IMG/VR virus record: IMGVR_UViG_3300032093_000003
Source of the DNA: a virus
Lineage: Duplodnaviria > Heunggongvirae > Uroviricota > Caudoviricetes
Strand: one strand, 5' to 3'
DNA: 64,000 bases
Below the pieces are notes generated by a model that was not told the DNA's origin, ran no database searches, and saw only the letters and a list, made by a program, of their open reading frames with translations. The translations under genes and the position numbers were made by a program. Positions within the stretch are counted from its first letter, which is position 1; every line of letters starts with the position of its first letter. Positions 1-64,000 of the stretch are shown one piece after another.

Positions 1-69
1 AGAAGTACCTTCAACCTGTACAGTACATTGAAATTTATTGGTCTTGTCGGTATATAATTTGTAACCCAT
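1..69 (-). CDS. 5' part of a hypothetical protein running off the window edge (MGYKLYTDKTNKFQCTVQVEGTS...)
   Basis: ATG at 69 overlapping the end of the 71..400 ORF; open to position 1. Confidence 0.5.
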   Translation of the reverse strand, partial: MGYKLYTDKTNKFQCTVQVEGTS

Positions 70-70
70 A

Positions 71-400
71 TTAAACTATAACTTTTACGTTTATTTGTCT
101 TATTTCTTTTATAAATAGTTTCATATCCTTAATTGTTACATCAACATCGGTATTTTTTGATTTATTACTAGTGATGACCAATTCTTTATTTTGTTCCGTT
201 TTTATTCTTGTTATCAGTCCTATTAATACTTTTTTATCTTCTTCTGGTAGATTTTTAACAAATTTCGATAATTTCTTATTTCTGTTAAGTGGACCTGAAA
301 AATTTACAATTTTTGATATGACACAAGCCTCTACCCAAGTTATATTGGCATCTAACCATGTTAAAGTTGCGTCGTTCCATGTTAAACATTGTTGTGCCAT
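71..400 (-). CDS. hypothetical protein, probably virion-associated
   Basis: 109-aa ORF tightly packed in the structural-like operon. Confidence 0.7.
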   Translation of the reverse strand: MAQQCLTWNDATLTWLDANITWVEACVISKIVNFSGPLNRNKKLSKFVKNLPEEDKKVLIGLITRIKTEQNKELVITSNKSKNTDVDVTIKDMKLFIKEIRQINVKVIV

Positions 401-403
401 AGG

Positions 404-2284
404 TTATCTTTTATATGCTGCTAGTAATTGACCAAGTATCTCAGGTGTAGCGGCTATTCTCAATCTTTGAGCTATCGGATCTGAACTTGCACTAAGTTCC
501 GCTAATAATTGTGACGTATCAAATAATGCGGTTCCAACTGTATTATCTGTTGCAACTCCGCTTCTAACGTCAGTTGGTGATGTCATTCTTAATGTTCCCG
601 TAAGTCCACTTGATGGTCCGAATTGGGTTAGATATCTAACATCTGATAGTGGTGGTTGATTTGGGAATGTGTTGTCTGAATAAAGTGTTCTGTCTGCACC
701 ACCTGATGTGAAAAACCTTGCTTGGGTTGTTCCTGTTTGGTCTAACCATATGATTGGTGCGTAGATTGCCATTTTACCATTAATATTGAACATATCACCT
801 CTCAAATATACTTGTGCGGTTGAGTTTGTAACAGATACCGCAACAGCACTTGTTGAGGCACTTGCATTGCCTAATATATTTATACTACTTGATATCGCAG
901 ATGCAACAGCCGCCCCAACATTTGAGGTTGAAACATTACCACTTACGTTTATTGTTGTGAAGTTTGTTGATATTGTTGAGTTTGTGGTACTTGAATTTGT
1001 TACATTTCCACCAACATTTATTACACCACCTGATTGAAAAAGGTTTGTTCCACCATTAGAAACGTTTCCACTTATTGTCACGGTTGGCGAACCAAGTTGT
1101 ATTTGGGCGTTTGCACTACCACTAACATTTGTTACATTTCCACCAATTGTTAATTGTGTTATACTTCCAGCCGCTATTGTTATATTACCAACACAAGAAA
1201 CATTACCTGTTATTGTAATTGTCCCTATTGTTGATTTTGATAATAATGTTTCACCTCCTCTACCTGATGGTTGACCAATTAAACTTCCATTAACTATAAT
1301 ATTACCTGTTCCTGTTGAAGCTATTGTTTGGTTTGATGCACCAGCACTAGTTGTTGTATGTTGAAAATAGTCACCAAATAATGTTAAATTTCCTGTCGAT
1401 GAATGGGTTATTTGTGCTCCACCAATAAGACCTAATGTTACATTACCAAGTGTATTAACTATTAAATTAGCTGTTCCACTATGTTGTAATCCATTAAGAG
1501 TTAAAGGTATCCTTGCGGCAGGTGCATTTATTGTAATTGTTCCACCACTTGTTGAATTGACAACCAAACTTGATAGGTTTAACGCACCTGATAGATTTGC
1601 GGTTATATTTGATGTGTTAAAGTTAAAGTTTCCTCCTGCAGTTGTTGTAATACTATTGTTACCCGCAAAAATCTGTACCTCACCCACTGTAGTGTTAGTT
1701 CCACCATTTATTGTCAATAAATTTACCCTGTATCTTGAATATGCAATTGTATTTGAAAATAATGGACTGGTATAAACAACAGAATCGGTTAATGCAAATC
1801 CCGATACACTGTGTAAAATAGTCCAACTTACACCATCATTACTACCTTCAAAATTCCAACTTGTTGGTGCATTTACGTTTCCTCCACCGTATGTTGATAT
1901 CCACCATTGGGATAATACATATCTTGTTGCAATGAATGGTGTTGCGGGTATATAACCAATCCATCCTGTGGTGGCACCCGCTTGCCATCCCTGATTTTCT
2001 GATAAAGCATTACCATTAAATGCCAAATAACTAATTGATGAGCTATTATTACTTATCACAAAACCTGATGGTGACCCATTTGATGTCATGTTGGGAGTTG
2101 CTTTACTACCAAGAGATTTAGCACTATTGTTCAAACTGTTCACTGTAAACCCTGTGTCAACTAATACCGTAAACCCATTGGTATATACATCGTCACCAAC
2201 TGTTGGTATTCCCAATGTTGTTCCATCATTCCAAGTTGTTATGTTTGACCAACTACCGCCTGTTATTGCCCATCTTATTGCCAT
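404..2284 (-). CDS. tail fibre/adhesin-like protein with F5/8 type C (discoidin)-like domain and G/N/T/S-rich beta-repeat region
   Basis: APTSWNFEGSNDGVSW and YSRYRVN motifs; ITGNV-type repeats; paralog of 2284..4155. Confidence 0.7.
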   Translation of the reverse strand: MAIRWAITGGSWSNITTWNDGTTLGIPTVGDDVYTNGFTVLVDTGFTVNSLNNSAKSLGSKATPNMTSNGSPSGFVISNNSSSISYLAFNGNALSENQGWQAGATTGWIGYIPATPFIATRYVLSQWWISTYGGGNVNAPTSWNFEGSNDGVSWTILHSVSGFALTDSVVYTSPLFSNTIAYSRYRVNLLTINGGTNTTVGEVQIFAGNNSITTTAGGNFNFNTSNITANLSGALNLSSLVVNSTSGGTITINAPAARIPLTLNGLQHSGTANLIVNTLGNVTLGLIGGAQITHSSTGNLTLFGDYFQHTTTSAGASNQTIASTGTGNIIVNGSLIGQPSGRGGETLLSKSTIGTITITGNVSCVGNITIAAGSITQLTIGGNVTNVSGSANAQIQLGSPTVTISGNVSNGGTNLFQSGGVINVGGNVTNSSTTNSTISTNFTTINVSGNVSTSNVGAAVASAISSSINILGNASASTSAVAVSVTNSTAQVYLRGDMFNINGKMAIYAPIIWLDQTGTTQARFFTSGGADRTLYSDNTFPNQPPLSDVRYLTQFGPSSGLTGTLRMTSPTDVRSGVATDNTVGTALFDTSQLLAELSASSDPIAQRLRIAATPEILGQLLAAYKR

Positions 2285-4155
2285 TATACAAAATTATATT
2301 CTGATATTAGTTGTCCAGCCGAATTATCTGTTAGCATTGTTCTCATCCTGACAGCTAGTGGGTCTGAACTTGTGTTTATAAAGTTTAATATGTCTTGTGC
2401 CGTTATATTCGCAGTTCCAACTGTATTATCAGTTAGAACATTAACTCTTATATCTGATGGAGATGCAACAATCATTGTTCCTGTTAAACCACTTGCAGGT
2501 CCATATTGAATCAAATTTCTAACATCACTTGTTGGAGGTAAATTTGGAAAACTATCTGCGGAATATAATGTTCTTGTTAATCCTCCACCTATATCCATTC
2601 TCCAAAGTGTTGTTGCACTATTGCTGATAAATACGTTAGGACACCATATAGCCATTCTTCCCAATGTGTTATACATATTACCTGTTAGGTTGACATTACT
2701 ATTTGTATTTGTTGATGAGATACCAACAGATGTTGATGAGGCGTAAACATCACCACTTACAGTTATAGCAATTGCGGATGTTGTTGAAATACCCGCAGTC
2801 GCTCTTGCAAAAACACTACCATTTATTATAAGTGGTGCAGTTGTTGATACTCCGACAGCAGCGGCGCCATAAATGTTACCATTTATTGTTGTTGGTGCGG
2901 TTGTTATTAATCCATTAGACGCCGCAGCATATACATCACCGTTAATTAGAACAGATGCCGCGGATGTGATAAATACCGCTTCAGCATTAACATTAAAACC
3001 ACCAAATAGGTTACCGTTGATTATCAGAATTGAAGATACGTTATTTAGTATAACACCCCTAGTACCAGAAGTATTACCCTGTACATTACCTGTAATAGTT
3101 ATATTACCGGCAGTTTGATTTATTGATGCTAATGTACTATTACCATTAACATTACCCACAACTACCGTATTTCCAGCAATAGAGTTGAGAGCATAAGCTG
3201 TCCCCCCATTTCCACCGCCGAACATATCACCTATTATCGTTATAGTACCTGTTGAAGTTTTATTTATACAAAACGCAGTACCACTTGCATTACCTCCATT
3301 GAATCTAATACCATTCAATATTAAATCACAATTTCCTGTGTGATTGAACATCTGTGTTCCGACTGTTGCTAATGCAGTCACAGTGCTTGCTAAATTAAGT
3401 GTTACTGTCCCTCCTGTAGCGGTAATTGTTATTAAATTTGTCGCACCTATTGATAGAGATGATGAAGTGGATGTACAAGTTACAGATACACCTGCTGTGT
3501 TGAAGTTGAAAGACCCACCCGCAGCCAATGCAGCTGTTCCTGGTTGGTAGAGTTCGAGTTCTGTTATTCTTGTATTTGAACTAGCACCATTATTACTTAC
3601 ATTAACTCTGTAATATCTATATGCTGTTGGATTACCTATGGAGAATATTGAATATGTTCCACCAGCAGGTATTGCGGTTGCACTTGTAACTGTATGTAAT
3701 ATATTCCAACTAGTATTATTATTACTTCCTTCAAATGTCCAGTTACGAGGATTATCATTAACACTATTACTTCCGTAAATGGTATAACCATCTATAATAA
3801 TAGAACTACCAAAATCAAATGATAACCAAGAAGGAAGACCGTTACTAGTCCAATAGGTTGATGTTGAATAGTTTCTATCAAAAGCTCTATATGCTTCTTG
3901 GCCAGCGGCAAAAACAGTGCTAGCAGCAGCAACATAAGGACTTGGAGCATTGTTGGCCGTCATCTGCGGTGTAGCAATATCTCTTGCTCTTGCACTATTG
4001 TTTAAACTGTTCACCGTAGAATTAACATTCATAGTAACAGTGAAACCATTGGAGAATACATCATCAGATGATGTGGGAATACCCAATGTTGCACCATTAT
4101 TCCATGTTGATGTTGAAGACCATGTTCCACCTGTTACTGCCCAACGTGTTGCCAT
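2284..4155 (-). CDS. tail fibre/adhesin-like protein, paralog of 404..2284
   Basis: Shared N-terminus MAxRWAxTGGxWS...LGIPTxxDDV and C-terminus SDVR...GPxSGLTGT...TDNTVGTA; NPRNWTFEGSNNN discoidin-like motif. Confidence 0.7.
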   Translation of the reverse strand: MATRWAVTGGTWSSTSTWNNGATLGIPTSSDDVFSNGFTVTMNVNSTVNSLNNSARARDIATPQMTANNAPSPYVAAASTVFAAGQEAYRAFDRNYSTSTYWTSNGLPSWLSFDFGSSIIIDGYTIYGSNSVNDNPRNWTFEGSNNNTSWNILHTVTSATAIPAGGTYSIFSIGNPTAYRYYRVNVSNNGASSNTRITELELYQPGTAALAAGGSFNFNTAGVSVTCTSTSSSLSIGATNLITITATGGTVTLNLASTVTALATVGTQMFNHTGNCDLILNGIRFNGGNASGTAFCINKTSTGTITIIGDMFGGGNGGTAYALNSIAGNTVVVGNVNGNSTLASINQTAGNITITGNVQGNTSGTRGVILNNVSSILIINGNLFGGFNVNAEAVFITSAASVLINGDVYAAASNGLITTAPTTINGNIYGAAAVGVSTTAPLIINGSVFARATAGISTTSAIAITVSGDVYASSTSVGISSTNTNSNVNLTGNMYNTLGRMAIWCPNVFISNSATTLWRMDIGGGLTRTLYSADSFPNLPPTSDVRNLIQYGPASGLTGTMIVASPSDIRVNVLTDNTVGTANITAQDILNFINTSSDPLAVRMRTMLTDNSAGQLISEYNFV

Positions 4156-4157
4156 AT

Positions 4158-4475
4158 CTAACTATAACTATGTGTTAAATACCCTACCCAATTAACCCCA
4201 CCAACAGGTTGTGCTGTTGCCGTAGCACTAACACTTCCATCACTTGATGTTGTTAATCTTGTTATCGTCCAAACCAAATCGGACTCTGTTGTTGCAACAC
4301 CTGTTGTTGTAACAGGTGCAACTCCGCAATAAAGATTTGATCCTGATAACGCAAATCTTCTTATCAAATTATATTCATTATATGCATCCCAAGCATAACC
4401 GTTATACTTCCAAGAGATTCCTCCTGAAGTATATATTTGATTAGGTGTTGCTCCTGTTGGAAAGTTTAATGCCAT
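4158..4475 (-). CDS. small virion structural-like protein
   Basis: MALNFPTGATPNQIY...WKYNGYAW start, typical of phage fibre-associated proteins. Confidence 0.55.
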   Translation of the reverse strand: MALNFPTGATPNQIYTSGGISWKYNGYAWDAYNEYNLIRRFALSGSNLYCGVAPVTTTGVATTESDLVWTITRLTTSSDGSVSATATAQPVGGVNWVGYLTHSYS

Positions 4476-5017
4476 TAGATTTCAATTTGATATGCACTTA
4501 TGAATATATCATCCACTTGTTGGTCTGTTAATCCTAAAACCATTTGTATCATACTAACGGTTGGACTATCTCTTTCAATATAGTTTGAGTAATCCCAAGC
4601 ATATTGAGCTTTTATTTTAAGTTCTTGTTCAGGTTGTGTTCCTGATGGAAGAGCATTAATTGCATTTGTAACATCACTTTCCAATCCTTGAATTGCAAGT
4701 TCCGCTCTTAACTGCCATCTTGTTACCTTAACAGGAACTCCATCAACAACATCTGTTACCAAAGGATGTGTTAATTGTCCTTTGAAATAATTATCAATCG
4801 GAAGTGATGTTAGAACAGATAATAGATGATTTTTTTCTGATTCTGTTAAAACAACTTCTGATGTTGATTTCAATTCTGTTGAGATTCTATACTCCAATAG
4901 AGGTTTATCAGAAGTTATTCTTCTGTCTAATTCTTGTGCAATATATGTTGCCGCTGTGTCTGTGGTTCCATAAGGTGAACCATCTTTTTCAATGTTAAAA
5001 TTAAAATTGTATGTCAT
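4475..5017 (-). CDS. tail-fibre assembly/chaperone-like protein
   Basis: C-terminal VTRWQLRAEL...AWDYSNYIERDSPTV...LGLTDQQVDDIF motif, common next to fibre genes; start moved to the ATG at 5017. Confidence 0.55.
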   Translation of the reverse strand: MTYNFNFNIEKDGSPYGTTDTAATYIAQELDRRITSDKPLLEYRISTELKSTSEVVLTESEKNHLLSVLTSLPIDNYFKGQLTHPLVTDVVDGVPVKVTRWQLRAELAIQGLESDVTNAINALPSGTQPEQELKIKAQYAWDYSNYIERDSPTVSMIQMVLGLTDQQVDDIFISAYQIEI

Positions 5018-5028
5018 AGTTTTTATAT

Positions 5029-5439
5029 TTATATTTCGTAGAAGAATTGACAAGATATTTCTTTTATTCCAGATGCAGTAAATGTTGTAGTTGCATTGTT
5101 AAATGCTGTAAATCTATATGCATTTAATATATTTGTAGGACTTGTAGTTTGTGCAATGAAACCTAATTGAAATGAACCATTGTCTGCTAAATATGAATAT
5201 GGAATTCCCAATAACCCTTTAATTATAAATGGTAATGAAAAATTCAATGATGTAGAGTTTGATGTTCCAGCAATACTCACAAAAACATAAACCATATTAC
5301 CTACCACTTTATATTTTATTATTTTTCTTGTATAACTACCCCATCCCACAATAGTAGACTGCTCCGAGAAATCAATCCACGGAGTATTGATATTATTTGC
5401 CAAATCACCACCATACATTCCATTTGCAAGTCCATTCAT
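5029..5439 (-). CDS. tail-fibre C-terminal-like domain protein
   Basis: YKVVGNMVYVFVSI...FSLPF beta-sandwich pattern. Confidence 0.5.
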   Translation of the reverse strand: MNGLANGMYGGDLANNINTPWIDFSEQSTIVGWGSYTRKIIKYKVVGNMVYVFVSIAGTSNSTSLNFSLPFIIKGLLGIPYSYLADNGSFQLGFIAQTTSPTNILNAYRFTAFNNATTTFTASGIKEISCQFFYEI

Positions 5440-5451
5440 AAATTATTAATT

Positions 5452-5913
5452 TTAAGGTGCGACAAAATCTTGCGCAAATGATGTTATCCAACAGGACCTA
5501 CCTGCCGTCAAGTTAGCTAATGTTGTCGCTCTTAAAACATCACCAGCCACCAATGGAATATATTGTCTCCCTGTATTATCTATTGGGAGACCAGGAATAT
5601 TTGTTCCATTCAAAAAGTCCGTTACAAACCTAGCAGCATTCGTATTACCTGCGGATATTGGAACGTTAACTAATCCAATTGGAACAACTGTTGAACCACC
5701 TCTTAAAATATAAAGGAATACGTTAGGTGATAATGATGCATCATCTGTTGAAGCGATCAACGAAATTATTCTTGTCCCATATGTTCCAGCAGTTTCAATG
5801 GTAACACCATTTGTATTGCTACCTAATGTTCCAATTGTGGTTCCGTTTAATACCGCAATACCACTATTTAATTCATTTGCAACCCTTACAATTGCGTCGT
5901 TTCTTAAAGCCAT
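5452..5913 (-). CDS. hypothetical virion protein
   Basis: 153-aa ORF in the structural operon. Confidence 0.65.
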   Translation of the reverse strand: MALRNDAIVRVANELNSGIAVLNGTTIGTLGSNTNGVTIETAGTYGTRIISLIASTDDASLSPNVFLYILRGGSTVVPIGLVNVPISAGNTNAARFVTDFLNGTNIPGLPIDNTGRQYIPLVAGDVLRATTLANLTAGRSCWITSFAQDFVAP

Positions 5914-5916
5914 AGT

Positions 5917-7566
5917 TTAATAATTAAATAATATTCTTTGATTTATCATTGTTGCATAATCTACTTCATCACTAAAAGATTGTAAAGCGTTATTAACAAC
6001 ATTATTTGTTGGATATTTTGTATTTGAACTGTCCAACGCAACAGTTTCTTTGTTTGCAACATTTTCAGGTATATAACCAATCACATTAGTTATACTCGCC
6101 GCAGATACAACCACACCATCACCAATTAATACACCTGTAAAAGTTGTTGTTGTCCCTGAATCAATGTTATTTGTTCCATTAACACCTTGAGGACCTTGAG
6201 GACCAACAGGTAATGTTTGTTGTATCCATTGATAGCTGTTACCATCATAATTATATTTATACTCCACACCTGTTTCAGAATGTTGCCAAACTGAACCTTC
6301 GTCAATTGATGCAGTCCCTGTACCTGTTGGTGCCGTGTTTTGATAATAGAATTTGTATGATACGATATTTGCAGTTAAAGGTAATTTTCCTTCATTCTGA
6401 TTTAATGTCAAAACATTATTTGAATATGTTAAACCAGTAACATATGTATCAATGAATGATGGTATTGTTGTTATACCAAAACTATATTCATTACTACCCT
6501 CACTATACAAATAAATTGTTTCAGTTGAATTAGAAGTATTTTGTCCATATATCTTAACTAATAACCTATCGGTAAGATCCAACGTAGCACCCGAAAAATA
6601 AGCATCAGAAATATACATCTGAGTTGTTGTAGACACAACAGGAACAGTCTCCGTTGTTAATAATAAAGTTTCTGTTCCACCCGAAGATCTTTTATATAAT
6701 TCAACATAAATGTTAAAAGCGGCACTTACAGAACCTGTTTTTGCATGAAGATAAAAACCAACAATTCCTATCGGAAGTTGTGTTAAATTAGGTATATTAG
6801 AAGGAGTTAAAAACCCACCAATATATACCGTTTGTGTTGACCCTGTTGTTGCTGATATTATTTGTTCTATCCCGGATGTTGGTGTTGGAGAAAATTCATA
6901 ATACCCATCTTGGGTATTAGATATATTCAGATAATATATTTGACCACCTGAACCACCACCCGCTTTAGGAATACCCGTTAAATTACTACCATCACCAAAA
7001 TAAGTGAAAGCCGTTACACTACCTGATGACGATAGTGATGGGACATTTAATTGTCCCGTCATTGTGTCACCACCTTTATTTACTTTTTGTGAAAGATTGT
7101 TTTGAGTTGAAGATGTAAACGACTCAAATAGTGAATATGGTGTAATATTGGTTAGAGTAAAACTATTACCATCATTATAACTAAAAACAATTGAAGTTCC
7201 CGATACTGTCCCACCACTAATAAATGTATCAGTGAACCCTGTAACGATTACATTACTATTATCTGAATTATAAAGAGTTAATACTTTTGTACTTGAATCA
7301 AATGTCCCACCTGTTACTGTTGTACCACCAGTACCACCTGAAATTGGTTTCCAAGTTGCATTACCACTTGAATCCGATGTTAAAACATAACCGTATGATT
7401 CGGAACCATCTTGGTATTTCAATGTGCCCATTATTGTCATACCCGACGAAAATATCGGATTGACGGGGATATCACCACCTATTCTATAAACAATACCACT
7501 TGTAATATCTGACTGTAAAACATAGTTATATGATTCTTTAATCAGTAATCCCGAAATATTTGACAT
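5917..7566 (-). CDS. tail fibre/baseplate-like structural protein with a short collagen-like GPQ stretch
   Basis: G/T/S-rich; KVNKGGDTMTGQL, YFGDGSNLTGI and GPQGPQG motifs. Confidence 0.65.
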   Translation of the reverse strand: MSNISGLLIKESYNYVLQSDITSGIVYRIGGDIPVNPIFSSGMTIMGTLKYQDGSESYGYVLTSDSSGNATWKPISGGTGGTTVTGGTFDSSTKVLTLYNSDNSNVIVTGFTDTFISGGTVSGTSIVFSYNDGNSFTLTNITPYSLFESFTSSTQNNLSQKVNKGGDTMTGQLNVPSLSSSGSVTAFTYFGDGSNLTGIPKAGGGSGGQIYYLNISNTQDGYYEFSPTPTSGIEQIISATTGSTQTVYIGGFLTPSNIPNLTQLPIGIVGFYLHAKTGSVSAAFNIYVELYKRSSGGTETLLLTTETVPVVSTTTQMYISDAYFSGATLDLTDRLLVKIYGQNTSNSTETIYLYSEGSNEYSFGITTIPSFIDTYVTGLTYSNNVLTLNQNEGKLPLTANIVSYKFYYQNTAPTGTGTASIDEGSVWQHSETGVEYKYNYDGNSYQWIQQTLPVGPQGPQGVNGTNNIDSGTTTTFTGVLIGDGVVVSAASITNVIGYIPENVANKETVALDSSNTKYPTNNVVNNALQSFSDEVDYATMINQRILFNY

Positions 7567-7616
7567 ACTAGTTTAAATATAAATATTTTTAAGGACTAAA
7601 TAAACTATTATAACAT

Positions 7617-7640
7617 AAAAAATCCCCAAATTGGGGATTT
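7617..7640 (-). terminator. intrinsic terminator
   Basis: AAATCCCC/GGGGATTT stem with a T-tract on the minus strand. Confidence 0.7.
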
Positions 7641-7750
7641 AAAAATTTTTTCTATTTTCATATCTCTGTGTTAGAAATATCTTTAATAGATAAATTGATG
7701 GAACACAAATTAAAAGTAACATAATAAATTATTTTTTTATTTAAAATATA

Positions 7751-8710
7751 TTAAGCAACCATGTTACTTATTTTTCTACCTCCCTGTGCGATCAAACTAT
7801 TACCACTATTTATTCTGTGACTTACTGCGGATTTAGTTAAATAAACAGGATCTAAATTACCATTTGCAACTTGTAAATTTATTTTTTTTGCAAATTTTTG
7901 AAACCAACCCGGTCCATTCCAAACACCATAAACAAAATGGAACATTAACGGTGGTGTTGAATTAACTATCTGAATTGCTTTTGGTGATAAATATGATTTA
8001 CAGTATTGGTCATACAATGGTTTCATCATTTTAGGTATTAAAGACATTAATTGAGATTGTAACGGTCCACCGAAATAATTCCATTTCCATTTATTTTTTG
8101 CGTTCTGACCATCAATTATTGACCAAAACTGTTTACCGGCAGACGTTGTATTGATACTACCTCCCGTTTTTCTATCTATACCAAACATGGTTTCACCCGA
8201 ACCTGCATATCTTTGGTCTTTTACTCTACCATCTTTTAACATGTTAGGATGATAATATCCACCCTCAAGTTCTTGTACTACTTTTTGTACAATACCATCA
8301 AAATCTGTGGGTATATTTTTAAATTTTCCCGAACTAAGTTTTTGAGATCTTGATTTTATTCTCCAATCATCTTTCTCATTTATCTTCTCAATTTCTTCTT
8401 TAAGGTATTTTTTTATTATATTTTCTAATCTTAGCTCGTTCATTTTTTTTGAATTTTTTATTTTAATTGTACCTATTGATTTTGGAAAAAACTCAGTAGT
8501 ATCCACGTCATCACCATATTTGTTAATTAAAAAAATACCAGTTTTTAATTCACCAATATCCTCTATCCTATAAATTTTATTTTCTTCAACATCAACACCT
8601 TCTTTTTGTGGGTATCCCACGTATTTTTCATCACCGTTTGAATATATTGGAATTTCATATCCTTTGTATGAAATTTTATCTATTTTTTTAAATTTTGGTT
8701 TAAAGAACAT
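7751..8710 (-). CDS. peptidoglycan hydrolase, glycoside hydrolase family 108-like
   Basis: EGGY...GETMFGID motif; start moved to the ATG at 8710, which has TATTTA upstream and a hairpin block beyond it. Confidence 0.6.
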   Translation of the reverse strand: MFFKPKFKKIDKISYKGYEIPIYSNGDEKYVGYPQKEGVDVEENKIYRIEDIGELKTGIFLINKYGDDVDTTEFFPKSIGTIKIKNSKKMNELRLENIIKKYLKEEIEKINEKDDWRIKSRSQKLSSGKFKNIPTDFDGIVQKVVQELEGGYYHPNMLKDGRVKDQRYAGSGETMFGIDRKTGGSINTTSAGKQFWSIIDGQNAKNKWKWNYFGGPLQSQLMSLIPKMMKPLYDQYCKSYLSPKAIQIVNSTPPLMFHFVYGVWNGPGWFQKFAKKINLQVANGNLDPVYLTKSAVSHRINSGNSLIAQGGRKISNMVA

Positions 8711-8748
8711 AATAATAAATATATAAAAAAATAGAACAAAAACAAAAT

Positions 8749-8824
8749 AGGACAAGAGTAGCGAATTCTTGTCCTTGTCGCGGAATATAACCATCCCGGT
8801 CCTAATCCGAGTATCTAAACTCGG
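8749..8824 (-). other. three consecutive GC-rich hairpins, the last terminator-like
   Basis: Stems AGGACAAGA/TCTTGTCCT (8749-8775) and CCGAGT/ACTCGG (8807-8824), with a 5-bp stem between them. Confidence 0.55.
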
Positions 8825-8830
8825 TGTATC

Positions 8831-9160
8831 TTACCTGTGTTTTATGAGTAACTCACCCAACACTTCTATTTTACCAACTAATTTTTGAAATTCAACTTGA
8901 CCCAAACTCGGATCATCTGTTTTACATAATTTATCCAATAGTTCTTTATATTCTTTTTTGGATTTTTCAACATCAAATTTACCTTCAGATGCTTTCTTAT
9001 AATAAGGTAATTTAACCACAAAATGATGATAAGTTAACATAGAAGAACCACCCTTTTCTTTTGCGGTATTCGCAATCTTTGTAGCACCTTTTAATCTTTT
9101 GCCAGAAAATTCCTCAAACTGTTCTTCTTTGGATTCTTCTAATATCTCTAAAAATTTCAT
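8831..9160 (-). CDS. hypothetical protein with MKFLEILEE leader
   Basis: 109-aa ORF. Confidence 0.75.
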   Translation of the reverse strand: MKFLEILEESKEEQFEEFSGKRLKGATKIANTAKEKGGSSMLTYHHFVVKLPYYKKASEGKFDVEKSKKEYKELLDKLCKTDDPSLGQVEFQKLVGKIEVLGELLIKHR

Positions 9161-9161
9161 A

Positions 9162-9497
9162 TTATTCTCTCCACATTGGATTTGCGATTATTAATTTATC
9201 ACCTTCAACACGAGGAATCTCACCCATATCTTGATTATCGGCAAATTCTATTTGATCGGGATAAAATTTTTGACCATTAAAAACGGTATAATAAGTGTCT
9301 TCGTTGTCGTTAGAATTGTCTTTACCCATATGACTATAACCTTGTGATCTTAATGCATCTTTAGCCGCATCCTGAGCTGTAGGTTTATTAAAAAATCTAC
9401 CAAAACGACCGAAAAACCCTTCACCTTCATTAATCAAATTATATTTTTTTCTTATTTCATTTTTTTCGGATTCTGTAATTGTAAAACGTTTTCCCAT
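9162..9497 (-). CDS. hypothetical protein with MGKRFTITESE leader
   Basis: 111-aa ORF; TATTTATA at 9512-9519. Confidence 0.75.
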   Translation of the reverse strand: MGKRFTITESEKNEIRKKYNLINEGEGFFGRFGRFFNKPTAQDAAKDALRSQGYSHMGKDNSNDNEDTYYTVFNGQKFYPDQIEFADNQDMGEIPRVEGDKLIIANPMWRE

Positions 9498-9538
9498 TAT
9501 ATTTCTTTTTATATAAATATCTCTATTATATTTTTAAC

Positions 9539-10279
9539 TTACATCAAAGATTTTGCATGTCCTAAATCAATAACACCAAATTTTTGTGCTTGTTTTAAAT
9601 AACCACCATTCACAAAATTATTTGGTGAATTTTTTATCATTCTCTTCCAACCATTATATTGAGTAGTGTAGTCCCATATTTTTTTTGTGTCACCCCATCC
9701 CTTTTTATATAACCAACCACCAACATTACCACCAGTTCTATCAGCACCATGATGACAATGAATTAATGTATTTCCTTTATCCAACAATTCATTTACTTTA
9801 TCTTGATCTTTTGTGGATGATAATTTATAAAATTTACACCCATTTTCTTCACAAACTCTTTTTTCTTCTTTTATGGATAATCCAGAACTATCTCCACCAT
9901 CACCATTAAATCTTACTACATTTTTTATTCCATATTTTAATATAACACCTTTTAGTGCATCTGCCGTAGGTTCTGCGGAACGATAATTGTTATCACCTAA
10001 AGGTATTTTATGGAAATTTTTTATACTTTTATCGTTTATATCTTCCGAATCTGTCGAGAACGTAGGTCCAACGTATTCTTTACCATAAACCTCTTCATAG
10101 GCCTTTCTGGTCATTGGTCCCATAATACCATCAACACCATCTTTTTTAGGTCCATATTTACCGATATCTTTTTTATGGACATAAACTAATTCTTTTTGTA
10201 TATCTTCTATACTTTTATCTTCAACATCGTCAGTTTCTAAAATTAATTTTAGTTGGCGTTCTGTAATTAAAATCTTCAT
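9539..10279 (-). CDS. peptidoglycan-binding motif fused to a Cys-based (CX5R) phosphatase domain
   Basis: DGVDGIMGPMT (PG_binding_1-like) and HCHHGADRTG. Confidence 0.7.
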   Translation of the reverse strand: MKILITERQLKLILETDDVEDKSIEDIQKELVYVHKKDIGKYGPKKDGVDGIMGPMTRKAYEEVYGKEYVGPTFSTDSEDINDKSIKNFHKIPLGDNNYRSAEPTADALKGVILKYGIKNVVRFNGDGGDSSGLSIKEEKRVCEENGCKFYKLSSTKDQDKVNELLDKGNTLIHCHHGADRTGGNVGGWLYKKGWGDTKKIWDYTTQYNGWKRMIKNSPNNFVNGGYLKQAQKFGVIDLGHAKSLM

Positions 10280-10296
10280 AATATATATAAATATTA

Positions 10297-10818
10297 TTAT
10301 AAATCTAAACCACCTTTATCTAATTTTTCAAAATTTTCTAAATCCCCAAAGTTTGGGTCTGATTTTATTTTTTCTTGTTTTGATAGTTTCATTTGATCCA
10401 ATCTATGTGCATTCATATGGTTTTTAACAATGTAATAAATAATTTCTGGATCTCCACCTTTTTCAACAATCCAATCAGAATATTTTTTTACTAATTCAGC
10501 AGACACATCTTCATGACCATATGCAGTTGGAAAACCGGTTTTAGGGTTTATAGAATGAGTTTCATCCTTACCAATGTCATGAAACAATGCGGCTAAAATT
10601 ATGTTCATGTTATTTGGGTAATTCTTAATTGCTCTTTTAACTACCATTATAACATGTTTTAACGTATTGCCTTCGGGATGATAATCAGGTCTTTGTGGTA
10701 CTTTCCACAGACCAAAAAAACGATTTTTTATGTCGTCAGGTAACGAATAAATCAATTTTTTTGCATCAACATCACTTTTTATTTCTTCAAACTGTGATTC
10801 TGTTATTATAATTTTCAT
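10297..10818 (-). CDS. HD-domain phosphohydrolase of the type fused to CCA enzymes
   Basis: QRPDYHPEGNTLKH and AALFHDIGK motifs. Confidence 0.8.
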   Translation of the reverse strand: MKIIITESQFEEIKSDVDAKKLIYSLPDDIKNRFFGLWKVPQRPDYHPEGNTLKHVIMVVKRAIKNYPNNMNIILAALFHDIGKDETHSINPKTGFPTAYGHEDVSAELVKKYSDWIVEKGGDPEIIYYIVKNHMNAHRLDQMKLSKQEKIKSDPNFGDLENFEKLDKGGLDL

Positions 10819-10826
10819 ACCAATAA

Positions 10827-12005
10827 TTATATTATTTTTTTGAAATTATCTAATTCAATTTTATTTATCATATCACCCACTTCTTTACCCGGTTTTAAAT
10901 TCATTTTTTTCATAACATCATCTCCACTAACGGTTAAATTAAAATTAACAAAGGCATTTAATAACTTTTTATCAATACCCTCTAAATTACCAAAAGTCAT
11001 TATTTGATCGTCAGATAAATTTGTGTTTTTTTGTATTCTTTTTAATTGAATTACATTATCTAATGACATATTTTTTAAATTAATTAAGAAAGTAATGTCC
11101 TTTATCTCATCAACACTATATTTTAGATTATTCAATTTTTTTCCGATTGTAGATAGATCATTGTTTTTTAATAATCTTGATATAACTAAAATCGGATCTT
11201 TAATTTCTATAAAATCTTTTGACACAGATAAACCTCTGAATATTGAATCAAATAAATTATACTTATCAATCAATTGTAAAAAATGTATTGTTGATTTAGA
11301 TGATATAATTCCCTTTATAAATTCATCTCTAATCCTTTCTCCCGATATACCATCTATACTTGAATTTCTCTGTAATGATTGATCAACATTATTATCTAAA
11401 TCTGAACCGAACCTACCAGCAAATCTAATTGCTCTAAGTATTCTTAATCTATCTTCATTAAATCTATCGTCAGGGTTACCAACAGTTCTAACAATATCGT
11501 TTTTTAAATCCTCAACACCGCCAACTAAATCAACAACTTCACCTGTGTCAATATCATAATAAAGAGCATTTATTGTGAAATCCCTTCTTTTCGCATCTGT
11601 TTCAATATCTGTAAATTCAACTTTATCTGGTCTTCTTTTATCTGACTCTGAATAAGATTCAGATCTAAATGTTGCTATTTCATATTCATCGTTATCTGTA
11701 AAAACATTTATAACACCGAACGCCTTTCCCGTCGGTAATGTTTTGTAACCTGAATTATTTAATATTGTTTCAACCTCATCGGGTGTTGCATCCGTGGTCA
11801 AATCATAATCTTTTGGTGTTTTACCCAATACCGCATCTCTAACCGCACCACCAACAACAAATAATTTATAGTTATTTTTTTTGAAAATATCTTTAATTTT
11901 AATAATGTCTTCAGGTATTGATATATTGAATTTTATTCTTTCTTCAACCAATAAATCTGAATACATTATTTTATTTAATTGTGATTCAGTTATAACAATT
12001 TTCAT
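10827..12005 (-). CDS. cca: CCA-adding tRNA nucleotidyltransferase (class II / poly(A) polymerase family)
   Basis: VGGAVRD, DYDLTT, RRDFTINA and EDRLRILRAIRF motifs. Confidence 0.9.
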   Translation of the reverse strand: MKIVITESQLNKIMYSDLLVEERIKFNISIPEDIIKIKDIFKKNNYKLFVVGGAVRDAVLGKTPKDYDLTTDATPDEVETILNNSGYKTLPTGKAFGVINVFTDNDEYEIATFRSESYSESDKRRPDKVEFTDIETDAKRRDFTINALYYDIDTGEVVDLVGGVEDLKNDIVRTVGNPDDRFNEDRLRILRAIRFAGRFGSDLDNNVDQSLQRNSSIDGISGERIRDEFIKGIISSKSTIHFLQLIDKYNLFDSIFRGLSVSKDFIEIKDPILVISRLLKNNDLSTIGKKLNNLKYSVDEIKDITFLINLKNMSLDNVIQLKRIQKNTNLSDDQIMTFGNLEGIDKKLLNAFVNFNLTVSGDDVMKKMNLKPGKEVGDMINKIELDNFKKII

Positions 12006-12043
12006 AATATATAAATATAAGAAACATTAACCCAACTATAAAA

Positions 12044-12051
12044 TATTTATA
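12044..12051 (+). promoter_or_regulatory. TATTTATA motif, putative phage late-type promoter
   Basis: On + before the + ORF at 12065; on - at 9512, 10286, 12010, 17552, 18650 and 20489 before - ORFs. Confidence 0.6.
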
Positions 12052-12064
12052 TAAAAAGGGGTTT

Positions 12065-12433
12065 ATGGAAAATTTATTACCCTTGACATGGTATATTGAA
12101 TCTCCAATAGATTTTGAACATAAGGAATATGTTCTATATTCTTATCTACAAAAAGTCGACCACGATTTCCATAATAAAATGTTATCTCCACACCTTTTAC
12201 ATTTAGAAAAATTAATAGATGAACTATTAAATTTTGATGCGTCTTTTAACATGATCAAAAAAGATTTTGACAAAAATAGATATGTCTTTTTTGAAAATGT
12301 GAAACTGGTGGGTGAAGACGACAAACTTATTTATGAAATAAGAAATATCGTGGAATTTGCAATCCCACAAGTAGAACCACGAATTAAATTGGGTTATTCA
12401 ATCTTAAAAAGGAACAATCAAATATTATATTAA
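12065..12433 (+). CDS. hypothetical protein
   Basis: 122-aa ORF divergent from cca with its own TATTTATA. Confidence 0.75.
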   Translation: MENLLPLTWYIESPIDFEHKEYVLYSYLQKVDHDFHNKMLSPHLLHLEKLIDELLNFDASFNMIKKDFDKNRYVFFENVKLVGEDDKLIYEIRNIVEFAIPQVEPRIKLGYSILKRNNQILY

Positions 12434-12716
12434 AATAACCCTCTATTCCACTGTTTAGGTGGTATCATTTTACCCATCTCACCATACTGAAATAATAAAC
12501 GATTAAAGAATTTAATAATAGTTTTCATACCAATAAATAGAAAACTATTATTTGAAAAGTATGACAACTTTTGCTCTAAAATATGATGGCCAAACTTATT
12601 TTTTTATAAAGATTTTAATACTTTATTATTTTCTTTTATTCTTTTAGATGTCTTTAAAGTAGATTTTCTACTTTTCATCGGTTTTTGTTTTTTCTTTGCT
12701 CTTGCCATGATTTTAT

Positions 12717-13487
12717 CTATTTATTTAAATCAAAATCTTTTATAAATGAATCGTGTGATTTTTCATATGATTTTAACGTTTCATCTTTCTCATTACTTGT
12801 ATATTGCCAATTCCAATATAATTTATCATTTATTTTAAAACCGTAAAATTCATGAATTTTACGTTGTAAATCAATTACATTTGTTCCATTAAAATTTTGT
12901 CCTACACATATCATTCCACCCTCAATATTTTTTAACAAATTTGATTCACCTAAACTAGCGTGTCTATTTTCCAACCATGTTAATCTTTCAATTAAATTTT
13001 GATAAAACATATTTGCGGAACCCCATCTAACCGAACTTAAAAATATAACACAATCAGATTCAAATAATTCTTTACTTATTTTCCAAAGTTCATCTGATTT
13101 ATTATTTATAGACGCCCAACATCTATGATGTCCCGATGGGTTTTTTTCATCATCTTTTAGAACAGATTTTTTAACACCACATGAATTACCATCAGATCTG
13201 GACACATTACCTTCACATGGAAATATTTTTAATTCAGAAACATCTATAAGTTTTACATTATCCAATTCATCGGCCAAATATTCTGCAAGTATCTTTGATT
13301 TAGGTATGTCAATGTTACTTTTATCCCAATTGAATCTGTTCGAACAACTCAATAATAAAACCTTTTTCTTAGTTTTTAACACCTCCACCGTATCTTTTAG
13401 TTTATCTAATCCGTTTTTTCTGACGTTTTCTTCAGATAACATCATTTTACGAATTCGATTAATTTCCTCTTTTAAAATTTTTTCCAT
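12717..13487 (-). CDS. flavodoxin-fold NAD(P)H-dependent FMN reductase / iron-sulfur flavoprotein-like
   Basis: IFPCEGNVS...CG...C cluster; SDCVIFLSSVRWG...NLIERL. Confidence 0.7.
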   Translation of the reverse strand: MEKILKEEINRIRKMMLSEENVRKNGLDKLKDTVEVLKTKKKVLLLSCSNRFNWDKSNIDIPKSKILAEYLADELDNVKLIDVSELKIFPCEGNVSRSDGNSCGVKKSVLKDDEKNPSGHHRCWASINNKSDELWKISKELFESDCVIFLSSVRWGSANMFYQNLIERLTWLENRHASLGESNLLKNIEGGMICVGQNFNGTNVIDLQRKIHEFYGFKINDKLYWNWQYTSNEKDETLKSYEKSHDSFIKDFDLNK

Positions 13488-13508
13488 ATAAATAAATATA
13501 TCAAAATA

Positions 13509-13913
13509 ATGATACTTATTGTTATGGTGTCTCTACTGTTGTTAGTTAAAAATAAAAAATTTTTATTGCTTAAAAGAAGTCCATCCGAGTACAAATATTC
13601 GGGATTTTGGGGATTACCTGGTGGTTCTGTCGAAAAAAATGAAACCCCGACGGATGCTTTAATTAGAGAAATTGGAGAAGAACTTGGTATCAGTATCCCT
13701 AATTTTATATTATTGAATAAATACGATATGGGTAATAATTTAATAAATGTTTATGTTTATAATTCACCCGAATTTGATGAAAATAAAATTATATTAAATG
13801 ATGAACACACCGAATTTAAATTCTTCTCTTATTATGAAATTAATAATATGAAAGATATCATTCCAACAACAATCAATTTTGTAATTGATTATTTATCTAA
13901 TCCAAACCTTTAA
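13509..13913 (+). CDS. NUDIX hydrolase
   Basis: Nudix box GGSVEKNETPTDALIREIGEELG. Confidence 0.85.
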   Translation: MILIVMVSLLLLVKNKKFLLLKRSPSEYKYSGFWGLPGGSVEKNETPTDALIREIGEELGISIPNFILLNKYDMGNNLINVYVYNSPEFDENKIILNDEHTEFKFFSYYEINNMKDIIPTTINFVIDYLSNPNL

Positions 13914-14307
13914 CTTCTTTATCGTACTTTTTAAATCTATTGGGATTTGACATCATTGCACTTTTTGGAAATAAACGTTTTTTACGTGTAAATGCAAAAC
14001 TTCTACTACGTTCATCGATTTCTTCTTCAGAATCCATCATCATTTCGTCCACCGCATTTGTAAATTTATAACACCTATCAGAAATTTTATTTTTATCGTG
14101 ATCAAACATTGTAACAATCACTTCATTGTATTTTACAATCATATCAGGGTGATGATTTTGTTCTTCCGCAATTTCACCTACTTTATTCACGAAATCTAAC
14201 ACATCTTTATAAGAATCAAATTCAAATTTTTTACATAATTTACCTTTCACGACTTTCCAATCGGATTTAAGTTTATTCATTTGAGATTCTGTGATTATTA
14301 TATTCAT
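13897..14307 (-). CDS. phhB: pterin-4-alpha-carbinolamine dehydratase-like protein
   Basis: KKFEFDSY...FVNKVGEIAEEQNHHPD motif. Confidence 0.8.
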   Translation of the reverse strand: MNIIITESQMNKLKSDWKVVKGKLCKKFEFDSYKDVLDFVNKVGEIAEEQNHHPDMIVKYNEVIVTMFDHDKNKISDRCYKFTNAVDEMMMDSEEEIDERSRSFAFTRKKRLFPKSAMMSNPNRFKKYDKEVKGLD

Positions 14308-14337
14308 TCTTTGTTTTTTTCTATTTGATTTCTCCCC

Positions 14338-14835
14338 CTACGCTTGTATATCACTGTAACTAGATTTACTCGTTATAGTTATAAATGATTTTAATCCATC
14401 AACAATATTTCCCCAAGTTAACCCCCATTCACTATCTAATTCTTTAAATAAATCTTGTTTTTTTTGTTTACTGAATAATCTATCAACCGCACAAAATTCA
14501 TTTTTGTTTTTTATTTGTTTTAGTACATTGACGGTATTTGTTGGTTTTGATAAACCTTGTATTTGATTATACAGATTATTAAATAATTGAATATTTCTAT
14601 TATTATTTAAGTTAAGTTGATTGTCACCCATTCTTCTACATTCGGTAAACAAATTAAGAACATCTTTTTTATATTCAATATCACCTGTTGTACCATCATC
14701 AGAGCCAGGTACATTTAATCCGGTATTTGATGGGTCAGCTAAAACATCAGCAAGACCAAGTACAGGTTGTTCTTTTATTGTTAATGATTTAATCACTTTT
14801 TTTAATTGTGATTCTGTTATTATTATTTTTTTCAT
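14338..14835 (-). CDS. hypothetical protein with MKKIIITESQL leader
   Basis: 165-aa ORF. Confidence 0.75.
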   Translation of the reverse strand: MKKIIITESQLKKVIKSLTIKEQPVLGLADVLADPSNTGLNVPGSDDGTTGDIEYKKDVLNLFTECRRMGDNQLNLNNNRNIQLFNNLYNQIQGLSKPTNTVNVLKQIKNKNEFCAVDRLFSKQKKQDLFKELDSEWGLTWGNIVDGLKSFITITSKSSYSDIQA

Positions 14836-14838
14836 ATA

Positions 14839-15486
14839 TTATCTCTTATAATAAGTGTCGTATACATCAGAAGTCAATCCGTAATCAATTAGGACTATTC
14901 TATTATTTCCAACTAACCCATATGATGATAATCTACACAAATCACCCCAAGGTAATTCGTAATTAACCATAAAATCCATCATATTATAAACAAATTCATT
15001 TTCCCATATGTCATTATAATTCTCTGGTTTTGATACAGTGAAACCAAAATCAACTGAAATACTATTACGATATTTTATTATGTGACAATAATTTTCAAAT
15101 GTAACACCCACAATATTTTTGAAAATTGACGGAGTCACTTTTTTGGCTAATTCCATTTCAACCCATAGGTTGTTTTCATCGTGATCAAATATTTTTGCAA
15201 CAACATCATTCACATAAGAATCATTACCAAAATCAATCTCAGTTTCATTTTGGGCAATACCCTTCTTGTTTTTGGCGAGCTTTAAGACCTTATTGTCATC
15301 GATTTTATACACTATTCTACTACTACCCGAAGATAGTCTTTGGAGATGTTGATTACAATAATTAACTCTGGCAGAAAACGATGTTAATTTTTTAAATTCC
15401 TCAATACTCCAACTAGTTGGATAATCCTCATCCAAGTCTTTTTGTATTAGATTATTATATTGTGATTCAGTTATGATTATTTTCAT
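14839..15486 (-). CDS. protein-kinase-like fold protein
   Basis: GSSRIVY, VLKLAK, QNETE, DL..SSYG and LIDYG resemble kinase subdomains. Confidence 0.6.
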   Translation of the reverse strand: MKIIITESQYNNLIQKDLDEDYPTSWSIEEFKKLTSFSARVNYCNQHLQRLSSGSSRIVYKIDDNKVLKLAKNKKGIAQNETEIDFGNDSYVNDVVAKIFDHDENNLWVEMELAKKVTPSIFKNIVGVTFENYCHIIKYRNSISVDFGFTVSKPENYNDIWENEFVYNMMDFMVNYELPWGDLCRLSSYGLVGNNRIVLIDYGLTSDVYDTYYKR

Positions 15487-15496
15487 ATTAAATTAA

Positions 15497-16084
15497 TTAA
15501 AAGTCCATACCACCCCATTCTTTAGCTCTTACATCATAATCATCTCTATCATCATAATCATCTGGTCCATCATAATCATCGTAATCTCTTTCAATTACAC
15601 CTGATCCACCACAAGAACTACATCTTGATCCATCATACTGTCCTTCGCCAGTTCCATTACAATTAGAACACATATCATCACCATCTTCCTCATCATTATC
15701 GTCTTCGTCCTCATTTTTTTCATCATATAATTCAGGATTCGGAGCGAGCTCAACTTCACTTTCCATATATTCTTTCGGATATAAATCTATTCCTTCTGAT
15801 TTCCAATCAATTAAATAATATGTATCATTTGGATCATCATTTCCCAAATATTTAACCGTCAGATCGTATGAAGGTTGATCTTTTGCCGCCTCCAAATTTG
15901 GGAAAATATTCAAAATCTTACCATAGTAACTTGGATCTTCCGATAACGATACGGGATTCATTACAATGTCTCCAACTTTAAAATTTTTATCACCAGATAC
16001 ATTATCTTCCTGAGATTCATTTTCATTTAATCCCATCATTTTTTTTATACGGGAAACTTGTTCGTTTAAGTTTTGTTTTTTCAT
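15497..16084 (-). CDS. acidic protein with a DnaJ-type CxxCxGxG zinc-finger pair
   Basis: CSNCNGTG and CSSCGGSG. Confidence 0.7.
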   Translation of the reverse strand: MKKQNLNEQVSRIKKMMGLNENESQEDNVSGDKNFKVGDIVMNPVSLSEDPSYYGKILNIFPNLEAAKDQPSYDLTVKYLGNDDPNDTYYLIDWKSEGIDLYPKEYMESEVELAPNPELYDEKNEDEDDNDEEDGDDMCSNCNGTGEGQYDGSRCSSCGGSGVIERDYDDYDGPDDYDDRDDYDVRAKEWGGMDF

Positions 16085-16108
16085 CTTATTTGTTTTTAAT
16101 AAATATTG

Positions 16109-16993
16109 TTAAGGAATCATTATTATTGAGTAATCCCTCGTCCCTCCGTCAAATGTACCATCTTTGATTGATTTAGCACCAGGAAAATCATTTAATATTT
16201 TATCTCTTGATGGGAAGACACCTTTAGTTTTATCGTCTCTAACATTTAGTGCCAATCTTAAATAATTGATTTGTGTTTTACCTGGGCCTATTTTTAAAGA
16301 ATAGTTATTTGTTTTAGTATCCAAAACAACTTGAACATTATTTAAATCAATTGAACTGCCTTTTGATTTTATTTGAATGTCTTTAATAAATTGACTTAAA
16401 TCCGTACTTGTTATATTAACACCACTATTTTGTTGTTGGTTTCCTTGTTGTGTTTGACCGCCACAATCACTTTGATAATCTCTGTGTTTCCATTGTATCC
16501 AATATTCTTCCAATCCTTCGGGTGTTTTTGTTAATTGACTAACATCCAATTCGTTATTTAATACTACATTTTCTTTTTTTCCTGATGGAATATAATTTAA
16601 TATTTCACTTTTTCTTGCATTTAATTCAGGTGTATGATTCCAACCCCCAACATGGGCAAATCCCGTTCTTGCCTCACATTTATCAGAAACACCAACAAAT
16701 GGAATAACAACAGTATAGACAACATTTCCACTACCCATTCCTTTTGTTGTCATTTGTATACCTTTAAAGTCAACTTTGACATATGTTCCTGATCTATATA
16801 ATTCTTTTAATTTTGCTGCAACGTATTGTGTGATCGTGTTAGAATACTTATGTGCAACATCACCCGTATTATCAAACTCAGGTCCAACGTATTTTCCCGA
16901 ACAACCACCCGCACTACATACAGGTGTTTCTGCTTGTTCAATCAATAGACCCATCATCTGTTTTATTCTATATGTTTGTTCTTGTAGGTTCAT
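16109..16993 (-). CDS. hypothetical protein with MNLQEQ leader
   Basis: 294-aa ORF. Confidence 0.75.
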   Translation of the reverse strand: MNLQEQTYRIKQMMGLLIEQAETPVCSAGGCSGKYVGPEFDNTGDVAHKYSNTITQYVAAKLKELYRSGTYVKVDFKGIQMTTKGMGSGNVVYTVVIPFVGVSDKCEARTGFAHVGGWNHTPELNARKSEILNYIPSGKKENVVLNNELDVSQLTKTPEGLEEYWIQWKHRDYQSDCGGQTQQGNQQQNSGVNITSTDLSQFIKDIQIKSKGSSIDLNNVQVVLDTKTNNYSLKIGPGKTQINYLRLALNVRDDKTKGVFPSRDKILNDFPGAKSIKDGTFDGGTRDYSIIMIP

Positions 16994-17010
16994 TTTTAAC
17001 TATATGAAAA

Positions 17011-17535
17011 TTACATTTCAAGATCTTTCATATTCATTTTTTTATCAAATGATGTTTGATTTGTTGGGTTACTATCAATTGCAAATAATTCTTCAAAAAA
17101 TCTTTTTCCTGGTTTAGCGATATTACCTAAATCTATAACACCGAGAGATGATTTAAAATTTTTTAAATTTGGTATCTCATCTTTTCTAGTTGAAAAAATA
17201 TTTTTTATTAATGGATGATCCACTCTATATGATGCAAAATATGCATTATTGATTGATTTCAATAATTCTAATGGTTCATGTTGTGGACTGAAAGTTATTG
17301 TGTAATCTATATTACCATTGTTTTTAACAATGTTAATTGTATACATTGCTCCGTTATATGTTACTTGTAACTTATCTGGTGATACACTAACTTTTCCACC
17401 CCATTCTTTAATCGATTCTAAAAATGAATCCCAGTATCTCGGAGCATTTGTGGTGGATTCCTCTTCTTTAACTAAATTGTACTGTTTTCTGATTTCATTT
17501 CTTTCAGATTCAGTAATTGTAAAACGTTGTCCCAT
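17011..17535 (-). CDS. hypothetical protein with MGQRFTITESE leader
   Basis: 174-aa ORF; TATTTATA at 17552-17559. Confidence 0.75.
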   Translation of the reverse strand: MGQRFTITESERNEIRKQYNLVKEEESTTNAPRYWDSFLESIKEWGGKVSVSPDKLQVTYNGAMYTINIVKNNGNIDYTITFSPQHEPLELLKSINNAYFASYRVDHPLIKNIFSTRKDEIPNLKNFKSSLGVIDLGNIAKPGKRFFEELFAIDSNPTNQTSFDKKMNMKDLEM

Positions 17536-17576
17536 AATATTTTGTTTTTAATATAAATATCTTAAAAAAATGAAAT

Positions 17577-17604
17577 AAAAAAAACCTCCCGGTTCCGGAG
17601 GTTT
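17577..17604 (-). terminator. intrinsic terminator; near copies at 18662-18686 and 20501-20528
   Basis: AAACCTCC/GGAGGTTT stem plus T-tract on the minus strand. Confidence 0.7.
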
Positions 17605-17636
17605 AAAAAATAAAATCGATTAATAATATTAATTTT

Positions 17637-17909
17637 TTAAGAATTTTCAACTTCGATCTCGGTATCTGTTCCCAAATCTTTTTCTCTGGTGATATCCATT
17701 TCCATAAGTTCATCATACAAACTATCTGCCCAACTTTCGGATCCGGGTAATGGTTTCATATCTGAAATGTTTTCCTTAATATATTCAGATATTTCTTCAT
17801 CATCCTTACCCGATAATTCAGGATAATTGTCGGTATCAATTTCTACAGAGTCACGAACAACCATTGTTCGTTGATATTCGATTAGTCTTACATTAATTTT
17901 CTTTCCCAT
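17637..17909 (-). CDS. hypothetical acidic protein without leader
   Basis: 90-aa ORF with its own terminator. Confidence 0.7.
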   Translation of the reverse strand: MGKKINVRLIEYQRTMVVRDSVEIDTDNYPELSGKDDEEISEYIKENISDMKPLPGSESWADSLYDELMEMDITREKDLGTDTEIEVENS

Positions 17910-17957
17910 AAAATGTTTTTTGTAAAATATACAAAAAATAATTTAAATAATAAAATT

Positions 17958-18644
17958 TTACAGTTTTGGTATGTTTTGTGGTTTTTTAACAAACGTTGAT
18001 GATGAGGTATTTTGTGGTTTATCTAAAACATCATTTTTAACAAGTACTTTATTTTGTTTATTTAACGCTTCTTTATTAACATCGTCGTTAATTAAATTCA
18101 ATAAAGATTTTAAGTGATCTCCCTTTGTTAAAAAGGTCATAAATTTATTAAAGTTTTCACGATCATCTTTATTGACAAAATTATCACTGGCCCATTTTAA
18201 AAACCCCGATTTTCCTTGTGAAGTTAAAACGGTAATACCTGATTTATGTATTTTACTTAAAACATTTGCAATATTGGGTTTGATACCCAAAAAATTCATT
18301 GCTCTTACCGTTCTTCCTAATGAAAGTGGACTTGTTAGTAAACCAATTATTCCTTCAGTGTATTTTCCTCTTTTTAAATCTCTATATGCCATCATTGATC
18401 CATAACCTGCCGCCAGAAAACTACCGGCCAAAGGAATTTTCCAAAGTCCAAATTGTACAATTGTATCGATAATTAATGGAAATTCATCTCTTATATCGGC
18501 CAAGGCGCCTATGGGATCATGTGATCTACCGCCAAACATTGCCGGACCACCTAACATTATATTTTGTTCACCAATAATTGATTTAACATTACCTCTTTCG
18601 GACTCCAAAAGATAATAAAATCTATTTTTATATTGATCGTTCAT
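17958..18644 (-). CDS. hypothetical protein with RFYYLLESExGNVKSIIGEQ leader
   Basis: 228-aa ORF; TATTTATA at 18650-18657. Confidence 0.7.
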   Translation of the reverse strand: MNDQYKNRFYYLLESERGNVKSIIGEQNIMLGGPAMFGGRSHDPIGALADIRDEFPLIIDTIVQFGLWKIPLAGSFLAAGYGSMMAYRDLKRGKYTEGIIGLLTSPLSLGRTVRAMNFLGIKPNIANVLSKIHKSGITVLTSQGKSGFLKWASDNFVNKDDRENFNKFMTFLTKGDHLKSLLNLINDDVNKEALNKQNKVLVKNDVLDKPQNTSSSTFVKKPQNIPKL

Positions 18645-18710
18645 ATCATTATAAATATAACAAAAAAACCTCCCGGCGGGAGGTTTTAAAATTTAAATCG
18701 ATTAAATGTG

Positions 18711-19043
18711 TTATCTAATAAAGAAAGATAATACAGATAATCCACCGATTAATAATGGAAACCATGTTTTCTTTCCACCCATAAGTGATAGGTGTAAAGC
18801 CACCGCACCACTCATTACAGATACGATGATTAACAAACCGTAAAGGGATGTTGCGGGGAAAATAAATAACAATACTCCGAGTAATTCTAAGATACCGATA
18901 GGTACTCTGTAGTTTTGGAGTTTCATGAATTGAAAATTCTGAACCGATTCATTTGATTTAATAATTTTGTCTGTACCACTTTTAGATAGGGTCCAAACTG
19001 CGGGGATACTAAGAATCCAACCGATAATTGATAATACTGTCAT
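18711..19043 (-). CDS. DoxX-like membrane protein
   Basis: Four hydrophobic segments; IGILELLGVLLFIFP...GAVALHL. Confidence 0.65.
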   Translation of the reverse strand: MTVLSIIGWILSIPAVWTLSKSGTDKIIKSNESVQNFQFMKLQNYRVPIGILELLGVLLFIFPATSLYGLLIIVSVMSGAVALHLSLMGGKKTWFPLLIGGLSVLSFFIR

Positions 19044-19127
19044 AATATATTTGTTTTATAAAGTACAATATAAACAAAATAATTGAAATAAAAAAAACCC
19101 CTCACATTGGAGGGGTTAATATTTTTT

Positions 19128-20069
19128 TTAGAAATTTATTTTAATAGGTTGACTTGATACAGTGTTTATTAATTGTGATGCCGCCTGTTGATCATTTGCA
19201 ACACTTGCATTTTGTGTGTTGTAATATGTATCTCCGTTCTTGAAAACGTGTTTATTTTGTATATGTGCGTTTGCCCAATTAATTAAAAGATCATTATCTA
19301 AATTAATCATTTTTTGTCGATCCACCCCTTTATATTCTAAATAAACTAACGCCTTTACCCTATCGGTTATTTCAGGTGGTGCTTGTTGTGGTTGAGTTTG
19401 TTGAGTTTGAGTTTGTTGTGGTTTAGTTTGTTGTGTTTGTTGGCCACCCGAAGAGTTTTGACCTTTATATTTACCAAAAACCCATGCGGTGATTTTACCT
19501 CCTTCCCCATGGTAACACCAATGTCCACACTTCCCTTTTTCATTAAAGATATCAGCGTGTCCCGATATTCCCGGCCATTTGGGGTTATTGGTTATGACAA
19601 AAATTCCTTTGTTACCTTTTAGATATTTTTCAATATTTTCTGGAGTGTTATCTATTGAATCAATTGTAGGTTCCCCAAAAGTTCTTGTTAAATAAATTAA
19701 ACTATTTTTAGCACCTGTTGTAATATCTTTACCTTTAGTGGGATACGTAATACCTTTAAACGTCCAATCTTTTTCACTTCTAAATGCACGACCACATTCT
19801 ACACCCATTTTAATTAATGCCAAACATAATCTGGTTGCACATGCATTTTGGAATGTTTGTGGTGATTGTTTATATTGGTTTGGGAATATACCAGGAAAAA
19901 TTTCTTCCTCATCCGCATTAGGAAAATTATTCCATAAGGCATTAAAATCCATACTTGTTACCACATTTTCAGGATTTACTGAAGCCTCGTTTAATACTTT
20001 CCTTGTTACTCCTTCGTATAGACCTCTTATTCTTGTTTTTTCTTCTTCTGTAATTATAAATTTTCCCAT
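19128..20069 (-). CDS. Tae4-like (NlpC/P60 superfamily) peptidoglycan amidase with MGKFIITEEE leader
   Basis: NACATRL (catalytic Cys) and GHADIFN (His); start moved to the ATG at 20069. Confidence 0.65.
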   Translation of the reverse strand: MGKFIITEEEKTRIRGLYEGVTRKVLNEASVNPENVVTSMDFNALWNNFPNADEEEIFPGIFPNQYKQSPQTFQNACATRLCLALIKMGVECGRAFRSEKDWTFKGITYPTKGKDITTGAKNSLIYLTRTFGEPTIDSIDNTPENIEKYLKGNKGIFVITNNPKWPGISGHADIFNEKGKCGHWCYHGEGGKITAWVFGKYKGQNSSGGQQTQQTKPQQTQTQQTQPQQAPPEITDRVKALVYLEYKGVDRQKMINLDNDLLINWANAHIQNKHVFKNGDTYYNTQNASVANDQQAASQLINTVSSQPIKINF

Positions 20070-20082
20070 ATTGAATTTTTTT

Positions 20083-20475
20083 TTAGGTTGGATAATTGGT
20101 TCTAATTTCACTAAAATTATACAAAACCAATTTACCGTTTTCACATTTCCATCTACACAATTGATATTTCATTGATGCAGGAAGTAACCTTGCATTATAT
20201 TTTCCTTCACTGTTAACATAAACATCTGTTTTATATAACGTCACATCTTTACCATTATATTTTCCCGACCAACTATCAGGAACATTACGACCTCCTTTTA
20301 AAGGTGAGTAATGTCCTTTTTCAAATTGAAATCCTTTTAAACAAGATATATCATCTTTTTTAGGTACGATAGTAGGTTTTATAGTTGATGTGTCTCTACC
20401 CATATTTTGTTCACTGATCACATTTTTAATCAAGTCGATCAATTCACTTTCTGTTAATCTAACAACTTTCTTCAT
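20083..20475 (-). CDS. hypothetical protein with MKKVVRLTESEL leader
   Basis: 130-aa ORF; TATTTATA at 20489-20496. Confidence 0.75.
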   Translation of the reverse strand: MKKVVRLTESELIDLIKNVISEQNMGRDTSTIKPTIVPKKDDISCLKGFQFEKGHYSPLKGGRNVPDSWSGKYNGKDVTLYKTDVYVNSEGKYNARLLPASMKYQLCRWKCENGKLVLYNFSEIRTNYPT

Positions 20476-20526
20476 ATTTTATTTTCTATATAAATATAAC
20501 AAAAAAACACTCCCGGTTCCGGAGGT

Positions 20527-20769
20527 TTAACTTTTTCTCATCTCTCTATATTTTAGATATACACCGACAAAGAAACCCAATGATGAAGAATATTTTAAAC
20601 ATTCTTCCATAGTCGAACCCATCAACATAAGAATAATGAATGAGATGACAGTTGTACCGAAAACTTTCCAAAAGACACTAACCAATAAATAAAACAAACC
20701 GAATGGTAATAATAGAATAACAAAAAGAATACTGAGAATATAACCAAGTATTTTCGTTATTATTTTCAT
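20527..20769 (-). CDS. small membrane protein
   Basis: 80 aa, strongly hydrophobic. Confidence 0.65.
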   Translation of the reverse strand: MKIITKILGYILSILFVILLLPFGLFYLLVSVFWKVFGTTVISFIILMLMGSTMEECLKYSSSLGFFVGVYLKYREMRKS

Positions 20770-20837
20770 ATCATTATAAAATCATAATTTAATTTGATTA
20801 TTTCTTTAATCCTTTGTATGTTTTCTTGTAGATTCAT
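20766..20837 (-). pseudogene. leader-only stub ORF MNLQENIQRIKEIIKLNYDFIMI
   Basis: First 39 nt nearly identical to the starts of 20840..21718 and 21719..22237; stop after 23 codons. Confidence 0.6.
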
Positions 20838-20839
20838 TT

Positions 20840-21718
20840 TTATTTCACAATTTCTTTGAATTTATCCAAATAAACAGTTCTTTCGGAATCGACATTTATT
20901 AATTTAGTTGTTGGTGTCATATATTCGTCTTTGACTTTAATATAATATACACCATTGTCCACTACTCCGAGTTCATTCAAAAAGTAATTTATAAATTCAT
21001 CATCTAAACCATTACTTTTTAATAATCCAATCAATCCATCTTTTGTTAACTCAGTAGTTGGGTCTCCAATTGAAATATCAGGTTTTTGTTTTGTCACCTC
21101 ATACTTAGTTAAATATTGTTTCAAAACTTCTTTTGGGTCTCTTGGTTCCGTTAGTTTTCTAGTCTCAACATTTTTTAATAAAATATAAATTGGAGCGTGA
21201 AGTAAAACATTTTTAATCTTTTCGTTTGGTATATATTGTAAAATACCATTTCCGATATCATCTATTATAATTTTTTTATGTCCACCATATTTTACTTCTT
21301 GAGCCATATACCAATTTCTATAATCAAGTCCTTTTATTAAATCTTTATTATGTGGGTGCAAAGGGAAACCTACTGTTGTGTCTCCTCTTTTCTCTCCGAA
21401 CCCTCCTTTTCTTTTTTCCGCCATTTGTTTATGAAATTCTTCACCTGATTGTGGATTAGGTCCATCACCAGAGTGGTCGTATTTGATTCTGTTTTGAATA
21501 CATTGATCATCATCACATCCAAACATATCACTATCAATTTGAACCCACTGATTGGGGTCTGTTGATTTAAAAAATGGAACCGCATTTAAAATTTTAGCAG
21601 TTTGTGATTTTCCCGCAGATGACGTTCCATCAATCAAAATGATTTCTTTTTCTTGGGTTTCTTCCGTAAGAAGTCCCATTATTTCTTTAATTCTTTGTAT
21701 GTTTTCTTGTAGGTTCAT
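20840..21718 (-). CDS. P-loop kinase (chloramphenicol phosphotransferase/AAA_33-like)
   Basis: IILIDGTSSAGKS Walker A and KIIIDD Walker B. Confidence 0.7.
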   Translation of the reverse strand: MNLQENIQRIKEIMGLLTEETQEKEIILIDGTSSAGKSQTAKILNAVPFFKSTDPNQWVQIDSDMFGCDDDQCIQNRIKYDHSGDGPNPQSGEEFHKQMAEKRKGGFGEKRGDTTVGFPLHPHNKDLIKGLDYRNWYMAQEVKYGGHKKIIIDDIGNGILQYIPNEKIKNVLLHAPIYILLKNVETRKLTEPRDPKEVLKQYLTKYEVTKQKPDISIGDPTTELTKDGLIGLLKSNGLDDEFINYFLNELGVVDNGVYYIKVKDEYMTPTTKLINVDSERTVYLDKFKEIVK

Positions 21719-22237
21719 TTAAGATTTATTAATTAACTCATTAATCAATTCATTGATTTTTTTTAAAGGTTCGTCAGTTCTTAAATCCAAATACATTTCA
21801 TTTGGATTATCTTTATTTGCATCAACAAAACCTAACTTTTTATAATACTCATGAAGTTTTGGTCCACTGAATTCGTCCCTTTTTAATGTAATGATGTTTA
21901 TTTTATTTCTTTTTGAGTGTTCAAAAATATTTTTTAATAATATCAATCCAATACCTTTAATTGCATCATTTTTTCTATCTATTCTTTCTAAATAGAATTC
22001 TTTTGTTTTCCATGGAAGTTCAAGTTCGATACCCATTATTTCATCTTCACCGAAATATTTAACTTCCGCAGTTGCATCACCCAAAGAATAATATATGGTT
22101 GTCACATCACTTATTGCTCCTTTATTTACTTTTATATCTGCGGGAGTATTGTTCAATTCTTCTAATGTGGTACTTTCATTTTCTGAAATTAACCCCATCA
22201 TTTCTTTAATCCTTTGTATGTTTTCTTGTAGGTTCAT
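21719..22237 (-). CDS. GNAT-family acetyltransferase-like protein
   Basis: KGIGLILLK and YYKKLGF motifs. Confidence 0.6.
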   Translation of the reverse strand: MNLQENIQRIKEMMGLISENESTTLEELNNTPADIKVNKGAISDVTTIYYSLGDATAEVKYFGEDEIMGIELELPWKTKEFYLERIDRKNDAIKGIGLILLKNIFEHSKRNKINIITLKRDEFSGPKLHEYYKKLGFVDANKDNPNEMYLDLRTDEPLKKINELINELINKS

Positions 22238-22282
22238 ATTACTATGTTTATTTCTTGTTCGGTAATTATAAGTTTTCTCATA

Positions 22283-23332
22283 TTATATGTAATTATTTTC
22301 TCTCAACATAAAATGACCTAATTCAAATGTTAAAATAGATTTAATATTTTTTTCTTCCCAGTATGGTATTCTTATTAATTGTATGTTGTTATCTTTACAA
22401 TAATTTGTTTTAATTAAGTCTCTTTCTTGTAATGACTTAAATCCTTCTTCTCCACCAAAATACTCAATAGGTTCAAAATGTTGGATACCGTCATATTCTA
22501 TACACACCTCAGTACCATCATTTTTTATTACATGAGCATCAAATTTTAGTTTATCACAATATCTTTTACCACCATAACCAAAGCAACCATCGAAAGATTT
22601 TTGTTTATTTACTTTATAACCTAATTCGTTTAATACACTTATCACCTGAGATTCGCCCTTACTTTCTTTTTTACCACATATAGGGCAACCTGTTTTTCCT
22701 TTTTTTAGGTTATGTATGTTTATACCTTCTTGAGCAAAAACAAAAGGTGTTGTGTGTTTTGTACATATAACATCTTTAACAAATAAAGTTTTATTTTTTA
22801 AACCATCCGTCTTATAAAAAAAATTTTCAGGTTTAAATGATAATCCTCTCTCCGCGGGAAAAGAATTAATCCAATCTCTCACATTTATTTTTACTGCAGA
22901 TATAATTCTATCTTTACCACATTTTCTACAACCGTTCCCCCTTATTTTTAAATCTTTTACATTGATGTTATTTGATATACCATGTTCCTCACCATTTTCA
23001 TCTGTTTTATGACATTTTATACCATCAATAAATCTTCTACCGTTTATTAATCTATATTTTACATTGGAAAAATCTAATTCAGGAAATTGTTTAATTAATT
23101 CTTGGGTTACCACATCGTCATCTTTTTTTTTAGGGGAGATTCTTAACAAATATTTCGTAATATCACCCCATGTATTTGAATCGTAGTTTCTATAAATGTA
23201 TGTTTTTATGCCTGAATATTTAGGATCTTTTCTAAAATCATCCATAGACGAAAATTTAGAAACGTAATCTTTAACATCACTTAAAGTCCATATTTTTTTT
23301 TCAATTTCATATAATATTTCTAATAATTTCAT
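22283..23332 (-). CDS. zinc-ribbon plus PD-(D/E)xK endonuclease (DUF559/Vsr-like, putative homing endonuclease)
   Basis: GCPICGKKESKGE, LKFD, IEYDGIQHF and RDLIKTNYC...LIRIPYWE. Confidence 0.8.
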   Translation of the reverse strand: MKLLEILYEIEKKIWTLSDVKDYVSKFSSMDDFRKDPKYSGIKTYIYRNYDSNTWGDITKYLLRISPKKKDDDVVTQELIKQFPELDFSNVKYRLINGRRFIDGIKCHKTDENGEEHGISNNINVKDLKIRGNGCRKCGKDRIISAVKINVRDWINSFPAERGLSFKPENFFYKTDGLKNKTLFVKDVICTKHTTPFVFAQEGINIHNLKKGKTGCPICGKKESKGESQVISVLNELGYKVNKQKSFDGCFGYGGKRYCDKLKFDAHVIKNDGTEVCIEYDGIQHFEPIEYFGGEEGFKSLQERDLIKTNYCKDNNIQLIRIPYWEEKNIKSILTFELGHFMLRENNYI

Positions 23333-23383
23333 ATTATCATAAATATTCTGAAAAATTTCCAGAAATTTTTTTTTTCAGTTTTA
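23328..23383. repeat. about 55-bp direct repeat, copy 1
   Basis: TTCATATTATCATAAATATTCTGAAAAATTTCCAGAAA(T)10CAGTTTTA. Confidence 0.85.
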
Positions 23384-24823
23384 TCGATTAAAGTCCAATT
23401 TTAGGATTTTTAAGAATTGATCAAGTTTATCATTAATGTTTTTTGTACCTATTTTTTCTAATTTTTGGTTTAAGTTATTTATTTTGGTATAGAGTGTTGG
23501 ATTTGATAATCTTGCAAGACCTGATTTAAATTCTATAGAAGAGGTTATTTGACTTGGATTATGTTTATAGTTATTTATTTCTTTTTCATAATTTTTTATA
23601 ATAATACTAACCACTGAGTTATTGTTTCTTTTTATAAAGTCTTTGATATTTTTAATGATTTCATTATTTTCTATTGGTTTTGTTACTATACCATATATAA
23701 CATCCATTTTAGATAATTCTGTTTCCATTAATTTTTGTATGTTATCATACATTGGGTCAATGATATCTTTAGGTAATTTTTTAAACACATTTATTCCGAA
23801 TGTACTGATTAAGATTGAAGTTAAAAAATCGGGGTCATATACCGATAAGAATTTTTTTAATACATCGTATCTTTTATTTATTACTGATCCCCTTATTATG
23901 AATTTAACTTCATCTAAATTATTTGAATTTGTCTTTATTAATTCTATTATTTCATCAGATGGTTTATTGAATATATTTTTATCTGATCTAATATTTTCTT
24001 TATTTGTTATTTTACTATATTCTATCATCCATTCTCTAATAAAGTTTTTAAAGTCATTATTAAATTCACCATAAAAATGATAAGCATTTCCAAATTCACA
24101 AACACTTGATTCTAAAAATCTACTTATTGGGTCTTTTATGTTCCAGTCTCCCCTTTTTATAAGATAAAAGACTAATAGTCCATTTTGGACAGTATTAATT
24201 ATTACTCGACCAGAACCTTCACCGACATCACCAAATCCGGCTGATGGTATTCCCGTTTGTAATATATTGGTATATTGTGTTAAGTTTTCACAAGATGTTA
24301 TTTTCGGTTTTGATGACATTTCGGCAATATCATGTGAGTGTCTTGAAATTACAACATATAATTTATCCTCACCTTTATATTCTTTAGTTAGTGCACCTAA
24401 AAAATCAGTATAATTTTTTAAAAGTGTATTGTCATTATCATTTAATACTTTGGTTATTTTTATTTCTTGTCCGTTTCTTTTATTTTTTGCGGTATTTTTA
24501 TTAAAATCAACAATTGAGTAACCTAATTCTTCTAAACTTGATGATATTTGATTTTTTAATTTATCATCTAATTTAATGTCTATTTTTAATTTTGGTGTAT
24601 GTTTGGTTGGTGTAATTTGTTCACCAGTTTGTAGATCATAGTATAAACGATAGACATTTTTACCAAATATTTCTGTTAATTTTTCTTCATAATCTGATTT
24701 TAATTGTTTTGATCTAATTTGTTTAGATAGGTTAAGTGAAATATATTCATTAATTAAATTAAAATTAGATAACGTATTTTTAATAATATTTTTAAGTTGC
24801 GATTCTTTAATTAAAATTTTCAT
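23381..24823 (-). CDS. hypothetical protein with MKILIKESQL leader
   Basis: 480-aa ORF. Confidence 0.75.
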   Translation of the reverse strand: MKILIKESQLKNIIKNTLSNFNLINEYISLNLSKQIRSKQLKSDYEEKLTEIFGKNVYRLYYDLQTGEQITPTKHTPKLKIDIKLDDKLKNQISSSLEELGYSIVDFNKNTAKNKRNGQEIKITKVLNDNDNTLLKNYTDFLGALTKEYKGEDKLYVVISRHSHDIAEMSSKPKITSCENLTQYTNILQTGIPSAGFGDVGEGSGRVIINTVQNGLLVFYLIKRGDWNIKDPISRFLESSVCEFGNAYHFYGEFNNDFKNFIREWMIEYSKITNKENIRSDKNIFNKPSDEIIELIKTNSNNLDEVKFIIRGSVINKRYDVLKKFLSVYDPDFLTSILISTFGINVFKKLPKDIIDPMYDNIQKLMETELSKMDVIYGIVTKPIENNEIIKNIKDFIKRNNNSVVSIIIKNYEKEINNYKHNPSQITSSIEFKSGLARLSNPTLYTKINNLNQKLEKIGTKNINDKLDQFLKILKLDFNR

Positions 24824-24873
24824 ATTATCATAAATATTCTGAAAAATTTCCAGAAATTTTTTTTTCAGTTTTA
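24819..24873. repeat. about 55-bp direct repeat, copy 2
   Basis: Same as 23328-23383 except for a 9-T tract. Confidence 0.85.
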
Positions 24874-24897
24874 CCCCTATTGATCCGATTTTCAGAT

Positions 24898-25082
24898 TTT
24901 TTCCGGAAAAATTTCTGTTACGGCATTGTCCCCCCTTTCTAACCCCCCCTAAAAACCCCTATTTAAGGGGGGATACGGGAGGGGGGTGGTATAGGGGGGA
25001 GGGGTATGTAGGGAGATAGGGGGGTCGCCAGAGAAATTTTGAATCGGGACGGGGGTGGTCGGTCTGTATCTTGGATAGGGGG
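24898..25082. other. C-tract then G-tract island at the divergent strand switch
   Basis: Palindrome TTTTTCCGGAAAAA, three C-runs, then at least 10 G-runs of 3-6 nt. Confidence 0.7.
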
Positions 25083-25087
25083 TATAA

Positions 25088-25114
25088 AAAAAAGGTATCG
25101 TTTCCGATACCTTT
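25088..25114 (-). terminator. intrinsic terminator
   Basis: AAAGGTATCG/CGATACCTTT stem with T-tract on the minus strand. Confidence 0.75.
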
Positions 25115-25142
25115 GTGAACTCATTAGAGTCAATTTAAGACC

Positions 25143-25664
25143 TTATCTTTCTACAATGTAGTGAACACCACCCAAAGTAATTTCCTCAATAGAACTCAAC
25201 TTAAATGATTGTACCAACACTCTCCTTTCTTGTGGTTGTCTTGAACTCTCACTCACTTTAACAAGGTAACTTTCAAACAATGTCTTTTCAACTTCGTTAC
25301 CCTCAAAAATGTAACTTACATTCGGTTTGATTTCGTCAAATCTTTCAACTTGTAAGTAGTGGGAATTGTGTTTCTCATTGAACAAAACACACTTTGAAAT
25401 ATGAACACCCACCTTATTTTCCTCACTCACAAAATTACCCTCTCCACCCTCTTTTTTATCATTGGTATTCACTCTCGTTTCGTACTCATTTCCAATAAGG
25501 TAGTTACATTTGTTCACTTTGAACACCTTATCATAATAAGGGTTATTTGTTTTGTTCATACGAACTTTTGTTTTGGAAACGATATTAACAAAGGTTGATT
25601 TATCAACATTCATTAAGATTTCCAATAATTCAGTTTGTCCGATTGTTTTTGTTTCTTTGTTCAT
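25143..25664 (-). CDS. hypothetical protein, paralog of 31677..32204; contains no alanine
   Basis: Shared KTKVRMNK..NPY.DKV and SSRQPQE motifs; ATG at 25664 downstream of the promoter. Confidence 0.75.
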   Translation of the reverse strand: MNKETKTIGQTELLEILMNVDKSTFVNIVSKTKVRMNKTNNPYYDKVFKVNKCNYLIGNEYETRVNTNDKKEGGEGNFVSEENKVGVHISKCVLFNEKHNSHYLQVERFDEIKPNVSYIFEGNEVEKTLFESYLVKVSESSRQPQERRVLVQSFKLSSIEEITLGGVHYIVER

Positions 25665-25687
25665 AGTTTTAATTTTTAATTGTTTCA

Positions 25688-25750
25688 CAAATATACACCC
25701 TCAAAATGTATATTTCCAAATTTTTTTTTCCCTTTAACAAAACTTTAACA
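25688..25750 (-). promoter_or_regulatory. Bacteroidota-type promoter (TTTGG...TATATTTG) with an adjacent TTAACA direct repeat
   Basis: TATATTTG at 25695-25688 and TTTGG at 25720-25716; TTAACA at 25734 and 25745 on +. Confidence 0.75.
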
Positions 25751-25893
25751 TTTCGGGGGTGAAGGTTCGGGGTGACTTTTTTCGTGGCGAGAACCTACAA
25801 AGATACAAAATTATTTGTTAATAAAAAGTTAAAGTTTTCGTTAACAAAATTTTAAGAAAAAAAATTTGGAGGTGAACCCGTGAAGGTTTGGAT

Positions 25894-25976
25894 TTTCTGT
25901 GGCGTGTAGGAAAAAAACCACAAAGGTACGAAATTATTTGTTAATAAAAAGTTAAAGTTATTATGAGCCAGAGAAA
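25894..25976. repeat. spacer element (gap 63), plus an extra left arm at 25779-25788
   Basis: TTTCTGTGGC 25894-25903; GCCAGAGAAA 25967-25976. Confidence 0.7.
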
Positions 25977-26103
25977 AAGTTTTCCGGGTGATCCGGGGTT
26001 TACCCGTAAAATTCTTTAACATAACATTAACATTCGGGTTGATTGTTTTGGGGTGTATAAGGTGTATATTTGTATATCGTTCACAAGTTAAAACTCTACT
26101 ACT

Positions 26104-26478
26104 ATGTTAAAAAGAACTCTCACACTCGGACTTCATCATTGGACTGACAATGACTTAATCCTGAACTTTTATGTTACCAAATTCGGTACTCGGTACATTC
26201 ATTTGAAAACCGAAGAAGAACTCTCCAAATTCATCGGTACAACTCCTTGTTCGTTTACCAAACAACAGATGAACTTCCGTTACCTTATGGGGTGTAAATC
26301 AAATGTCCTGACTGACTACTCCAAACTTCAAAAGTTGGTGTTTGAAATGTTTGATGAAATCTCCTTCTACGAATTTCATCAAATCGTGAAAAAGATAGTT
26401 GGACAAGATGAATACGAAAGAAATAAATTCTTTGTGGAAAATGGATATAACCCTGAACGAATGATAATGATAAGTTAA
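26104..26478 (+). CDS. hypothetical early protein (no alanine)
   Basis: 124 aa; promoter TATATTTG at 26065-26072. Confidence 0.75.
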   Translation: MLKRTLTLGLHHWTDNDLILNFYVTKFGTRYIHLKTEEELSKFIGTTPCSFTKQQMNFRYLMGCKSNVLTDYSKLQKLVFEMFDEISFYEFHQIVKKIVGQDEYERNKFFVENGYNPERMIMIS

Positions 26479-26498
26479 TCGGGTTGGAAACTGAAACG

Positions 26499-26527
26499 AA
26501 ACCTCAACAGAAATGTTGGGGTTTTTT
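26499..26527 (+). terminator. intrinsic terminator, identical to 29975-30003
   Basis: AAACCTCAACAGAAATGTTGGGGTTTTTT. Confidence 0.85.
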
Positions 26528-26571
26528 ATTTCCCACAGAACTCCGTGTTCACCAGATTCGCTGGTGGTAAA

Positions 26572-26689
26572 TTTCTTTGGCTTGTAGAACCAGTTAGAAG
26601 ATGTGGTTGGGGACACCGCATGCGAAAATATTTCTGTGGCGGTTGTCTTACATAATAGGGGTATTACAGGAGGTTACACGCCAAGGAAA
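26572..26689. repeat. spacer element with two left arms (gap 39)
   Basis: TTTCTTTGGC 26572; TTTCTGTGGC 26631; GCCAAGGAAA 26680. Confidence 0.8.
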
Positions 26690-26809
26690 TTCCATAATCC
26701 CGGATCACCTGTCGTGTCATCGTATTACACATTCACAAAACTTTAACAAAATAAATTTGGATATAAGGGTATAAATTGGTTAACTTTGACGAAACAAACT
26801 TTCAAAGTT

Positions 26810-27091
26810 ATGTCTTACACAAAAGAAGAAATCAAAATGAACTTGTCAAGAAACCCTAAATGGATAGAAAGAGCGTTGGTTGTCTTACATAACCTCCAAA
26901 CTACCGAAGAACAAATCACAAACGAAACAATCAAAGAGAATGGGGTTGGTTTTAATTCATCGGATAGTCGGTATCTCTCCTATTGTGCGAAATGGATAAA
27001 GGGTGGTAATCACTTAAACGAGAAACACCTCACTAAATGTGGTCAGAAACTCCCAAAGTATTGGAAACAAATACACTCAATGATTAAGTAA
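26810..27091 (+). CDS. conserved phage hypothetical protein
   Basis: ERALVVL...QTxEEQ...NGVGFN motif; ATG at 26810. Confidence 0.7.
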   Translation: MSYTKEEIKMNLSRNPKWIERALVVLHNLQTTEEQITNETIKENGVGFNSSDSRYLSYCAKWIKGGNHLNEKHLTKCGQKLPKYWKQIHSMIK

Positions 27092-27180
27092 CTTCACACT
27101 CCACTCAAAACATTAAACCTCCGATAGTATCGGGGGTTTTTTGTTAGAACTCCGTGTTCACCAGATTCGCTGGTAGATAT

Positions 27181-27224
27181 TTTTTGTGGCGGATAGGTAC
27201 AGATTAACCTACTCGCCATGGAAA
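27181..27224. repeat. spacer element (gap 24)
   Basis: TTTTTGTGGC / GCCATGGAAA. Confidence 0.8.
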
Positions 27225-27343
27225 ATTATCCTGATCGCAACAGCGGTTCACGGGGAAAATTCGTTAACAACATTTTAACAATAAAAATTTGGAAATATAA
27301 GGTATAATGTCGTATATTTGATAAACAATTAAAAACTACTACA

Positions 27344-27523
27344 ATGGACAAAATCACTCTCACACTCCTTCTCCTTACACTCGGACTAATGGGGTTAACA
27401 ATGTTATTCTCTCACTATATGAGGAATGACAAAATCTCAAACATTTTTCTTCGTGTTTTATTCGGTTTGACAATGATGACATTCACTCTCTTTATGATGG
27501 ACATTTTTCTCTCAAACATTTAA
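27344..27523 (+). CDS. 59-aa membrane protein
   Basis: MDKITLTLLLLTLG...; two hydrophobic segments; directly after a promoter. Confidence 0.6.
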   Translation: MDKITLTLLLLTLGLMGLTMLFSHYMRNDKISNIFLRVLFGLTMMTFTLFMMDIFLSNI

Positions 27524-27535
27524 TAACTACCAACT

Positions 27536-27874
27536 ATGACACACGAACAACTACACAACTTCGTATCGGAAAAAGGTGAAAGGGAATTTAACCCACAAGA
27601 AACCTTACAAGTATTAACCCACAACAGAACAACATATTGGTCTTGGGGTGTATCTAAACTCCTTAATATGTTTAATAAGGGGTTATGTTTGAAAGTATCA
27701 GGACATCACCACAAAGGTTGGGTAATCATCACACTCGGTTTTACAGACACTTACTCGGTGTTTTATGTATCAAACAATGGTAAAGTCAAAGATGAACAAC
27801 ACTTGGTCTATTTTGACGAACTCACCGAAAGGATAGATGATAAAATCGAACGAATACCGATTTACAAACACTAA
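27536..27874 (+). CDS. hypothetical early protein (no alanine)
   Basis: 112-aa ORF followed by a terminator. Confidence 0.75.
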   Translation: MTHEQLHNFVSEKGEREFNPQETLQVLTHNRTTYWSWGVSKLLNMFNKGLCLKVSGHHHKGWVIITLGFTDTYSVFYVSNNGKVKDEQHLVYFDELTERIDDKIERIPIYKH

Positions 27875-27967
27875 TCACGAAATCGTAATACAGAAACCCT
27901 CGACAAAAGTCGGGGGTTTTTTGTTTTTCCACAGAACTCCGTGTTCACCAGATTCGCTGGTGGTGAA

Positions 27968-28019
27968 TTTATGTGGCGGATCGTATTACAGATAAAGGTG
28001 GTATTACACGCCACATAAA
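27968..28019. repeat. spacer element (gap 32), perfectly complementary variant arms
   Basis: TTTATGTGGC / GCCACATAAA; two GTATTAC copies inside. Confidence 0.85.
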
Positions 28020-28058
28020 TTTTTTGGTTCAGATCCAGGTTTCCACCAGTGAAACTCT

Positions 28059-28114
28059 TTAACAATAGATTAACAAAATAAATTTGGAATATAAGGTTTA
28101 ATGATGTATATTTG
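28059..28114 (+). promoter_or_regulatory. type example of the early promoter: TTAACA-N5-TTAACA, TTTG (-33), TATATTTG (-7); about 25-30 such promoters between 26.0 and 50.7 kb
   Basis: TTAACA at 28059 and 28070; TTTG at 28083; TATATTTG at 28107. Confidence 0.85.
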
Positions 28115-28137
28115 TTAAACAATTAAAACATACTACA

Positions 28138-28392
28138 ATGGACAAAAACAAACTAATTAACAGAATTGAAAACATTGGTTTTCTTCTCGGTTGTTTTATC
28201 GGTTTATTAACACTTATGATGTTGGGGGCGGAACCTACTACTTGGGATGAGGATGGGTTGTACGATTATGAACACCTTTGGGATAAAGGAAATTCGGGTT
28301 GGTATGTTATGTGGACTTGGGTTTGGTCAGTTGTTACTTTGATTGGGTTGATAGTGGTTAGGTCATTCATTAAGAAAAGTTTAACAAAATAA
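28138..28392 (+). CDS. small membrane protein
   Basis: Two hydrophobic segments. Confidence 0.7.
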   Translation: MDKNKLINRIENIGFLLGCFIGLLTLMMLGAEPTTWDEDGLYDYEHLWDKGNSGWYVMWTWVWSVVTLIGLIVVRSFIKKSLTK

Positions 28393-28449
28393 ATTTGGTT
28401 TTACTCGGTATAAGTTGTATATTTGTATAAACAATTAAAAACAAAAATT

Positions 28450-28644
28450 ATGAAAAAGTTTTTCAGTTCTATTCTCGGTTTTCACTTGACAATTATGGTT
28501 GGGTTGGTTGTTATGTTTTACTTCAACAACTTGGAAGATAACTACCTAACAATCATTAACAACATTTTCTTGGTTATGATGTCTTTATCCGTTGTGTTAT
28601 CGGTGGTCTTATGTTACTTTGACAAACGAATTTCTAAAAGATAG
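28450..28644 (+). CDS. small membrane protein
   Basis: ATG at 28450 after its own promoter. Confidence 0.65.
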   Translation: MKKFFSSILGFHLTIMVGLVVMFYFNNLEDNYLTIINNIFLVMMSLSVVLSVVLCYFDKRISKR

Positions 28645-28746
28645 TTGTAGTTTTAATTGTGAACGAAACCACTCCGAAAGGGGTGGTTTTTTTATTTGTG
28701 GTATTACACAAAACTTGAATCGCGGTTCGAGCTGGGATTACACCTT

Positions 28747-28790
28747 TTTCTGTGGCGATCCGTATTACAGAAACCCACTCGCCATAAAAA
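28747..28790. repeat. spacer element (gap 24)
   Basis: TTTCTGTGGC / GCCATAAAAA. Confidence 0.8.
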
Positions 28791-28898
28791 AAGTTTACCA
28801 GGACGACAGGTATGAATATGGTTTTGAAAAATAAATTTGGAATCAAAAAATATAAGTTGTATATTTGTGTATTATCTAACAAATTAAATTTATATCAA

Positions 28899-29240
28899 AT
28901 GAAAGAACAAAATGAATGTAATGGAAAAATGTTTCCGAAAGGTTTTTGGTCAAAGAATGGTAAGCCCACACAAAACGCCTTAATGATGTATTTTGTGTAT
29001 TTGACACATTTACCTGAAAGTTGGAAAAAGAAAGTAGTACACAAACCCTCACTCGAAAAAACACGACAATACTTTGATGTTGATTATGGTATTGAATGTA
29101 TGTTAACTTGGGGGATACAATTTGGTTGTAAAAATTCTAAAACGTCAGATGAAAGACACCACGCAATGTCTTTGGCTTATCACGACGCTTTGGGTATGAT
29201 TGGTCAAGGTTACCGATACACCGAATTGAAAATTAAGTAG
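28899..29240 (+). CDS. hypothetical early protein
   Basis: ATG at 28899 after a promoter; terminator follows. Confidence 0.7.
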   Translation: MKEQNECNGKMFPKGFWSKNGKPTQNALMMYFVYLTHLPESWKKKVVHKPSLEKTRQYFDVDYGIECMLTWGIQFGCKNSKTSDERHHAMSLAYHDALGMIGQGYRYTELKIK

Positions 29241-29340
29241 TGTTTGGTTTTAATTGTGAACGAAAAGTCCTCAACGAAAGTTGGGGATTTTTTTTGTCAA
29301 GTCACAGACCTCCGTGTTCACCAGATTCGCTGGTGGACAT

Positions 29341-29384
29341 TTTTTGTGGCTGATCCTATTAGAGAAACCGACAAGCCATAGAAA
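29341..29384. repeat. spacer element (gap 24)
   Basis: TTTTTGTGGC / GCCATAGAAA. Confidence 0.8.
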
Positions 29385-29493
29385 TTTCAGGATGGAAGGT
29401 GATCCGAATTCACCTTCACAAAATTTTAACAAAAAAAATTTGGAATAAGTATGTATATGTTGTATATTTGTATAAATAATTAAAAAAAACATT

Positions 29494-29631
29494 ATGAAAA
29501 AGATTTATTCAGTTATCGTAGTTATCGTTCTTGTATCATTAACAATGTCCTCTTGTAAAACAAGTGGGTATGGTTGTAAGGGGAAAGAAAGTTGGGGTGG
29601 ATTGATGAAAAGAATTAACAAACCTTATTAG
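29494..29631 (+). CDS. 45-aa lipoprotein
   Basis: MKKIYSVIVVIVLVSLTMSSC lipobox; own promoter and terminator. Confidence 0.65.
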   Translation: MKKIYSVIVVIVLVSLTMSSCKTSGYGCKGKESWGGLMKRINKPY

Positions 29632-29747
29632 TAGTATGGTTGGTTTTAACCCGATGTTTTTACATCGGGTTTTTTATTTTTTTTAACATTTTAGATTTGA
29701 AATATAATATTTATTGTTGTATATTTGTTTAACTAAACCCACTCACT

Positions 29748-29951
29748 ATGAATTTACAATTAAGAACTGAACTAATCGGAAAAAGAATTATGATGATTTT
29801 TATGGATGACCCTCAACCTATTGAACCAAACACAATGGGTACAATTATCGGAGTTGATGGGTTAAATCAATATCAAGTCAAATGGGATAACGGAAGAAGT
29901 TTATCGGTTATACCCGAAGAAGACCAATTCGTCATTATTGACACAGAGTAG
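29748..29951 (+). CDS. small SH3-like (DUF4314-like) protein
   Basis: GTIIGVDG...VKWDNGRSLSVIPEED. Confidence 0.65.
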   Translation: MNLQLRTELIGKRIMMIFMDDPQPIEPNTMGTIIGVDGLNQYQVKWDNGRSLSVIPEEDQFVIIDTE

Positions 29952-30048
29952 TCCGTTCGTTCCCTCATAAAGACAAACCTCAACAGAAATGTTGGGGTTT
30001 TTTGTTTCTCCACAGAACTCCGTGTTCACCATGCTCCCGGTATGTCAT

Positions 30049-30092
30049 TTTCTGTGGCTGATCGTATTACAGGAAGTTAGACGCCAAAGAAA
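30049..30092. repeat. spacer element (gap 24)
   Basis: TTTCTGTGGC / GCCAAAGAAA. Confidence 0.8.
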
Positions 30093-30485
30093 TTTCCAAC
30101 GACCCGGATCAGGAAATCGCCTGTCGGTTATCTTCACAAAGTTTTAACAAAATAAATTTGGAATATAAAGTATAATGATGTATATTTGTTAAACAATTAA
30201 AAACTACTACAATGAAACAAGACAATTCTGACCAATGGATTCAAGGATTAACATTAATAATCTGTTTTATTACACTTGTTATTGTAATCTCCTTAAAGTA
30301 TTATCTAACGGGTGAAATCTAAAATAAATTTGGAATATAATAAATAATACCTTATATTTGTGTTATGAAACAGAAATACGAAAATAGATTTTACAAAATT
30401 TTACTTTTATTTTGGATGATGGTATTCACCTTTGTTTACTTTCAAATAAAATATCAATTAGTTTTCCATTTCTAAAAAACGAAAT

Positions 30486-30638
30486 ATGAAAAATAATTAT
30501 TTAAGTACAATTAAAAGAAAGGAACAAGTACAACAAGGAATGTACGATGGTCGTTTCCGTAGTCGTGTGGTGGTAGATAAGAAGAAGAAAGAAAGTAAAA
30601 ACAAATGTCGTGTTAAACTTAAAATCAATTATGTATGA
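30486..30638 (+). CDS. 50-aa basic protein
   Basis: QGMYDGRFRSRVVVDKKKKE; ATGA overlap with the next ORF. Confidence 0.6.
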   Translation: MKNNYLSTIKRKEQVQQGMYDGRFRSRVVVDKKKKESKNKCRVKLKINYV

Positions 30639-30844
30639 TACTTGAATTACATTCAGTCGGAAGTGTTATTGACACAGAAACACTATTCACATATCCAATG
30701 TTACTAAATGGTGGATATGATAAAAATCAAAATGTCCATATTGACGATGTTGATATAGAGTGGTTTCATAGTTTGTCTGATGAAGATTTTGGAACAATAA
30801 ATGAGTTAATCAATCAAAGAAACATTAAATCGGAAATAGTATGA
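30635..30844 (+). CDS. hypothetical acidic protein
   Basis: 69-aa ORF. Confidence 0.65.
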   Translation: MILELHSVGSVIDTETLFTYPMLLNGGYDKNQNVHIDDVDIEWFHSLSDEDFGTINELINQRNIKSEIV

Positions 30845-31067
30845 ACAGAGATAGACTAAATAAAATTGAAGAAATTGGTTTTCGTATTACAATGATATTG
30901 GTGTTTAGTGTTTTCACTATTTGGTTGATTGGAACGATTGTCAAGTTAATAATGATATTGTCGTCATAGTTTAGGTTTGGTTTTAATTGTGAAGAAATCC
31001 CTCAACGAAAGTTGGGGGATTTTCTTTTGGAGGAACTTGAGTCGTGGTTCACCGTGTCTTCAGGGAT

Positions 31068-31113
31068 TTTTTGTGGCTGATCGTATTCAGGTCAACCTCA
31101 CAAGCCACGGAAA
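31068..31113. repeat. spacer element (gap 26)
   Basis: TTTTTGTGGC / GCCACGGAAA. Confidence 0.8.
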
Positions 31114-31238
31114 TTTGGTAATCCGAATCACCTGTTTTCCTTCAGGAAATCCTTTCACAAATTTTTAACAAATTATTTTTGGAATAAAAATTTATATGGT
31201 GTATATTTGTTATATCATTAACAATTAAAACAAACATT

Positions 31239-31406
31239 ATGAAAAAGTTACTTGGTCTTATCGTTATCGTGGTTTTATTTTCTTCTTGTAGTCATTATGT
31301 AAACGGAGGTGGTGGAGGTTGTGGGGTATGGTATCCTCGTAAATTTGAAAAAACAAAGGTGTTCCCTACTCGAAATCATCCAATGTATCGACACTTCGGA
31401 GGATAG
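31239..31406 (+). CDS. 55-aa lipoprotein, paralog of 32766..32960
   Basis: MKKLLGLIVIVVLFSSC lipobox; GCGVWYPRKFE. Confidence 0.7.
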   Translation: MKKLLGLIVIVVLFSSCSHYVNGGGGGCGVWYPRKFEKTKVFPTRNHPMYRHFGG

Positions 31407-31504
31407 TGTTCTAAATAAACCTATCAATAAAAATCCCTGACAATAGTCGGGGATTTTTTTTTCAAACACAAGAAGATGTGATCCGGATCAGCTCGACCGT
31501 GGAT

Positions 31505-31540
31505 TTTCTCTGGCTCAGGTCAACCTACAAGCCAAAGAAA
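31505..31540. repeat. spacer element (gap 16)
   Basis: TTTCTCTGGC / GCCAAAGAAA. Confidence 0.8.
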
Positions 31541-31676
31541 ATTAATAATCCAGATCCCGTCCCTGAAATTTTAACAAAACTTTAACACAAAATCCTTTAA
31601 CAACATTTTAACAATAAAAATTTGGAAATAGGTAGTAATAAGTTGTATATTTGTATAAACAATTAAAACAAATTTT

Positions 31677-32204
31677 ATGAAACAGAAACAAAGAGTATTT
31701 GTAACAGAAAGAGAGTTGTTAATTATCTTAATGAGTATTGACAAACCTACATTCACTCACATTGTATCTAAAACCAAAGTGAGAATGAATAAAGGTGGTA
31801 ATCCGTATTTTGATAAAGTTACCAAACACTCAAAAGGTAACTACTTCATCGGTGGTAGTTATGAGGATATGGTAAACACTCGTTGTGTGAAAGAGGGTAT
31901 TGAACCTAATTTTGAAAGTCAAGAATGTTCAGTCGGAGAACATATTACCAAGTGTGTTCAGTATAATGAGAACTTACAGAGGTACTATCTTCAATACTTC
32001 ATCTTCCCTACAAGTAACATCAAGAGTGAATTTACCTATGAGGGAGATAGTATTGAGAGAGAGTTGTTCCGTAGTTATGAGGTAAAGAGGTCGGAGAGTT
32101 CAAGACAACCACAAGAGAACAAACACAAACCACAATCGTTTATGGTATCTTCCATTGAGGAAATGACACTAAACGGAACGGAATATGTGGTGGTAGGTAG
32201 ATAA
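31677..32204 (+). CDS. hypothetical protein, paralog of 25143..25664; no alanine
   Basis: Shared motifs; four TTAACA boxes upstream (31571, 31582, 31597, 31608). Confidence 0.8.
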   Translation: MKQKQRVFVTERELLIILMSIDKPTFTHIVSKTKVRMNKGGNPYFDKVTKHSKGNYFIGGSYEDMVNTRCVKEGIEPNFESQECSVGEHITKCVQYNENLQRYYLQYFIFPTSNIKSEFTYEGDSIERELFRSYEVKRSESSRQPQENKHKPQSFMVSSIEEMTLNGTEYVVVGR

Positions 32205-32299
32205 GGTATTACACAACCGAAATATAAGGTAGTCATTTGACTACCTTTTTTTATGTCCATACCTATCCACGAGTCGTAGACAGAAGACGCGTCCGAAAA

Positions 32300-32342
32300 T
32301 TTCTCTGGCGGATCGGTATTCGTATTACAGGAGCCACGGAAA
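32300..32342. repeat. spacer element (gap 23)
   Basis: TTTCTCTGGC / GCCACGGAAA. Confidence 0.8.
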
Positions 32343-32465
32343 TTTCAACATCTCAGTAGACATCTCCTCGTCATCGTTAAATTCATTATGAAAACATTAA
32401 CAGAGATTTTTTGGAGATATAAGGTATTACATAGTATATTTGATAAACAATTAAAAACATATACT

Positions 32466-32687
32466 ATGAACAAAGAAACAATCAAAGTGGTGGTGTGTTA
32501 TTGTAACTCACTTCCCAAAGGTTTTATGACACTTCGGAATTTCTTAAACTTTACAAATCGTTCGTGGTGGGATAGTACCAAAACTATTGAGATACCAAAA
32601 GAGTATTGGGAGAATGTCCACATTGGGAACATAGATAGGTATGTTGAAATGTATGAGAATAACCCTAAGTGGTGGAATGTTGTATAA
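32466..32687 (+). CDS. hypothetical early protein
   Basis: ATG at 32466 after a promoter. Confidence 0.65.
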   Translation: MNKETIKVVVCYCNSLPKGFMTLRNFLNFTNRSWWDSTKTIEIPKEYWENVHIGNIDRYVEMYENNPKWWNVV

Positions 32688-32765
32688 ATTTTAACAAATT
32701 AAATTTGGAATATAAATTTATTTGTTGTATATTTGTTCTATCATTAACAATTAAAACAATACATT

Positions 32766-32960
32766 ATGAAAAAGTTACTCGGTCTTATCGTTGTGGTTAT
32801 CATCTTTTCAAGTTGTGGAACAACTTATTACGGAACAAGTGGTGGGAATGGTTGTGGTGTGTGGTTTCCCAAAAAATTTGAAAGGGATAGAAGTCATCAA
32901 AGAAGAATGAATTGGATAAACAATCCAAATTCGGGTAGGTATCGTAGTGGTGTTCATTAA
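32766..32960 (+). CDS. 64-aa lipoprotein
   Basis: MKKLLGLIVVVIIFSSC lipobox; GCGVWFPKKFE. Confidence 0.7.
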   Translation: MKKLLGLIVVVIIFSSCGTTYYGTSGGNGCGVWFPKKFERDRSHQRRMNWINNPNSGRYRSGVH

Positions 32961-33000
32961 AAAAAAATTCTTATCTTCGTTAAACCTTAAATCAATTTTT

Positions 33001-33183
33001 ATGAAACAATTACTTTTTATCTTGTTCGGTATTAAACCTCAACAAAAATTCAGAGAGTTGAAATTTGAAAAGAAACAATATCCTTTAAGGGAGTTCAATC
33101 AAACTGACTTTGAAAAGTGGTGTAACGAATTTAGAGTTGGTTGTATGGATGGAAAAAGGATAGTTCATTTTGAAATTGGGTAA
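33001..33183 (+). CDS. hypothetical protein
   Basis: ATG at 33001; terminator follows. Confidence 0.6.
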   Translation: MKQLLFILFGIKPQQKFRELKFEKKQYPLREFNQTDFEKWCNEFRVGCMDGKRIVHFEIG

Positions 33184-33279
33184 TCACTTACCTTTGATAA
33201 CAAAGTCCTCAACGAAAGTTGGGGATTTTTTTTGTCCAAAACCCAAGAAGATGTGATCCGGATCAGCTCCATCCGGGAT

Positions 33280-33322
33280 TTTACGTGGCAGATCGGTATT
33301 CGTATTACAGAAGCCACAAAAA
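33280..33322. repeat. spacer element (gap 23)
   Basis: TTTACGTGGC / GCCACAAAAA. Confidence 0.8.
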
Positions 33323-33446
33323 TTCCACTTCAGGACGACAGGTATGATTCTGATTTTTATTTTAACACTTTTTAACAAAAATAAATTTGGAGTGGAATTG
33401 TATATGTTGTATATTCGTGTATTGTTAAACAATTAAAACTAAACGT

Positions 33447-33671
33447 ATGACAAACTTACAAAGAATTGGTAATTGGTATTCAGTTACAATTAATGATACT
33501 AACTACAATGTCCTTATTCAAAAAGATGATAATAAGGTTACTTGTGAACCTTCCTCAATTATTGTATTTGACGAAGATTTCAAAGAGGTTGACAAACCAA
33601 GTGTGTATGATGATATGATAAGTATATTTGAAAAAGTTGACTTCAAATACGATATGATTGATGATGATTAA
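33447..33671 (+). CDS. hypothetical acidic protein
   Basis: 74-aa ORF after a promoter. Confidence 0.65.
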   Translation: MTNLQRIGNWYSVTINDTNYNVLIQKDDNKVTCEPSSIIVFDEDFKEVDKPSVYDDMISIFEKVDFKYDMIDDD

Positions 33672-33754
33672 CTAATCTTTAACAAAATAAATTTGGAATG
33701 AAAGTTTATATCGTGTATATTTGTGTATTGTTAAACAATTAAAATTAAAAACAA

Positions 33755-34096
33755 ATGAACTTTGTAATCACACACTACGGAAAAAATGTTGATGAACTCA
33801 ACGAAAAAGAAAAAGCATTATTAATGGTTGATACCCTTATGACTACTCTTTTTATGAAAAAGAAAGAAGATGGTCTTGAACCGATTGAGGATATTATGTG
33901 TAACTCTTTGAGTAACAAAAGAAACGGAATTGTCCTTGACATTATGGGTTGGGAACAAGGGGAAACTCGTGAGGAAAAATTGGAACTCCTTGAAAGAATG
34001 GAACAGACAAAGTATAGTTATACTAAATTCTTAAAGGATATGAGAATTAATGTTAAGAAACACGATGAAATGGAAAGAGTATCATCATTGAATTAA
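33755..34096 (+). CDS. hypothetical protein
   Basis: 113-aa ORF with promoter and terminator. Confidence 0.7.
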   Translation: MNFVITHYGKNVDELNEKEKALLMVDTLMTTLFMKKKEDGLEPIEDIMCNSLSNKRNGIVLDIMGWEQGETREEKLELLERMEQTKYSYTKFLKDMRINVKKHDEMERVSSLN

Positions 34097-34190
34097 TTTT
34101 GGATTATCGTTTCATATTTACCCCCGATGTTTTTACATTGGGGGTTTTTGTTTCCCCGAACTCACCTTCACAGACAGCTCCATCGGGGAA

Positions 34191-34226
34191 TTTATCTGGC
34201 GGATCGGTTTATGGACGCCACGGAAA
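34191..34226. repeat. spacer element (gap 16)
   Basis: TTTATCTGGC / GCCACGGAAA. Confidence 0.8.
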
Positions 34227-34405
34227 TTTCTGGATGGAAGGATGCTCCTTCAGAAAATAAAATTTGTTAATAGTTTTTAACAAAATAAATTTGGAATAGG
34301 GGTGTATAAGTTGTATATTTGTGTTATGAAGAAACTAAAACCTTACATATTTCCGATTATATTGGTTATGTATGTTTTAATTAAAACATTCTTCAAACAT
34401 TAATT

Positions 34406-34951
34406 ATGAAAACTTTAATTATTCACCCGAAAGACAGAACGACTGATTTTTTAAGTGTATTTTACCAAAACATACCCGATAAGGTTGTTATTAGTGGTGG
34501 GTACTCAAAAGATGAAGTTAGGGAAATGATAAAGGACTTTGATAGGGTTATTATGTGTGGACACGGAACTCCCAATGGGTTGATGTCCGTAGGTCAATTC
34601 AAAAGTAGTTGGGGGTTTATCATTGACGAAACCTTTGTTGATGTGTTGAGTGAGAAAACTGAAAATATCTTTATATGGTGTAACGCGGACAAGTTTGTTC
34701 GTAAACATAACCTCAAAGGGTTTTTCAGTGGTATGTTTATTTCCGAAGTCGGAGAAAGTGAGTATTGTGGTGTACCCTCTCCACAAGATATTGTAACGGA
34801 AAGTAATGATACATTCTCAAACATTCTCTCAAAGTATATCAATGACAATGTTTCGGTAATTCACAAAAAAGTTACAAAGGAATATGGTAAATTTTCCGAA
34901 ACTAACCCGATAGGGTATTACAATAATAATAGGTTGTACCTTACACAATAG
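34406..34951 (+). CDS. hypothetical protein, alpha/beta fold
   Basis: RVIMCGHGTPNGL and IFIWCNAD motifs. Confidence 0.75.
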   Translation: MKTLIIHPKDRTTDFLSVFYQNIPDKVVISGGYSKDEVREMIKDFDRVIMCGHGTPNGLMSVGQFKSSWGFIIDETFVDVLSEKTENIFIWCNADKFVRKHNLKGFFSGMFISEVGESEYCGVPSPQDIVTESNDTFSNILSKYINDNVSVIHKKVTKEYGKFSETNPIGYYNNNRLYLTQ

Positions 34952-35054
34952 TTTTTTGTCATAAATAAAATAACCCCCGATGTTTCTACATTGGGGGTTT
35001 TTGTTTTTGGGGTATTACAACAAGATGTGTTGGGACGGTGAGCAGATCAGGGAA

Positions 35055-35090
35055 TTTCTGTGGCTGATCGTATTACACTCGCCATAAAAA
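35055..35090. repeat. spacer element (gap 16)
   Basis: TTTCTGTGGC / GCCATAAAAA. Confidence 0.8.
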
Positions 35091-35126
35091 AAGTGGAAGA
35101 CCAGAGCACCAGTCTTCAGGAAAAAC

Positions 35127-35222
35127 TTGACTAATTAAAAAAAATGTATTACCTTTGTTTTGGTTTTTCACAGGATATTGGATTAATAACCCCCTTATGT
35201 TTCTACATTGAGGGGTTTTTTG
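35127..35222 (+). other. gene-less cassette: promoter followed directly by a terminator
   Basis: TTG at 35127 and TACCTTTG at 35150-35157; hairpin plus T-tract at about 35188-35222. Confidence 0.55.
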
Positions 35223-35311
35223 TTTTAACAAAGGTTTAACAATAAATATTTGGAAATATAAGATTTTATTTCGTATATTTGTTCTATCAATAACAATTAA
35301 AAATTATTTTT

Positions 35312-35530
35312 ATGAAAACAAAAATTAAGAACATTGTACTCGCAGTAGTTACTTACTTTATTGGTTTATTCATTGTATCGGTGTTTTTAAGTACATTTCA
35401 AACTCCCGATAATCTTAACCTACCGACTTTTGGTTATGTGTTATTTTACCTTTATTTCTTCGGGGGAATGTATTTGGTGTATCGTATTTTCTTAAAGAAA
35501 AAGAAAGAAATTAAACCCGAAACATTTTAA
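35312..35530 (+). CDS. small membrane protein
   Basis: Two hydrophobic segments. Confidence 0.7.
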   Translation: MKTKIKNIVLAVVTYFIGLFIVSVFLSTFQTPDNLNLPTFGYVLFYLYFFGGMYLVYRIFLKKKKEIKPETF

Positions 35531-35656
35531 TCAAAAAGTAACTTAACCCCCGATATTTCGGGGGTTTTTGTTTTAACAAAATTTTAAGAAAATAAATTTG
35601 GATTGTGTTTGTATAATTTGTATATTTGATTATCATTAACAATTAAATTTACAATT

Positions 35657-35944
35657 ATGAAAAAGTTATTTGTAATATCATTTGTTGTTTTTCTTTTCAG
35701 TTGTTCAGTTCAAAAAGAGTGTAATGTGAAATTTAACCTTTCAAATTTAGATATTGACTTAAAAGATAGTGTTAATATAAAAGTAGAAAGAATTGTTTAT
35801 ACATATCTCGGAAATTTTGTTAGGGGTACTAATAATGTTTGGTATCGTCATCGTGGAATAGTTGATTTTAAGGTTGGTGATAGTGTTGTAGTTTTTAATG
35901 AGTTCAAAACTTTACCTCCTTGTCCTCGTGAGTGGGGGTTTTAA
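35657..35944 (+). CDS. 95-aa lipoprotein
   Basis: MKKLFVISFVVFLFSC lipobox. Confidence 0.7.
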   Translation: MKKLFVISFVVFLFSCSVQKECNVKFNLSNLDIDLKDSVNIKVERIVYTYLGNFVRGTNNVWYRHRGIVDFKVGDSVVVFNEFKTLPPCPREWGF

Positions 35945-36025
35945 GAAAACATTAACAAAATAAATTTGGAATATAAAATTTATTGTTGTATATTTGTGTA
36001 ACATTAACAATTAAAACAAAACACA

Positions 36026-36628
36026 ATGGAAGCGATTAACACAATTACCAAAGGAAACTACAAATTAGAAATTTTTCAAGAGGATAGTCCCGAAAGTCCA
36101 AGAAGTTGGGATAATTTGGGAACAATGATTTGTTTTCACGGAAGATACAATTTAGGGGATAAACACGACTATAATCATAGAGATTATTCGGGTTGGGAAG
36201 AACAGAAAAAAGAAATTTCTAAACAAGAGAATGTGTGTGTTATCTTACCCTTGTATCTTTACGACCATAGTGGGATAACAATGAACACAACAGGTTTCAG
36301 TTGTGGTTGGGATAGTGGTCAGGTTGGTTGGATAGTAGTATCAAAGGAAAAAGTGAAAAGTGAATACGGAGTAAAAAGAATTACCAAAGATATTATTGAG
36401 AAAGTTACCAATGTGTTGAAAGGTGAAGTGGAAACATACGACCAATATCTTACGGGTGATGTTTACGGGTATAGAGTATCAAAGATTGAAGTGTGTGATA
36501 AGGGTTGTGAACACGATGAAGAAGTAGATAGTTGTTGGGGTTATTATGGAGAGGAAAGTGTGGAGGCGGAAGGTAAAAGGATATTGGAGTATTACATTAA
36601 GGAAGAAGAAAAGAGTGTTTGTTCATAG
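36026..36628 (+). CDS. conserved phage hypothetical protein
   Basis: SPRSWDNLGTM, LPLYLYDHSG and DSGQVGW motifs. Confidence 0.75.
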   Translation: MEAINTITKGNYKLEIFQEDSPESPRSWDNLGTMICFHGRYNLGDKHDYNHRDYSGWEEQKKEISKQENVCVILPLYLYDHSGITMNTTGFSCGWDSGQVGWIVVSKEKVKSEYGVKRITKDIIEKVTNVLKGEVETYDQYLTGDVYGYRVSKIEVCDKGCEHDEEVDSCWGYYGEESVEAEGKRILEYYIKEEEKSVCS

Positions 36629-36730
36629 TTTAGTTTTAGTTGTTAAAGGGAAAAGGGTATCAGAAATGATACCTTTTTTTATTGCCCGAATTTGCGCTTA
36701 AGCTCGAACCAGTGCGCAACAGCTCGTGAT

Positions 36731-36765
36731 TTTCCGTGGCAGATCCGTATTACATGCCACAAAAA
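36731..36765. repeat. spacer element (gap 15)
   Basis: TTTCCGTGGC / GCCACAAAAA. Confidence 0.8.
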
Positions 36766-37029
36766 AATTACCATCCTGAGTCAGCATTTTCCTTCAGAAA
36801 AACATTAACAAATTTTAACAAATTAAATTTGGAATAAAACTATATTAGTTGTATATTTGTATAAATTAAATTGTATGGAACAAACAATTAAAAAAGAAAA
36901 GAAAAAAAGTGAACCGAAGTATTTTACGGATGAAGATGCGAAAAATGTATTTGTTTTTCAAGAACCATATAAAACAAGTGTAAAAGGTAAACCTATTCAA
37001 AAATCAATATCATTAAAATTTCGTAAACG

Positions 37030-37266
37030 ATGAAAAAAAATCTTACTTATTTGTTATTTAGTTTTGTTATCTTTACTACTATCGGTTGTTCAGTTAGTAG
37101 GTGTGGATATAAGAATAAGGTATCAAAAAGACAATTAAAAGAAAGTATGAAGTATTCCGATTGGAGATATTATTATCCAACTAAATCAATTACTCAAACA
37201 TATCAAAATAATCATTACAATGTATATGATTACAATACTCAAAGAAAAACTGAAAAAGACAATTAA
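37030..37266 (+). CDS. small lipoprotein
   Basis: MKKNLTYLLFSFVIFTTIGC lipobox-like. Confidence 0.6.
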   Translation: MKKNLTYLLFSFVIFTTIGCSVSRCGYKNKVSKRQLKESMKYSDWRYYYPTKSITQTYQNNHYNVYDYNTQRKTEKDN

Positions 37267-37459
37267 TAATTGTTTTGTTAATGATACTGGATTGGTTGCG
37301 AAAGGTATTATCTATCAGTACGAGGGTAAACCTTTCGCGGGTTATGTCATTTATCAAACATACAAATTCTTTTGGATTACTCAATATAAGACCATTGACC
37401 ACATTGATAGTTTGGAAACATTAAAAGAAGAATATCCAAACATTAAAGTAATATATTAA
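37220..37459 (+). CDS. hypothetical protein
   Basis: 79-aa ORF. Confidence 0.55.
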   Translation: MYMITILKEKLKKTINNCFVNDTGLVAKGIIYQYEGKPFAGYVIYQTYKFFWITQYKTIDHIDSLETLKEEYPNIKVIY

Positions 37460-37567
37460 AGATTAAGACAAGCAATCAAGTGAAAATTCCCTGATGTTTC
37501 TACATCGGGGTTTTTTGTTTTATGACTGTAAATAGATTACAGTCTGGTCCAGTGCGATCAGGTTGAT

Positions 37568-37604
37568 TTTCTGTGGCAAATCCGTACTATTGTTGCCACA
37601 AAAT
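37568..37604. repeat. spacer element (gap 17)
   Basis: TTTCTGTGGC / GCCACAAAAT. Confidence 0.8.
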
Positions 37605-37735
37605 ATTTTCCTGATCCGGATCACCTCCTCCTTCAGTAAATTCATTAAGAAAACTTTAACATAAATTATTTGGAAATATAAACAAAATAGATTTATATTT
37701 GTGTACTATCTCACTAACTATTAAACTCAAAAAAA

Positions 37736-38428
37736 ATGAAAACAAAAACAATTAAAATCCAGACAAAAAGTAAAAGAAAATCAACTTATTCAAACCACGA
37801 TGGAATGTATAAGAATAGGGCTAGAATGAAGATAGTTAATACAATTAAGGAGAGTAACTTAAAAAATAGAAGAATACTATCTTTACCGGCTGATAATTGT
37901 ATTATTGAAAAACAACTTTTTACGAATGTATCTAAACTGATTAAATTTGTTTTATGTGAAAACAATGAACAAGTGTATAAAAAATTGTTAATGAATATCG
38001 TTACTAGTAAAACTAGAATCCCACATTCAATCCTTTCTGGTTCAATCGGTGATGAAATTTACAGAAGTCGGGAGAATGATTATACTGATTTAATACTTGA
38101 CTATTGTGGTCAAATCGGAACATACCATAAAGAAATTGAACACGCAATTAAAAATAATATTGTGTGTGTCGGTGGAACAATATCTATGACATTCAATAAA
38201 AGAATTTCGGGAGATACTAATATGAAATTCATTGAAGAAATGGAACGACTTAACCCGAATTTTGATAAGAAAGAGGGTGAGAACAGAACAGAACCAGCCG
38301 TTATGACTTTTCTCAATCGTGTGTGTGGTATGAATTATCAAATTGTTGAAAGGTATTCGTATAGGGATGATGGGGATGATAAAAAAAGATCACCAATGAT
38401 GTTGGTTATAGTTCGTAGAGTATCTTAA
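37736..38428 (+). CDS. hypothetical protein, possible SAM-methyltransferase-like fold
   Basis: ILSLPAD, FVLCENN and DLILDYCG pattern. Confidence 0.5.
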   Translation: MKTKTIKIQTKSKRKSTYSNHDGMYKNRARMKIVNTIKESNLKNRRILSLPADNCIIEKQLFTNVSKLIKFVLCENNEQVYKKLLMNIVTSKTRIPHSILSGSIGDEIYRSRENDYTDLILDYCGQIGTYHKEIEHAIKNNIVCVGGTISMTFNKRISGDTNMKFIEEMERLNPNFDKKEGENRTEPAVMTFLNRVCGMNYQIVERYSYRDDGDDKKRSPMMLVIVRRVS

Positions 38429-38520
38429 CATTATCGTATTACATTTAAGGGGTATCAGAAATGATACCCTTTTTTGTTGCTGTCATCATAGCTCGATCGC
38501 AGCGCGCAACAGCTCGTGAT

Positions 38521-38565
38521 TTTCTGTGGCAAAATCGTATGACACAAAGTGACTTGCCACATAAT
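38521..38565. repeat. spacer element (gap 25)
   Basis: TTTCTGTGGC / GCCACATAAT. Confidence 0.8.
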
Positions 38566-38683
38566 ATTTTACAGTATTTGGGCTGGGGTCGTGATCCGAT
38601 CCTTTAACAAAAGATTAACGTAAATTATTTGGAAATAAAACTATAATAGTTGTATATTTGTGAAACAATTAAAAACAAATATT

Positions 38684-38974
38684 ATGAACCTTTATTTAGA
38701 ATTTTCAATGGACTATTCAGGGGAGTGTGAAGATTATACACTATTCCTTAACGATGAAGATAAAACCTACGATTATGATTTTGAAGATATTACCAACTAC
38801 ATTAAGAAGTTGGAGGATAATGTTGAAGGGTTTTTCTTATCAGAACACAGAACATCGGGAACTATTACTATCATTGATGATGTAATGACTATTGAATTTA
38901 GAACATTCAACGAACCCGATTGGGATGAATTTGATGACCACACAATTACCACAACCCCTATTGATTTTAATTAA
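38684..38974 (+). CDS. highly acidic small protein
   Basis: D/E-rich; ATG at 38684. Confidence 0.7.
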   Translation: MNLYLEFSMDYSGECEDYTLFLNDEDKTYDYDFEDITNYIKKLEDNVEGFFLSEHRTSGTITIIDDVMTIEFRTFNEPDWDEFDDHTITTTPIDFN

Positions 38975-39049
38975 TAGGGGATAAAAATAAATTTGGTTTT
39001 TAATTAAAATAGTTTTATCTTTGTTCTTTAATCATTAAAATTTATAATT

Positions 39050-39883
39050 ATGAAATTCGCGTCAACCGACAATCTTAATTGGACAGTTCGTCAGGAGCCT
39101 GTTCAAACCGAAAGTGGTATCGTAATTCCTGGACAACTTGCGATAGTTCGTAACGATACGAATGTTCCTTTGTCAATTATGGCTGATGGTTATCAACCGT
39201 ATCAAAATCACGAATTGGTTGAACTACTTGAAAGGGTATCAAACCAAACCGGTATGGAAATTAAAAAATCGGGGTTATTCGGGGACGGAGAGAAGGTGTT
39301 TATTCAGTTGAAGTCAAACGACCTTAAACTCGGTAATGATAGGGTTGAAGGATATTTGACAGGTATCAATTCCTTTGATGGTTCAACATCACTCGCATTC
39401 GGACCCAGTAATGTTACTATCAGTTGTACCAACTCGTTCTTCGCCGCGTTTCGTGGTCTTAACACAAAGGTTCGTCATACAAAAAATATGGTTGTTCGTA
39501 TTGACGACATTTGTAGAAGTTTAATGGGTGTAGTTGAGGAAGAAAAGAAAATGTTTGATAACATTGTGAAGTTGTCGGAAACTCGTGTCGGAACAAAAAA
39601 TGTTGATGATGTATTACGGACATTATTCAACATTGATAAAAGTGTTAATCTCAAAGATATTGAGGCGATATCAACCGTAACTCAAAATAAAATATCTCGT
39701 TTCTATGTTGATTTGAACGGAGAAATGAAGGAGAAGGGAGATAATCTTTGGGGGTTGTTTAGTGGAGTAACTAAATACACAACTCACTCAATGAGTAAGG
39801 AAGACAATACCGAAAAGAAAATGTTTGGTGTGTACGGAAATCGTGAAAGGAAAATCTTTAACGACTTGGTTGAATTGGTATAA
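39050..39883 (+). CDS. DUF932 / TIGR03299 phage-plasmid family protein
   Basis: YQPYQN, NSFDGSTS, SCTN and RHTKN motifs. Confidence 0.75.
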   Translation: MKFASTDNLNWTVRQEPVQTESGIVIPGQLAIVRNDTNVPLSIMADGYQPYQNHELVELLERVSNQTGMEIKKSGLFGDGEKVFIQLKSNDLKLGNDRVEGYLTGINSFDGSTSLAFGPSNVTISCTNSFFAAFRGLNTKVRHTKNMVVRIDDICRSLMGVVEEEKKMFDNIVKLSETRVGTKNVDDVLRTLFNIDKSVNLKDIEAISTVTQNKISRFYVDLNGEMKEKGDNLWGLFSGVTKYTTHSMSKEDNTEKKMFGVYGNRERKIFNDLVELV

Positions 39884-39974
39884 CCCTATAAGTGAATCGT
39901 GTATAACCCCAGCAAAAAGCTGGGGTTTTTTGTTGCTTTTCACCAGCCGATCGCAACAGCGCAACAGGTGGGAT

Positions 39975-40019
39975 TTTCTGTGGCAAGAAAATTACAGGGG
40001 AAACGACTCGCCACAGAAA
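39975..40019. repeat. spacer element (gap 25)
   Basis: TTTCTGTGGC / GCCACAGAAA. Confidence 0.85.
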
Positions 40020-40142
40020 TTTCAGATGACGCCGGGCTAAAAAGTTCGTAGCCCAGATCATAAAACACATTAACAAAAGATTAGCACAAATTATTTGGAA
40101 ATAGAACTATAATAGTTGTATATTTGTATAAATTAAAACATT

Positions 40143-40328
40143 ATGAAAAAAGTAATCACACTATTATCAGTTGTTGTCTTATTGACAAGTTGTTCAACAC
40201 AATATCAAACAACAAGTTACAATTCGGAAAAAAGTTATACCTTTAAGAGAGGTGGTGTTCGGTATAAAATAACCGACACTTACACAAGAAAAGTTGAAAC
40301 CGATACATTAACAATTAAAAAGAAATAA
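40143..40328 (+). CDS. 61-aa lipoprotein
   Basis: MKKVITLLSVVVLLTSC lipobox. Confidence 0.7.
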   Translation: MKKVITLLSVVVLLTSCSTQYQTTSYNSEKSYTFKRGGVRYKITDTYTRKVETDTLTIKKK

Positions 40329-40329
40329 T

Positions 40330-40524
40330 ATGAAGTTTGATGTAATTTCCCCCGATGGTTTTTCAATTCATTTTTCCGACACTTATAGTAATAAGAAAGA
40401 AGCAAAAAAAGCTTTTGAGAAGTGGAAGAAGAATTACGAAAGACAAGGATATTATAGTTCGGTAAACTATGGTAGAATACCTTTGAACGAATTACACAAC
40501 TACATTAAAATTGTTAAACTATGA
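40330..40524 (+). CDS. hypothetical protein
   Basis: 64-aa ORF in operon. Confidence 0.65.
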   Translation: MKFDVISPDGFSIHFSDTYSNKKEAKKAFEKWKKNYERQGYYSSVNYGRIPLNELHNYIKIVKL

Positions 40525-40982
40525 ATTTAGACAAAGCTGAGAAACTCACACTATCTTTGATGCACAAACACAATTTACGTGGTTGGAGTTTTAAGTGGGA
40601 TAATTCATTGAGGAGGTTCGGTTGTTGTAGTCAAGGTAGAAAGTATATTGGGTTGTCAAGGAAATTGGTTGAGGTAAATAATGTGGAACAAGTTAAGGAC
40701 ACAATACTGCACGAAATTGCACACGCACTTGCGGGACCTGGTGTAGGACACGGGCAAAAGTGGAAAGATATTTGTGTTCAGATTGGTGCAAAACCCGAAA
40801 GATGTTATGATAGTGACGACACAAACACACCCGAAATGAAGTATTACGCGGTATGTGGTGCTTGTGGTAGAAAACACGAAAAGGCAAGATTAAAACTAAA
40901 GCATGTTCGTAGGTCGTGTTTATGTCAAAGTGGTAAGGATTGGAACAATAGAGTTTTATTAGAATTTCAAACAAGATATTAA
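40521..40982 (+). CDS. SprT-like zinc metallopeptidase domain protein
   Basis: TILHEIAH, HGQKWK and C-terminal CxxC motifs. Confidence 0.85.
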   Translation: MNLDKAEKLTLSLMHKHNLRGWSFKWDNSLRRFGCCSQGRKYIGLSRKLVEVNNVEQVKDTILHEIAHALAGPGVGHGQKWKDICVQIGAKPERCYDSDDTNTPEMKYYAVCGACGRKHEKARLKLKHVRRSCLCQSGKDWNNRVLLEFQTRY

Positions 40983-40987
40983 TTCGT

Positions 40988-41188
40988 ATGACACCAGAAC
41001 AACAAGTAAAAGAAATTCAGTTGAAGGCACAATATAGTGTACTATCGGAACTATCGGAATGTTTTGGTAAAGGTAGTAGACACGAAGCGGCAGTTAAGAT
41101 TAATAAAACGATGAATGAAATTTTATACAAGTTAGAACTATTAAATTATGAGTACACACAACAGGCGAGGTCATACACGAAAGGTTAA
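40988..41188 (+). CDS. hypothetical protein
   Basis: 66-aa ORF. Confidence 0.55.
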   Translation: MTPEQQVKEIQLKAQYSVLSELSECFGKGSRHEAAVKINKTMNEILYKLELLNYEYTQQARSYTKG

Positions 41189-41314
41189 AGTTAAAGGAGC
41201 CGTTAAGTGTATAAAGATTAAACCGACAAAAGTTAAAAAGAAAAAGTAACCCAGAGAAATCTGGGTTTTTTGTTGCTTTTCACCAGCTGATCGCAGCGCA
41301 AACGCAGCTCGGAT

Positions 41315-41349
41315 TTTCTGTGGCAGGATCGACACACTTGCCACAGAAT
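41315..41349. repeat. spacer element (gap 15)
   Basis: TTTCTGTGGC / GCCACAGAAT. Confidence 0.85.
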
Positions 41350-41466
41350 ATTTTCCTGATCCCGGACATCTTTTTCTTCAGAAATCCTTTAACAAAAGAT
41401 TAGCACAAATTATTTGGAAATAGAACTATAATAGTTGTATATTTGTCTAAACAAAAACAAATCACA

Positions 41467-41688
41467 ATGGCTATCAAAAGTAAAAACTCAAAGAAATCAA
41501 AACTTGAAATTGACTTAACTGGTCCAGATGGTAACGCCTTCGTTCTTATCGGTATCGCGGGTAACTTATCAAAACAATTAGGTTTGGATAAAAGTAAAAT
41601 ACAATCCGAAATGATGAAAGGTGATTATGAAAACTTGATAAAAGTTTTTGACAAACATTTTGGAAAATTCGTAACTTTATATCGTTAA
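41467..41688 (+). CDS. conserved small phage protein
   Basis: IDLTGPDGNAF...GDYENL motif. Confidence 0.75.
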   Translation: MAIKSKNSKKSKLEIDLTGPDGNAFVLIGIAGNLSKQLGLDKSKIQSEMMKGDYENLIKVFDKHFGKFVTLYR

Positions 41689-41702
41689 TAAAACTATTTC
41701 AA

Positions 41703-42029
41703 ATGAGAGTAACAAATTTAACAGGGGCTATTGTCCTAATAAAAATACAACACAAGGTTGATGTTGTTCCTTCAAATATCAAAGGGTTTAAGTGGCATAT
41801 TCCAGAAATGGATGATGATGGTGGTGTCCATATTGAAACTGATGAAGACCTTATTAAATTATCAAATGAAATTTGTGATTTTGATAAATTGATTGATGAA
41901 GTCATTGAACAAATTAAACACGACATCAATGTAAGTGAGGATTTTACCGCAATTGACGAACTATTAAGAACGGTTCCAGTTATCAACTTAATAAATTATT
42001 TACCCGAAACAATACAACAAGGAAAATGA
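41703..42029 (+). CDS. hypothetical protein
   Basis: 108-aa ORF. Confidence 0.65.
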   Translation: MRVTNLTGAIVLIKIQHKVDVVPSNIKGFKWHIPEMDDDGGVHIETDEDLIKLSNEICDFDKLIDEVIEQIKHDINVSEDFTAIDELLRTVPVINLINYLPETIQQGK

Positions 42030-42238
42030 GAACAATAACAATTCATATCATTGATAGAGATAGTTCACGAACTATGAGTGAAAGTATCAGGGTTGATGGT
42101 GTTAAACCGATAGACCTTGAAAACAATATTGTTAAATTACTTTCCGATGTTCCTTTCCGTAAATACTATATGGAAACTGAAACAAGTGATGAATTAACAA
42201 AGGAAGAATTGGAAGTTATTGAAAGGATCATTAACTAA
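42026..42238 (+). CDS. hypothetical protein
   Basis: 70-aa ORF. Confidence 0.6.
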   Translation: MRTITIHIIDRDSSRTMSESIRVDGVKPIDLENNIVKLLSDVPFRKYYMETETSDELTKEELEVIERIIN

Positions 42239-42433
42239 ATTTTAACAAAAATTATTTGGAAATAGAAAGTATTACATTGTATATTTGTAAAAAAATCGTA
42301 TGACACTACAAGAATTAAAAGAACAACTACAAGAAGATTTAATCTCACACTTGGAGGAATTAATCTCACAAGAAGATTTAGACATCGTTTGTAATATAGT
42401 AATCAATAATGTTAATCAATTAAAACAATAACA

Positions 42434-42982
42434 ATGGGAGCAACAGATTTCAGAACAACAAAAAGAGGTTGGTCAATGTCCGAAGCGTATGACACCGCAG
42501 TTGAATATGCGAGAGACGAATATGGAAACGATGGTTACAACGGAACAATATCCACAACTCGTGGGGTTATTGATAAGACCTCAATGTTTAAGTCATCAAA
42601 ACTTTCTATTGATGAATTTATTAACAAACATATTGATAGTTGTCAGAAGTGGGGTTCGGCTTGGGGAGTATGTATTGAAGAACCGACACAAAATAAATCT
42701 AAGATAAAATCTAAGGTTACAAACATTGTAAGTAAGGGAACGAAGAAATGGGAGTTGGTTTATGATGTGATTGTTCGTGGAGATAGTGTTAAGTCATTCA
42801 ATAGTAAGAACGATGCGGTTAAACATGGTCGTGATTTGGTTGAGAAGAGTAAAGGAAGAGTATCAATAGAAATGAGGAAGAAACTTGTTAATGGTAACAC
42901 AAGGGTTGCGGAGATCGAATATAAAACCGATGGAAAAGAAAAAGAGGGTAAGTATGTTTTCTTCGGAATTGCAGCATGTTAA
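42434..42982 (+). CDS. conserved phage hypothetical protein
   Basis: EYGNDGYNGTIST...KW motif. Confidence 0.75.
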   Translation: MGATDFRTTKRGWSMSEAYDTAVEYARDEYGNDGYNGTISTTRGVIDKTSMFKSSKLSIDEFINKHIDSCQKWGSAWGVCIEEPTQNKSKIKSKVTNIVSKGTKKWELVYDVIVRGDSVKSFNSKNDAVKHGRDLVEKSKGRVSIEMRKKLVNGNTRVAEIEYKTDGKEKEGKYVFFGIAAC

Positions 42983-43085
42983 CAAAACTTTAAGAAAATA
43001 AATTTGGAAAACTAATATAATAGTTATATCTTTGTTACTCATTACTAATCTAACTCGGGGACAGGAGTTCTGAACAAATTATCTT

Positions 43086-43829
43086 ATGAATAAGTTTCAT
43101 GGAAAAAAAGTAGGAGAAATCTTTGAGACAAAAGATTATTCAATTTTCAAATTCAGAGAGGACAATCGTCCAATCATTCCAAACCATGTTAAGAAGTTAG
43201 CGAAGAGAATGTCTGAACGTGGTTGGTTACCAACATCAGTTGTCACTATTAATGGAAGTGGTGATATTATTGATGGACAAAATCGTGTGACCGCAGCGAT
43301 GAGTGTTGGTTGTCCGATTCGTTACAAAGTAGTGAAAGGAGCAGGAAGTGATGAAATGACGGAAATGAATACACTACAAAAGAATTGGTCTCCGTTTGAC
43401 CACTTACACAAGTTCGTTGTGAAGGGTAATAAGAATTATGTTGTATTCAATAATTTCATTACCGACTATCCAATGTATAAGTACACCGAAGTCGCGATGT
43501 TTCTCAACAACTCAATGTCAAGTGTGAAGAGAGATACTTTTGAAAGTGGTGAATATGTTGTAAAGAACGAGAAGAAAGCTCGTGAGTGGGCTAACAACAT
43601 TCTTGAACTCAAACCTTACTTTGAGAAGTATTACAACAAGTCAATCTTTGTGAGGGCGATGGTGAAGATTATGTCAAATAAGAAAGACTTTGTTTTTGAA
43701 GAGTTTTTACACAAAGTAAAGTTGAGACCAATGAAGTTAGTTCCGTGTGGAACGGTGGAACAATATGTGGAAATGATTGAGGGTATCTACAACTACATGA
43801 GAAAGGATAAAGTGAATTTAAGGTTTTGA
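43086..43829 (+). CDS. ParB/Srx-like N-terminal domain protein
   Basis: NRPI..NHVKKL and IIDGQNRVTA motifs. Confidence 0.7.
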   Translation: MNKFHGKKVGEIFETKDYSIFKFREDNRPIIPNHVKKLAKRMSERGWLPTSVVTINGSGDIIDGQNRVTAAMSVGCPIRYKVVKGAGSDEMTEMNTLQKNWSPFDHLHKFVVKGNKNYVVFNNFITDYPMYKYTEVAMFLNNSMSSVKRDTFESGEYVVKNEKKAREWANNILELKPYFEKYYNKSIFVRAMVKIMSNKKDFVFEEFLHKVKLRPMKLVPCGTVEQYVEMIEGIYNYMRKDKVNLRF

Positions 43830-43923
43830 GTTAGATAGTAAGTGTGAACAAAGACCACTCCGAAAGGGGTGGTTTTTTTTGTTACGAACTCAGAATCTGC
43901 GGTCCTGAAGACGACGGGGAAAT

Positions 43924-43933
43924 TTTCTGTGGC
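43924..43933. repeat. half spacer element (left arm only)
   Basis: TTTCTGTGGCAGGATC between terminator and promoter. Confidence 0.7.
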
Positions 43934-44015
43934 AGGATCAAACTCTTTAACAAAACATTATGAAAATAAATTTGGAAATAGAAAGTATTATATTGTATAT
44001 TTGAAAAAAAACATT

Positions 44016-44426
44016 ATGATTGAAATGATTAAATCGGAATTGAAGTGGAGAGGAAAAGAAACCTACTCAATAGAAGAAATTATTGAAGTCATTGAGAAGT
44101 ATAATAAAAAAGAAGAAACTCATAGAGTTGAAAGTTGTGGGTTTGTTGCCGATATGGAAACCAGACAAATAACTATTGACGATAAAAAACACAACCTACC
44201 AAAAAAAGAATTTTTGATTATTCATTACCTTATGGAAAATAAAAACAAGGTATTGAATAGAGATAAGATACTAAATAAAATTTGGGAAGATGATGTGATT
44301 GTAATAAACAGAACTATTGATGTTCACATCAGGAGAATTAGAAATAAATTTCCAACAATTCCAATTAGAACAATTAAGGGAGTTGGATATACTTGGAGTG
44401 ATAGAGAGACTTTAACAAATGTTTAA
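44016..44426 (+). CDS. OmpR/PhoB-type winged-helix DNA-binding protein lacking a receiver domain
   Basis: LPKKEFLIIHYL...LNRDKILNKIWEDDVIVINRTIDVHIRRIRNKF...IRTIKGVGY; ATG at 44016 after a promoter. Confidence 0.85.
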   Translation: MIEMIKSELKWRGKETYSIEEIIEVIEKYNKKEETHRVESCGFVADMETRQITIDDKKHNLPKKEFLIIHYLMENKNKVLNRDKILNKIWEDDVIVINRTIDVHIRRIRNKFPTIPIRTIKGVGYTWSDRETLTNV

Positions 44427-44482
44427 CATAAATTATTTGGAGGTATAATGTTTTAAGTTGTATATTTGTAAAAATTAAAATT

Positions 44483-44713
44483 ATGGTAACTTTACACGAA
44501 GAAAAATTTATGGACTATAAAATCGGTTTAGCCGGTTCGTTCAAACAATCACTTTACGAAACCTTTTTCAAAGGAGATACGGAGAACAGAAAGAAGTTAA
44601 TGTCTGTTTTTCCCGAACTTGAAGTCGCTCAAAGATACGCCTCCGAAAGTGGTTATTGGAAAGGACTTGTGGAGAGATATAATAAACAATACAACACAAA
44701 CTATAACCCATAA
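44483..44713 (+). CDS. hypothetical protein
   Basis: 76-aa ORF; promoter with TTAACA at 44412 and 44423. Confidence 0.7.
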   Translation: MVTLHEEKFMDYKIGLAGSFKQSLYETFFKGDTENRKKLMSVFPELEVAQRYASESGYWKGLVERYNKQYNTNYNP

Positions 44714-44879
44714 AATAATATGCCAACAAGAGAACAAACAGACAAAGTTTTCACTGAATTGATAAGTTTATATGACATCGCCGATGAACTTGAAAACAAT
44801 GGCGAAGAAGAAAAATCAATCGAAATGAGAATTAAACTCAACATTATCGGACAATTTATTCAATCATTAATAAAATAAA

Positions 44880-46471
44880 ATGAAATCACAACAAGTTTTT
44901 ATTGTAATGTACAATGACCGATATGGTAACGGAGACCAGAAGAAAATAGAGGTGGTATTAAAAGATGAAAAAGATTTTAAGAAGTGGTTGAAGAACCATA
45001 ACTACGATAGGGATGCAGAACCCGAAACAAAAGAAGAATTTGATTTAATTCCAGTTAACCTTTTAACTTTTGATTAACGATTATTATATTATCTTTACAA
45101 ATAAAAAAAATTGTATGACAACACAACAATTCAACGAGAAGTACAAAGATTACTTGGAGGAAGGACACTATGGTTTAGCCATAGGTGCTGGAGAATTTGT
45201 AGAATGGTTAGATAAAAAGTTTGAGGACTTTGTTAAGAAACCCGGTTTTAGATTTACACAGATTAAAGCGAAATTCGGTTATGGTAGATTTTACGCCGAA
45301 GGTTTAACAAGTGATGAAGTTCGTGAAGTGGAACAGAGAATTACAGATTTACATTCAGGTACAAAATTAGAATTTTAATTATGGCAAGAGTATCAAAATT
45401 AGCACAAAGACAAACCTATTCAAACGGACATCAAATTTGTGTTGGATTGACTGGTGATATTGGTTATATATCTATTGAAGATAATAACCTTTATCCCGAA
45501 GGTGATAGTCGAGCAGATAGAAGGGATATGAATTTTAATAGGATAATGGTTCCCGTTATGACAAGGGAAGACCTTAAAGATTTACAGACCGCTATTGGTG
45601 AAGTATTAAAAAACTCAAAATAATGTCATACACAATAGATAAAATAATTCCAGTCAAATACGAATGGGATGATAAATGGACGGTAACCGCAGATCTTCGT
45701 GGACTTGAAACCTTTGAGAACTGCGAAAGTAATTATGATGTGGTTGAAAGATTAAAAGATAATAATGTCCTTTCAAGTAAAACTAGTGAGGATAGTGAAT
45801 ATTGTCAATTCTTTGCATATTTCAGTACAAAGAAAGCGGCAGAGAACTTTATCAAAAGATTAGGAACTTATATTGAAAAAAGAAAAAAATTAATATCATC
45901 TTTGTAATATGGAAATTTTAACATTTAGAGAATGGAGTGAGAACTTTGTAAAAGTTATCTTTGATTTAGAGGGTGGAGTAGAAATCAAATCATTTAACAA
46001 AACAATTCTTAAAGTAAAAACCCCAAAGATTGTTAATGGTTTGTTAGAAGAACAAAGTAAAATGTTGTTGAAACATTACACCGATAACTTTGATAAAATA
46101 CAAAGTCAGTATCAAGAATTATTAAACGAAGTTATATGACCGCACACCACATAGCAAAAGTTGTTCAAAGTCAATTCGATAAAGTAGATTTCGACGCCAT
46201 CATTGATAAGTGGAAACACATTAAAAGAGAGGATTGTGGTAGAGTATCAGATGAATGGGTTAATACAAGGATTGATGATAAACAATACTATAAGTGGATG
46301 AGGGCGTGTTCCTTATTAGAGGAACATATTAAAAGGAACTTTGAAACCTTTGAAGAAACTGAATTGGTTTATACTTGGGCGAAAGACCTTTGTATTCAAA
46401 AGAACAATGAATTAAATAGGTGGCGTCAGTTTGGTGCGTATCAAACATTTTCTCAATTTAGAAAGAGATAA
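44880..46471 (+). other. run of small hypothetical CDS (44880..45077, 45115..45378, 45381..45623, 45623..45907, 45909..46139, 46136..46471)
   Basis: Abutting ORFs on + ending at a terminator near 46500-46525. Confidence 0.65.
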
Positions 46472-46566
46472 TATGAGAAACCTAATCTGTACCTTTTTAA
46501 CCCCGACATAATGTTGGGGTTTTTTGTTGCTTGAACTTTGCTGGTCCTGTGCGCAACAGGTGAGAT

Positions 46567-46601
46567 ATTCTGTGGCAGACTAAACACACTCGCCACAGAA
46601 A
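46567..46601. repeat. spacer element (gap 15)
   Basis: ATTCTGTGGC / GCCACAGAAA. Confidence 0.85.
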
Positions 46602-46745
46602 TTTCAGATGACCGGGGTCAGGACAGTTTCAGGGTAAAACTATTTATATCTGTTAAGAAAATTTTAACAAAATAAATTTGGAAATACAAAGAAATAAGTT
46701 GTATATTTGTAATGTCATTTAATTATTAACTCAAAACTTTTTCAA

Positions 46746-47015
46746 ATGAAAAGTAAAGTAAAAAAACAAAAACACACCCTACTCAAAGGAGAGGGAGCAA
46801 ACCAACACACTCTTTACGGAGAGTTTAAGATTGATGAAGAAAAGTCCTTTGCAACATTGGAAGTAACAAAGGATAGTGTATTAAAACACGAACAACCTGA
46901 CGGAAGTTTCTCAAACGAACATCAAGCCTTAAAGATTGACAAAGGTAATTGGGTTATGGGAAAACAAGTTGAGTACAATCCGTTTTCTCGTTCAGTAAGT
47001 CAAGTTTGGGACTAA
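46746..47015 (+). CDS. conserved small protein, first gene of a 4-gene operon
   Basis: GEGANQH, LKHE...EH and QVEYNPF motifs. Confidence 0.7.
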   Translation: MKSKVKKQKHTLLKGEGANQHTLYGEFKIDEEKSFATLEVTKDSVLKHEQPDGSFSNEHQALKIDKGNWVMGKQVEYNPFSRSVSQVWD

Positions 47016-47041
47016 TTTATTCACACACTAAATCAACTCAA

Positions 47042-47446
47042 ATGGCAAATCCGTTAATTCATTCTAAATCCAGTGTTAAACGCTGGGGTGGAAAGGTAGA
47101 AGATTATTTACCTATTCACGAACTTATTGATAGTCCAAAAATGACTATGAATAATAATAGTGCGAGGTTACTTACTCACAATACCTGGTTCGCATACCAC
47201 ATTGTTCCGAAAATCTTTGGTTACAACATTGTTAATTCTGACGGAAAGTCCGTTGATGTTGTAGATATTGCGATGTTACATATTGCAGAAGATTTCCGAA
47301 TGAAGTTTGTACCGACACCACAGGACTATCTTAAACATTTAGAAGTCCAACCCTGGATGAATAATGGAGTTAAGCCCGTTGATAATCCCGAAGCGTACGA
47401 AATTGTTAAAAACTTAAATCAAAAATTACACGATTATGCAAACTAA
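47042..47446 (+). CDS. DUF6915-like protein
   Basis: MANPLIHSKSSVKRWGG..EDYLPIH and HIAEDF motifs. Confidence 0.65.
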   Translation: MANPLIHSKSSVKRWGGKVEDYLPIHELIDSPKMTMNNNSARLLTHNTWFAYHIVPKIFGYNIVNSDGKSVDVVDIAMLHIAEDFRMKFVPTPQDYLKHLEVQPWMNNGVKPVDNPEAYEIVKNLNQKLHDYAN

Positions 47447-48116
47447 TGAAGCAGTAAAACTCTGGAAGGAGTTAGGTATTACACACGCAAATATGGAGTT
47501 CAGTTGTGGTGGAGATAGTATGAATGACTACCACTTTACTTTCTACAAGAAAAACGATAGTAAGAAAAAGAATGTCCCCGAAGAAATTGAGGTTAATAGT
47601 CCCGAATTGGAAAGTTACTTTGACAAAGAAGTGTTTGATGAAGTTGAGTTTTATGTAAACTCTGACGGACACTACATTGGGGAGCACGGAAATGTTTATA
47701 TTGAATTAGATGATAGTGATGAAGATGAAGAAGAACATACTTTCATTTATTCAAAAAGTGCCAAAAGTGAGTGGTCGGAGAGAATTGAAGAAACAATGGA
47801 AATCAAATTATCAAAGAAGATGTCTAAATTTGTTTCGGAGTATGTTAGTAACATTAACGGAGAAGAAGGGAATTGTACTATCAATTTCAAAAAAGATTTC
47901 ATAATGTCTGACGAACAAGAAAAGTTGGTGGGAGAATTGGAAGAAATTGTATTACAAGAAACCGCAGACTTTGAGCCTTCCTATGATGAAGGGGAGAAAG
48001 AAGATTACTATACTTTCACAACAAATGACGGAGATGATAGAGAAGAATTAACTATCAAAGATGATAAGTTGTTGGTATCTGTTGGAACTTCGTTTATCAT
48101 TTACAAAGAAGATTAA
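47436..48116 (+). CDS. DUF6878-like acidic protein
   Basis: GITHANMEFSCGGDS motif. Confidence 0.55.
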   Translation: MQTNEAVKLWKELGITHANMEFSCGGDSMNDYHFTFYKKNDSKKKNVPEEIEVNSPELESYFDKEVFDEVEFYVNSDGHYIGEHGNVYIELDDSDEDEEEHTFIYSKSAKSEWSERIEETMEIKLSKKMSKFVSEYVSNINGEEGNCTINFKKDFIMSDEQEKLVGELEEIVLQETADFEPSYDEGEKEDYYTFTTNDGDDREELTIKDDKLLVSVGTSFIIYKED

Positions 48117-48144
48117 ATTATTAACAAATTAAATTAAATCAGTT

Positions 48145-48816
48145 ATGCAAATCGTTATCAATAATTTACAATTTCCGTATGACATTGGTTGTCGTATTTT
48201 GAAAGTGAAACACAAAGATTGTCCTTTCAGTCAGTTGGAAGATATTTGGGAAGATATTACCCCGATTACTTTCAAAGAGATAGCCCAATTAGAGAACTTG
48301 GAACAACGCCGTGTGGCTATGTTGAACTATGGGTTAGATAGATTGGTCAAAGAGATTAAACCCGAATTGATTGATAAGAAAACATTGAAGAAAACAACAA
48401 CTTGGGTTAGTCAAGACGGACAACTTGTTACCAAAAAATTCAATGACACTTATGAACTTTACAAAGTTAATGGGGAAGTTTTCGGTAAGGCTCGTAATTC
48501 TTGGTCAAAACCTGATGATTGTTACTATGTAAAGTGTAAGGACACAAGTACCGACAGAGAGTATTTCATTTGGGTTGATATGAAAAGTGTGGCAAACACA
48601 AATGGTCAGGGTTGGAATTGGGATATTAAAAAGGTCAATGCAATTCAGGCAATTGCTTGGACTATTCAAACGGACATTCCCGAAGGTTGTATTGAGAAGA
48701 TTGTAAGACAGGGAGATTGTGTGTTGATTAAACCGATAGGGAAGAAAGTAAAGTCGGAAAGTACAAGACACTTAACGGAAAGTGAGTACAAAAATCTGTT
48801 GGTCGCTGAGAGTTAG
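48145..48816 (+). CDS. DUF6745-like protein
   Basis: ENLEQRRVAM, VKCKDTSTDREY and AIAWT motifs. Confidence 0.55.
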   Translation: MQIVINNLQFPYDIGCRILKVKHKDCPFSQLEDIWEDITPITFKEIAQLENLEQRRVAMLNYGLDRLVKEIKPELIDKKTLKKTTTWVSQDGQLVTKKFNDTYELYKVNGEVFGKARNSWSKPDDCYYVKCKDTSTDREYFIWVDMKSVANTNGQGWNWDIKKVNAIQAIAWTIQTDIPEGCIEKIVRQGDCVLIKPIGKKVKSESTRHLTESEYKNLLVAES

Positions 48817-48905
48817 TAGTTTTTGACAAATGAAAGGGGGTACAATTAGTACCCCTTTTTTTATGCACTTTTTGTGCACTCGATCTGCATATTAACAGGT
48901 GAGAT

Positions 48906-48940
48906 TTTCTGTGGCGGATCAACTATACTCGCCACAGAAA
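48906..48940. repeat. spacer element (gap 15), 13-bp perfect inverted repeat
   Basis: ATTTTCTGTGGCG / CGCCACAGAAAAT. Confidence 0.9.
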
Positions 48941-49050
48941 ATTCTTGGTTCAGATCCTGAAATTTTTAGATATAATATCTTAACTAAACTTTAACGAAAA
49001 TAAATTTGGAATCAAAATATATAAGTTGTATATTTGTAAAAATTAAAATT

Positions 49051-49815
49051 ATGATTTACACAACTAAAGCTCAAGCAAAAAAATTAACGGGTATCGGTTA
49101 CCTGGGGTCGGTTAACTTAACTACCAAACATCAGAAGGCGTACAAGTACAATGAACTTACTTATAGTTTATACCTCGCACCCGCAAAGTCAAGTGGTTAT
49201 GAGGTTTGTCCTATGAGAAGTGAAGAATGTACATTGCTATGTTTGAACGAATCGGGAATGAATAAAATGACACAGAAGGTAAAGGGTGATGTTATTAATG
49301 AATCTAGAATTAAAAAAACGAAATTATTCTTTGAACACAGGGAATTTTTTGTTAATTGGATGATAGATGAAATATACACCGCAAAGAAAAAGGCAGATAA
49401 ACTCGGTCACAAGTTCAGTGTTCGTTTAAACAATACATCAGATATAACCCCCGAAAGTTTTTATGTGACATATAAAGGAGAAGTGAGAAATGTATTACAG
49501 ATTTTCCCCGATGTTAAATTTTACGATTACACGAAAGTTCCGAAACGAATTGAATTGTTAAAGAAGTACAATAACTACGATTTAACATTTTCATTTAGTG
49601 GATATAACTTTCCCGATTGTATTAGTATGTTGAATAATGATGTTAGAGTGGCGGTCGTATTTAGAAAAGAATTACCCGAAACTTTCTGGGGTCGTAAAGT
49701 TATTGACGGGGATGAATACGATATGAGATACTACGATGAAAAAAATGTTATTGTAGGTTTGAAATATAAAAGTGTTAGAAACAAGTTAAAGGATGATTAC
49801 AAGTTCGTTGTTTAG
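49051..49815 (+). CDS. Gp88-like protein (Cys-cluster, radical-SAM-like)
   Basis: VCP...CTLLCLNESG, RLNNTSD, FYDYTK and DGDEYDMR motifs. Confidence 0.75.
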   Translation: MIYTTKAQAKKLTGIGYLGSVNLTTKHQKAYKYNELTYSLYLAPAKSSGYEVCPMRSEECTLLCLNESGMNKMTQKVKGDVINESRIKKTKLFFEHREFFVNWMIDEIYTAKKKADKLGHKFSVRLNNTSDITPESFYVTYKGEVRNVLQIFPDVKFYDYTKVPKRIELLKKYNNYDLTFSFSGYNFPDCISMLNNDVRVAVVFRKELPETFWGRKVIDGDEYDMRYYDEKNVIVGLKYKSVRNKLKDDYKFVV

Positions 49816-49906
49816 TAGTTTTTGTTTTGATAGAGAACCCACCAGTAAAATGGTGGGTTTTTTATTGCTGTTACCAGAGCAGATCGCAGCGCAAAGCACA
49901 GTGGAA

Positions 49907-50049
49907 TTTCTGTGGCAGAATAGTTTTATTGATTATCAATGAGTTATGAAAATAGCAAAAGTTGCAAAAGTTGCAGCAACACCAGAGCAAGTTGCCAGAT
50001 TCAGAGCTATGGATTTTCTGTGGCAGACATTTGTATTACGCCACAGAAT
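49907..50049. repeat. spacer element with two left arms (gap 15)
   Basis: TTTCTGTGGC at 49907 and 50015; GCCACAGAAT at 50040. Confidence 0.85.
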
Positions 50050-50182
50050 ATTTTTACCGTGCCGGGCTGGGGTCGTGATCAAAAATATTTTTGCAAAATT
50101 TTAACAAAATATATTTGGATTATAACTTTATCCGTTGTATATTTGTGATGTCATTAATTATTAAACTCTAAATTTTATTAAC

Positions 50183-50638
50183 ATGGGAACTAGATCTCTC
50201 ACAACATTCATTGAAAGATGGAACGATGAAAAGACAGGTAAAAAGAAACAAGTTAAGATTGTAACAATGTATCGTCAAATGGACGGTTACCCCGAAGGAC
50301 ACGGACTTGACCTCGCAGATTTTTTGGCTGGTGGTACTGTTGTTAATGGTTTGCCGATAGGTGTAATTACAGGTGAAGACAAGACACTTTACTTTAATGG
50401 AATGGGTTGTTTGTCCGCACAGGTAATCGGACATTTCAAAACCAATTCTGGAGGAATTTATTTACACAGGGGAGGAATTACCAACTGTTGGGAACAGTAT
50501 CGATATGAGGTTATTGTAGATGAAGACAACCCGAAAGAAATCTTACTCCGTTGTTATGATGTGTATGACCGTAAATGGATATTCGAGGGAAACCCTAAAG
50601 ATTTTGTTAAAAAATACAAAGAAAAAGAAAAAGTATAA
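50183..50638 (+). CDS. conserved phage hypothetical protein
   Basis: MGTRS...YRQMDGYPEGHG motif. Confidence 0.75.
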   Translation: MGTRSLTTFIERWNDEKTGKKKQVKIVTMYRQMDGYPEGHGLDLADFLAGGTVVNGLPIGVITGEDKTLYFNGMGCLSAQVIGHFKTNSGGIYLHRGGITNCWEQYRYEVIVDEDNPKEILLRCYDVYDRKWIFEGNPKDFVKKYKEKEKV

Positions 50639-50711
50639 AAAATATTTTTGTATTATAATTTAAAACTCCGTATATTTGTATCACATTATCTAACAATTTA
50701 AATTTTATTTT

Positions 50712-51254
50712 ATGGGATTAGACCAGTATCTCTCCAAGAAAACTTATGTTAAAAATTGGAGCTTCCACACTAAGGAACAAAAACACACTGTCACCGTTAA
50801 GAAGGGTGGTAAGAAAAGAACCGACATTAACCCTGAAAAAATCTCCTACATTGTTGAGGAAGTAATGTATTGGAGAAAAGCAAATCAAATTCATAATTGG
50901 TTTGTACAGAATGTTCAGGATGGTGAAGATAATTGTCGGGAACATTATGTGGAGAAAGAAAAACTGAAAGAACTTGTTGACACCTGTAAGAAAGTTCGTG
51001 ACAGTTTATTGAAGTCCGAAATCAAATTGGTTCAAGCTGAGGTTGGTTGGGCTAATGGTGAGAAGATGTATGACAATATCGAAGTTTACACCGACACGGA
51101 AGTCGCGGAGGAATTGTTACCACCGAGTCCAGGTTTCTTCTTTGGTTCATATGAGTTCGATAAATGGTATCTTCAGGATATTGAAAATACTATTAACGCG
51201 ATCGAACCACTATTAGACAGTGACGGTGAATTTTATTACGACTCGTCTTGGTAA
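50712..51254 (+). CDS. conserved phage hypothetical protein
   Basis: MGLDQYL, YWRKANQIHNWF and GFFFGS motifs. Confidence 0.75.
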   Translation: MGLDQYLSKKTYVKNWSFHTKEQKHTVTVKKGGKKRTDINPEKISYIVEEVMYWRKANQIHNWFVQNVQDGEDNCREHYVEKEKLKELVDTCKKVRDSLLKSEIKLVQAEVGWANGEKMYDNIEVYTDTEVAEELLPPSPGFFFGSYEFDKWYLQDIENTINAIEPLLDSDGEFYYDSSW

Positions 51255-51328
51255 AAAAATATTGGGGATATTGTTTGGTAAAACGATATCCCCTTTATAT
51301 CTTTGTATCACATTTTAAAATAAATCTT

Positions 51329-52197
51329 ATGACAAAAGAATTGTTACAAACTTGGACAACCAAAGCGAAAGAAGTATTAGAGGGACGAACTATTATATCA
51401 GTCCGTTATCTTAATGATAAAGAAATGGAAATGATGGGTTGGTATAAACGACCTGTCGTGTTCTTCCTCGACAACGGAACATCCTGTATTCTCTCTATGG
51501 ACGACGAGGGTAATGATGGTGGTGTTTTATTCTATGGTAAAGATGGTGTATTACCTACACTTTAAAATAAATCTATATGAGAAGTTTTTTAGAATTAAAA
51601 ACAGCAATAACAAACGGTGTTCCATTAGTATGGAATGACCCTGACCCAATCAAAGGTACTGATTATACAATCACATACATTGAACCACTAGATGAAATTG
51701 ATGATGATGAAGACCCAATGGGTTATCCAATTCTAATTCAATATGGGGGTTCAGAAGCTCAGGTTTATTTACATGAAATCATTTTAAAATAAATCTATAT
51801 GAAAAAACGAATTAAAGTTAGGTTCAATCTCGGTAGAGGTAAGAACTATCTAAAATGGAAAATCGAATATCCATCAGGTGAGGTAGAGTATCATTATCCT
51901 ATCAATGTACAACTCGTAATGAAGAACTGTCAGCTTAAGAACAACAGGAATGCCGCTGAGAAGATTTATAAAAATCAATCACACAAAGTCGTTTGTGCTT
52001 GGGTACTCTGTGAGGATATCGATGTGAAGTTCGATAAATTTAAGGCGTATGACACGATGGATCTGGATCGATTAACATACAATCCAAGAAGATTACCATA
52101 TTGGGTGAAAGATGATGGTTATCTAATGTGTATGGATGGAGTAACAGTAAATGAAATTGGAACAGTGGATTATAAATTATTCATAACTAAAAATTAA
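51329..52197 (+). other. three small hypothetical CDS (51329..51565, 51577..51792, 51799..52197)
   Basis: Abutting ORFs with a repeated AAATAAATCT(A)TATG start context. Confidence 0.65.
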
Positions 52198-52201
52198 AAC
52201 T

Positions 52202-52798
52202 ATGCCAAATTGGTGTTCAAACTCAATCACCATAACAGGTGATGAGGAAAAAATTAAATTCTTAAAGAATGTAATTGAGAATGGTATCCCCACTGAAAAA
52301 CGACAGGAAGCGAATGTTTTCATGACTCTCGTCGGAATTCCTCCTGACATGAATCTGTATGAATATGAACAGAAGTGGTATGGAACCAACATAGATAATT
52401 GGGGGACCAAATGGGATGTGGCATATAATGAATCTTATTTCTCTTTTGAGGATACTGAAATAACCATGTCACCTGATACAGCTTGGTCACCACCAATTGG
52501 ATTTGCTCAAAGTTTGGCAAGGAACTATGGGGTAAAGGTGGAGATGTACTATGAGGAACCAGGTTCCGACTTCTGTGGTAAAACTATAATCACTGAAGAT
52601 GGTACGTTGACGGAGGAGGATTATGATTTTGTACATGGGAAATATGTCTTTGATAAAGAAGGTTTTTGGAATGAAATTATAAATAATATAGAGTTTGCAA
52701 AAGAAGATGATGTATCTTTGGAAAACTTCATATTGGATTATGGTTATGTGAATGAAGAAGACAAAAAAGAGATTGAGAAATTATATAATGAATCATAG
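52202..52798 (+). CDS. YubB/DUF1281 (Api92-like) ferredoxin-fold protein
   Basis: MPNWCSN, NWGTKW, TAWSPP and YEEPG motifs. Confidence 0.75.
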   Translation: MPNWCSNSITITGDEEKIKFLKNVIENGIPTEKRQEANVFMTLVGIPPDMNLYEYEQKWYGTNIDNWGTKWDVAYNESYFSFEDTEITMSPDTAWSPPIGFAQSLARNYGVKVEMYYEEPGSDFCGKTIITEDGTLTEEDYDFVHGKYVFDKEGFWNEIINNIEFAKEDDVSLENFILDYGYVNEEDKKEIEKLYNES

Positions 52799-52843
52799 TT
52801 TTTATTTTTAACCAGCTGTTTATACAGCACAAATCAAACAAGT

Positions 52844-53323
52844 ATGGGTAGAGTTAACAAACTTACAGAGGGTGTGTTCACCAGTATCGTAGGTAATCAA
52901 ACAATCATTCCTTCGTATGACAAATTCTTAAATGTTCAGGACGATTTAAAAAAACCGAGTCAGGAACTTAAGAAATTAATCACACAATACAAGAAAGAAA
53001 TAACATCAAATAAAACAATATTTGAGAAGTTAGCAAAGCTTGAGGATGTGATTATGCAGATCCGTACACGGGACAACCTGTCCAATGATATGATCAAATT
53101 GAACATTGTCCGTGAGTACATCTACGCTCGTATTCCTTTCCATCGTAACGATAAGGAATCAAACGACATCCGTGTCATCGTTGGATTAACTGAATTCAAT
53201 GGTGTGGAAGTGGACAAGATGTATGACAACAAAGAGTTTATGGACAAAGCCAAGAATAAATTGGTTGAGGCTATGAACGAGATTATTAACCAAAATTTGG
53301 AAACTGTAAATAAAATAGATTAA
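52844..53323 (+). CDS. hypothetical coiled-coil protein
   Basis: 159-aa ORF. Confidence 0.7.
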   Translation: MGRVNKLTEGVFTSIVGNQTIIPSYDKFLNVQDDLKKPSQELKKLITQYKKEITSNKTIFEKLAKLEDVIMQIRTRDNLSNDMIKLNIVREYIYARIPFHRNDKESNDIRVIVGLTEFNGVEVDKMYDNKEFMDKAKNKLVEAMNEIINQNLETVNKID

Positions 53324-53324
53324 T

Positions 53325-54242
53325 ATGAAAAAGATTAACAATGTATTATCATTATGTGACGGTATCTCAATGTTCCAATACGCATTGAAAAAATCAGGAA
53401 TTGAGTACAAGAATTATTTTTCAGGTGAGATCAGTGAAACTGCTATGAGTATAGCAATGAAGAATTTCCCGAAAACAAAACAACTTGGTGATATCCGTAA
53501 CATCAAAGGAAAAAATTTACCTGAGATCGATATTATGGTTGCGGGATTTCCTTGTCAACAATTCTCAAGAGCAGGTAATGAAGATGGATTAACAGATATT
53601 CACGGAAATGTTCTCGACACATACAAGAAGTATCGTGAAGCCGATAAAAAGGGATGGATTAGAGAAGGATCTCAATCACACATTTTTTGGGAAGTATATA
53701 GGATCTTCAAAGAAGTTAAACCGAAGTATTTCATTTTTGAGAATGTTAAAATGGATCCAAAGTGGATGTACATCATATCAACATCTTTCGGTGTTAGTCC
53801 CATCTTAATAGATTCAAAATTGGTTTCCGCTCAACATCGTGAGAGATACTATTGGACAAATATTCCTGGTGCTATAATTCCAAAAGATAAAGGAATTCAT
53901 CTTTCAAGTATTATTCCTGATGCGATCGGTGGACACGGTGTTAGAAACATTGATACAGGTAAGAAAACTCCTGAAGGTAAAAAAGTTTGGCGTAAGAACG
54001 CTACAACAAGAAAAGATGGTAAGGCCAACTGTTTAACAACAAGAAAGGGTAACTGTTCCAAAGTGGAATTAAAGGACGGAACCATTAGACAAATCACCAT
54101 CGAGGAAGCTGAACAACTTCAAAATCTCCCGAAGAACTATACCAAAGTTCCTGGTGTTGCTGAAGGTAAGAGGTGGCACGCCATCGGTAATGGGTTCACC
54201 GTCAATGTATTTGTTCACCTATTAAAAGGTCTTAAAAAATAA
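53325..54242 (+). CDS. DNA (cytosine-5) methyltransferase
   Basis: Motif I LSLCDGIS, IV GFPCQ, VI FENV, VIII QHRERYYW and X GNGF. Confidence 0.9.
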   Translation: MKKINNVLSLCDGISMFQYALKKSGIEYKNYFSGEISETAMSIAMKNFPKTKQLGDIRNIKGKNLPEIDIMVAGFPCQQFSRAGNEDGLTDIHGNVLDTYKKYREADKKGWIREGSQSHIFWEVYRIFKEVKPKYFIFENVKMDPKWMYIISTSFGVSPILIDSKLVSAQHRERYYWTNIPGAIIPKDKGIHLSSIIPDAIGGHGVRNIDTGKKTPEGKKVWRKNATTRKDGKANCLTTRKGNCSKVELKDGTIRQITIEEAEQLQNLPKNYTKVPGVAEGKRWHAIGNGFTVNVFVHLLKGLKK

Positions 54243-54293
54243 ATTTTGTGGAAAACATTTCACATATTATATTTGTAATCTAAATCCAAGTGT

Positions 54294-54641
54294 ATGACAA
54301 ATAGCAATAGAATGTTAGTTCAGGATCTACAGAAACAACTGATCAATAAGGTTCTTTCCTTTATGGATGAGAATGATTTAAATATGGTGGAATTAAAAAC
54401 CCCACTCAGGATCTTTGTTGAAGAACCATCATTTGATGATTATGTTATGGTTCCAATTGTGGCGAGGTCATTGTATGCTGATGGTTCCATCGGAGCTTAT
54501 GATGAAGAAATAAAGATCGAGAACTGTAGTATCTACGAGATCGCATACATAATGGATGTTCTCGAGAGTGGGGACTACACGGTAGATGAAGACGACTTTA
54601 TCGATCCCGCTGGTGGACGAGGATTACATTCTCACATTTAA
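54294..54641 (+). CDS. hypothetical protein
   Basis: 115-aa ORF. Confidence 0.65.
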   Translation: MTNSNRMLVQDLQKQLINKVLSFMDENDLNMVELKTPLRIFVEEPSFDDYVMVPIVARSLYADGSIGAYDEEIKIENCSIYEIAYIMDVLESGDYTVDEDDFIDPAGGRGLHSHI

Positions 54642-54666
54642 ATTTCGTAACTCAAAACTCAAGTAT

Positions 54667-55239
54667 ATGCACACTATCAATCTCGGAAAAAAAGTGGTCG
54701 TATCCGACCCTTGTTACACCATCCCAACTTGGTGTCAAGCTGTAATCGAAAATGTAAAACCCGGCGTGTATCACACGACAGTCAGGAAACACGACGCTGG
54801 TGATTGGGGAAATCGTTGTTCAATGGTCTTTGCAATCCACGAGGAGTATGTTAACTTTGATCACCTGTTACACGGGAAATGGGAAGAACACCCAGCATCC
54901 ATCGGAGTTGACTCGGGTCAATGTGGGATCTTTTCTTTTGAATCCTACAGGAATGACGAAGTTAAGTTCGATTTCGAACCATATGACTTCGGTAATGATT
55001 ACCTTAGTAATAATGAGGGTGGTGACCTGTGGTATCGTCATATGTGTAAACACACATTGAGTGATCAATCTTGGGGAGTGTATGACAGTGGGATTGTTTC
55101 CAGTTCAGGATTCGGAGATGGAGCTTATCAATTGTATGTTGTTAAGAAACGAAACAAGATCGTGGCCTTCGCCATTGACTTTGGAGTTGAGGAGGGTAAG
55201 TACATCGACTTCGATTACAGGAAGAAAGAATTAGTTTAA
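54667..55239 (+). CDS. DUF4241-like protein
   Basis: SDPCY, VDSGQCG and SGFGDGAY motifs. Confidence 0.65.
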   Translation: MHTINLGKKVVVSDPCYTIPTWCQAVIENVKPGVYHTTVRKHDAGDWGNRCSMVFAIHEEYVNFDHLLHGKWEEHPASIGVDSGQCGIFSFESYRNDEVKFDFEPYDFGNDYLSNNEGGDLWYRHMCKHTLSDQSWGVYDSGIVSSSGFGDGAYQLYVVKKRNKIVAFAIDFGVEEGKYIDFDYRKKELV

Positions 55240-55305
55240 GAACTTGGTGGTCAAATGACCACCATTTTCATTTAAACCCTATTATAAAAATATAAATCTA
55301 ATATT

Positions 55306-55734
55306 ATGTACTCAGATAACTTGATCAGAATCATCAGACCATCTCAGTGGATTAATTTAATCTATATCGTTCTTGGTATTGCTTTGATCCAAACTATCTT
55401 TGTTCCCCTTCTTGCTGTCATCAAGATGTTGGATGTATATTTTTGGAGATATGAATTCAGGGAGAGGACCATCATTGAAAGAAGGGGAATATTATCCGTG
55501 ACAAGGAAGGAGGTTCACTTCTACAGGATTAAATCCATCAGAATCGACGAACCACTGTGGATGAGAATCTTCGGACTGTCCAAAGTATCCATAATCACCT
55601 CCGATCAATATCATCCTGAATTGGTTTTATACGCTGTATCCGACGGACATTACCTCCGTGAGTACATTAGATCTAACACCGATCAGTGGAGAAAGCTCGA
55701 AGGAGTTAAAGAATTTGACCTATATAACCTATAA
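55306..55734 (+). CDS. bacterial PH-domain (bPH_2) membrane protein
   Basis: N-terminal TM segment; RRGILS...FYRIKSI...RIFGLSKV. Confidence 0.7.
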   Translation: MYSDNLIRIIRPSQWINLIYIVLGIALIQTIFVPLLAVIKMLDVYFWRYEFRERTIIERRGILSVTRKEVHFYRIKSIRIDEPLWMRIFGLSKVSIITSDQYHPELVLYAVSDGHYLREYIRSNTDQWRKLEGVKEFDLYNL

Positions 55735-55888
55735 TTTATGATAAGTAAGATTGCTTGGTTCTTTGATTACTACATCTTGTACTTCCTGTACAATGAGAGA
55801 AAGATCAACAGGTACCATCGTAATATGATCAACAAGTACGGGGACAAATACAGAATACGAATCGACAGGTGAGATATGACCCCTCGAT

Positions 55889-55898
55889 TTTCTGTGGC
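55889..55898. repeat. half spacer element
   Basis: TTTCTGTGGC preceded by ACAGGTGAGAT as in the copies at 46.6 and 48.9 kb. Confidence 0.6.
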
Positions 55899-56022
55899 AA
55901 ATCCATATGGGAGAGGTATGCCCCGACAATAAGTTCTTTGAAATCCTTACTGGGATAAAGTTTTGTTAAAAAAAGTTACGGCAAGATTTTGTTTTCTACC
56001 ATTCATTTTGTATGTTTATGAT

Positions 56023-56235
56023 ATGAAGAAAACAACAACCAAGGCTACTCGTGGAACAGGTTCCAAGACAGCCAACAAGACCCGCCGCACCACTTATGTT
56101 GCGGTAACGAACAATGTTTACCATGACGGTACTAGTTACCGTGTACGTGTAAGTGTTGACGGTATCAAGTACAGCAAGAACTTCACTTCGAAGAAGAATG
56201 CTATTGCTTACCGCAACCAGTTGTTGTCCGCTTAA
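56023..56235 (+). CDS. small basic AP2-like DNA-binding protein
   Basis: YRVRVSVDGIKYSKNFTSKKNAIAYR. Confidence 0.6.
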   Translation: MKKTTTKATRGTGSKTANKTRRTTYVAVTNNVYHDGTSYRVRVSVDGIKYSKNFTSKKNAIAYRNQLLSA

Positions 56236-56328
56236 TTCGGACACAACCTCACACAGGTAAACAATCTCAGTAAGACCTTCGTGGATAAATCCTATACAGG
56301 TGTATGGGACCCACGGGGTCTTTTTACA

Positions 56329-56357
56329 TTACGGACCTCCCTTCGGTCGGTCCTTCA
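56329..56357. repeat. 29-bp hairpin repeat, copy 1
   Basis: TTACGGACCTCCCTTCGGTCGGTCCTTCA. Confidence 0.8.
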
Positions 56358-56418
56358 GGAAAATGAACATCAGATTTTCCGTGGCATAACTATGCTCATT
56401 AATTAACCAAATATATTT

Positions 56419-57249
56419 ATGTGTATGACAAGACTTAAGATGTATGACATACTGAGAGAATCAGAAAAAAGGGAAGAGATAGAAAATAAACTTGATAAGT
56501 ATATAAAATATGAATTAAGTTATGAAGACCAAGACCGAACTTATGAACCCATTGTAATGATGTATAAATCAATGTCCGATGGTGATAAGGTCCATGTCAC
56601 TTTTGAAAACGTACCATTGAATATAAAATCAAATACAATTGATCCAAATATATTCAACACCGCCCTGAACAAACTAGTTGAAAAGTTAAAAGGTAGCGGG
56701 TACACAAGTGAAGATTTTGGTGACCGTAAATTTAGAGTTATCGGTTTTCATGTTATCGTACCAAATCCAGATTATAAATATAGTATTGACTTAGGTGCAC
56801 TTAGTTTTAATTTTCTTAAGTTTGATCTAACCGATTACCTATCCACTTCTCTTAACAATATCGTATACCGTCAGGAATATTCTTTTAAAGATTTATATTC
56901 AGGTGACCTACTTAAAGATGTTGGACCGTTACCAAAGGTAGATGTGGACCTAAAAAAATGGAACGATATTGAATATAAAAAGATATTAACCGCAACAAAA
57001 CACCTTCTTAAAGGTAAGGTTGATGATACCACGTATGACATAAATAATTCACACGTACATATGTTTATTCAGTTGGATCGTAAACTATACAGGGAATCGG
57101 AAAACTATATTCACCCGGTTTTCAAAAGTATGTTAAAGATAAACCTAAGTAAATATTTTTATGAGGATACCGACGAATATGATAAAGTAAAAAATCACAT
57201 CGAGAATAGACTTAAAAAGTTCGGTATAGACAATGTAGAGTTTAATTAA
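56419..57249 (+). CDS. hypothetical protein flanked by hairpin repeats
   Basis: 276-aa ORF; TATTTA before the start, which may be the ATG at 56425. Confidence 0.7.
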   Translation: MCMTRLKMYDILRESEKREEIENKLDKYIKYELSYEDQDRTYEPIVMMYKSMSDGDKVHVTFENVPLNIKSNTIDPNIFNTALNKLVEKLKGSGYTSEDFGDRKFRVIGFHVIVPNPDYKYSIDLGALSFNFLKFDLTDYLSTSLNNIVYRQEYSFKDLYSGDLLKDVGPLPKVDVDLKKWNDIEYKKILTATKHLLKGKVDDTTYDINNSHVHMFIQLDRKLYRESENYIHPVFKSMLKINLSKYFYEDTDEYDKVKNHIENRLKKFGIDNVEFN

Positions 57250-57278
57250 TTACGGGCCTCCCTTCGGTCGGCCCTTCA
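57250..57278. repeat. 29-bp hairpin repeat, copy 2
   Basis: TTACGGGCCTCCCTTCGGTCGGCCCTTCA. Confidence 0.8.
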
Positions 57279-57293
57279 TCCCCGAATATAGTG

Positions 57294-57328
57294 ACCCATA
57301 TGTATGACAAATATATATGGGTTTTTTT
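57294..57328 (+). terminator. intrinsic terminator ending the plus-strand block
   Basis: ACCCATAT/ATATGGGT stem plus T-tract. Confidence 0.7.
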
Positions 57329-57698
57329 GTGACCGTTCCCCCTGAAGTCCGACCATCGTGAAACGAGGGAGGACGATAATCTATTCCACATATACATATA
57401 TAAAACGTATACTGAAGACGTATAAATGTATGACGTTTATAAATTTTTCAGAAAGTGGGTCGTGATTCGGACAAGGGACAATCCTACACTATCTCCCACA
57501 AAGTTACACTTTTCCCCACTTTTCCACTCTGTCATACATAGAACCAAAAAAATGTGGGTTACAGGTATCTGTAGAAGGGAAAAAATAGGTACGACAAAAA
57601 AGGTGACAAAATGTCTGGTTTTTATAGGTTATTTTAATAGAAATTTGTAATACACTCGGTCCCCCATAAAGTGGGTGACCTCGTTTACTGGTACCCAA

Positions 57699-58097
57699 TT
57701 AGTTATGTATATAATACCTAAACTTATACTCAACCTTCCCCAAGAGTCCCATGGGTAGAACATTAATGAACATATAGAACCTTACCTTATAGACATTCTC
57801 TTCCAGTAACTTCTTTACGATCTGACGAGCAACTCTGTGGAACTCATATGGACCACTTAGATAAGACTCCCCCTTTAATGTGACGACCACCTCATCTGTG
57901 TGAGGGAGTGAATAAGGGTCCGTCTTAACCGTTCCTTGTATATCTAATTTACCCAATGTTTCCATTAGACTCTTCTCACATTTCCTTTCAAACTCTTCTA
58001 TCTTCTCTACATACTTTTCCTGTGTATGAACTTTCTTACTGTGTCCGAGTAGAGGAAATAGTATGGAGAGGTTCAGATCTACTTCTGGTCGTTCCAT
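57699..58097 (-). CDS. hypothetical protein
   Basis: 132-aa ORF. Confidence 0.65.
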   Translation of the reverse strand: MERPEVDLNLSILFPLLGHSKKVHTQEKYVEKIEEFERKCEKSLMETLGKLDIQGTVKTDPYSLPHTDEVVVTLKGESYLSGPYEFHRVARQIVKKLLEENVYKVRFYMFINVLPMGLLGKVEYKFRYYIHN

Positions 58098-58893
58098 TGT
58101 TTTAATTCTTCAATTATATTATTATTCATCTCTGTACAGAAATCTCGTTCAAGTATATTCTTTAGTGCTTGTTCTGCATCAACACCTGTTTCACTTGTGG
58201 CCATTTCAATACACTCATCATCTGTTTTATTATGCCAAAATGTTAAGTGTTTCAATAACTGATTTCCGTCTATTTTATTCATAAACTTCTTCGATTTTAA
58301 GTATTTTACAATCTTTCACATTTACACATTCCAACATTTCTTTTTTCCATTCTTTAAGTTTTTCTAAGTTGGATGTTTCTCTATAACCCATTTTATAGTA
58401 GTCATCAAATTCATTTTTAAATAATCCAATGTATTTTTGTTCGTTATTCATAAACTTCTATTGTTTTATCTTTGTATGTTACTGTAATTAGTTGAGTTGG
58501 GATGTTTATACCTTGATTTGACTGAATGCCTTCGTATTGTTCTTGAATATACTTTTCCCATTCATGTCCATAAATTATCCTATCATTCTCAATATCATTT
58601 ATACAATTAGTTTTTTCCAATTGCCATTCTTTTTCTTCCAAACTCAACTCTCTTTCTTCAATCTTTAATCTCCACTTTTCAGAGAACTCTGTGTCGGTTT
58701 TGATTTTGTTGATGAATTCTTCTTTGGTTAAATGACGAGTTGGATGTGGAGATACCATAGAACGACCATTCAACATACACCAACCTTTACCTATATTTTG
58801 ATAAAGAAGATTTGTACGATGGTCGTGTATTGTTGCTAATGGATAGTTTTGGTAATTCTCATAAGCCTCATCAATGATCTGTTCTTTATTCAT
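58079..58893 (-). other. three small hypothetical CDS (58079..58282, 58275..58451, 58444..58893) joined by a repeated junction
   Basis: Each junction reads AGAAGTTTATGAATAA on the minus strand. Confidence 0.65.
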
Positions 58894-58899
58894 AAACTT

Positions 58900-59895
58900 C
58901 TATTGTTTTGATTTTATTTGTTCCCTATACCATTTGGCTCCTTCTTCGAATGCTATTGAAGATACTCCATGAATTCTATTTGATTCTTTTAATATCTCCT
59001 CATCTGATATTTCTGTTTGATCCTTCTCCATTTGTTTGGCTTGTTCTTCCTTTTCAGCTAAAACCCAAGCAGGTATTTTGATAATATAGTTTTCATTATC
59101 TTTTATATCGGCAAAATCGTATTCTTTTAATTGTTCAACCAACCATTCTACTGCTGTCATAGTTATTTCTTTTTAAATTGTTCAATAAAATGCACTAATG
59201 TTTGTACATCTATACAAGAATTTCCTAATTCTCCTTCTGTGTGGTTATCTTCATCAAGAATAAATTTTAACATTCTTTCTTGTTGCCATTTAACAATGTG
59301 AATAAACATTGATTTTATCCAAGTTTTTTCATGAGGATCTATTGTTTTTGCTTCCAACAATTCTAAGCTATACTTTTCAGCAGCTTCTTCAAGTTCATTT
59401 TCCATTTCTATTGCTTGTAATTTAGGAGAATTATATATCCTCATTGGTCTACCATCCTTATATCTTAATTCAGGTAAACCTTTCCCATAAGTTTCTTTAT
59501 AGTATCCTTCCCCCGTACTATATTCTAATAACACATGACCATTCCTTCCGAGAAGATTACCATCATTCCAAGATTCTTTTATCTGATCCTTAAACATTTG
59601 TTTAACCTGTTCTTGTATATCTAATGGAATATCTCCCATGTTATCTTGTACTTGGTTTATTAACCATTCTACTGCTGTCATGTTTTTATTTTCCATATCC
59701 TTTATTTACTAAGTTTATACCATCTAATCTTGCAATATTTAGTTGTTTCTTCTCCATTTGTTTGGATTGTTCTTCAAGTTCATCAATCATACCTTGTGTA
59801 ACTCTCACATCACCCATTCCTATATGTGTGGTTGGATCATGTGCAAGTTGACGTAATTGATTTATAATCCACTCTACCGCCGTTTGTTGTGACAT
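58900..59895 (-). other. three TAVEWL-family CDS (58900..59160, 59163..59696, 59686..59895)
   Basis: N-terminal TAVEW(L/I)..Q and KQMEK.Q motifs. Confidence 0.7.
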
Positions 59896-60421
59896 TATTT
59901 ATATATTTTATCGTAATTGATATCGTACATTTGATCGTAGAACTCGATCAGTTCTTTATACTTTTCCTTATCCTGGTAAATCTTTTCCATTAAAATATTG
60001 TTCATCTTATACCCGAATTTTAAATCTTTCAAATAAGTTTGACAATAAGAACCCTCGGAACTTTGTTCACATCTTAATGGACTACAACACCCCTCTTCAC
60101 CACATCCATCACATATAGGACAATATGGATTATGTATATCTTCTGTTGTTTTCATATCAATTCGACTTTTTCTTTATTATACTCCATAATCTCCTCGGTT
60201 TGATCGGGTATCTCAAGGAACCTAATATGATGATGTTTACCTTCCACCTCCAAGAATTCATACCAAGGACCGGGTGCAAAGTTAATACCCGTTTCCTCCC
60301 TCATTTCCTCACCACTGATCACATCAATAACATGATATATCGATCCTTTATGGGTATAGACTTTACCCTTGTCTTCACCCTCATCAACACATAACGAATT
60401 CTCAATACAAATCACTCTCAT
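59895..60421 (-). other. two small hypothetical CDS (59895..60155 with CPICDGCGEEGCC; 60152..60421)
   Basis: Abutting ORFs. Confidence 0.65.
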
Positions 60422-61382
60422 GTTCTTTTAATAATTTATTTGGATTAACACAATAGGATTCACTCCAATTTGGAACCGTATAATGACAATTCCATGGTAA
60501 TTTTTTATGAACCTCCTTAAACTCATTACACCCAATCATTAAAGAAAAACAATAATCTATTTCATCTAAAAGATGTTGAATTGTATCAGGTGGATTACCA
60601 TAAAGTTTTTCAGATTCTTGTACATAACACTTAAACCCACCAAATCCAATGTAATCTATAAAAAAGTTAGATGTTAAAACATTGATCGGTGTGACAATAT
60701 ACTTCTTATGTTTATTATAGGTAGTATAATTTATTTGAGTATCACCAATCTTTTCAATATTCCATTTTATCATTTGTTCATAGTTCACCGGTTCGTGAAA
60801 GATAAGAAGATTGGCGAACTTTCTAACATTATGTGTACATAGATAATTTGCAAAATGTATAAAAGACATTTTGTTCTTACCACAGAAAGATTTTAAATTA
60901 CGTTCACTGGTGAGAACCACCTCATTGATAAAACACATATCCTCAAAAGTGATTTCCGTCTTATATCTCATATACATTAATCTCGAATGTTTATCTTCGT
61001 TCCAATACCCATATTCTTTAATATCATAAATAATATTATCAATCTCCCTGAGTATCAATTGAACAAAGATTTTAGATAGAACATTACTGTACTTCACATG
61101 ATAAAAGATACCATTCATTCCATCCAAATATTTTTCAACCTCACATGTCTTTTGGTCAAAATACATAACCGGATCATATAGAAGAAAATCTCCCCTGTTT
61201 TTGTGTACCCCTTCAGTTGGATGTAAATGTTTAAACATTGACATAGATATCTCCTCCGCGAAACTCGTTGTTAAATCCATTTTATCAACAAATTCCTTCC
61301 CATAAAAAGATTCAATAGAATAAAATTTACCGAACTCAGGTCTCCATTCAAACCTATTTGATCTTGGAATAAATTGTGACAT
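60402..61382 (-). CDS. hypothetical protein
   Basis: 326-aa ORF. Confidence 0.7.
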   Translation of the reverse strand: MSQFIPRSNRFEWRPEFGKFYSIESFYGKEFVDKMDLTTSFAEEISMSMFKHLHPTEGVHKNRGDFLLYDPVMYFDQKTCEVEKYLDGMNGIFYHVKYSNVLSKIFVQLILREIDNIIYDIKEYGYWNEDKHSRLMYMRYKTEITFEDMCFINEVVLTSERNLKSFCGKNKMSFIHFANYLCTHNVRKFANLLIFHEPVNYEQMIKWNIEKIGDTQINYTTYNKHKKYIVTPINVLTSNFFIDYIGFGGFKCYVQESEKLYGNPPDTIQHLLDEIDYCFSLMIGCNEFKEVHKKLPWNCHYTVPNWSESYCVNPNKLLKEHESDLY

Positions 61383-61387
61383 AACTA

Positions 61388-61636
61388 TTAATTGTTGTTT
61401 ATAAATGTATCATTACACCATATCGGTGTTTTCTCTCCAACGTAACTACCAGCAACATTATACCAAAAGTATTCTATCGCATCATCTTCCGTCATTCCCT
61501 CCTTAACCAATATATCAATACATTTGGTGACAGAATATATAAGACGATAGGTCGATTCCTCAATACCAATTATTGCGTCATCAAACCCATCGGCTTTTAG
61601 AATGTCCTCATCAATTGTATAATGTGATAAATCCAT
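61388..61636 (-). CDS. conserved small phage protein
   Basis: ADGFDDAIIG...AIEYFWYNVAGSYVGEKTP motif. Confidence 0.75.
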   Translation of the reverse strand: MDLSHYTIDEDILKADGFDDAIIGIEESTYRLIYSVTKCIDILVKEGMTEDDAIEYFWYNVAGSYVGEKTPIWCNDTFINNN

Positions 61637-61752
61637 ATCAATATTTTCAACAAATATAAGAGAAATAATTTTAAAACAAAAAAAATATTTATTAAAGGTC
61701 CGATATCCGCGTTTTCATCTCACTCGGACCAACATGAGCTTCCGACGGGTTG

Positions 61753-61896
61753 TGGTCAGGACAGGATTCGAACCTGTTTTGTAATAAAGGGTCTCACGAC
61801 AGTTATTTCTAACCTACATTTCTGTAGCGTGGTTTGAGTAGTCCCTAAACTGTTCTCTTTTATATTACAATGGCGTACCAATTCCGCCACCTGACT
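61753..61896 (-). ncRNA. 144-nt tRNA-like RNA with an expanded anticodon arm
   Basis: Acceptor AGTCAGG/CCTGACC-A; D-arm GCG-GAATTGGTA-CGC; T-arm ACAGG-TTCGAAT-CCTGT; about 95-nt structured insert; no assignable anticodon. Confidence 0.75.
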
Positions 61897-62071
61897 ATTT
61901 TAGTTAATATAATTTTATTTTTTCAACTGAACAATCCAACCCATAATTTTCTTTAATTAAAGACACAAAACTATCCTTTTCTTGCTCACTAAATCTGGTG
62001 ATAGTTTGACCATTCCAAGTACCACCAATAATCGTAATAATAAATTTGTATGCTGGCATATTTTTTAATTT

Positions 62072-62541
62072 TTAGTAGTCTACTACAAACCATTTAATGT
62101 CAGGTCTAGTTTCATTTAACCTTTTTTTCCATGGGTTAAGAAACTCAATGGCTTCTTTCTCATTATTAAATTTCTTTGCATGTTCCAAATTTTTCGGTCT
62201 CAAATATGGATCTTTATGTGAGGCGTAAAAGTATTTTTCACAAAAGAAATAGTGCATGGATTTGTTTATCTCACTTTTCCCAACTATCATTTTCATACTC
62301 TCTTCTTTAATGTTATGTTACCATTTACACTTAATATCACCCTACCGTCACTGAATACCGCTGGTCCCTCTCCTTCATATGCAACAATATCTTGATTAAT
62401 TGTTACAGTGGGAGGTTTATTAAATGTTTTTAACCAATACCATTTATCTTTAATCCAATCTTTGATACTCATAAATAAGTTTTTATTTGGGTTTTCAGTT
62501 GTAAAATATGTTGTCCCGTCTTCTCTTTTTATTTGAAACAT
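62072..62541 (-). other. two small hypothetical CDS (62072..62296, 62293..62541)
   Basis: Overlapping ORFs. Confidence 0.6.
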
Positions 62542-62690
62542 TTGAGTTTATTTTTTTATATAAGGTTTCTTTGGTGAATACTTGTTCTGTGACATATTAA
62601 ACTTTCTCATAAACATTCCATTCAAATGTAGTCCAGGTGAACAGGATGTTATAAACATAACAAATATAATAAAAAATACTAATAACTTTC

Positions 62691-62927
62691 TCATTTTCCA
62701 TATGTTTTGTTATAGTATTTTATTGAACTTTTATCGATCATTTCGTCAGTACATCCGGCATGTTTCATATATGGTGATTCTCTTTTGTATGCCTCAATTA
62801 TCTGATCCTTCTCAATTTGTTTGGCTATTTTTTTCAATTCATATAACCTTTGGGTTGTTAATATTTTCTCTATTTTAGCATGATTAATTCTTTCAACTAA
62901 CCAATCTACTGCTGTTTCCTGTGACAT
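62691..62927 (-). CDS. TAVEWL-family protein
   Basis: MSQETAVDWLVE...KQIEKDQI. Confidence 0.7.
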   Translation of the reverse strand: MSQETAVDWLVERINHAKIEKILTTQRLYELKKIAKQIEKDQIIEAYKRESPYMKHAGCTDEMIDKSSIKYYNKTYGK

Positions 62928-63130
62928 AAAATTTTTATATTTGTTTCTTAAAATATGTTAAAGGTAATTTAACATCGTTAGATTTAACATAATATGAATT
63001 GATGTTCATCCATCTTTCCTGTTTATTGTTTTCACAAATGAAATATAATTTTGAAAGTGTGTGAAACACAATGTCACCTACGATTATCATTTTTATTTTT
63101 ACTTTATGGTATTATACCTTTTAGTATAAA

Positions 63131-63394
63131 TTATTGTTTGGGATACGTTTTCGCATCTGAAAATGATTCTATTGAAACGAATTCGGAATGAAGATGTTCA
63201 ATAATTTCTTTCATTAATTCATGATCGGGTTTACCGTCATCTTTTTCAGAAAGTTTAACCAATAAAGATATTCCCGATACAAGTATATGAGACATTTCAC
63301 TAAAACTTAATTTTGGTTGAGTTGGTGGTAACTTAATAAAAACATTTGATTTACCATCTAAAATTTCAGTCTCAACAATTACACTTAAATTCAT
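63131..63394 (-). CDS. hypothetical protein
   Basis: 87-aa ORF. Confidence 0.65.
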   Translation of the reverse strand: MNLSVIVETEILDGKSNVFIKLPPTQPKLSFSEMSHILVSGISLLVKLSEKDDGKPDHELMKEIIEHLHSEFVSIESFSDAKTYPKQ

Positions 63395-63915
63395 TAGTCT
63401 TCATTTTTTAAAATTTTTATTAATTTTTCTTTAATTCCACTTTGTTTAATACCTTCACTTTCTTTGGGTGTTAAAACAAAATTGTCACCAAGAAATAAAC
63501 TCATATCTAAATCATCAACACTAACCCAACTTGTGATATCATTTTTATCTTCCAACCATTTTTTTATTTCTAATGATCTAAGAAGTTCTAATGTACCTGA
63601 TTGATTGATTATGGGTGTGAAGTCTATTGGTTTTTTTATTACACCCATAAGTTCATAATACTTACCAATATCTTCTAATGATCCGTGAAGTTTCCAATCT
63701 GAACTAACAACTATCTCAGCATCGGTTTCAGTTAAAACTTCATTTAAAACTTTAACTGCCTTCTTATCAAAATTATCAAATCTAAATTCAATCGGAACTT
63801 CTCTTAATGTCATAGACATTTTCATTCTACCCCACTTCTTTTGTTTCTTATAACGAGAACCAAAATTATTTGATAGACAAATTACACCATCGTGATCCAA
63901 GAATAGAATCTTCAT
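63394..63915 (-). CDS. HAD-superfamily phosphatase, Swiss-Army-Knife RNA-repair-like (HAD_SAK_2)
   Basis: ILFLDHDGV, IVVSSDWK, EIKKWL and WVSVDD motifs. Confidence 0.8.
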   Translation of the reverse strand: MKILFLDHDGVICLSNNFGSRYKKQKKWGRMKMSMTLREVPIEFRFDNFDKKAVKVLNEVLTETDAEIVVSSDWKLHGSLEDIGKYYELMGVIKKPIDFTPIINQSGTLELLRSLEIKKWLEDKNDITSWVSVDDLDMSLFLGDNFVLTPKESEGIKQSGIKEKLIKILKNED

Positions 63916-64000
63916 TTATTAAAATTAGTTTTGGATTCAAATAAATCACAAGTGTGATTTTTACTTGGTATTGATTCCAGTTTAATTTCTTTTTTTGGAT

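Follow-up and report, generated by a model that had tools for sequence, protein, structure and literature searches.

Leader-bearing genes

Why a phage should start a long run of otherwise unrelated proteins with the same few short peptides is the question raised by this locus. The source phage is an uncultured giant T4-like phage with a 287-kb genome, 380 proteins and a 67-gene early block. The window, meaning the whole stretch of 64,000 nucleotides that was analysed, holds at positions 8831-24823 a set of 17-19 minus-strand genes with unrelated bodies and common N-terminal leaders. A preliminary description of this DNA had pointed out the shared short leaders, and N-termini of the kinds it described are present at 18/18 start coordinates. 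Comparison of the bodies of 19 proteins past residue 28 revealed no mutual similarity at E<0.01. Leader codons differ synonymously (TCN and AGT for Ser; ATT, ATA and ATC for Ile), conservation was not found among the upstream DNAs of the leader genes, and leader conservation thus sits at the peptide level.

Four leader classes had been proposed, of which only two are robust. The TES type is about 22 residues long (...[IL]-T-E-S-Q-L-K-x-I-I-x-x-x-I-N-E-Q), and the RIKxMMGL or RIK type is about 20 residues long with G-[LVI]-x-x-E as its final residues. The classes originally designated A and B belong to one family, the TES type. Class D (MK(F/L)LEILxE) is weak as a class of its own; orthologs of the 8831-9160 protein read ..L-I-T-E-S-K.., which is a degenerate TES type, and the member at 23332 is supported by no more than seven residues. 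At 13487 stands a divergent leader that belongs to the RIKxMMGL class. A TES-type profile searched over the 287-kb genome (threshold E<0.005) matched 14 proteins, each from residue 1. Twelve of these belong to the window cluster or lie immediately to its left (window 9497-24823 together with genome 111930), and the remaining two are at genome 114930 and 96926; there were zero matches in the 67-gene early block. The RIKxMMGL profile matched, genome-wide, only the 5 genes that start at 13487, 16084, 16993, 21718 and 22237. The view that the tag is selective is borne out by these searches and by the translations, since membrane proteins, tail-fibre genes (which adjoin the leader cluster), early genes and opposite-strand genes are without a leader. 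The genes of the cluster and their leaderless neighbours are as follows.

8831..9160, minus strand: 109-aa Lys-rich protein, degenerate TES-type leader (former class D); three sister-phage orthologs start MKLSDLITESK.. or MKLIDLLTEAK..
9162..9497, minus strand: 111-aa protein, TES-type leader (TESE subclass) ending L-I-N-E, E 2.7e-10; late-type TATTTATA motif upstream
9539..10279, minus strand: 246-aa protein, TES-type leader, Cys-phosphatase-like body (Pfam Y_phosphatase3 E=0.007; CX5R motif)
10297..10818, minus strand: HD phosphohydrolase, TES-type leader (Pfam HD 9e-10 from residue 55)
10827..12005, minus strand: CCA-adding / poly(A) polymerase family enzyme, TES-type leader ending L-V-E (Pfam PolyA_pol 2e-40 from residue 48)
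12717..13487, minus strand: 256-aa protein, divergent RIK-type leader (E 5.9e-9), weak flavodoxin-like body (Pfam FMN_red 8.5e-4, below curated cut-off)
13509..13913, plus strand: leaderless NUDIX hydrolase (Nudix box in translation)
13897..14307, minus strand: pterin-4a-carbinolamine dehydratase (PCD), TES-type N-terminus (Pfam Pterin_4a 2.5e-18 from residue 8)
14338..14835, minus strand: 165-aa protein, TES-type leader ending I-K-E-Q (leader profile)
14839..15486, minus strand: 215-aa kinase-like protein, TES-type leader (Atlas leads to phage kinase families; shared fold from residue 13-24)
15497..16084, minus strand: 195-aa acidic protein with Cys-rich motif, RIK-type leader (E 3.8e-11)
16109..16993, minus strand: 294-aa protein, RIK-type leader ending L-I-E-Q (E 2.2e-15)
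17011..17535, minus strand: 174-aa protein, TES-type leader (TESE subclass) ending V-K-E (E 1.7e-10)
18711..19043, minus strand: leaderless DoxX-like membrane protein (Pfam DoxX_2 6e-9)
19128..20069, minus strand: Tae4-family peptidoglycan amidase, TES-type leader ending L-N-E (Pfam Tae4 2e-12, residues 73-179)
20083..20475, minus strand: 130-aa protein, canonical 22-aa TES-type leader ending I-S-E-Q (leader profile; AlphaFold model)
20527..20769, minus strand: leaderless 80-aa membrane protein (hydrophobic sequence)
20766..20837, minus strand: leader-only remnant, RIK type, 23 codons (sequence reading)
20840..21718, minus strand: 292-aa P-loop (Walker A) protein, RIK-type leader ending L-T-E (Pfam CPT E=0.0097)
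21719..22237, minus strand: 172-aa protein, RIK-type leader ending I-S-E (leader profile); GNAT unconfirmed
22283..23332, minus strand: 349-aa zinc-finger / nuclease-like protein, class D start as weak leader evidence (Atlas leads DUF723/DUF4379/CapR/DUF2726)
23381..24823, minus strand: 480-aa protein, TES-type leader (K-E-S-Q variant, E 7e-8), L-I-N-E at residues 23-26

Three RIK-type leader copies are nearly identical in DNA, one of them being the leader-only stub, and 24823 and 23332 are each preceded by a copy of a hairpin-plus-promoter unit some 45 nt in length.

Cargo proteins and exchange of leaders

The cluster had been described as about 20 enzymes; about 20 tagged proteins are indeed present, but roughly half are recognisable as enzymes. 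Pfam confirmed the CCA enzyme, HD hydrolase, PCD, Tae4 amidase and leaderless DoxX protein at the E-values given above. A CX5R motif is seen in the phosphatase and a Walker A motif in the P-loop kinase, but the corresponding Pfam matches are weak (E=0.007 and E=0.0097), as is the FMN reductase-like match of the flavoprotein (8.5e-4, below the curated cut-off). The kinase-like protein and the endonuclease (DUF723/DUF2726 nuclease-like) are leads only, and the GNAT assigned at 22237 found no confirmation in a Pfam or PDB sequence search. No match to the 165-aa protein (14338..14835) was found among phage proteins. Metagenomic proteins that share the RIK-type leader of the P-loop protein have NMP/shikimate-kinase domains, and cell-wall-directed cargo with leaders includes Tae4, PG_binding_1 and OmpA.

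Pfam domain models begin at residues 48-73, past the leader, except in PCD, where the leader may be in part the native N-terminus because it overlaps the Pterin_4a profile from position 10 onward. The AlphaFold model of the 20083..20475 protein has a helix at residues 9-23 (pLDDT ~85), a low-confidence linker at 21-40 and a separate beta-rich domain. In hydrophobic moment the helix does not exceed shuffled sequences, and the metagenomic alignment of the TES type places K/R at four helix positions.

The host derivation put forward for the cargo enzymes gained no support, as the nearest homologs found for the CCA enzyme are from other giant phages (~34% identity). Alignments with CCA homologs of other phages start only at residue 30-48. 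In the sister phage G002, a RIK-type leader replaces the TES type on the HD ortholog (49% identity), and the CCA ortholog (57% identity) has a RIK-like leader. As judged from these sequences, the leader classes are interchangeable between orthologs. In metagenomic data the TES-type leader also matched 757 protein clusters, with very few exceptions at residue 1, and metagenomic multi-leader proteins contain internal copies in tandem that have no preceding Met.

Leader boundary and the head protease

Among the best 150 of the 757 metagenomic matches, a Glu occurs at +13 from T-E in 133/150 with I/V/L at -2 before it, and conservation of the TES type collapses directly past this residue. RIK-type leaders end in G-[LVI]-x-x-E in 67/73, after which conservation collapses likewise. 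The (L/I/V)-x-E ends noted previously hold at the sequence level for 15/17 window leaders, which end in [ILV]-x-E; the HD and PCD leaders have no second [ILV]-x-E. T4 gp21 cuts after L/I-x-E (PMC9026906), and the leader boundary [ILV]-x-Glu fits this protease motif. Helix capping, rather than cleavage, could account for the invariant T-E-S-[QDE], which would then be a capping box.

A protease of the T4 gp21 family is encoded at genome 62118-62801 (Peptidase_S77, PF03420; 80.1 bits, above cut-off). It lies in a head module with the gene order portal (assigned by PHROG 213), 250 aa, 141 aa, protease, acidic scaffold (428 aa with 15 [IL]-x-E sites) and gp23-like capsid protein (PF07068, 215 bits), which matches T4 genes 20-67-68-21-22-23. 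A search with the capsid protein for a cultured close relative found none, the best cultured match having 28-42% identity. The N-terminal propeptide region of the capsid protein aligns with the T4 gp23 propeptide (E 4e-6) and includes an invariant Y-L-I-N-E-A in 75/75 relatives, with I-N-E as in the leaders. This I-N-E is only the nearest candidate cut site, since in BLAST the T4 gp23 cut site (F-L-T-E-A, cut between E and A) aligns with G-S-F-E-T at about residue 72 of the phage capsid protein and not with L-I-N-E at residue 60.

The RIK-type leaders resemble head proteins in one further respect. The 380 proteins contain the pattern [RK][IM][KR]x[LMI]M 8 times, versus 0.56 expected, and 8/8 occurrences lie within 25 residues of a protein end: five in the RIK-type leaders and the others in C-terminal tails, which belong to the protease, the scaffold and a late protein of 164 aa. 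The core common to the leaders and the protease and scaffold tails is the 6-residue motif R-[IM]-K-x-[LM]-M. The tails are conserved across ~75 relatives, with two scaffolds reading RIKEMM and RIKELM. In searches with a tail-derived profile, the leaders rank directly below the tails themselves, at only E 0.16-4.7.

Timing of expression

The motif TATTTAT[AT] occurs within 40 nt upstream of 8/22 leader-cluster genes, 5/11 head genes and 1/67 early genes, while the host-type TAnnTTTG is found upstream of 0/22, 0/11 and 30/67, respectively. The promoter-like motif lies only 10-25 nt 5' of the leader-gene ATG. These distributions support late expression of the leader genes with the head genes, the motif serving as a putative late promoter.

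A probable capsid-targeting tag

The preliminary description had taken the leader as a capsid-targeting tag removed by a protease, and several independent in-silico lines now favour that reading: the protease and head module, the leader boundary, leader swapping, the tail motif, the promoters, the internal copies, and the AlphaFold helix and linker. The leaders are probably propeptides that direct proteins to the capsid, a longer counterpart in this phage lineage of the T4 capsid targeting sequence (CTS). Because the tags end in the head protease cut-site motif, the ~20 tagged late proteins are most likely loaded into the capsid and delivered with the DNA. The tagged proteins would be produced late, alongside the head proteins. 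The leader, a short extended N-terminus followed by one helix of ~15 residues, would bind the prohead scaffold core or the inner capsid surface, and the RIKxMMGL class may do so by copying the C-terminal motif of the scaffold and prohead protease. The T4 gp21-type protease would then cut after the terminal [I/L/V]-x-Glu to free the cargo within the head, and the packaged cargo would exit with the DNA at the next infection.

It is unlikely that the leader is instead a docking or oligomerisation helix for a partner outside the prohead, such as a tail or baseplate compartment, a cytoplasmic multi-enzyme assembly, or phage DNA contacted via basic K/R. Such a role would leave unexplained why conservation stops abruptly at [ILV]-x-Glu in a phage that has a gp21-type protease, and why leaders have a motif in common with the scaffold and protease tails, even though the cluster adjoins tail-fibre genes, the helix has K/R at four positions, and the cell-wall-directed cargo suits a tail-tip location.

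Less probable still is an inhibitory or timing propeptide that keeps late enzymes inactive until it is stripped off by a protease within the producing cell, packaging playing no part. This explanation uses the same cleavage-site logic, and amidase, nuclease-like and kinase-like cargo could harm the producing cell, but a 20-aa helix on a flexible linker is an unlikely inhibitor of a dozen unrelated folds, and two swappable classes on orthologs suit an address more than a fold-specific inhibitor. Moreover, T4-type prohead proteases work within the prohead (PMC9026906).

That the similarity has no peptide function, and stems from biased translation initiation on AT-rich leaderless-like mRNAs or from a DNA cassette that promotes recombination and gene shuffling, is very improbable: the A/T-rich codons of the M-K-K/I-I starts, the closeness of the promoter-like motif to the ATG, the near-identical RIK-type copies with their stub and the duplicated hairpin-plus-promoter unit would agree with it, but amino acids are conserved through synonymous changes (Ser as TCN and AGT), upstream DNA is unconserved while the motif runs for 20 residues, internal copies lack a preceding Met, and the rest of the genome, including 67 early genes, has no leader.

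Relation to known systems

T-even internal proteins are diverse and have only the CTS in common, which packages foreign proteins too, and it has already been suggested that the CTS serves in evolution as a means of loading diverse proteins (PMC3012670, PMC9026906). The T4 CTS has 10 residues, of which 4 and 7 function in targeting and 8 and 10 in processing (PMC9026906). As with the gp21-removed CTS of IPI, IPII and IPIII and the short propeptides of Alt and gp24, the capsid-targeting tag proposed here is N-terminal, is carried by unrelated proteins and ends in hydrophobic-x-Glu; a gp21-family protease and T4-like head module are likewise present, and the tagged gene set is strongly variable among related phages. 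There is no detectable sequence similarity between the leader (20-23 residues) and the T4 CTS (10 residues), the first 9 leader residues resembling it only in the pattern M-K-x-hydrophobic..hydrophobic-x-E. Given its greater length and lack of similarity, the leader would be either a functional analogue or a relative diverged past recognition, rather than a member by sequence. It also differs from the T4 CTS in that Glu-containing motifs flank its helix on both sides, that it comes in two interchangeable classes, and that tandem and internal copies occur; ~20 genes per genome are tagged rather than a handful, and part of the cargo can be identified as enzymes (CCA enzyme, HD, Tae4 amidase, P-loop kinases).

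In phiKZ-like giant phages (phiKZ, 201phi2-1, SPN3US), a diverged homolog of gp21 cleaves long N-terminal propeptides of head and ejection proteins after S/A-x-E, and the diverged SPN3US paralogs gp53 and gp54 have identical N-termini that were read as CTS-like (PMC5694885). Those phages process many of their internal head proteins after Glu, as is proposed here, with several cut sites per propeptide. The phiKZ-like propeptides often exceed 100 residues and lack a clade-wide consensus, whereas the leader is a short, strongly conserved portable module on hundreds of protein families.

Short terminal peptides also address cargo to the interior of HK97-fold shells: encapsulins use cargo-loading peptides, and phage and herpesvirus scaffolds and proteases have C-terminal tails that bind the capsid. 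The core of the RIK-type leader similarly recurs in the C-terminal tails of the phage's own scaffold and protease, but here the motif is at the cargo N-terminus and is followed by a protease-type site, and its shell binding is putative. A literature search found no paper describing such leader tags.

Biological implications

A broader proposal, advanced only tentatively, is that a clade of uncultured T4-like giant phages uses plug-in capsid loading with two interchangeable tags, one transplanted from a capsid- or core-binding motif of the scaffold and protease tails, on hundreds to thousands of families and sometimes in tandem or polyprotein-like form, with tRNA-repair enzymes, kinases and cell-wall hydrolases among the cargo, such that delivery of an enzyme cocktail would be a major unrecognised strategy. 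If the tags work as proposed, head content would be readable from the genome, with each tagged protein a candidate injected protein, which would provide a handle for guessing function across hundreds of uncharacterised metagenomic families. The motif that leaders have in common with the scaffold and protease tails offers a concrete idea for cargo recognition, which is still unclear even in T4, and the short tag is potentially usable as a tool to load proteins into capsids. The three-protein trick of T4 would have been expanded into the delivery of active enzymes, and a tRNA 3'-end repair pair (CCA enzyme and HD domain), kinases and peptidoglycan hydrolases would be ready at the first second of infection, before phage gene expression.

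Leader peptides in the phage genome

The preliminary description placed short leaders at the N-termini of unrelated enzymes in this region, and all of those N-termini are present at the starts to which they were assigned. Its division into four leader classes stood in part, as two of the classes form a single TES type of ~22 residues, the RIKxMMGL class (RIK type, ~20 residues) was upheld, and the fourth (starts at 9160 and 23332) is weak. Three sister phages have orthologs of 8831-9160 that contain ..L-I-T-E-S-K.., a degenerate form of the TES type. The window covers bases 115786-179785 of one virus contig of 286,785 bp. Across the whole genome, a TES-type profile recovers 14 proteins at E<0.005, each matching from residue 1, with eleven in the window cluster and three to its left (genome 111930, 114930 and 96926); a RIKxMMGL profile recovers the five genes listed for that class and no others. 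Beyond residue 28, comparison of the 19 tagged proteins in pairs reveals no similarity at E<0.01. What is conserved in the leaders is the peptide rather than the DNA, since codons change synonymously (serine is encoded by both TCN and AGT), and the DNA upstream of the leaders differs between genes. The tag is selective, as had been proposed, being absent from membrane proteins (DoxX and an 80-aa protein), tail-fibre proteins, proteins encoded on the opposite strand (NUDIX) and all early gene products. In the pterin-4a-carbinolamine dehydratase (PCD), the leader and the Pfam Pterin_4a profile overlap, starting at position 10, so this leader may in part be a native N-terminus.

Leaders or leader-like sequences are also found in three other reading frames of the window:

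20766-20837, minus strand: 23-codon ORF consisting of a RIK-type leader alone, its end overlapping the start of the gene for the 80-aa membrane protein
17958-18644, minus strand: 228-aa protein counted as leaderless, with ..Y-Y-L-L-E-S-E-R-G-N-V-K-S-I-I-G-E-Q.. at residues 10-27, which resembles a set-back leader of the TESE subclass (profile match not significant)
7751-8794, minus strand: protein of 347 aa that has a transmembrane segment at its N-terminus and a domain bearing an E-G-G-Y-Y-H-P motif, preceded by an internal leader-like M-N-E-L-R-L-E-N-I-I-K-K-Y-L-K-E-E (~residues 118-135); Pfam and PHROG gave no match

The leader-only ORF looks like what is left of a gene whose cargo was lost or replaced.

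Leader anatomy and metagenomic spread

A word-index search with the TES-type leader gave just 12 candidates. When 1.84 billion cluster representatives were searched exhaustively with a profile, 757 matched at E<=0.001, almost all at residues 1-25, in proteins of 30-750 aa. The consensus of the best 150 of these is M-K-K-[VI]-I-R-L-T-E-S-[QD]-L-K-R-I-[IV]-K-R-V-I-N-E-Q; all of these 150 keep the first Glu, and 133 have another Glu 13 residues later with I, V or L before it, right behind which conservation drops sharply. The RIK-type consensus, M-N-L-Q-E-N-I-Q-R-I-K-E-M-M-G-[LVI]-x-x-E, is likewise followed by unrelated bodies, which in metagenomes include NMP/shikimate-type kinases and PG_binding_1 proteins; because this set was collected by exact words, part of its uniformity is an effect of ascertainment.

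An AlphaFold2 model of a 130-aa protein, built on a leader-deep alignment, has a helix at residues 9-23 (pLDDT ~85), a low-confidence linker at residues 21-40 and then a separate beta-rich domain. Since the modelled helix begins at the Glu of T-E-S-[QDE], this box may be a helix cap and not a first cut site. An amphipathic helix was considered and dropped, as the hydrophobic moment is not above that of shuffled sequences.

In some metagenomic proteins the leader is present two or three times, with no Met ahead of the inner copies, which excludes a purely start-codon-related effect. P0013, P0017, P0033, P0039 and P0141, all metagenomic proteins, have 2-3 complete leader modules with K-K, not Met, before the inner copies. 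Such multi-leader proteins may be polyprotein-like chains of cargo that are cut apart in the head.

Cargo identity and turnover

Several of the enzymes named initially as cargo were confirmed (the CCA enzyme, the HD hydrolase, PCD and a Tae4 amidase), the GNAT was not, and the phosphatase, flavoprotein and P-loop kinase have weak or motif-level support; the kinase-like and nuclease-like proteins are leads only. PDB sequence searches with four cargo proteins (the putative GNAT, nuclease, kinase and phosphatase) gave no significant match. Pfam domains begin at residue 48 in the CCA enzyme, 55 in the HD protein and 73 in Tae4, and alignments of the CCA enzyme with homologs in other phages begin only at residue 30-48. 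The preliminary description's inference of host-derived cargo gains no support; among the CCA homologs that were found, the closest belong to other giant phages. Few of the window's cargo genes have a homolog in the compared portions of four sister genomes, and this turnover, together with the leader-only stub, is reminiscent of T-even phages and their variable loci for internal proteins.

One cargo protein carries an additional segment:

13897-14307, minus strand: PCD protein with a 43-aa basic C-terminal extension (residues 94-136)

The extension recurs at 63-77% identity in two unrelated leader proteins of sister phages, either directly after the leader or inside the protein.

Head module and candidate cut sites

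The phage is confirmed as T4-like. It encodes a prohead protease of the T4 gp21 type (Peptidase_S77, 80 bits, genome 62118-62801), a gp23-like major capsid protein (215 bits), a portal protein (PHROG 213) and a large terminase. The head genes are ordered portal, 250-aa protein, 141-aa protein, protease, very acidic 428-aa scaffold and capsid protein, which parallels T4 genes 20-67-68-21-22-23. Metagenomic relatives are numerous, and their capsid proteins share 77-94% identity with this one. Cultured phages are all distant: their best match to the capsid protein is 28-42% identical, and megablast of the region against them gave zero matches. A tblastn search with a 165-aa protein of unknown function also matched nothing. 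Other features of the genome are as follows:

60751-62037, minus strand: scaffold, with a 10-residue repeat (..P-E-L-E-E-E-M-G-M-E..) that places L-E-E every 10 residues from 175 to 244; length among relatives 373-534 aa, both ends conserved
74632-76647, plus strand: ClpB-like double AAA+ protein, leaderless
77502-78572, plus strand: T4 Rnl1-type RNA ligase, leaderless; in tRNA repair it would act as a complement to the CCA and HD enzymes, both of which are tagged

T4 gp21 cleaves after L/I-x-E (PMC9026906); T4 gp23 reads F-L-T-E/A-E-I-G-G (slash, cut) and gp24 starts M-A-K-I-N-E-L-L-R-E. The leaders terminate in [ILV]-x-E. In the capsid protein propeptide, Y-L-I-N-E-A is invariant in 75 of 75 relatives; I-N-E is common to this propeptide and the consensus leader end, and the leaders at 9497 and 24823 contain L-I-N-E literally. 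On sequence grounds, the capsid-protein L-I-N-E is the nearest candidate cut site. It was rejected as the exact equivalent of the T4 gp23 cut position, which BLAST aligns to G-S-F-E-T, ~12 residues onward.

Leader swapping and a motif common to head-core tails

The HD and CCA enzymes have TES-type leaders here, and their orthologs in the complete sister phage genome G002 (49% and 57% identical, respectively) have RIK-type leaders. This exchange indicates that both classes do the same job, and that neither belongs to the enzyme folds.

Within 380 proteins the pattern [RK][IM][KR]x[LMI]M is found 8 times versus 0.56 expected from shuffles, always within 25 residues of a terminus. Five of these occurrences are the leaders; the other three are in C-terminal tails, one each in the protease, the scaffold and a late protein of 164 aa. 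Without the five leaders, which supplied the pattern in the first place, the three in C-terminal tails stand against ~0.06 expected. The tails are kept across ~75 relatives with variable flanks, two scaffolds having R-I-K-E-M-M and R-I-K-E-L-M, and a related tail, R-[FI]-K-x-L-[IL], conserved in G002, closes a neighbouring late protein of 295 aa. Profiles built from scaffold and protease tails alone rank RIK-type leaders next after the tails at non-significant E-values (0.16-4.7), and the link between leader and tail therefore rests on the motif-count test. The sequences are suggestive of a connection between the RIK-type leader and the scaffold and protease tails. In T4, gp21 undergoes C-terminal processing, and a role in directing it to the prohead has been proposed for its propeptides (PMC9026906); the gp21 tail ends ..A-M-K-K-A-L. 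Mimicry of the conserved scaffold N-terminus by the TES-type leader was rejected, as a profile of 27 scaffold N-termini matches no leader.

Two late proteins encoded outside the window resemble the protease and scaffold in ending with a [RK]-[IF]-K-x-L-[MLI] tail; both tails are conserved in G002, and the proteins may be further components of the head core:

genome 41422-41916, plus strand (L110:5423-5917)
genome 42577-43464, plus strand (L110:6578-7465)

Promoter motifs

TATTTAT[AT] lies within 40 nt upstream of 8/22 leader-cluster genes, 5/11 head-module genes (scaffold, protease, portal, terminase) and 1/67 genes in the block of plus-strand genes at window 26-57 kb. TAnnTTTG, a -7 element of the Bacteroidota type, has the reverse distribution (0/22, 0/11 and 30/67), which looks like a dichotomy of late and early promoters. 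The late motif is the reverse complement of T4's TATAAATA. It is found 10-25 nt before the ATG of head and leader genes, for example at window 9519, 10293, 12017, 17559 and 20496 and at genome 62063, 62824, 66163 and 67993. Large late proteins were scanned with PHROG and Pfam to refine the promoter classes, and most gave no match.

Nearly identical copies of a ~45-nt unit are found upstream of two neighbouring genes:

window 23333-23377
window 24824-24868

Each consists of an A/T hairpin (CTGAAAAA...TTTTTCAG), then AATATTTATGATAAT, then ATG, and looks like a duplicated terminator-plus-promoter cassette.

Interpretation and precedent

The leaders are probably a lineage-specific, longer form of capsid-targeting propeptide. 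The leader would attach to the core or shell of the prohead and be cut off by the gp21-type protease at its final [ILV]-x-Glu; the cargo would then exit the head together with the DNA. Alternatively, the leader could be a docking helix for a partner other than the capsid, or an inhibitory propeptide. The similarity could also be an artefact of translation initiation or of recombination; the Met-less inner copies, synonymous codon variation and differing upstream DNA argue against initiation. A RiPP-type leader is ruled out by the full-size enzymes that serve as cargo, and a Sec or lipoprotein signal by the charge of the leader and its lack of a hydrophobic core.

Capsid targeting is an established concept in T4, whose diverse internal proteins have only the capsid targeting sequence (CTS) in common, a sequence that also loads foreign proteins (PMC3012670; PMC9026906), and CTS-like propeptides have been discussed for SPN3US (PMC5694885). 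A full-text literature search for the leader motif strings found no paper describing them. Unlike the T4 CTS, the tag here is 20-23 aa long and without similarity to it, and comes in two interchangeable classes. A motif is shared with the tails of scaffold and protease, each genome differs from T4 in how many genes are tagged, and this lineage has recognisable enzymes as cargo, tandem and internal leader copies, and metagenomic breadth.

Follow-up and report, generated by a model that had tools for sequence, protein, structure and literature searches.

Expression cassettes in the predicted early region of a T4-like jumbo phage are depleted of GpC and short palindromes

Results

Organization of the early region

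The window analysed here, a stretch of 64,000 nucleotides, comes from the 287-kb genome of a T4-like jumbo phage of Bacteroidota. We divided the early region into 23 transcription units (TUs), which have Bacteroidota-type host promoters, and 21 spacers, most of them 136-159 bp (~150 bp) long. Each TU begins with a host-type promoter (TTTG, 19-20 nt, TAnnTTTG) and extends through a 5’ leader and at least one gene to an intrinsic terminator whose stem is made without GpC, and the spacers lie between these units. The early promoters, roughly 35, are all co-directional and point away from a conserved boundary element; 34 of the genome’s 49 plus-strand hits to the host-type promoter fall within the early region. 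The early status of the cassettes is predicted from these promoters, and the window probably carries the early region of the phage, read by the RNA polymerase of a Bacteroidota host. Proteins encoded in the early block include DUF932 and SprT-like proteins and a winged-helix protein that might bind spacer or promoter boxes.

Array, genes and flanking features:
26047..49866, plus strand: early array of 23 TUs (from promoters, terminators and segmentation)
26047..38478, plus strand: core zone of near-total GpC exclusion, first 17 TUs (GpC 21/234 expected, O/E 0.09)
20194..21194: longest GpC-free run of the genome, 1001 bp, in minus-strand genes left of the array
25029-25786: GpC-free interval, containing the next gene
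25143..25688, minus strand: divergent gene, 181 aa, no Ala, no GpC
30121..31075: GpC-free interval, 955 bp
31533..32288: GpC-free interval, 756 bp
32335..33265: GpC-free interval, 931 bp
43869..44426, plus strand: PhoB/OmpR-type winged-helix protein, no receiver domain
50114..52059, plus strand: last cassettes, where palindrome exclusion fades; GATC exclusion ends at 52060
53325..54242, plus strand: DNMT3-like C5 cytosine methyltransferase, 305 aa (Pfam PF00145, E 1e-32)
54294..55929, plus strand: GATC-rich stretch (17 sites counted) with DUF4241 and bPH_2 genes

Spacers, all plus strand:
26532..26755: double length (from segmentation)
27146..27287: with inverted repeat TTTCTGTGGC..GCCACAGAAA and GATC
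27929..28082: spacer
28698..28835: spacer
29296..29438: spacer
30008..30156: spacer
31029..31177: spacer
31463..31620: with GATCCGGATC
32253..32409: spacer
33234..33385: with GATCCGGATC
34154..34289: spacer
35009..35248: double length, with an extra terminator-like hairpin
36684..36827: with GCGC-rich upstream module (TGCGCAACAG type)
37522..37668: with GATCCGGATC
38479..38627: with GCGC-rich module
39935..40093: with GCGC-rich module
41275..41412: with GCGC-rich module
43884..43970: short, left repeat arm only
46529..46676: spacer
48863..49004: spacer
49867..50113: double length, GpC-rich

The spacers share conserved modules, namely a 13-bp inverted repeat based on TGGC..GCCA, a GCGC-containing box, and GATC at two to three kept positions per spacer with variable flanks. 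Together they hold 38 GATC, 11 CCGG, 11 AGCT and 8 GCGC sites, the last out of 21 GCGC in the whole genome, and the composite palindrome GATCCGGATC occurs in them three times.

GpC is lost from the cassettes, and alanine with it

The TUs contain 138 GpC dinucleotides where 508 are expected (O/E 0.27), and the spacers 120 where 130 are expected after correction for local composition (O/E 0.92). The first-pass annotation had described the spacers as concentrating both GpC and GATC; GpC is merely not depleted there, while the GATC enrichment survives the same correction (38 vs 11.8 expected, 3.2x, Poisson p 1e-9, the spacer copies being related to each other). CCGG is enriched 2.1x. In the core zone TUs, between 26 and 38.5 kb, AGCT, TGCA, CATG, GGCC and GCGC are all absent, and 11 of the 21 residual GpCs lie within GCG. 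Genome-wide, GpC O/E is 0.56 and alanine 3.3%, the cassettes forming the extreme end of a gradient. The shift occurs within a few bases at the cassette ends, and early genes show a 3-5 times stronger GpC depletion at synonymous positions than other genes.

The four GpC-free intervals reported earlier are exact, with flanking GpCs at 25027/25787, 30119/31076, 31531/32289 and 32333/33266. Between 18 and 22 GpCs are expected in each, and the probability of finding none is about 1e-8 to 1e-10 per interval at an O/E of 1, or 4e-6 to 5e-5 at the genome O/E of 0.56. The range given for such runs, 25029-52000, was too narrow, since the longest run of the genome sits outside it.

Loss of GpC removes the GCN alanine codons, the NGC codons and the G|C codon junctions, and so leads to alanine-free proteins. 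Early coding sequences have 19 alanines in 2298 codons (0.8%) vs 76 expected, and five proteins of at least 100 aa have none. All seven proteins previously named as alanine-free are so (joint probability 2e-12 at 3.3% Ala), and the remaining alanine codons are indeed mostly GCG (11 of 19 in early genes vs 17% elsewhere, Fisher p 7e-5). On the coding strand, reverse-complement trinucleotides are equally depleted (O/E for GCA/TGC 0.04/0.05, GCT/AGC 0.10/0.13, GCC/GGC 0.24/0.19, GCG/CGC 0.35/0.35), which indicates a process acting on double-stranded DNA.

The exclusion extends to most short palindromes

The depletion proved broader than first reported, reaching beyond GpC and GATC to almost all palindromes of 4, 5 or 6 bp that contain G/C. 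GATC itself occurs in the TUs 4 times vs 58 expected; genic GATC between 25.1 and 52.0 kb is found at exactly the six positions listed before, and the end of its exclusion, placed near 52 kb, computes to 52060. The TUs are also purged of ACGT, CATG, TCGA, CTAG, CCGG, GANTC, GAATTC and others, and the ten 4-bp palindromes with G/C add up to 50 occurrences where 442 are expected. Palindromes make up six of the seven most depleted tetramers without GpC (relative to dinucleotide expectation, ACGT 0.05, GATC 0.08, CATG 0.10, TCGA 0.17, CTAG 0.19 and CCGG 0.21). The 5-bp palindromes ACNGT, GANTC, CTNAG and GGNCC stand at 0.08-0.16, and hexamers of the form S-WWWW-S, such as GAATTC, at 9/46.9 in the TUs vs 563/613 in the remaining genome. 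CpG, AATT and TTAA are normal in the TUs.

Neither GC content nor codon bias accounts for this. Against shuffles of synonymous codons or of codon order the depletion stays highly significant, with z scores of -6 to -10 (GpC -10.5, GATC -6.3, ACGT -8.4), and AATT, TTAA and CGCG are unchanged. The non-coding parts of the TUs (promoters, leaders and terminators; 3.6 kb) are no less depleted than the coding parts, with GpC at 4/52, palindromes at 3/55 and CpG at 49/52. This strong layer occupies only about 9% of the genome, as a distinct site-poor zone with a sharp left edge near 24-25 kb that fades at 48-52 kb and is broken up every 0.3-2.5 kb by a spacer that carries sites. Across the whole genome, AGCT (152/800) and GCGC (21/154) are avoided, and GATC in the remaining genome is at expectation (800/800).

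Sister phages and phage methyltransferases

The cassette layout and the GpC depletion are common to sister phages, in which gene order differs; the alanine-free state is kept in sister orthologues at 27-66% identity, and the spacer repeat arms co-vary. One sister has no GATC in 73 kb (0/215 expected) and another no CATG in 83 kb (0/245 expected), and such complete purging of single tetramers indicates that avoiding sites is how this phage family survives. The breadth of the purge is lineage-specific, since sister G002 keeps ACGT and TCGA in its early genes.

The phage encodes three methyltransferases, of the Dam-family, C5 and N6/N4 types. The nearest solved structures to the C5 enzyme are the DNMT3A/3B catalytic domains (E 4e-19). 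Its gene is not site-poor, having 6 GATC inside, and the stretch after it is GATC-rich as noted earlier (at least 15 sites had been given).

Discussion

Selection against restriction sites, as the first reading of this sequence proposed, is supported by the palindromic nature of the depleted tetramers, the purge of 5- and 6-bp palindromes and the single tetramers purged in sisters. We think it probable that selection acting on double-stranded DNA has cleared the expression cassettes of short restriction-modification words. The protected unit would be the self-contained cassette rather than the region as a whole, cleared of nearly all G/C-containing 4-, 5- and 6-bp palindromes and, in the first 12 kb, of nearly every GpC too; the ~150-bp spacers would be exempt, their inverted repeat, GATC positions and GCGC box needing words that are purged elsewhere. 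The benefit may be that the first genes remain transcribable until counter-defences act, candidates for which are early proteins, the three methyltransferases, and repair or ligation. It would hold whichever part of a permuted genome enters first, and even with nicks or cuts elsewhere. The context-independent loss of GpC could reflect the same pressure on the core dinucleotide of sites that the family avoids (AGCT, GCGC). Avoidance of sites in a sub-genomic early region has published precedent (PMC12455610), as has avoidance mainly of orthodox Type II palindromes (PMC6286503).

Several points count against this explanation. A genome cut anywhere should be lost, so avoidance limited to cassettes needs an extra assumption, perhaps that ligation or recombination rescues the genome, that cutting races with early counter-defence, or that co-infecting kin benefit. 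The normal GATC count in the remaining genome indicates that no GATC-cutting enzyme is a present threat to the genome as a whole, yet the TUs avoid GATC. Loss of non-palindromic GpC is not needed for ordinary Type II avoidance, CpG is treated differently, and the spacers hold GCGC and AGCT, words purged genome-wide.

The first-pass annotation took this to be the first-exposed part of the genome. On this reading DNA would enter left to right, starting at a fixed genome end located close to the C/G-tract island (~24.9-25.1 kb), perhaps pulled in by host RNA polymerase as in T7 or in a two-step transfer as in T5, and the array segment alone would lie exposed until anti-restriction functions had been made. 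The one-way early promoters and the zone’s sharp left and fading right edges suit this, but the capsid and the terminase, of the T4 gp17 type, are T4-type. T4-type packaging is headful and gives permuted genomes, as PMC12455610 also notes. The contig moreover extends across both flanks and lacks end repeats, and the spacers have kept their sites, although a cut at any of these would be as fatal as one in a gene. The terminase type and the unpurged spacers make the proposal doubtful; it is unproven, and we rate it unlikely. T5, T7 and Murciavirus provide precedent for it, but early-region avoidance would not apply to headful or permuted phages (PMC12455610).

Selection on transcripts or transcription, by a host or phage RNase (for instance a GCU cleaver resembling MqsR) or by a phage shut-off factor that separates GpC-poor phage templates from host DNA with normal GpC, would fit the match between avoided and transcribed territory, the untranscribed being exempt, and the GpC-free terminator stems; GpC is normal in sampled Bacteroidota DNA and could mark non-self. 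The avoided words, however, are overwhelmingly palindromes, as is characteristic of dimeric DNA enzymes, and on the coding strand a trinucleotide and its reverse complement are depleted to the same degree. We know of no RNase with such a pattern of palindromes, and regard this account as very unlikely.

It is hardly any more credible that the spacers are regulatory and that their signals, GC-containing motifs and sites for the phage’s own methyltransferases (GATC for the Dam-family enzyme, perhaps CCGG for the C5 enzyme), are avoided in cassettes so that the action of binding proteins or methyl marks is restricted to sites upstream of promoters, for example to distinguish parental DNA, which is methylated, from newly made copies, in the manner of the GATC cluster that precedes phage Mu mom. 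Consistent with this are the kept GATC positions, the repeated GATCCGGATC, the co-varying repeat arms, the methyltransferases themselves, and the fact that spacer-enriched GATC and CCGG belong to the small set of palindromes that the genome as a whole does not avoid. It leaves the purge of CATG, ACGT, TCGA, CTAG and GAATTC unexplained, as the spacers do not use these words, and sisters G001, G004 and G005 have the same spacers without any GATC.

Mutational decay, in which a GpC-specific C5 methyltransferase (phage DNMT3-like or host) or a GC-context deaminase turns GC into GT or AC, with weakly constrained early genes at equilibrium and spacers persisting like CpG islands, is the least credible of these. 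A small DNMT3-like enzyme does lie at the zone’s edge, GpC is scarce throughout the genome and the family, and AC (1.31) and GT (1.14) are somewhat over-represented in early TUs. However, the partners of GC in orthologue alignments are GA 28, GT 26, AC 24, TC 17, GG 17 and CC 10, giving a transition share of 0.41 that is not above that of other dinucleotides (0.41-0.57), and GG and CC are up as much as GT and AC. This lack of transition bias argues against the deaminase or methylation bias that had been offered as an alternative. Nor would it account for the GpC-free palindromes purged from the same TUs, the stronger synonymous depletion in early genes or the switch at cassette ends. The C5 methyltransferase was not found in sister fragments that show this depletion, G002 included, where the syntenic position is covered. 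We find no support for host mimicry, as GpC O/E is 0.8-1.3 in sampled Bacteroidota loci.

We know of no description of a compositional purge in promoter-early/stem-loop (PeSL) cassettes. Like the cassettes studied here, the PeSLs of T4-like hyperplastic regions flank small novel ORFs with terminator and early-promoter units (PMC2839356, PMC4122927), but here a conserved ~150-bp spacer with an inverted repeat stands between terminator and promoter. The pattern looks like known restriction-site avoidance at an unusual extreme, confined to single expression units. As in T5 (first-step-transfer DNA), T7 and Murciavirus, whose first-injected regions are site-free (PMC12455610), sites are tolerated in the genome bulk and excluded from an early region with variable, probably anti-defence, genes; those phages have fixed ends, staged injection and a whole segment free of sites for one or few specificities, whereas this one is T4-type, purges nearly all short palindromes and a dinucleotide, and has site-bearing spacers. 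Orthodox Type II-like palindromes are under-represented as in virulent phages with genome-wide avoidance (PMC6286503), but a second, far stronger layer here reaches amino-acid composition. Leading regions of conjugative plasmids are likewise early-expressed and rich in small accessory or anti-defence-type genes (PMC11541004, PMC13478746), but across 1751 plasmids they were not consistently depleted in 4-8-bp palindromes (PMC13478746), whereas depletion here is about 8-fold. In vertebrate CpG depletion (PMC4804638), a self-complementary dinucleotide is also lost in bulk and kept in short promoter-proximal islands; with no transition signature, co-depleted unrelated palindromes and boundaries that follow cassettes, the present case looks similar but apparently works differently.

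The early array and its transcription units

The window spans bases 115,786-179,785 of a 286,785-bp IMG/VR virus record without end repeats. The major capsid protein of the record is T4-type (Pfam Gp23, E 1e-64), and the only solved relatives of its large terminase are the gp17 proteins of T4 and RB49. The housekeeping promoter consensus of Bacteroidota has TTTG at -33 and TAnnTTTG at -7 (PMC6847099). About 35 matches to it lie at 26.0-51.3 kb, every one on the plus strand, and 34 of the 49 plus-strand matches of the genome fall in the early array, with about 7 per strand expected by chance. Using promoters and intrinsic terminators, and with ORFs as the only gene calls, we segmented 26,047-50,113 into 23 transcription units (TUs, or cassettes: host-type promoter, gene or genes, terminator; 20.7 kb) and 21 spacers, 17 of which are 136-159 bp long. 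Because the promoters are host-type, we infer that the 23 TUs hold early genes. As in the promoter-early/stem-loop cassettes of T4-like phages, a composite of terminator and early promoter is repeated between small variable ORFs, and the virion and packaging genes (gp23, gp17) are T4-like.

Proteins encoded in the early block include DUF932, SprT-like, DUF6915 and GP88 members. Most early proteins fell into no family, no known anti-restriction protein was recognised among them, and PHROGs and Pfam gave no function for those that lack alanine. Nucleotide searches of the public phage collection returned no match, Rfam returned no known RNA family at 24-58 kb, and no bacterial relative was found for a galactofuranose-operon protein considered as a clue to the host.

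Words excluded from transcription units

The first-pass annotation had described cassette genes at 25,029-52,000 as excluding GpC and GATC, and its readings by eye proved accurate. The four intervals said to lack GpC (25029-25786, 30121-31075, 31533-32288 and 32335-33265) are exact, with 18-22 GpC expected in each, and none of the seven proteins named as alanine-free (genes at 25143, 26104, 27536, 29748, 30635, 31677 and 33447) contains alanine. The residual alanine codons of early genes are mostly GCG (11 of 19), as had been seen; elsewhere GCG makes up 17% of alanine codons. The six genic GATC positions (38388, 42226, 42913, 45692, 50193 and 51200) are likewise exact, 17 GATC lie at 54.3-55.9 kb, and GATC exclusion ends at 52,060. 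The longest GpC-free run of the genome, at 20,192-21,195, is slightly outside the range first described. Genome-wide, 259 ORFs reach 100 aa, and nine of them are alanine-free; five of these lie at 25-39 kb of the window and the other four at window coordinates -52947, -18091, -13716 and 72099.

Recognition-type words, GpC and GATC included, are under-represented beyond composition, and amino-acid content and codon use do not account for their depletion. In synonymous-codon or codon-order shuffles of early genes, GpC was observed 129 times where the null gave 210-217 (z about -10.5), GATC 4 against 32-44, ACGT 2 against 43-46, TCGA 6 against 47-48 and CATG 6 against 36-42; the counts of AATT, TTAA and CGCG agree with the null. 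GpC is also low across the genome, with an observed/expected ratio (O/E) of 0.56 and alanine at 3.3% of residues, so the cassettes are the extreme of a genome-wide trend.

The exclusion in TUs is much broader than GpC and GATC. Among GpC-free tetramers, the most depleted relative to dinucleotide expectation are ACGT (0.05), GATC (0.08) and CATG (0.10), followed by TCGA (0.17), CTAG (0.19) and CCGG (0.21), and palindromes make up six of the top seven. In TUs at 26-38.5 kb there is no copy of AGCT, TGCA, CATG, GGCC or GCGC, where about 28 copies each of AGCT, TGCA and CATG would be expected. Hexamer palindromes with A/T cores (GAATTC, CATATG, CTTAAG and others) number 9 in TUs against 46.9 expected, and 563 against 613 in the rest of the genome, while the interrupted palindromes ACNGT, GANTC, CTNAG and GGNCC stand at 0.08-0.16 in TUs and 0.66-0.85 elsewhere. 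GpC is lost in all contexts, whereas CpG is lost only in palindromic ones.

In the non-coding parts of TUs (3.6 kb of promoters, leaders, intercistronic DNA and terminators) the exclusion is no weaker than in genes, with 4 GpC against 52 expected and 3 copies of ten palindromes against 55, at 49 CpG against 52; the G/C-rich terminator stems consist of CpG and of runs of C or G, and contain no GpC. What is subject to exclusion is thus the cassette from promoter to terminator, and its boundary with the spacer is sharp. The depletion is limited to the early-expressed block, and sites are kept in the rest of the genome. Near-total loss of GpC extends from about 24 to 38.5 kb (O/E 0.09, and 0.43 beyond), and loss of palindromes has a separate limit at about 48-50 kb. 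Outside the early array, GpC-free palindromes are sparsest (O/E 0.28-0.39) in six minus-strand genes at 404-5913, which are rich in Gly, Ser, Thr and Asn and have 8.7% alanine and a GpC O/E of about 1.

Spacers between transcription units

Parts of the aligned spacers, from the most upstream
Part 1: variable module
Part 2: 13-bp inverted repeat, AAATTTCTGTGGC...GCCACAGAAATTT
Part 3: GATC adjoining the left repeat arm in most copies
Part 4: oriented motif GTATTACA
Part 5: variable stretch (about 35 nt), in most cases with a second GATC
Part 6: TTAACA-N5-TTAAC box immediately upstream of -33

The early block is not site-free once its intergenic DNA is included, since the spacers retain 38 GATC, 11 CCGG, 11 AGCT and 8 GCGC. 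The first-pass annotation had both excluded words concentrated in spacers. This stands for GATC (11.8 expected) and fails for GpC (120 against 130 after correction for local composition), all such counts coming from related, and so not independent, spacer copies. Spacer GpCs lie mostly in the TGGC/GCCA arms and in the TGCGCAACAG-type box found in the spacers at 36-50 kb, and therefore 8 of the genome's 21 GCGC copies fall in 3.3 kb of spacer. CTAG, GGCC, GTAC and ACGT are scarce in spacers as well, and the spacers are not a general palindrome sink. We also considered whether they mirror the word usage of the resident genome, an idea that agrees with GATC and is contradicted by AGCT and GCGC.

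The octamer GTATTACA has 24 plus-strand copies in the genome, 23 of them at 26661-49492, and three on the minus strand. It often stands 6-9 nt past the TGGC of the spacer repeat, a placement shared with sister phages. A composite 10-bp palindrome, GATCCGGATC, is present in three spacers (31480, 33255 and 37613). When IMG/VR was scanned for exact matches to the inverted-repeat pattern, 32 unrelated contigs matched, each with a single copy; this is about the number expected by chance, and for that reason these contigs served solely as a composition control.

Sister phages

The DUF932 early protein recurs at 61-72% identity in seven IMG/VR loci, all with the same layout of co-directional host-type promoters, terminators and inverted-repeat spacers. 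The repeat arms co-vary, being CTGTGGC/GCCACAG in this phage and GTTTGGC/GCCAAAC in the sisters, and the loop is about 3-30 nt long. Of each sister genome 5-27% is represented, as fragments, and in all three large fragments GpC O/E is about 0.5, with a minimum of 0.2-0.3 around cassette arrays.

One sister phage (G001, loci L048-L051) has no GATC in 72,946 bp, spacers included, where about 215 are expected, and another (G002, loci L052-L056) has no CATG in 83,362 bp, where about 245 are expected. The present phage avoids AGCT (152 against 800 expected) and GCGC (21 against 154) genome-wide. Evidently the phage family survives by purging restriction sites, different ones in each lineage. The breadth of the palindrome purge is itself lineage-specific, because early genes of G002 retain ACGT and TCGA; the same retention speaks against a shared pool of nomadic cassettes carrying the union of the family's avoidances. 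The alanine-free state of immediate-early proteins is kept in orthologues at 27-66% identity (for example those of the genes at 27536, 29748, 31677, 33447 and 38660), which implies long-standing, sustained pressure on these genes.

Orthologous early cassettes are ordered differently in this phage (26-50 kb) and in another sister, G005 (locus L041), where the orthologues of 46136 and 38660 precede those of 33447 and 36026. This difference in order is consistent with shuffling at the repeated spacer/promoter units.

Methyltransferases

The phage encodes three methyltransferases, all orphan.

Methyltransferases of the phage
Genome 230735-231466 (L062:1399-2241), minus strand: Dam-family adenine methyltransferase, far from the window
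Genome 207282-207725 (L065): N6/N4 methyltransferase, far from the window
Window 53,325-54,242: DNMT3-like C5 methyltransferase

The DNMT3-like enzyme was not found in the sister fragments that have the same depletion. Three palindromes, GATC, CCGG and GTAC, escape avoidance and occur at expectation across the genome; one idea is that they are self-methylated, and the GATC and CCGG of the spacers would then be putative methyl marks.

Probable selection on cassettes and its alternatives

Trinucleotides containing GC and their own reverse complements are equally depleted on the coding strand, and the avoided words are palindromic, which points to a process that reads double-stranded DNA. This process is probably selection against restriction-type words, acting cassette by cassette in the early expression units. 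Phages are well documented to avoid restriction sites, chiefly Type II palindromes (PMC6286503), and in T5, T7 and Murciavirus this avoidance is concentrated on early-injected regions (PMC12455610). Compared with those phages, the present case is unusual in its breadth, which takes in nearly all short palindromes and one dinucleotide, down to amino-acid composition; in its grain, with single cassettes affected and spacers exempt; and in its setting, a T4-type phage. Members of the T4-type packaging family have permuted genomes. For permuted-genome phages no early-region effect is expected (PMC12455610). Although sites persist elsewhere in the genome, intact cassettes may matter through a race between cleavage and early counter-defence; alternatively, ligation or recombination may rescue cohesive breaks, or co-infecting kin may benefit from the intact cassettes.

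It is possible, if rather doubtful, that the early programme as a whole tolerates fragmentation, with restriction-proof gene modules and with cleavable or methylatable sites relegated to spacers or purposely kept. Host enzymes would then cut the incoming genome between modules and early proteins would still be produced; these would restore the genome, through ligation, recombination or methylation, or would disarm the cell for co-infecting kin. Cuts would also free whole cassettes with homologous ends, which would lead to cassette shuffling among phages, and the GpC purge, indifferent to context, would be a general erasure of most GC-rich site cores in modules serving many hosts. That entry order explains the purge, the block being first-entering DNA as the first-pass annotation proposed, we consider unlikely: the terminase (gp17) and gp23 are T4-type, uncleaned spacers lie within the block and the record has no end repeats.

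Decay by a GpC-directed deaminase or by methylation, which had also been raised, would turn GpC into GT and AC. We aligned orthologues of this phage and its sisters by codon (39 pairs, diverged and partly non-independent) and saw no excess of transitions. The dinucleotides facing GC were GA 28, GT 26, AC 24, TC 17, GG 17 and CC 10, transitions made up 0.41 of single-step differences (0.41-0.57 for other dinucleotides). In dinucleotide composition, GG and CC are over-represented as much as GT and AC. GpC at codon positions 2-3 and 3-1 stands at 0.11 and 0.06 in early genes and at 0.25 and 0.36 elsewhere; early genes are 3-5 times more strongly depleted at synonymous positions, so a uniform mutational pressure does not fit.

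Mimicry of a host signature is not supported by the GpC O/E of Bacteroidota, 0.80-1.30 at 35 rpoB loci and 0.86-1.34 at 41 16S-anchored loci, a sample taken at the level of the host phylum; the 32 unrelated viral contigs have normal composition, with GpC O/E of 0.7-1.5. Codon adaptation or protein-level avoidance of alanine was rejected as the cause, since the depletion of GCN codons (0.24) is matched or exceeded at codon junctions (0.06), in NGC codons (0.11) and in the non-coding parts of TUs (0.08).

Studies usually score restriction-site avoidance by genome or by first-injected segment. In this phage the target of selection seems to be the individual expression cassette, and the selection is strong enough to strip out a dinucleotide and so to deprive several proteins of an amino acid, a state preserved across diverged sister phages. 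If this is true, early genes of headful-packaging phages can face separate anti-restriction selection, avoidance surveys should distinguish transcription units, and immediate-early genes of uncultured phages could be located from the word usage of their cassettes. The conserved inverted repeat of the spacers, their GATC positions and the GCGC and AGCT that they retain raise the question of methylation-linked or protein-bound regulatory DNA in Bacteroidota phages.

The upstream boundary of the early array

An island at 24898-25082, with several C-runs followed by about ten G-runs, marks the exact switch from minus-strand genes to the plus-strand early array. It is kept at the same boundary in a sister phage (L044, about 1170-1400) and may serve as an origin, as a packaging signal or as a boundary element. 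At 25740-25960, in the divergent promoter region, a unit of about 125 bp stands twice in tandem. Both copies carry the same A/T-rich tail, and each contains one half-site of the spacer repeat (TTTCGTGGCG and TTTCTGTGGCG).

Follow-up and report, generated by a model that had tools for sequence, protein, structure and literature searches.

A paired inverted-arm element upstream of early promoters in the cassette array of a giant T4-like phage

The early-gene cassette array

The DNA analyzed here (the window, 64,000 nucleotides) comes from the 286,785-bp genome of a giant, or jumbo, T4-like phage of freshwater Bacteroidota, the record of which is 86% complete and contains a Gp23 capsid match outside the region described below. 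Within the window lies an array of about 36 small early-gene units in which approximately 36 promoters of Bacteroidota type and numerous terminators accompany about 60 small plus-strand genes (Table 1). The array is a hyperplastic region of the PeSL (promoter-early stem-loop) type of T4-like phages. Scanning the window with the Bacteroidota promoter pattern TTTG-N17-23-TAnnTTTG gave 37 plus-strand matches, all within 26.7-54.9 kb, and there were 35 terminator-like sites, compared with 8.8 ± 3.0 in shuffled sequences. These counts bear out the promoter-gene-terminator cassette architecture proposed in an earlier reading of this DNA made without database searches (the sequence-only reading).

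The spacers between cassettes are GC-rich, as had been stated, with 43.5% G+C versus 31.9% in the remainder of the array, and their GATC density is 13.4 per kb versus 0.48. GpC and GATC are avoided in the transcribed parts of the array but not in the spacers, which points to a constraint on transcripts that the spacers are free of. Whole spacers form positional subfamilies along the array. The flanks defining these subfamilies in the sequence-only reading were recovered, with CAGAACTCCGTGTTCACC occurring at 26536, 27932, and 30013 (a variant is at 29305), a 26-mer at 31469 and 33244, and GATCGCA(G/A)C at 27233, 38495, 39949, 41289, and 49882. The terminators at 26499-26527 and 29975-30003 are identical, also as described. 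The four-gene block at 46746-48816, which follows a paired element, is conserved.

Table 1. Positions in the window of the array, of example modules, and of paired and solo arms
Feature	Position	Strand	Nucleotides between arms	Remarks
Early-gene cassette array (hyperplastic region)	25750..56390	+		Promoters, terminators, small genes
Paired element	25893..25977		63	Array start
Paired element	26630..26690		39	GTATTAC within insert
Paired element	27180..27225		24	Arm differences are three G-T wobbles
Paired element	27967..28020		32	Perfect ATG/CAT arms; two GTATTACA boxes
Paired element	28746..28791		24	
Paired element	29340..29385		24	
Paired element	30048..30093		24	Insert GATCGTATTACA
Paired element	31067..31114		26	
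Paired element	31504..31541		16	
Paired element	32299..32343		23	
Paired element	33279..33323		23	Weak hairpin folding
Paired element	34190..34227		16	
Paired element	35054..35091		16	Next promoter 158 bp away, unusually distant
Paired element	36730..36766		15	
Paired element	37567..37605		17	Right arm GCCACAAAATA
Paired element	38520..38566		25	Insert has GTATGACA
Example intrinsic terminator	39905..39927	+		Closes DUF932 cassette; left arm at 39974 lies 47 bp downstream
Paired element	39974..40020		25	Perfect arms
Example promoter module	40063..40140	+		TTAACA-type boxes, -33 TTTG, -7 TAnnTTTG; reference copy of repeat family D3
Paired element	41314..41350		15	
Solo left arm	43924..43933	+		37 bp to -33 box of winged-helix gene promoter
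Receiver-less OmpR/PhoB-type winged-helix protein	44016..44426	+		Sole recognizable DNA binder in array
Paired element	46566..46602		15	Left arm TATTCTGTGGC; fronts the four-gene block
Paired element	48905..48941		15	Perfect arms
Solo left arm	49907..49916	+		Followed by TTGATTATCAA module; region kept in closest relative (L026 13559-13826)
Paired element	50014..50050		15	Solo left arm 49907 ahead
Solo left arm	55889..55898	+		Close to array end
Solo left arm	56376..56385	+		At array end

Arm copies, spacing, and promoter register

Within the window, the arm motif TTTNNNTGGC is matched 49 times, versus 7.0 ± 2.5 in shuffled sequences, none of which (0 of 100) reached 49, so the enrichment implied by the sequence-only reading is real. 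Genome-wide, on both strands, about 45 of 65 matches lie at 140-175 kb, which corresponds to 25-57 kb of the window, so the motif is nearly restricted to the early-gene block. With a paired copy defined as two 11-nt arms with at most three mismatches and 15-63 nt between them, the early-gene block contains 21 paired copies and six solo left arms (starting at 25779, 26572, 43924, 49907, 55889, and 56376), close to the "about 25" spacers counted previously. Only about 20 of the approximately 36 promoters are preceded by a paired element, and the other 15 are at compact junctions. Because those 15 promoters work without it, promoter function as such does not require the element, and "dedicated boundary element", as it had been called, is too strong a label. 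In the contigs of three relatives the motif is likewise enriched and restricted to the early block. A total of 503 relatives were detected, and 87 related contigs from freshwater were fetched, dozens of which have paired arms.

The insert between the arms has a fixed orientation relative to transcription. GTATTAC, which had been noted between the arms, does occur in some inserts and is absent from many element copies; GTATTACA is a separate, strand-biased motif (24 copies on the plus strand of the genome and three on the minus strand) that is present outside the arms too.

The arm-to-arm distance has peaks at 4, 14-16, 22-25, 35-38, 44-47, and 54-55 nt, which fits quantized values of 4, 15, 25, 36, 46, and 55 bp with a period of about 10.5. 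Its periodicity at 10-10.5 bp gave R = 0.62 for 110 copies and, after collapse to 68 mutually dissimilar inserts, R = 0.53 (Rayleigh p ~5e-9). Clustering does not make the copies fully independent, since the relatives are metagenomic contigs with shared ancestry. The 36-nt insert class comprises several unrelated insert sequences, and the rotational setting between the arms is fixed regardless of the insert. The preferred insert length is genome-specific.

The promoter-proximal arm lies approximately 63 bp before the -33 box, roughly at -100 from the transcription start. In the window, 62-67 bp separate the right-arm end from the -33 TTTG in 13 of 20 copies. Among 99 dissimilar clusters the distance is most often 61-65 bp, and lesser peaks lie near 54, 43, and 72; these periodic side modes are weak, and one peak dominates the statistic. 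The intervening segment has 33% identity between copies, compared with 26% for random sequence. The left arm of paired copies has no register with the promoter. In relatives, a single arm can directly adjoin the -33 box on its upstream side, and solo left arms are found there 7-9 or 17-20 bp upstream of the box.

Possible functions of the paired arms

Between genomes both arms shift together, for example from TGGC/GCCA to TCGC/GCGA, and joint change has affected at least six of the 11 arm positions. The arm pairs found across genomes include CTGTGGC/GCCACAG, CTGTCGC/GCGACAG, GTTTGGC/GCCAAAC, GTTTCGC/GCGAAAC, and GGTTGGC/GCCAACC. Such change would be expected for operator families co-evolving with a binding protein, and symmetric co-variation is equally expected for a base-paired stem. 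The sequence-only reading had described compensatory changes in the middle three bases. Copy-by-copy compensation was not found in five relatives (P = 0.8-1.0), and the value for the window (P = 0.008) results from its subfamily structure. One arm position is mismatched genome-wide in some relatives (T:C in L007 and L008, T:T in L005 and L010), and the arm variants, these fixed mismatches included, are genome-specific. Judging from these alignments, the arms are conserved as sequence, without copy-specific pairing.

We give an even chance to the reading that the inverted arms are two half-sites, on duplex DNA at the early promoters, for a putative lineage-specific DNA-binding protein. A paired protein-binding site was among the options offered previously, and it is favored by the sequence-level conservation, the helical quantization, the fixed promoter distance, and the solo arms of relatives. 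It is weakened by the 15 promoters that lack the element, by the missing register between paired left arms and the promoter, by the weakness of the side modes in the right-arm distance, and by the equally good fit of symmetric co-variation to a stem. The putative protein would probably be phage-encoded and fast-changing between phage lineages, and it would bind ordinary duplex DNA upstream of early promoters that the host polymerase would read. Once bound, it might raise, lower, or time early transcription, with the arms acting like an upstream activating site or an operator. The inserts (GATC-GTATTACA, TTGATTATCAA) may bind additional factors or be targets of Dam methylation. In an unrelated phage family (L002, L004) the identical arm sequence occurs as an operator straddling a promoter, which shows that operator function is possible for such a palindrome. 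The whole-turn spacing of the arm pairs points to a previously undescribed protein-binding control element that is neither a hairpin nor an integron-like site, and we found no published description of paired arms as an extra module.

Among about 50 array ORFs, no recognizable DNA-binding domain was found beyond that of the single winged-helix protein. This protein may read the invariant TTAACA boxes and is less likely to be the reader of the arms; its recognition helix is conserved between genomes whose arms differ.

The joint change of the arms would also suit pairing in single-stranded DNA, or extrusion as a cruciform, with a nuclease, HUH-type enzyme, or recombinase recognizing the structure and acting at GTATTAC within the loop. 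The folding energy of perfect copies is -8 to -12 kcal/mol (z scores -4 to -8), the loop contains a box that is conserved and strand-specific, and GTATTAC resembles the end of the circovirus-type origin nonamer, which sits in a hairpin loop. We nevertheless consider this unlikely, and the hairpin option of the sequence-only reading is disfavored. A loop length quantized at ~10.5 nt has no rationale in a hairpin, compensation is not copy-specific, and whole genomes have fixed stem mismatches. Copies at 26-36 kb fold barely better than shuffles, 11-nt arms with 15-63-nt loops would extrude poorly, and many copies are missing GTATTAC. Neither a Y1 transposase nor an integrase or resolvase was found, nor a viral Rep, for which the search ran without a positive control.

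The genes of the array are heavily shuffled among relatives, with their orientation kept. Twelve recent cassette indels distinguish near-identical contigs. In eight of them the left arm is part of the shared tract or marks its end, and in three of these eight the tract is the 14-18-bp arm alone; an 83-nt repeat family of the window (D10) likewise stops at the left arm's inner edge. Dedicated recombination sites, at which a putative phage protein would move promoter-gene-terminator units in an integron-like manner but without a known integrase, could produce this pattern. We think this quite improbable. For three of the 12 indels the repeats involved are promoter repeats lacking an arm, and adjacency breaks are equally common at element-free junctions (six of 10 junctions with the element versus four of four promoter-only and nine of 21 operon-internal junctions). 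A crossover site would need a fixed central spacer, not one of 4 to 63 bp, and tyrosine recombinases, serine recombinases, and Y1 HUH transposases were undetectable in the 86%-complete, 287-kb record. Short perfect repeats are expected substrates of T4-type recombination, for which a dedicated enzyme is unnecessary. What stands of the recombination handle suggested earlier is the shuffling and the frequent involvement of the left arm; rearrangement breakpoints do fall at the element, but they fall elsewhere as well. With some 20 repeats in one orientation, the arms also act as short homologies for cassette gain and loss, and would in this way add to the PeSL-type shuffling driven by repeated promoters and terminators.

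Action in RNA is similarly doubtful. The element would be a read-through hairpin for processing or stabilizing transcripts, or a back-up terminator formed by the left-arm T-run and the GC-rich hairpin preceding it. The terminator scan did find such a hairpin and T-run at 26549, 29314, 33257, 37540, and 43903, but only about one-fourth of the copies have one, and strong terminators lie ahead of the spacers. The constant insert orientation would fit, as would the excess of G-T over C-A arm differences, although that bias (12 versus 6) is not significant. Against a role in transcripts, GpC and GATC avoidance stops at the spacers, no Rfam family matches the element, and helical quantization and a fixed promoter distance are properties of DNA rather than RNA. 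Finally, it is very unlikely that the arms lack an independent function and belong to a spacer module copied with promoters and terminators and homogenized by gene conversion, as the subfamilies of entire spacers and the genome-specific arm variants, fixed mismatches, and insert lengths might suggest, since drift would not keep palindromy through at least six changed positions in different lineages, quantize insert length across unrelated inserts, hold a 61-65-bp distance over unconserved sequence, or retain the element in the hundreds of contigs that have it.

Comparison with known systems

The earlier judgment that the spacers are not a CRISPR array, integron attC sites, or REP sequences is correct. 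Like attC sites, the arms are imperfect, length-variable inverted repeats between small accessory gene cassettes of the same direction. The attC consensus is RYYYAAC, and attC works as a folded single strand. Here, in contrast, the arm polarity is opposite (T-tract plus GGC on the left), the spacing of the arms tracks the turns of duplex DNA, each cassette comes with a promoter of its own, and an integrase was not found. E. coli BIME/RIP elements place an IHF site between two inverted REP units, which form hairpins individually and are associated with RAYT transposases. The element described here resembles BIME/RIP elements in being extragenic, in lying behind terminators, and in having two inverted units around a defined insert able to hold another protein's site, but its arms are not self-complementary and a Y1 transposase was not found in the record.

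Stoperators of Cluster A mycobacteriophages are binding sites of the immunity repressor, scattered in many copies; they are single asymmetric sites of temperate phages and block elongation. Both systems have at least 20 short intergenic site copies per phage genome, with a consensus that differs among related phages. The arms, however, are inverted pairs, or solo arms by the -33 box, upstream of early promoters, the phage is a lytic-type T4-like one, and the binder is putative. The sites of CRP at class I promoters, Fis at rrn P1, and the cooperative lambda repressor work only at integral helical turns. The arms, which are putative binding sites, resemble them in arrangement, namely in the rotational register between two sites and in the difference of about one turn between the solo-arm promoter distances of relatives. 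Unlike in those systems, the two halves of the palindrome here can be separated by zero to five additional turns, and the palindrome recurs at about 20 promoters.

PeSL cassettes have been described in T4-type phages (Arbiol et al. 2010, PMC2839356; Comeau et al. 2014, PMC4122927), where the stem-loop lies directly upstream of the promoter (PMC4122927). The present array shares with them a T4-like phage, a hyperplastic region of small accessory genes, units that each combine a terminator stem-loop with a host-type early promoter, and repeats that border gene gains, losses, and swaps between relatives. It differs in that its promoters have TTAACA boxes and belong to the Bacteroidota -33/-7 type, and in that about 20 junctions add a GC-rich spacer of 100-200 bp with two inverted 11-bp sites, helically quantized in spacing and co-varying between genomes.

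The cassette array and its paired arms

A Pfam match to the Gp23 major capsid protein (214.9 bits) places the phage among the T4-type myoviruses. Its array, at 25.7-56.4 kb, consists almost throughout of small ORFs on the + strand, and a promoter of its own precedes each cassette or short operon. All 37 of the + strand matches to the Bacteroidota promoter pattern TTTG-N17-23-TAnnTTTG (-33 and -7 boxes) in the 64-kb window lie within 26.7-54.9 kb, and the array promoters are members of long repeat families (D1-D9) that include TTAACA-type boxes upstream of the -33 box. Terminator-like sites number 35, against 8.8 +/- 3.0 in shuffled sequence. Because the promoter matches are confined to the array and the terminator hairpins are four-fold in excess over shuffles, the promoter-gene-terminator cassettes proposed in the sequence-only reading are real.

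Most of the roughly 50 array ORFs scanned against Pfam matched no family. Those that did include DUF932, a SprT-like protein, a GP88-family protein, DUF6915, DUF4314, a bacterial PH domain, an orphan C5 methylase and a receiver-less winged-helix protein of the OmpR/PhoB type. The winged-helix ORF could encode 185 aa and probably starts later, giving 136 aa; its upstream stretch overlaps a terminator, a solo left arm and a promoter at 43971. The DUF6915 protein (134 aa) is unusually conserved for the array, with 85-96% identity across 80 loci, and its gene forms a fixed block with three neighbours. Rfam and tRNA scans of the window gave no match, nor did GenBank phages when searched by megablast with 8 kb of the array.

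The paired element consists of a left arm, TTTnnnTGGC, and an inverted right arm, GCCAnnnAAA, on either side of an insert. The arm motif TTTNNNTGGC is, as had been supposed, far commoner than in shuffled sequence (49 occurrences in the window, with 7.0 +/- 2.5 expected), and across the genome it is nearly restricted to the array block. With 11-nt arms and at most three mismatches, we found 21 inward-facing pairs and none of the control outward polarity; six left arms occur solo besides the pairs. The element had been described as lying at cassette junctions. The pair is present at only about 20 of about 36 promoters, and the other 15 directly follow a stop codon or terminator. Finer details of that description (identical terminators, three flank subfamilies, GATC-GTATTAC between the arms) were reproduced.

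Spacers carrying the element differ in composition from the rest of the array, with a G+C content of 43.5% versus 31.9%, 13.4 versus 0.48 GATC per kb, and an observed/expected GpC ratio of 0.87 versus 0.30 (window 25700-51000). Neither shows an abnormal CpG content. If the spacers are untranscribed, the avoidance of GpC and GATC in the transcribed parts of the array could be a constraint on transcripts. Read by eye, the left arm is preceded by GGGA or GTGA and the right arm is followed by TTTC, and no target-site duplication is obvious. At several sites a GC-rich hairpin sits immediately before the left-arm T-run; about a quarter of the copies have such a hairpin, which scores as an additional terminator after the main one.

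Coordinates of features in the window, in the full phage record (genome) and in IMG/VR contigs fetched for comparison (L numbers)
Feature	Sequence	Coordinates	Remark
Gp23 major capsid protein	genome	59031-59798	Pfam
Winged-helix ORF	window	43869-44426	185 aa
Winged-helix protein, probable start	window	44016-44426	Pfam; 136 aa
DUF6915 protein	window	47042-47446	134 aa
DUF6915 gene and three neighbours	window	46746-48816	fixed block
Orphan C5 methylase	window	53325-54242	Pfam
Dam-family (D12 class) adenine methylase	genome	230735-231466	outside window
Second N6/N4 methylase	genome	207282-207725	outside window
GC-rich hairpin before left arm	window	26549-26567, 29314-29340, 33257-33277, 37540-37565, 43903-43919	
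GTATTAC(A), range	window	26661-50033	also loci L005-L091
TTGATTATCAA insert	window	49907-49960	
TTGATTATCAA insert	L009	1869-1905	
TTGATTATCAA insert	L010	12533-12567	
TTGATTATCAA insert	L011	13407-13441	
Promoter-proximal left arm	L021	3129-3146	replaces TTAACA boxes
Promoter-proximal left arm	L019	3108-3204	replaces TTAACA boxes
Promoter-proximal left arm	L008	5709, 18424	replaces TTAACA boxes
Arms around TTGAC/-10 promoter	L002	391-432	pattern-scan locus
Arms around TTGAC/-10 promoter	L004	6581-6622	pattern-scan locus

Spacing and sequence of the arms among relatives

Relatives, by which we mean metagenomic contigs sharing ancestry, were retrieved by searches with the DUF932 protein (seven IMG/VR loci) and with the 134-aa DUF6915 protein (503 freshwater-metagenome loci, several of them on contigs of 231-334 kb, of which 80 were kept); the thresholds for motif detection were of our own choosing. 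Paired arms were found in dozens of the retrieved contigs. Detection demanded near-complementarity, which biases the pair counts but leaves the variety of self-consistent arm types unaffected. The arm 9-mer is restricted to a single block of 15-20 kb in each of three larger contigs.

The distance between the arms is quantised. Among 110 unique copies it peaks at 4, 14-16, 22-25, 35-38, 44-47 and 54-55 nt (R = 0.62 at 10.5), and after collapse to 68 mutually dissimilar insert groups the periodicity persists (R = 0.53 at 10.5 bp, Rayleigh p about 5e-9). The 36-nt insert class alone comprises about ten unrelated inserts. The right arm also keeps its distance from the promoter, lying 62-67 bp from the -33 box in 13 of the 20 window copies; over 99 clusters the dominant mode is 61-65 bp, weak secondary peaks appear near 54, 43 and 72, and the intervening DNA is 33% alike between copies, compared with 26% for random sequence. 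Solo arms peak at 7-9 and 17-20 bp from the -33 box (R = 0.44 at 10 bp), and in the lineage of L008, L020 and L021 many promoters have one arm at either distance upstream of it. Spacing by integral helical turns, as for upstream activator and operator sites, was thus found. A helical register between the promoter and the left arm of paired copies was considered and is unsupported (R about 0.06). In one lineage the left arm has turned promoter-proximal and takes the place of the TTAACA boxes (see table).

Both arms switch together between genomes. The CTGTGGC/GCCACAG arms of the window become CTGTCGC/GCGACAG in L026, its closest relative at about 77% nucleotide identity, and further types are GTTTGGC/GCCAAAC, GTTTCGC/GCGAAAC, GGTTGGC/GCCAACC and GAATGGC/GCCATTC. 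Compensatory changes within individual arm pairs had been suggested from the window; no copy-specific compensation emerged, since reshuffling the right arms among copies left complementarity no lower in five relatives (P 0.8-1.0). The same procedure lowered it only marginally in the window (P = 0.008), which we attribute to the window's subfamilies. The same mismatch recurs in most copies genome-wide in some contigs (T:C in L007 and L008, T:T in L005 and L010). Judged from these copies, the arms within one genome are conserved as sequence. As in multi-copy operator families, which change along with a phage regulator, there are many intergenic copies of a short site with a lineage-specific consensus.

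We read the arms as candidate half-sites on duplex DNA that would be functionally tied to the promoter, because helical turns should not matter to a hairpin, and a neutral spacer should drift in length. As single-stranded DNA, perfect copies fold at -8 to -12 kcal/mol, and the copies at 26-36 kb fold barely better than shuffles. That the arms might represent U-tracts belonging to two terminators facing each other was considered and dismissed, since a qualifying hairpin lies on the + strand in only about 5 of 20 copies and on the - strand in one.

Among the roughly 50 array ORFs, the Pfam scan found no DNA-binding domain other than the winged helix. Its recognition helix is the same in the window and in L005, which have different arm types, and a peptide-pattern search found no IMG/VR relatives of the protein. 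The TTAACA direct repeats are invariant and 11 bp apart; from what is known of OmpR/PhoB-type proteins, they would appear a more natural target for the winged helix than the arms. Binding at the arms may possibly be sensitive to methylation, given that a Dam-family methylase is encoded in the genome and GATC lies beside the arms. In the lineage of the window and L026, GATC occurs directly after the left arm and about 15 bp past the right arm, a placement not conserved in more distant relatives. A second N6/N4 methylase is also encoded outside the window.

The motif GTATTAC(A) is strand-biased, with 24 versus 3 copies in the genome and 651 versus 215 in 741 kb of relatives, and it is unchanged when the arms change. 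It lies beside either arm, just upstream of the TTAACA boxes, and just before or after terminators, and may be a second promoter element or the site of another protein. Read by its likeness to the nonamer of CRESS viruses, GTATTAC would be a nick site; as the box is absent from many copies and loop lengths are quantised, this reading is only a minor rival. Another kind of insert between the arms, about 35-37 nt long, contains the palindrome TTGATTATCAA, and some copies fit the IHF consensus, WATCAANNNNTTR.

When IMG/VR was scanned for the pattern of perfect window-type arms, the matches were all in unrelated phages. Four of these loci were inspected, and in two of them (L002 and L004) arms of the form TTTCTGTGGC-N22-GCCACAGAAA straddle a sigma-70-type promoter (TTGAC/-10) before a small gene. 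This site looks like a self-regulated operator, and the arm sequence that it has in common with the window looks like a coincidence.

Gain and loss of cassettes

The gene order of the array is thoroughly rearranged among relatives, while orientation is constant. In an uninformative comparison at 50-70% protein identity, broken adjacencies were no commoner at window junctions with the element (6 of 10) than elsewhere (4 of 4 promoter-only and 9 of 21 operon-internal junctions). Near-identical contig pairs revealed 12 distinct cassette indels, each flanked by a repeat of promoter, terminator-spacer or arm sequence; the junctions in L020/L029 and L063/L081 were examined base by base. In eight of the 12 the flanking repeat includes the left arm or stops exactly there, and in three of these eight the 14-18-bp arm is by itself the repeat. 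Three other indels are flanked by promoter sequence only. The expectation that breakpoints map to the element was borne out for most recent indels, but not for those on promoter repeats. In the window, the D10 repeat family (83 nt, comprising terminator, spacer and left arm) likewise stops at the inner edge of the arm.

No match to a tyrosine recombinase (PF00589) was found in the single 286,785-bp virus record of the phage, which is 86% complete; all control genomes matched. Genome searches for a resolvase and for a Y1 HUH transposase (PF01797) gave no match, as did a weak search for a viral Rep that had no positive control. Because integrase, resolvase and Y1 transposase are all absent from this record, the arms are regarded as what would be convenient short homologies for the general recombination system of the phage. 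We think it improbable that they are instead the seams of a dedicated cassette exchange in lytic jumbo phages, in which an unrecognised phage protein would attach to the phased palindromes and join or separate promoter-gene-terminator units exactly at the inner edge of the left arm. If true, this would amount to integron-like gene shuffling in Bacteroidota T4-like phages without any known recombinase family.

Relation to known systems

The repeats are not a CRISPR array, since what is repeated is inverted arms, spaced at 0.3-6 kb and separated by genes. They are also not of the REP/RAYT or IS200/IS605 type, for which the cognate Y1 HUH transposase is absent from the record. Integron attC sites can be set aside as well, as the earlier reading had held, since there is no integrase in the 86%-complete record, the cassettes have their own promoters, and copy-specific compensation is absent; moreover, attC works as a folded single strand, whereas the array arms follow the duplex helical repeat.

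In T4-type phages, indels and swaps within the hyperplastic regions are bordered by composite terminator/promoter repeats, the PeSLs (PMC4122927). The array is a PeSL-type region, and thus of a known kind. In such arrays large lytic phages keep and swap genes for host takeover and anti-defence, and their control is poorly known beyond the phages of E. coli. We did not find a reiterated upstream palindrome with helically quantised half-sites and concerted arm switching in the open-access literature, including the PeSL papers, and the word "intergenic" is absent from a 2025 paper on large aquatic Bacteroidota phages (PMC12619734). The element is a precise cis-element in a widespread uncultured clade of freshwater jumbo phages, a palindrome at about 20 early promoters whose halves are separable by whole helical turns only and whose two arms switch sequence together from one sister genome to the next. 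Any protein reading it would govern the early programme as a master regulator, in a phylum with non-textbook promoters, and the natural TGGC and TCGC variants would be ready-made specificity controls. The junctions, resolved at the level of single bases, show that a candidate regulatory site of 11-16 bp can serve at the same time as a substrate for the gain and loss of cassettes.

The array resembles PeSLs in that a composite of terminator stem-loop and host-sigma early promoter is repeated before small ORFs in a variable region, and in that these repeats are found where close relatives differ by indels and gene replacements. A further mark of PeSL arrays is mini-circle excision between tandem repeats, detected by PCR. 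At 15 array junctions the promoter comes straight after a terminator or stop codon, as it does in classic PeSLs. Unlike in classic PeSLs, a long spacer separates the terminator from the promoter at about 20 junctions of the array.
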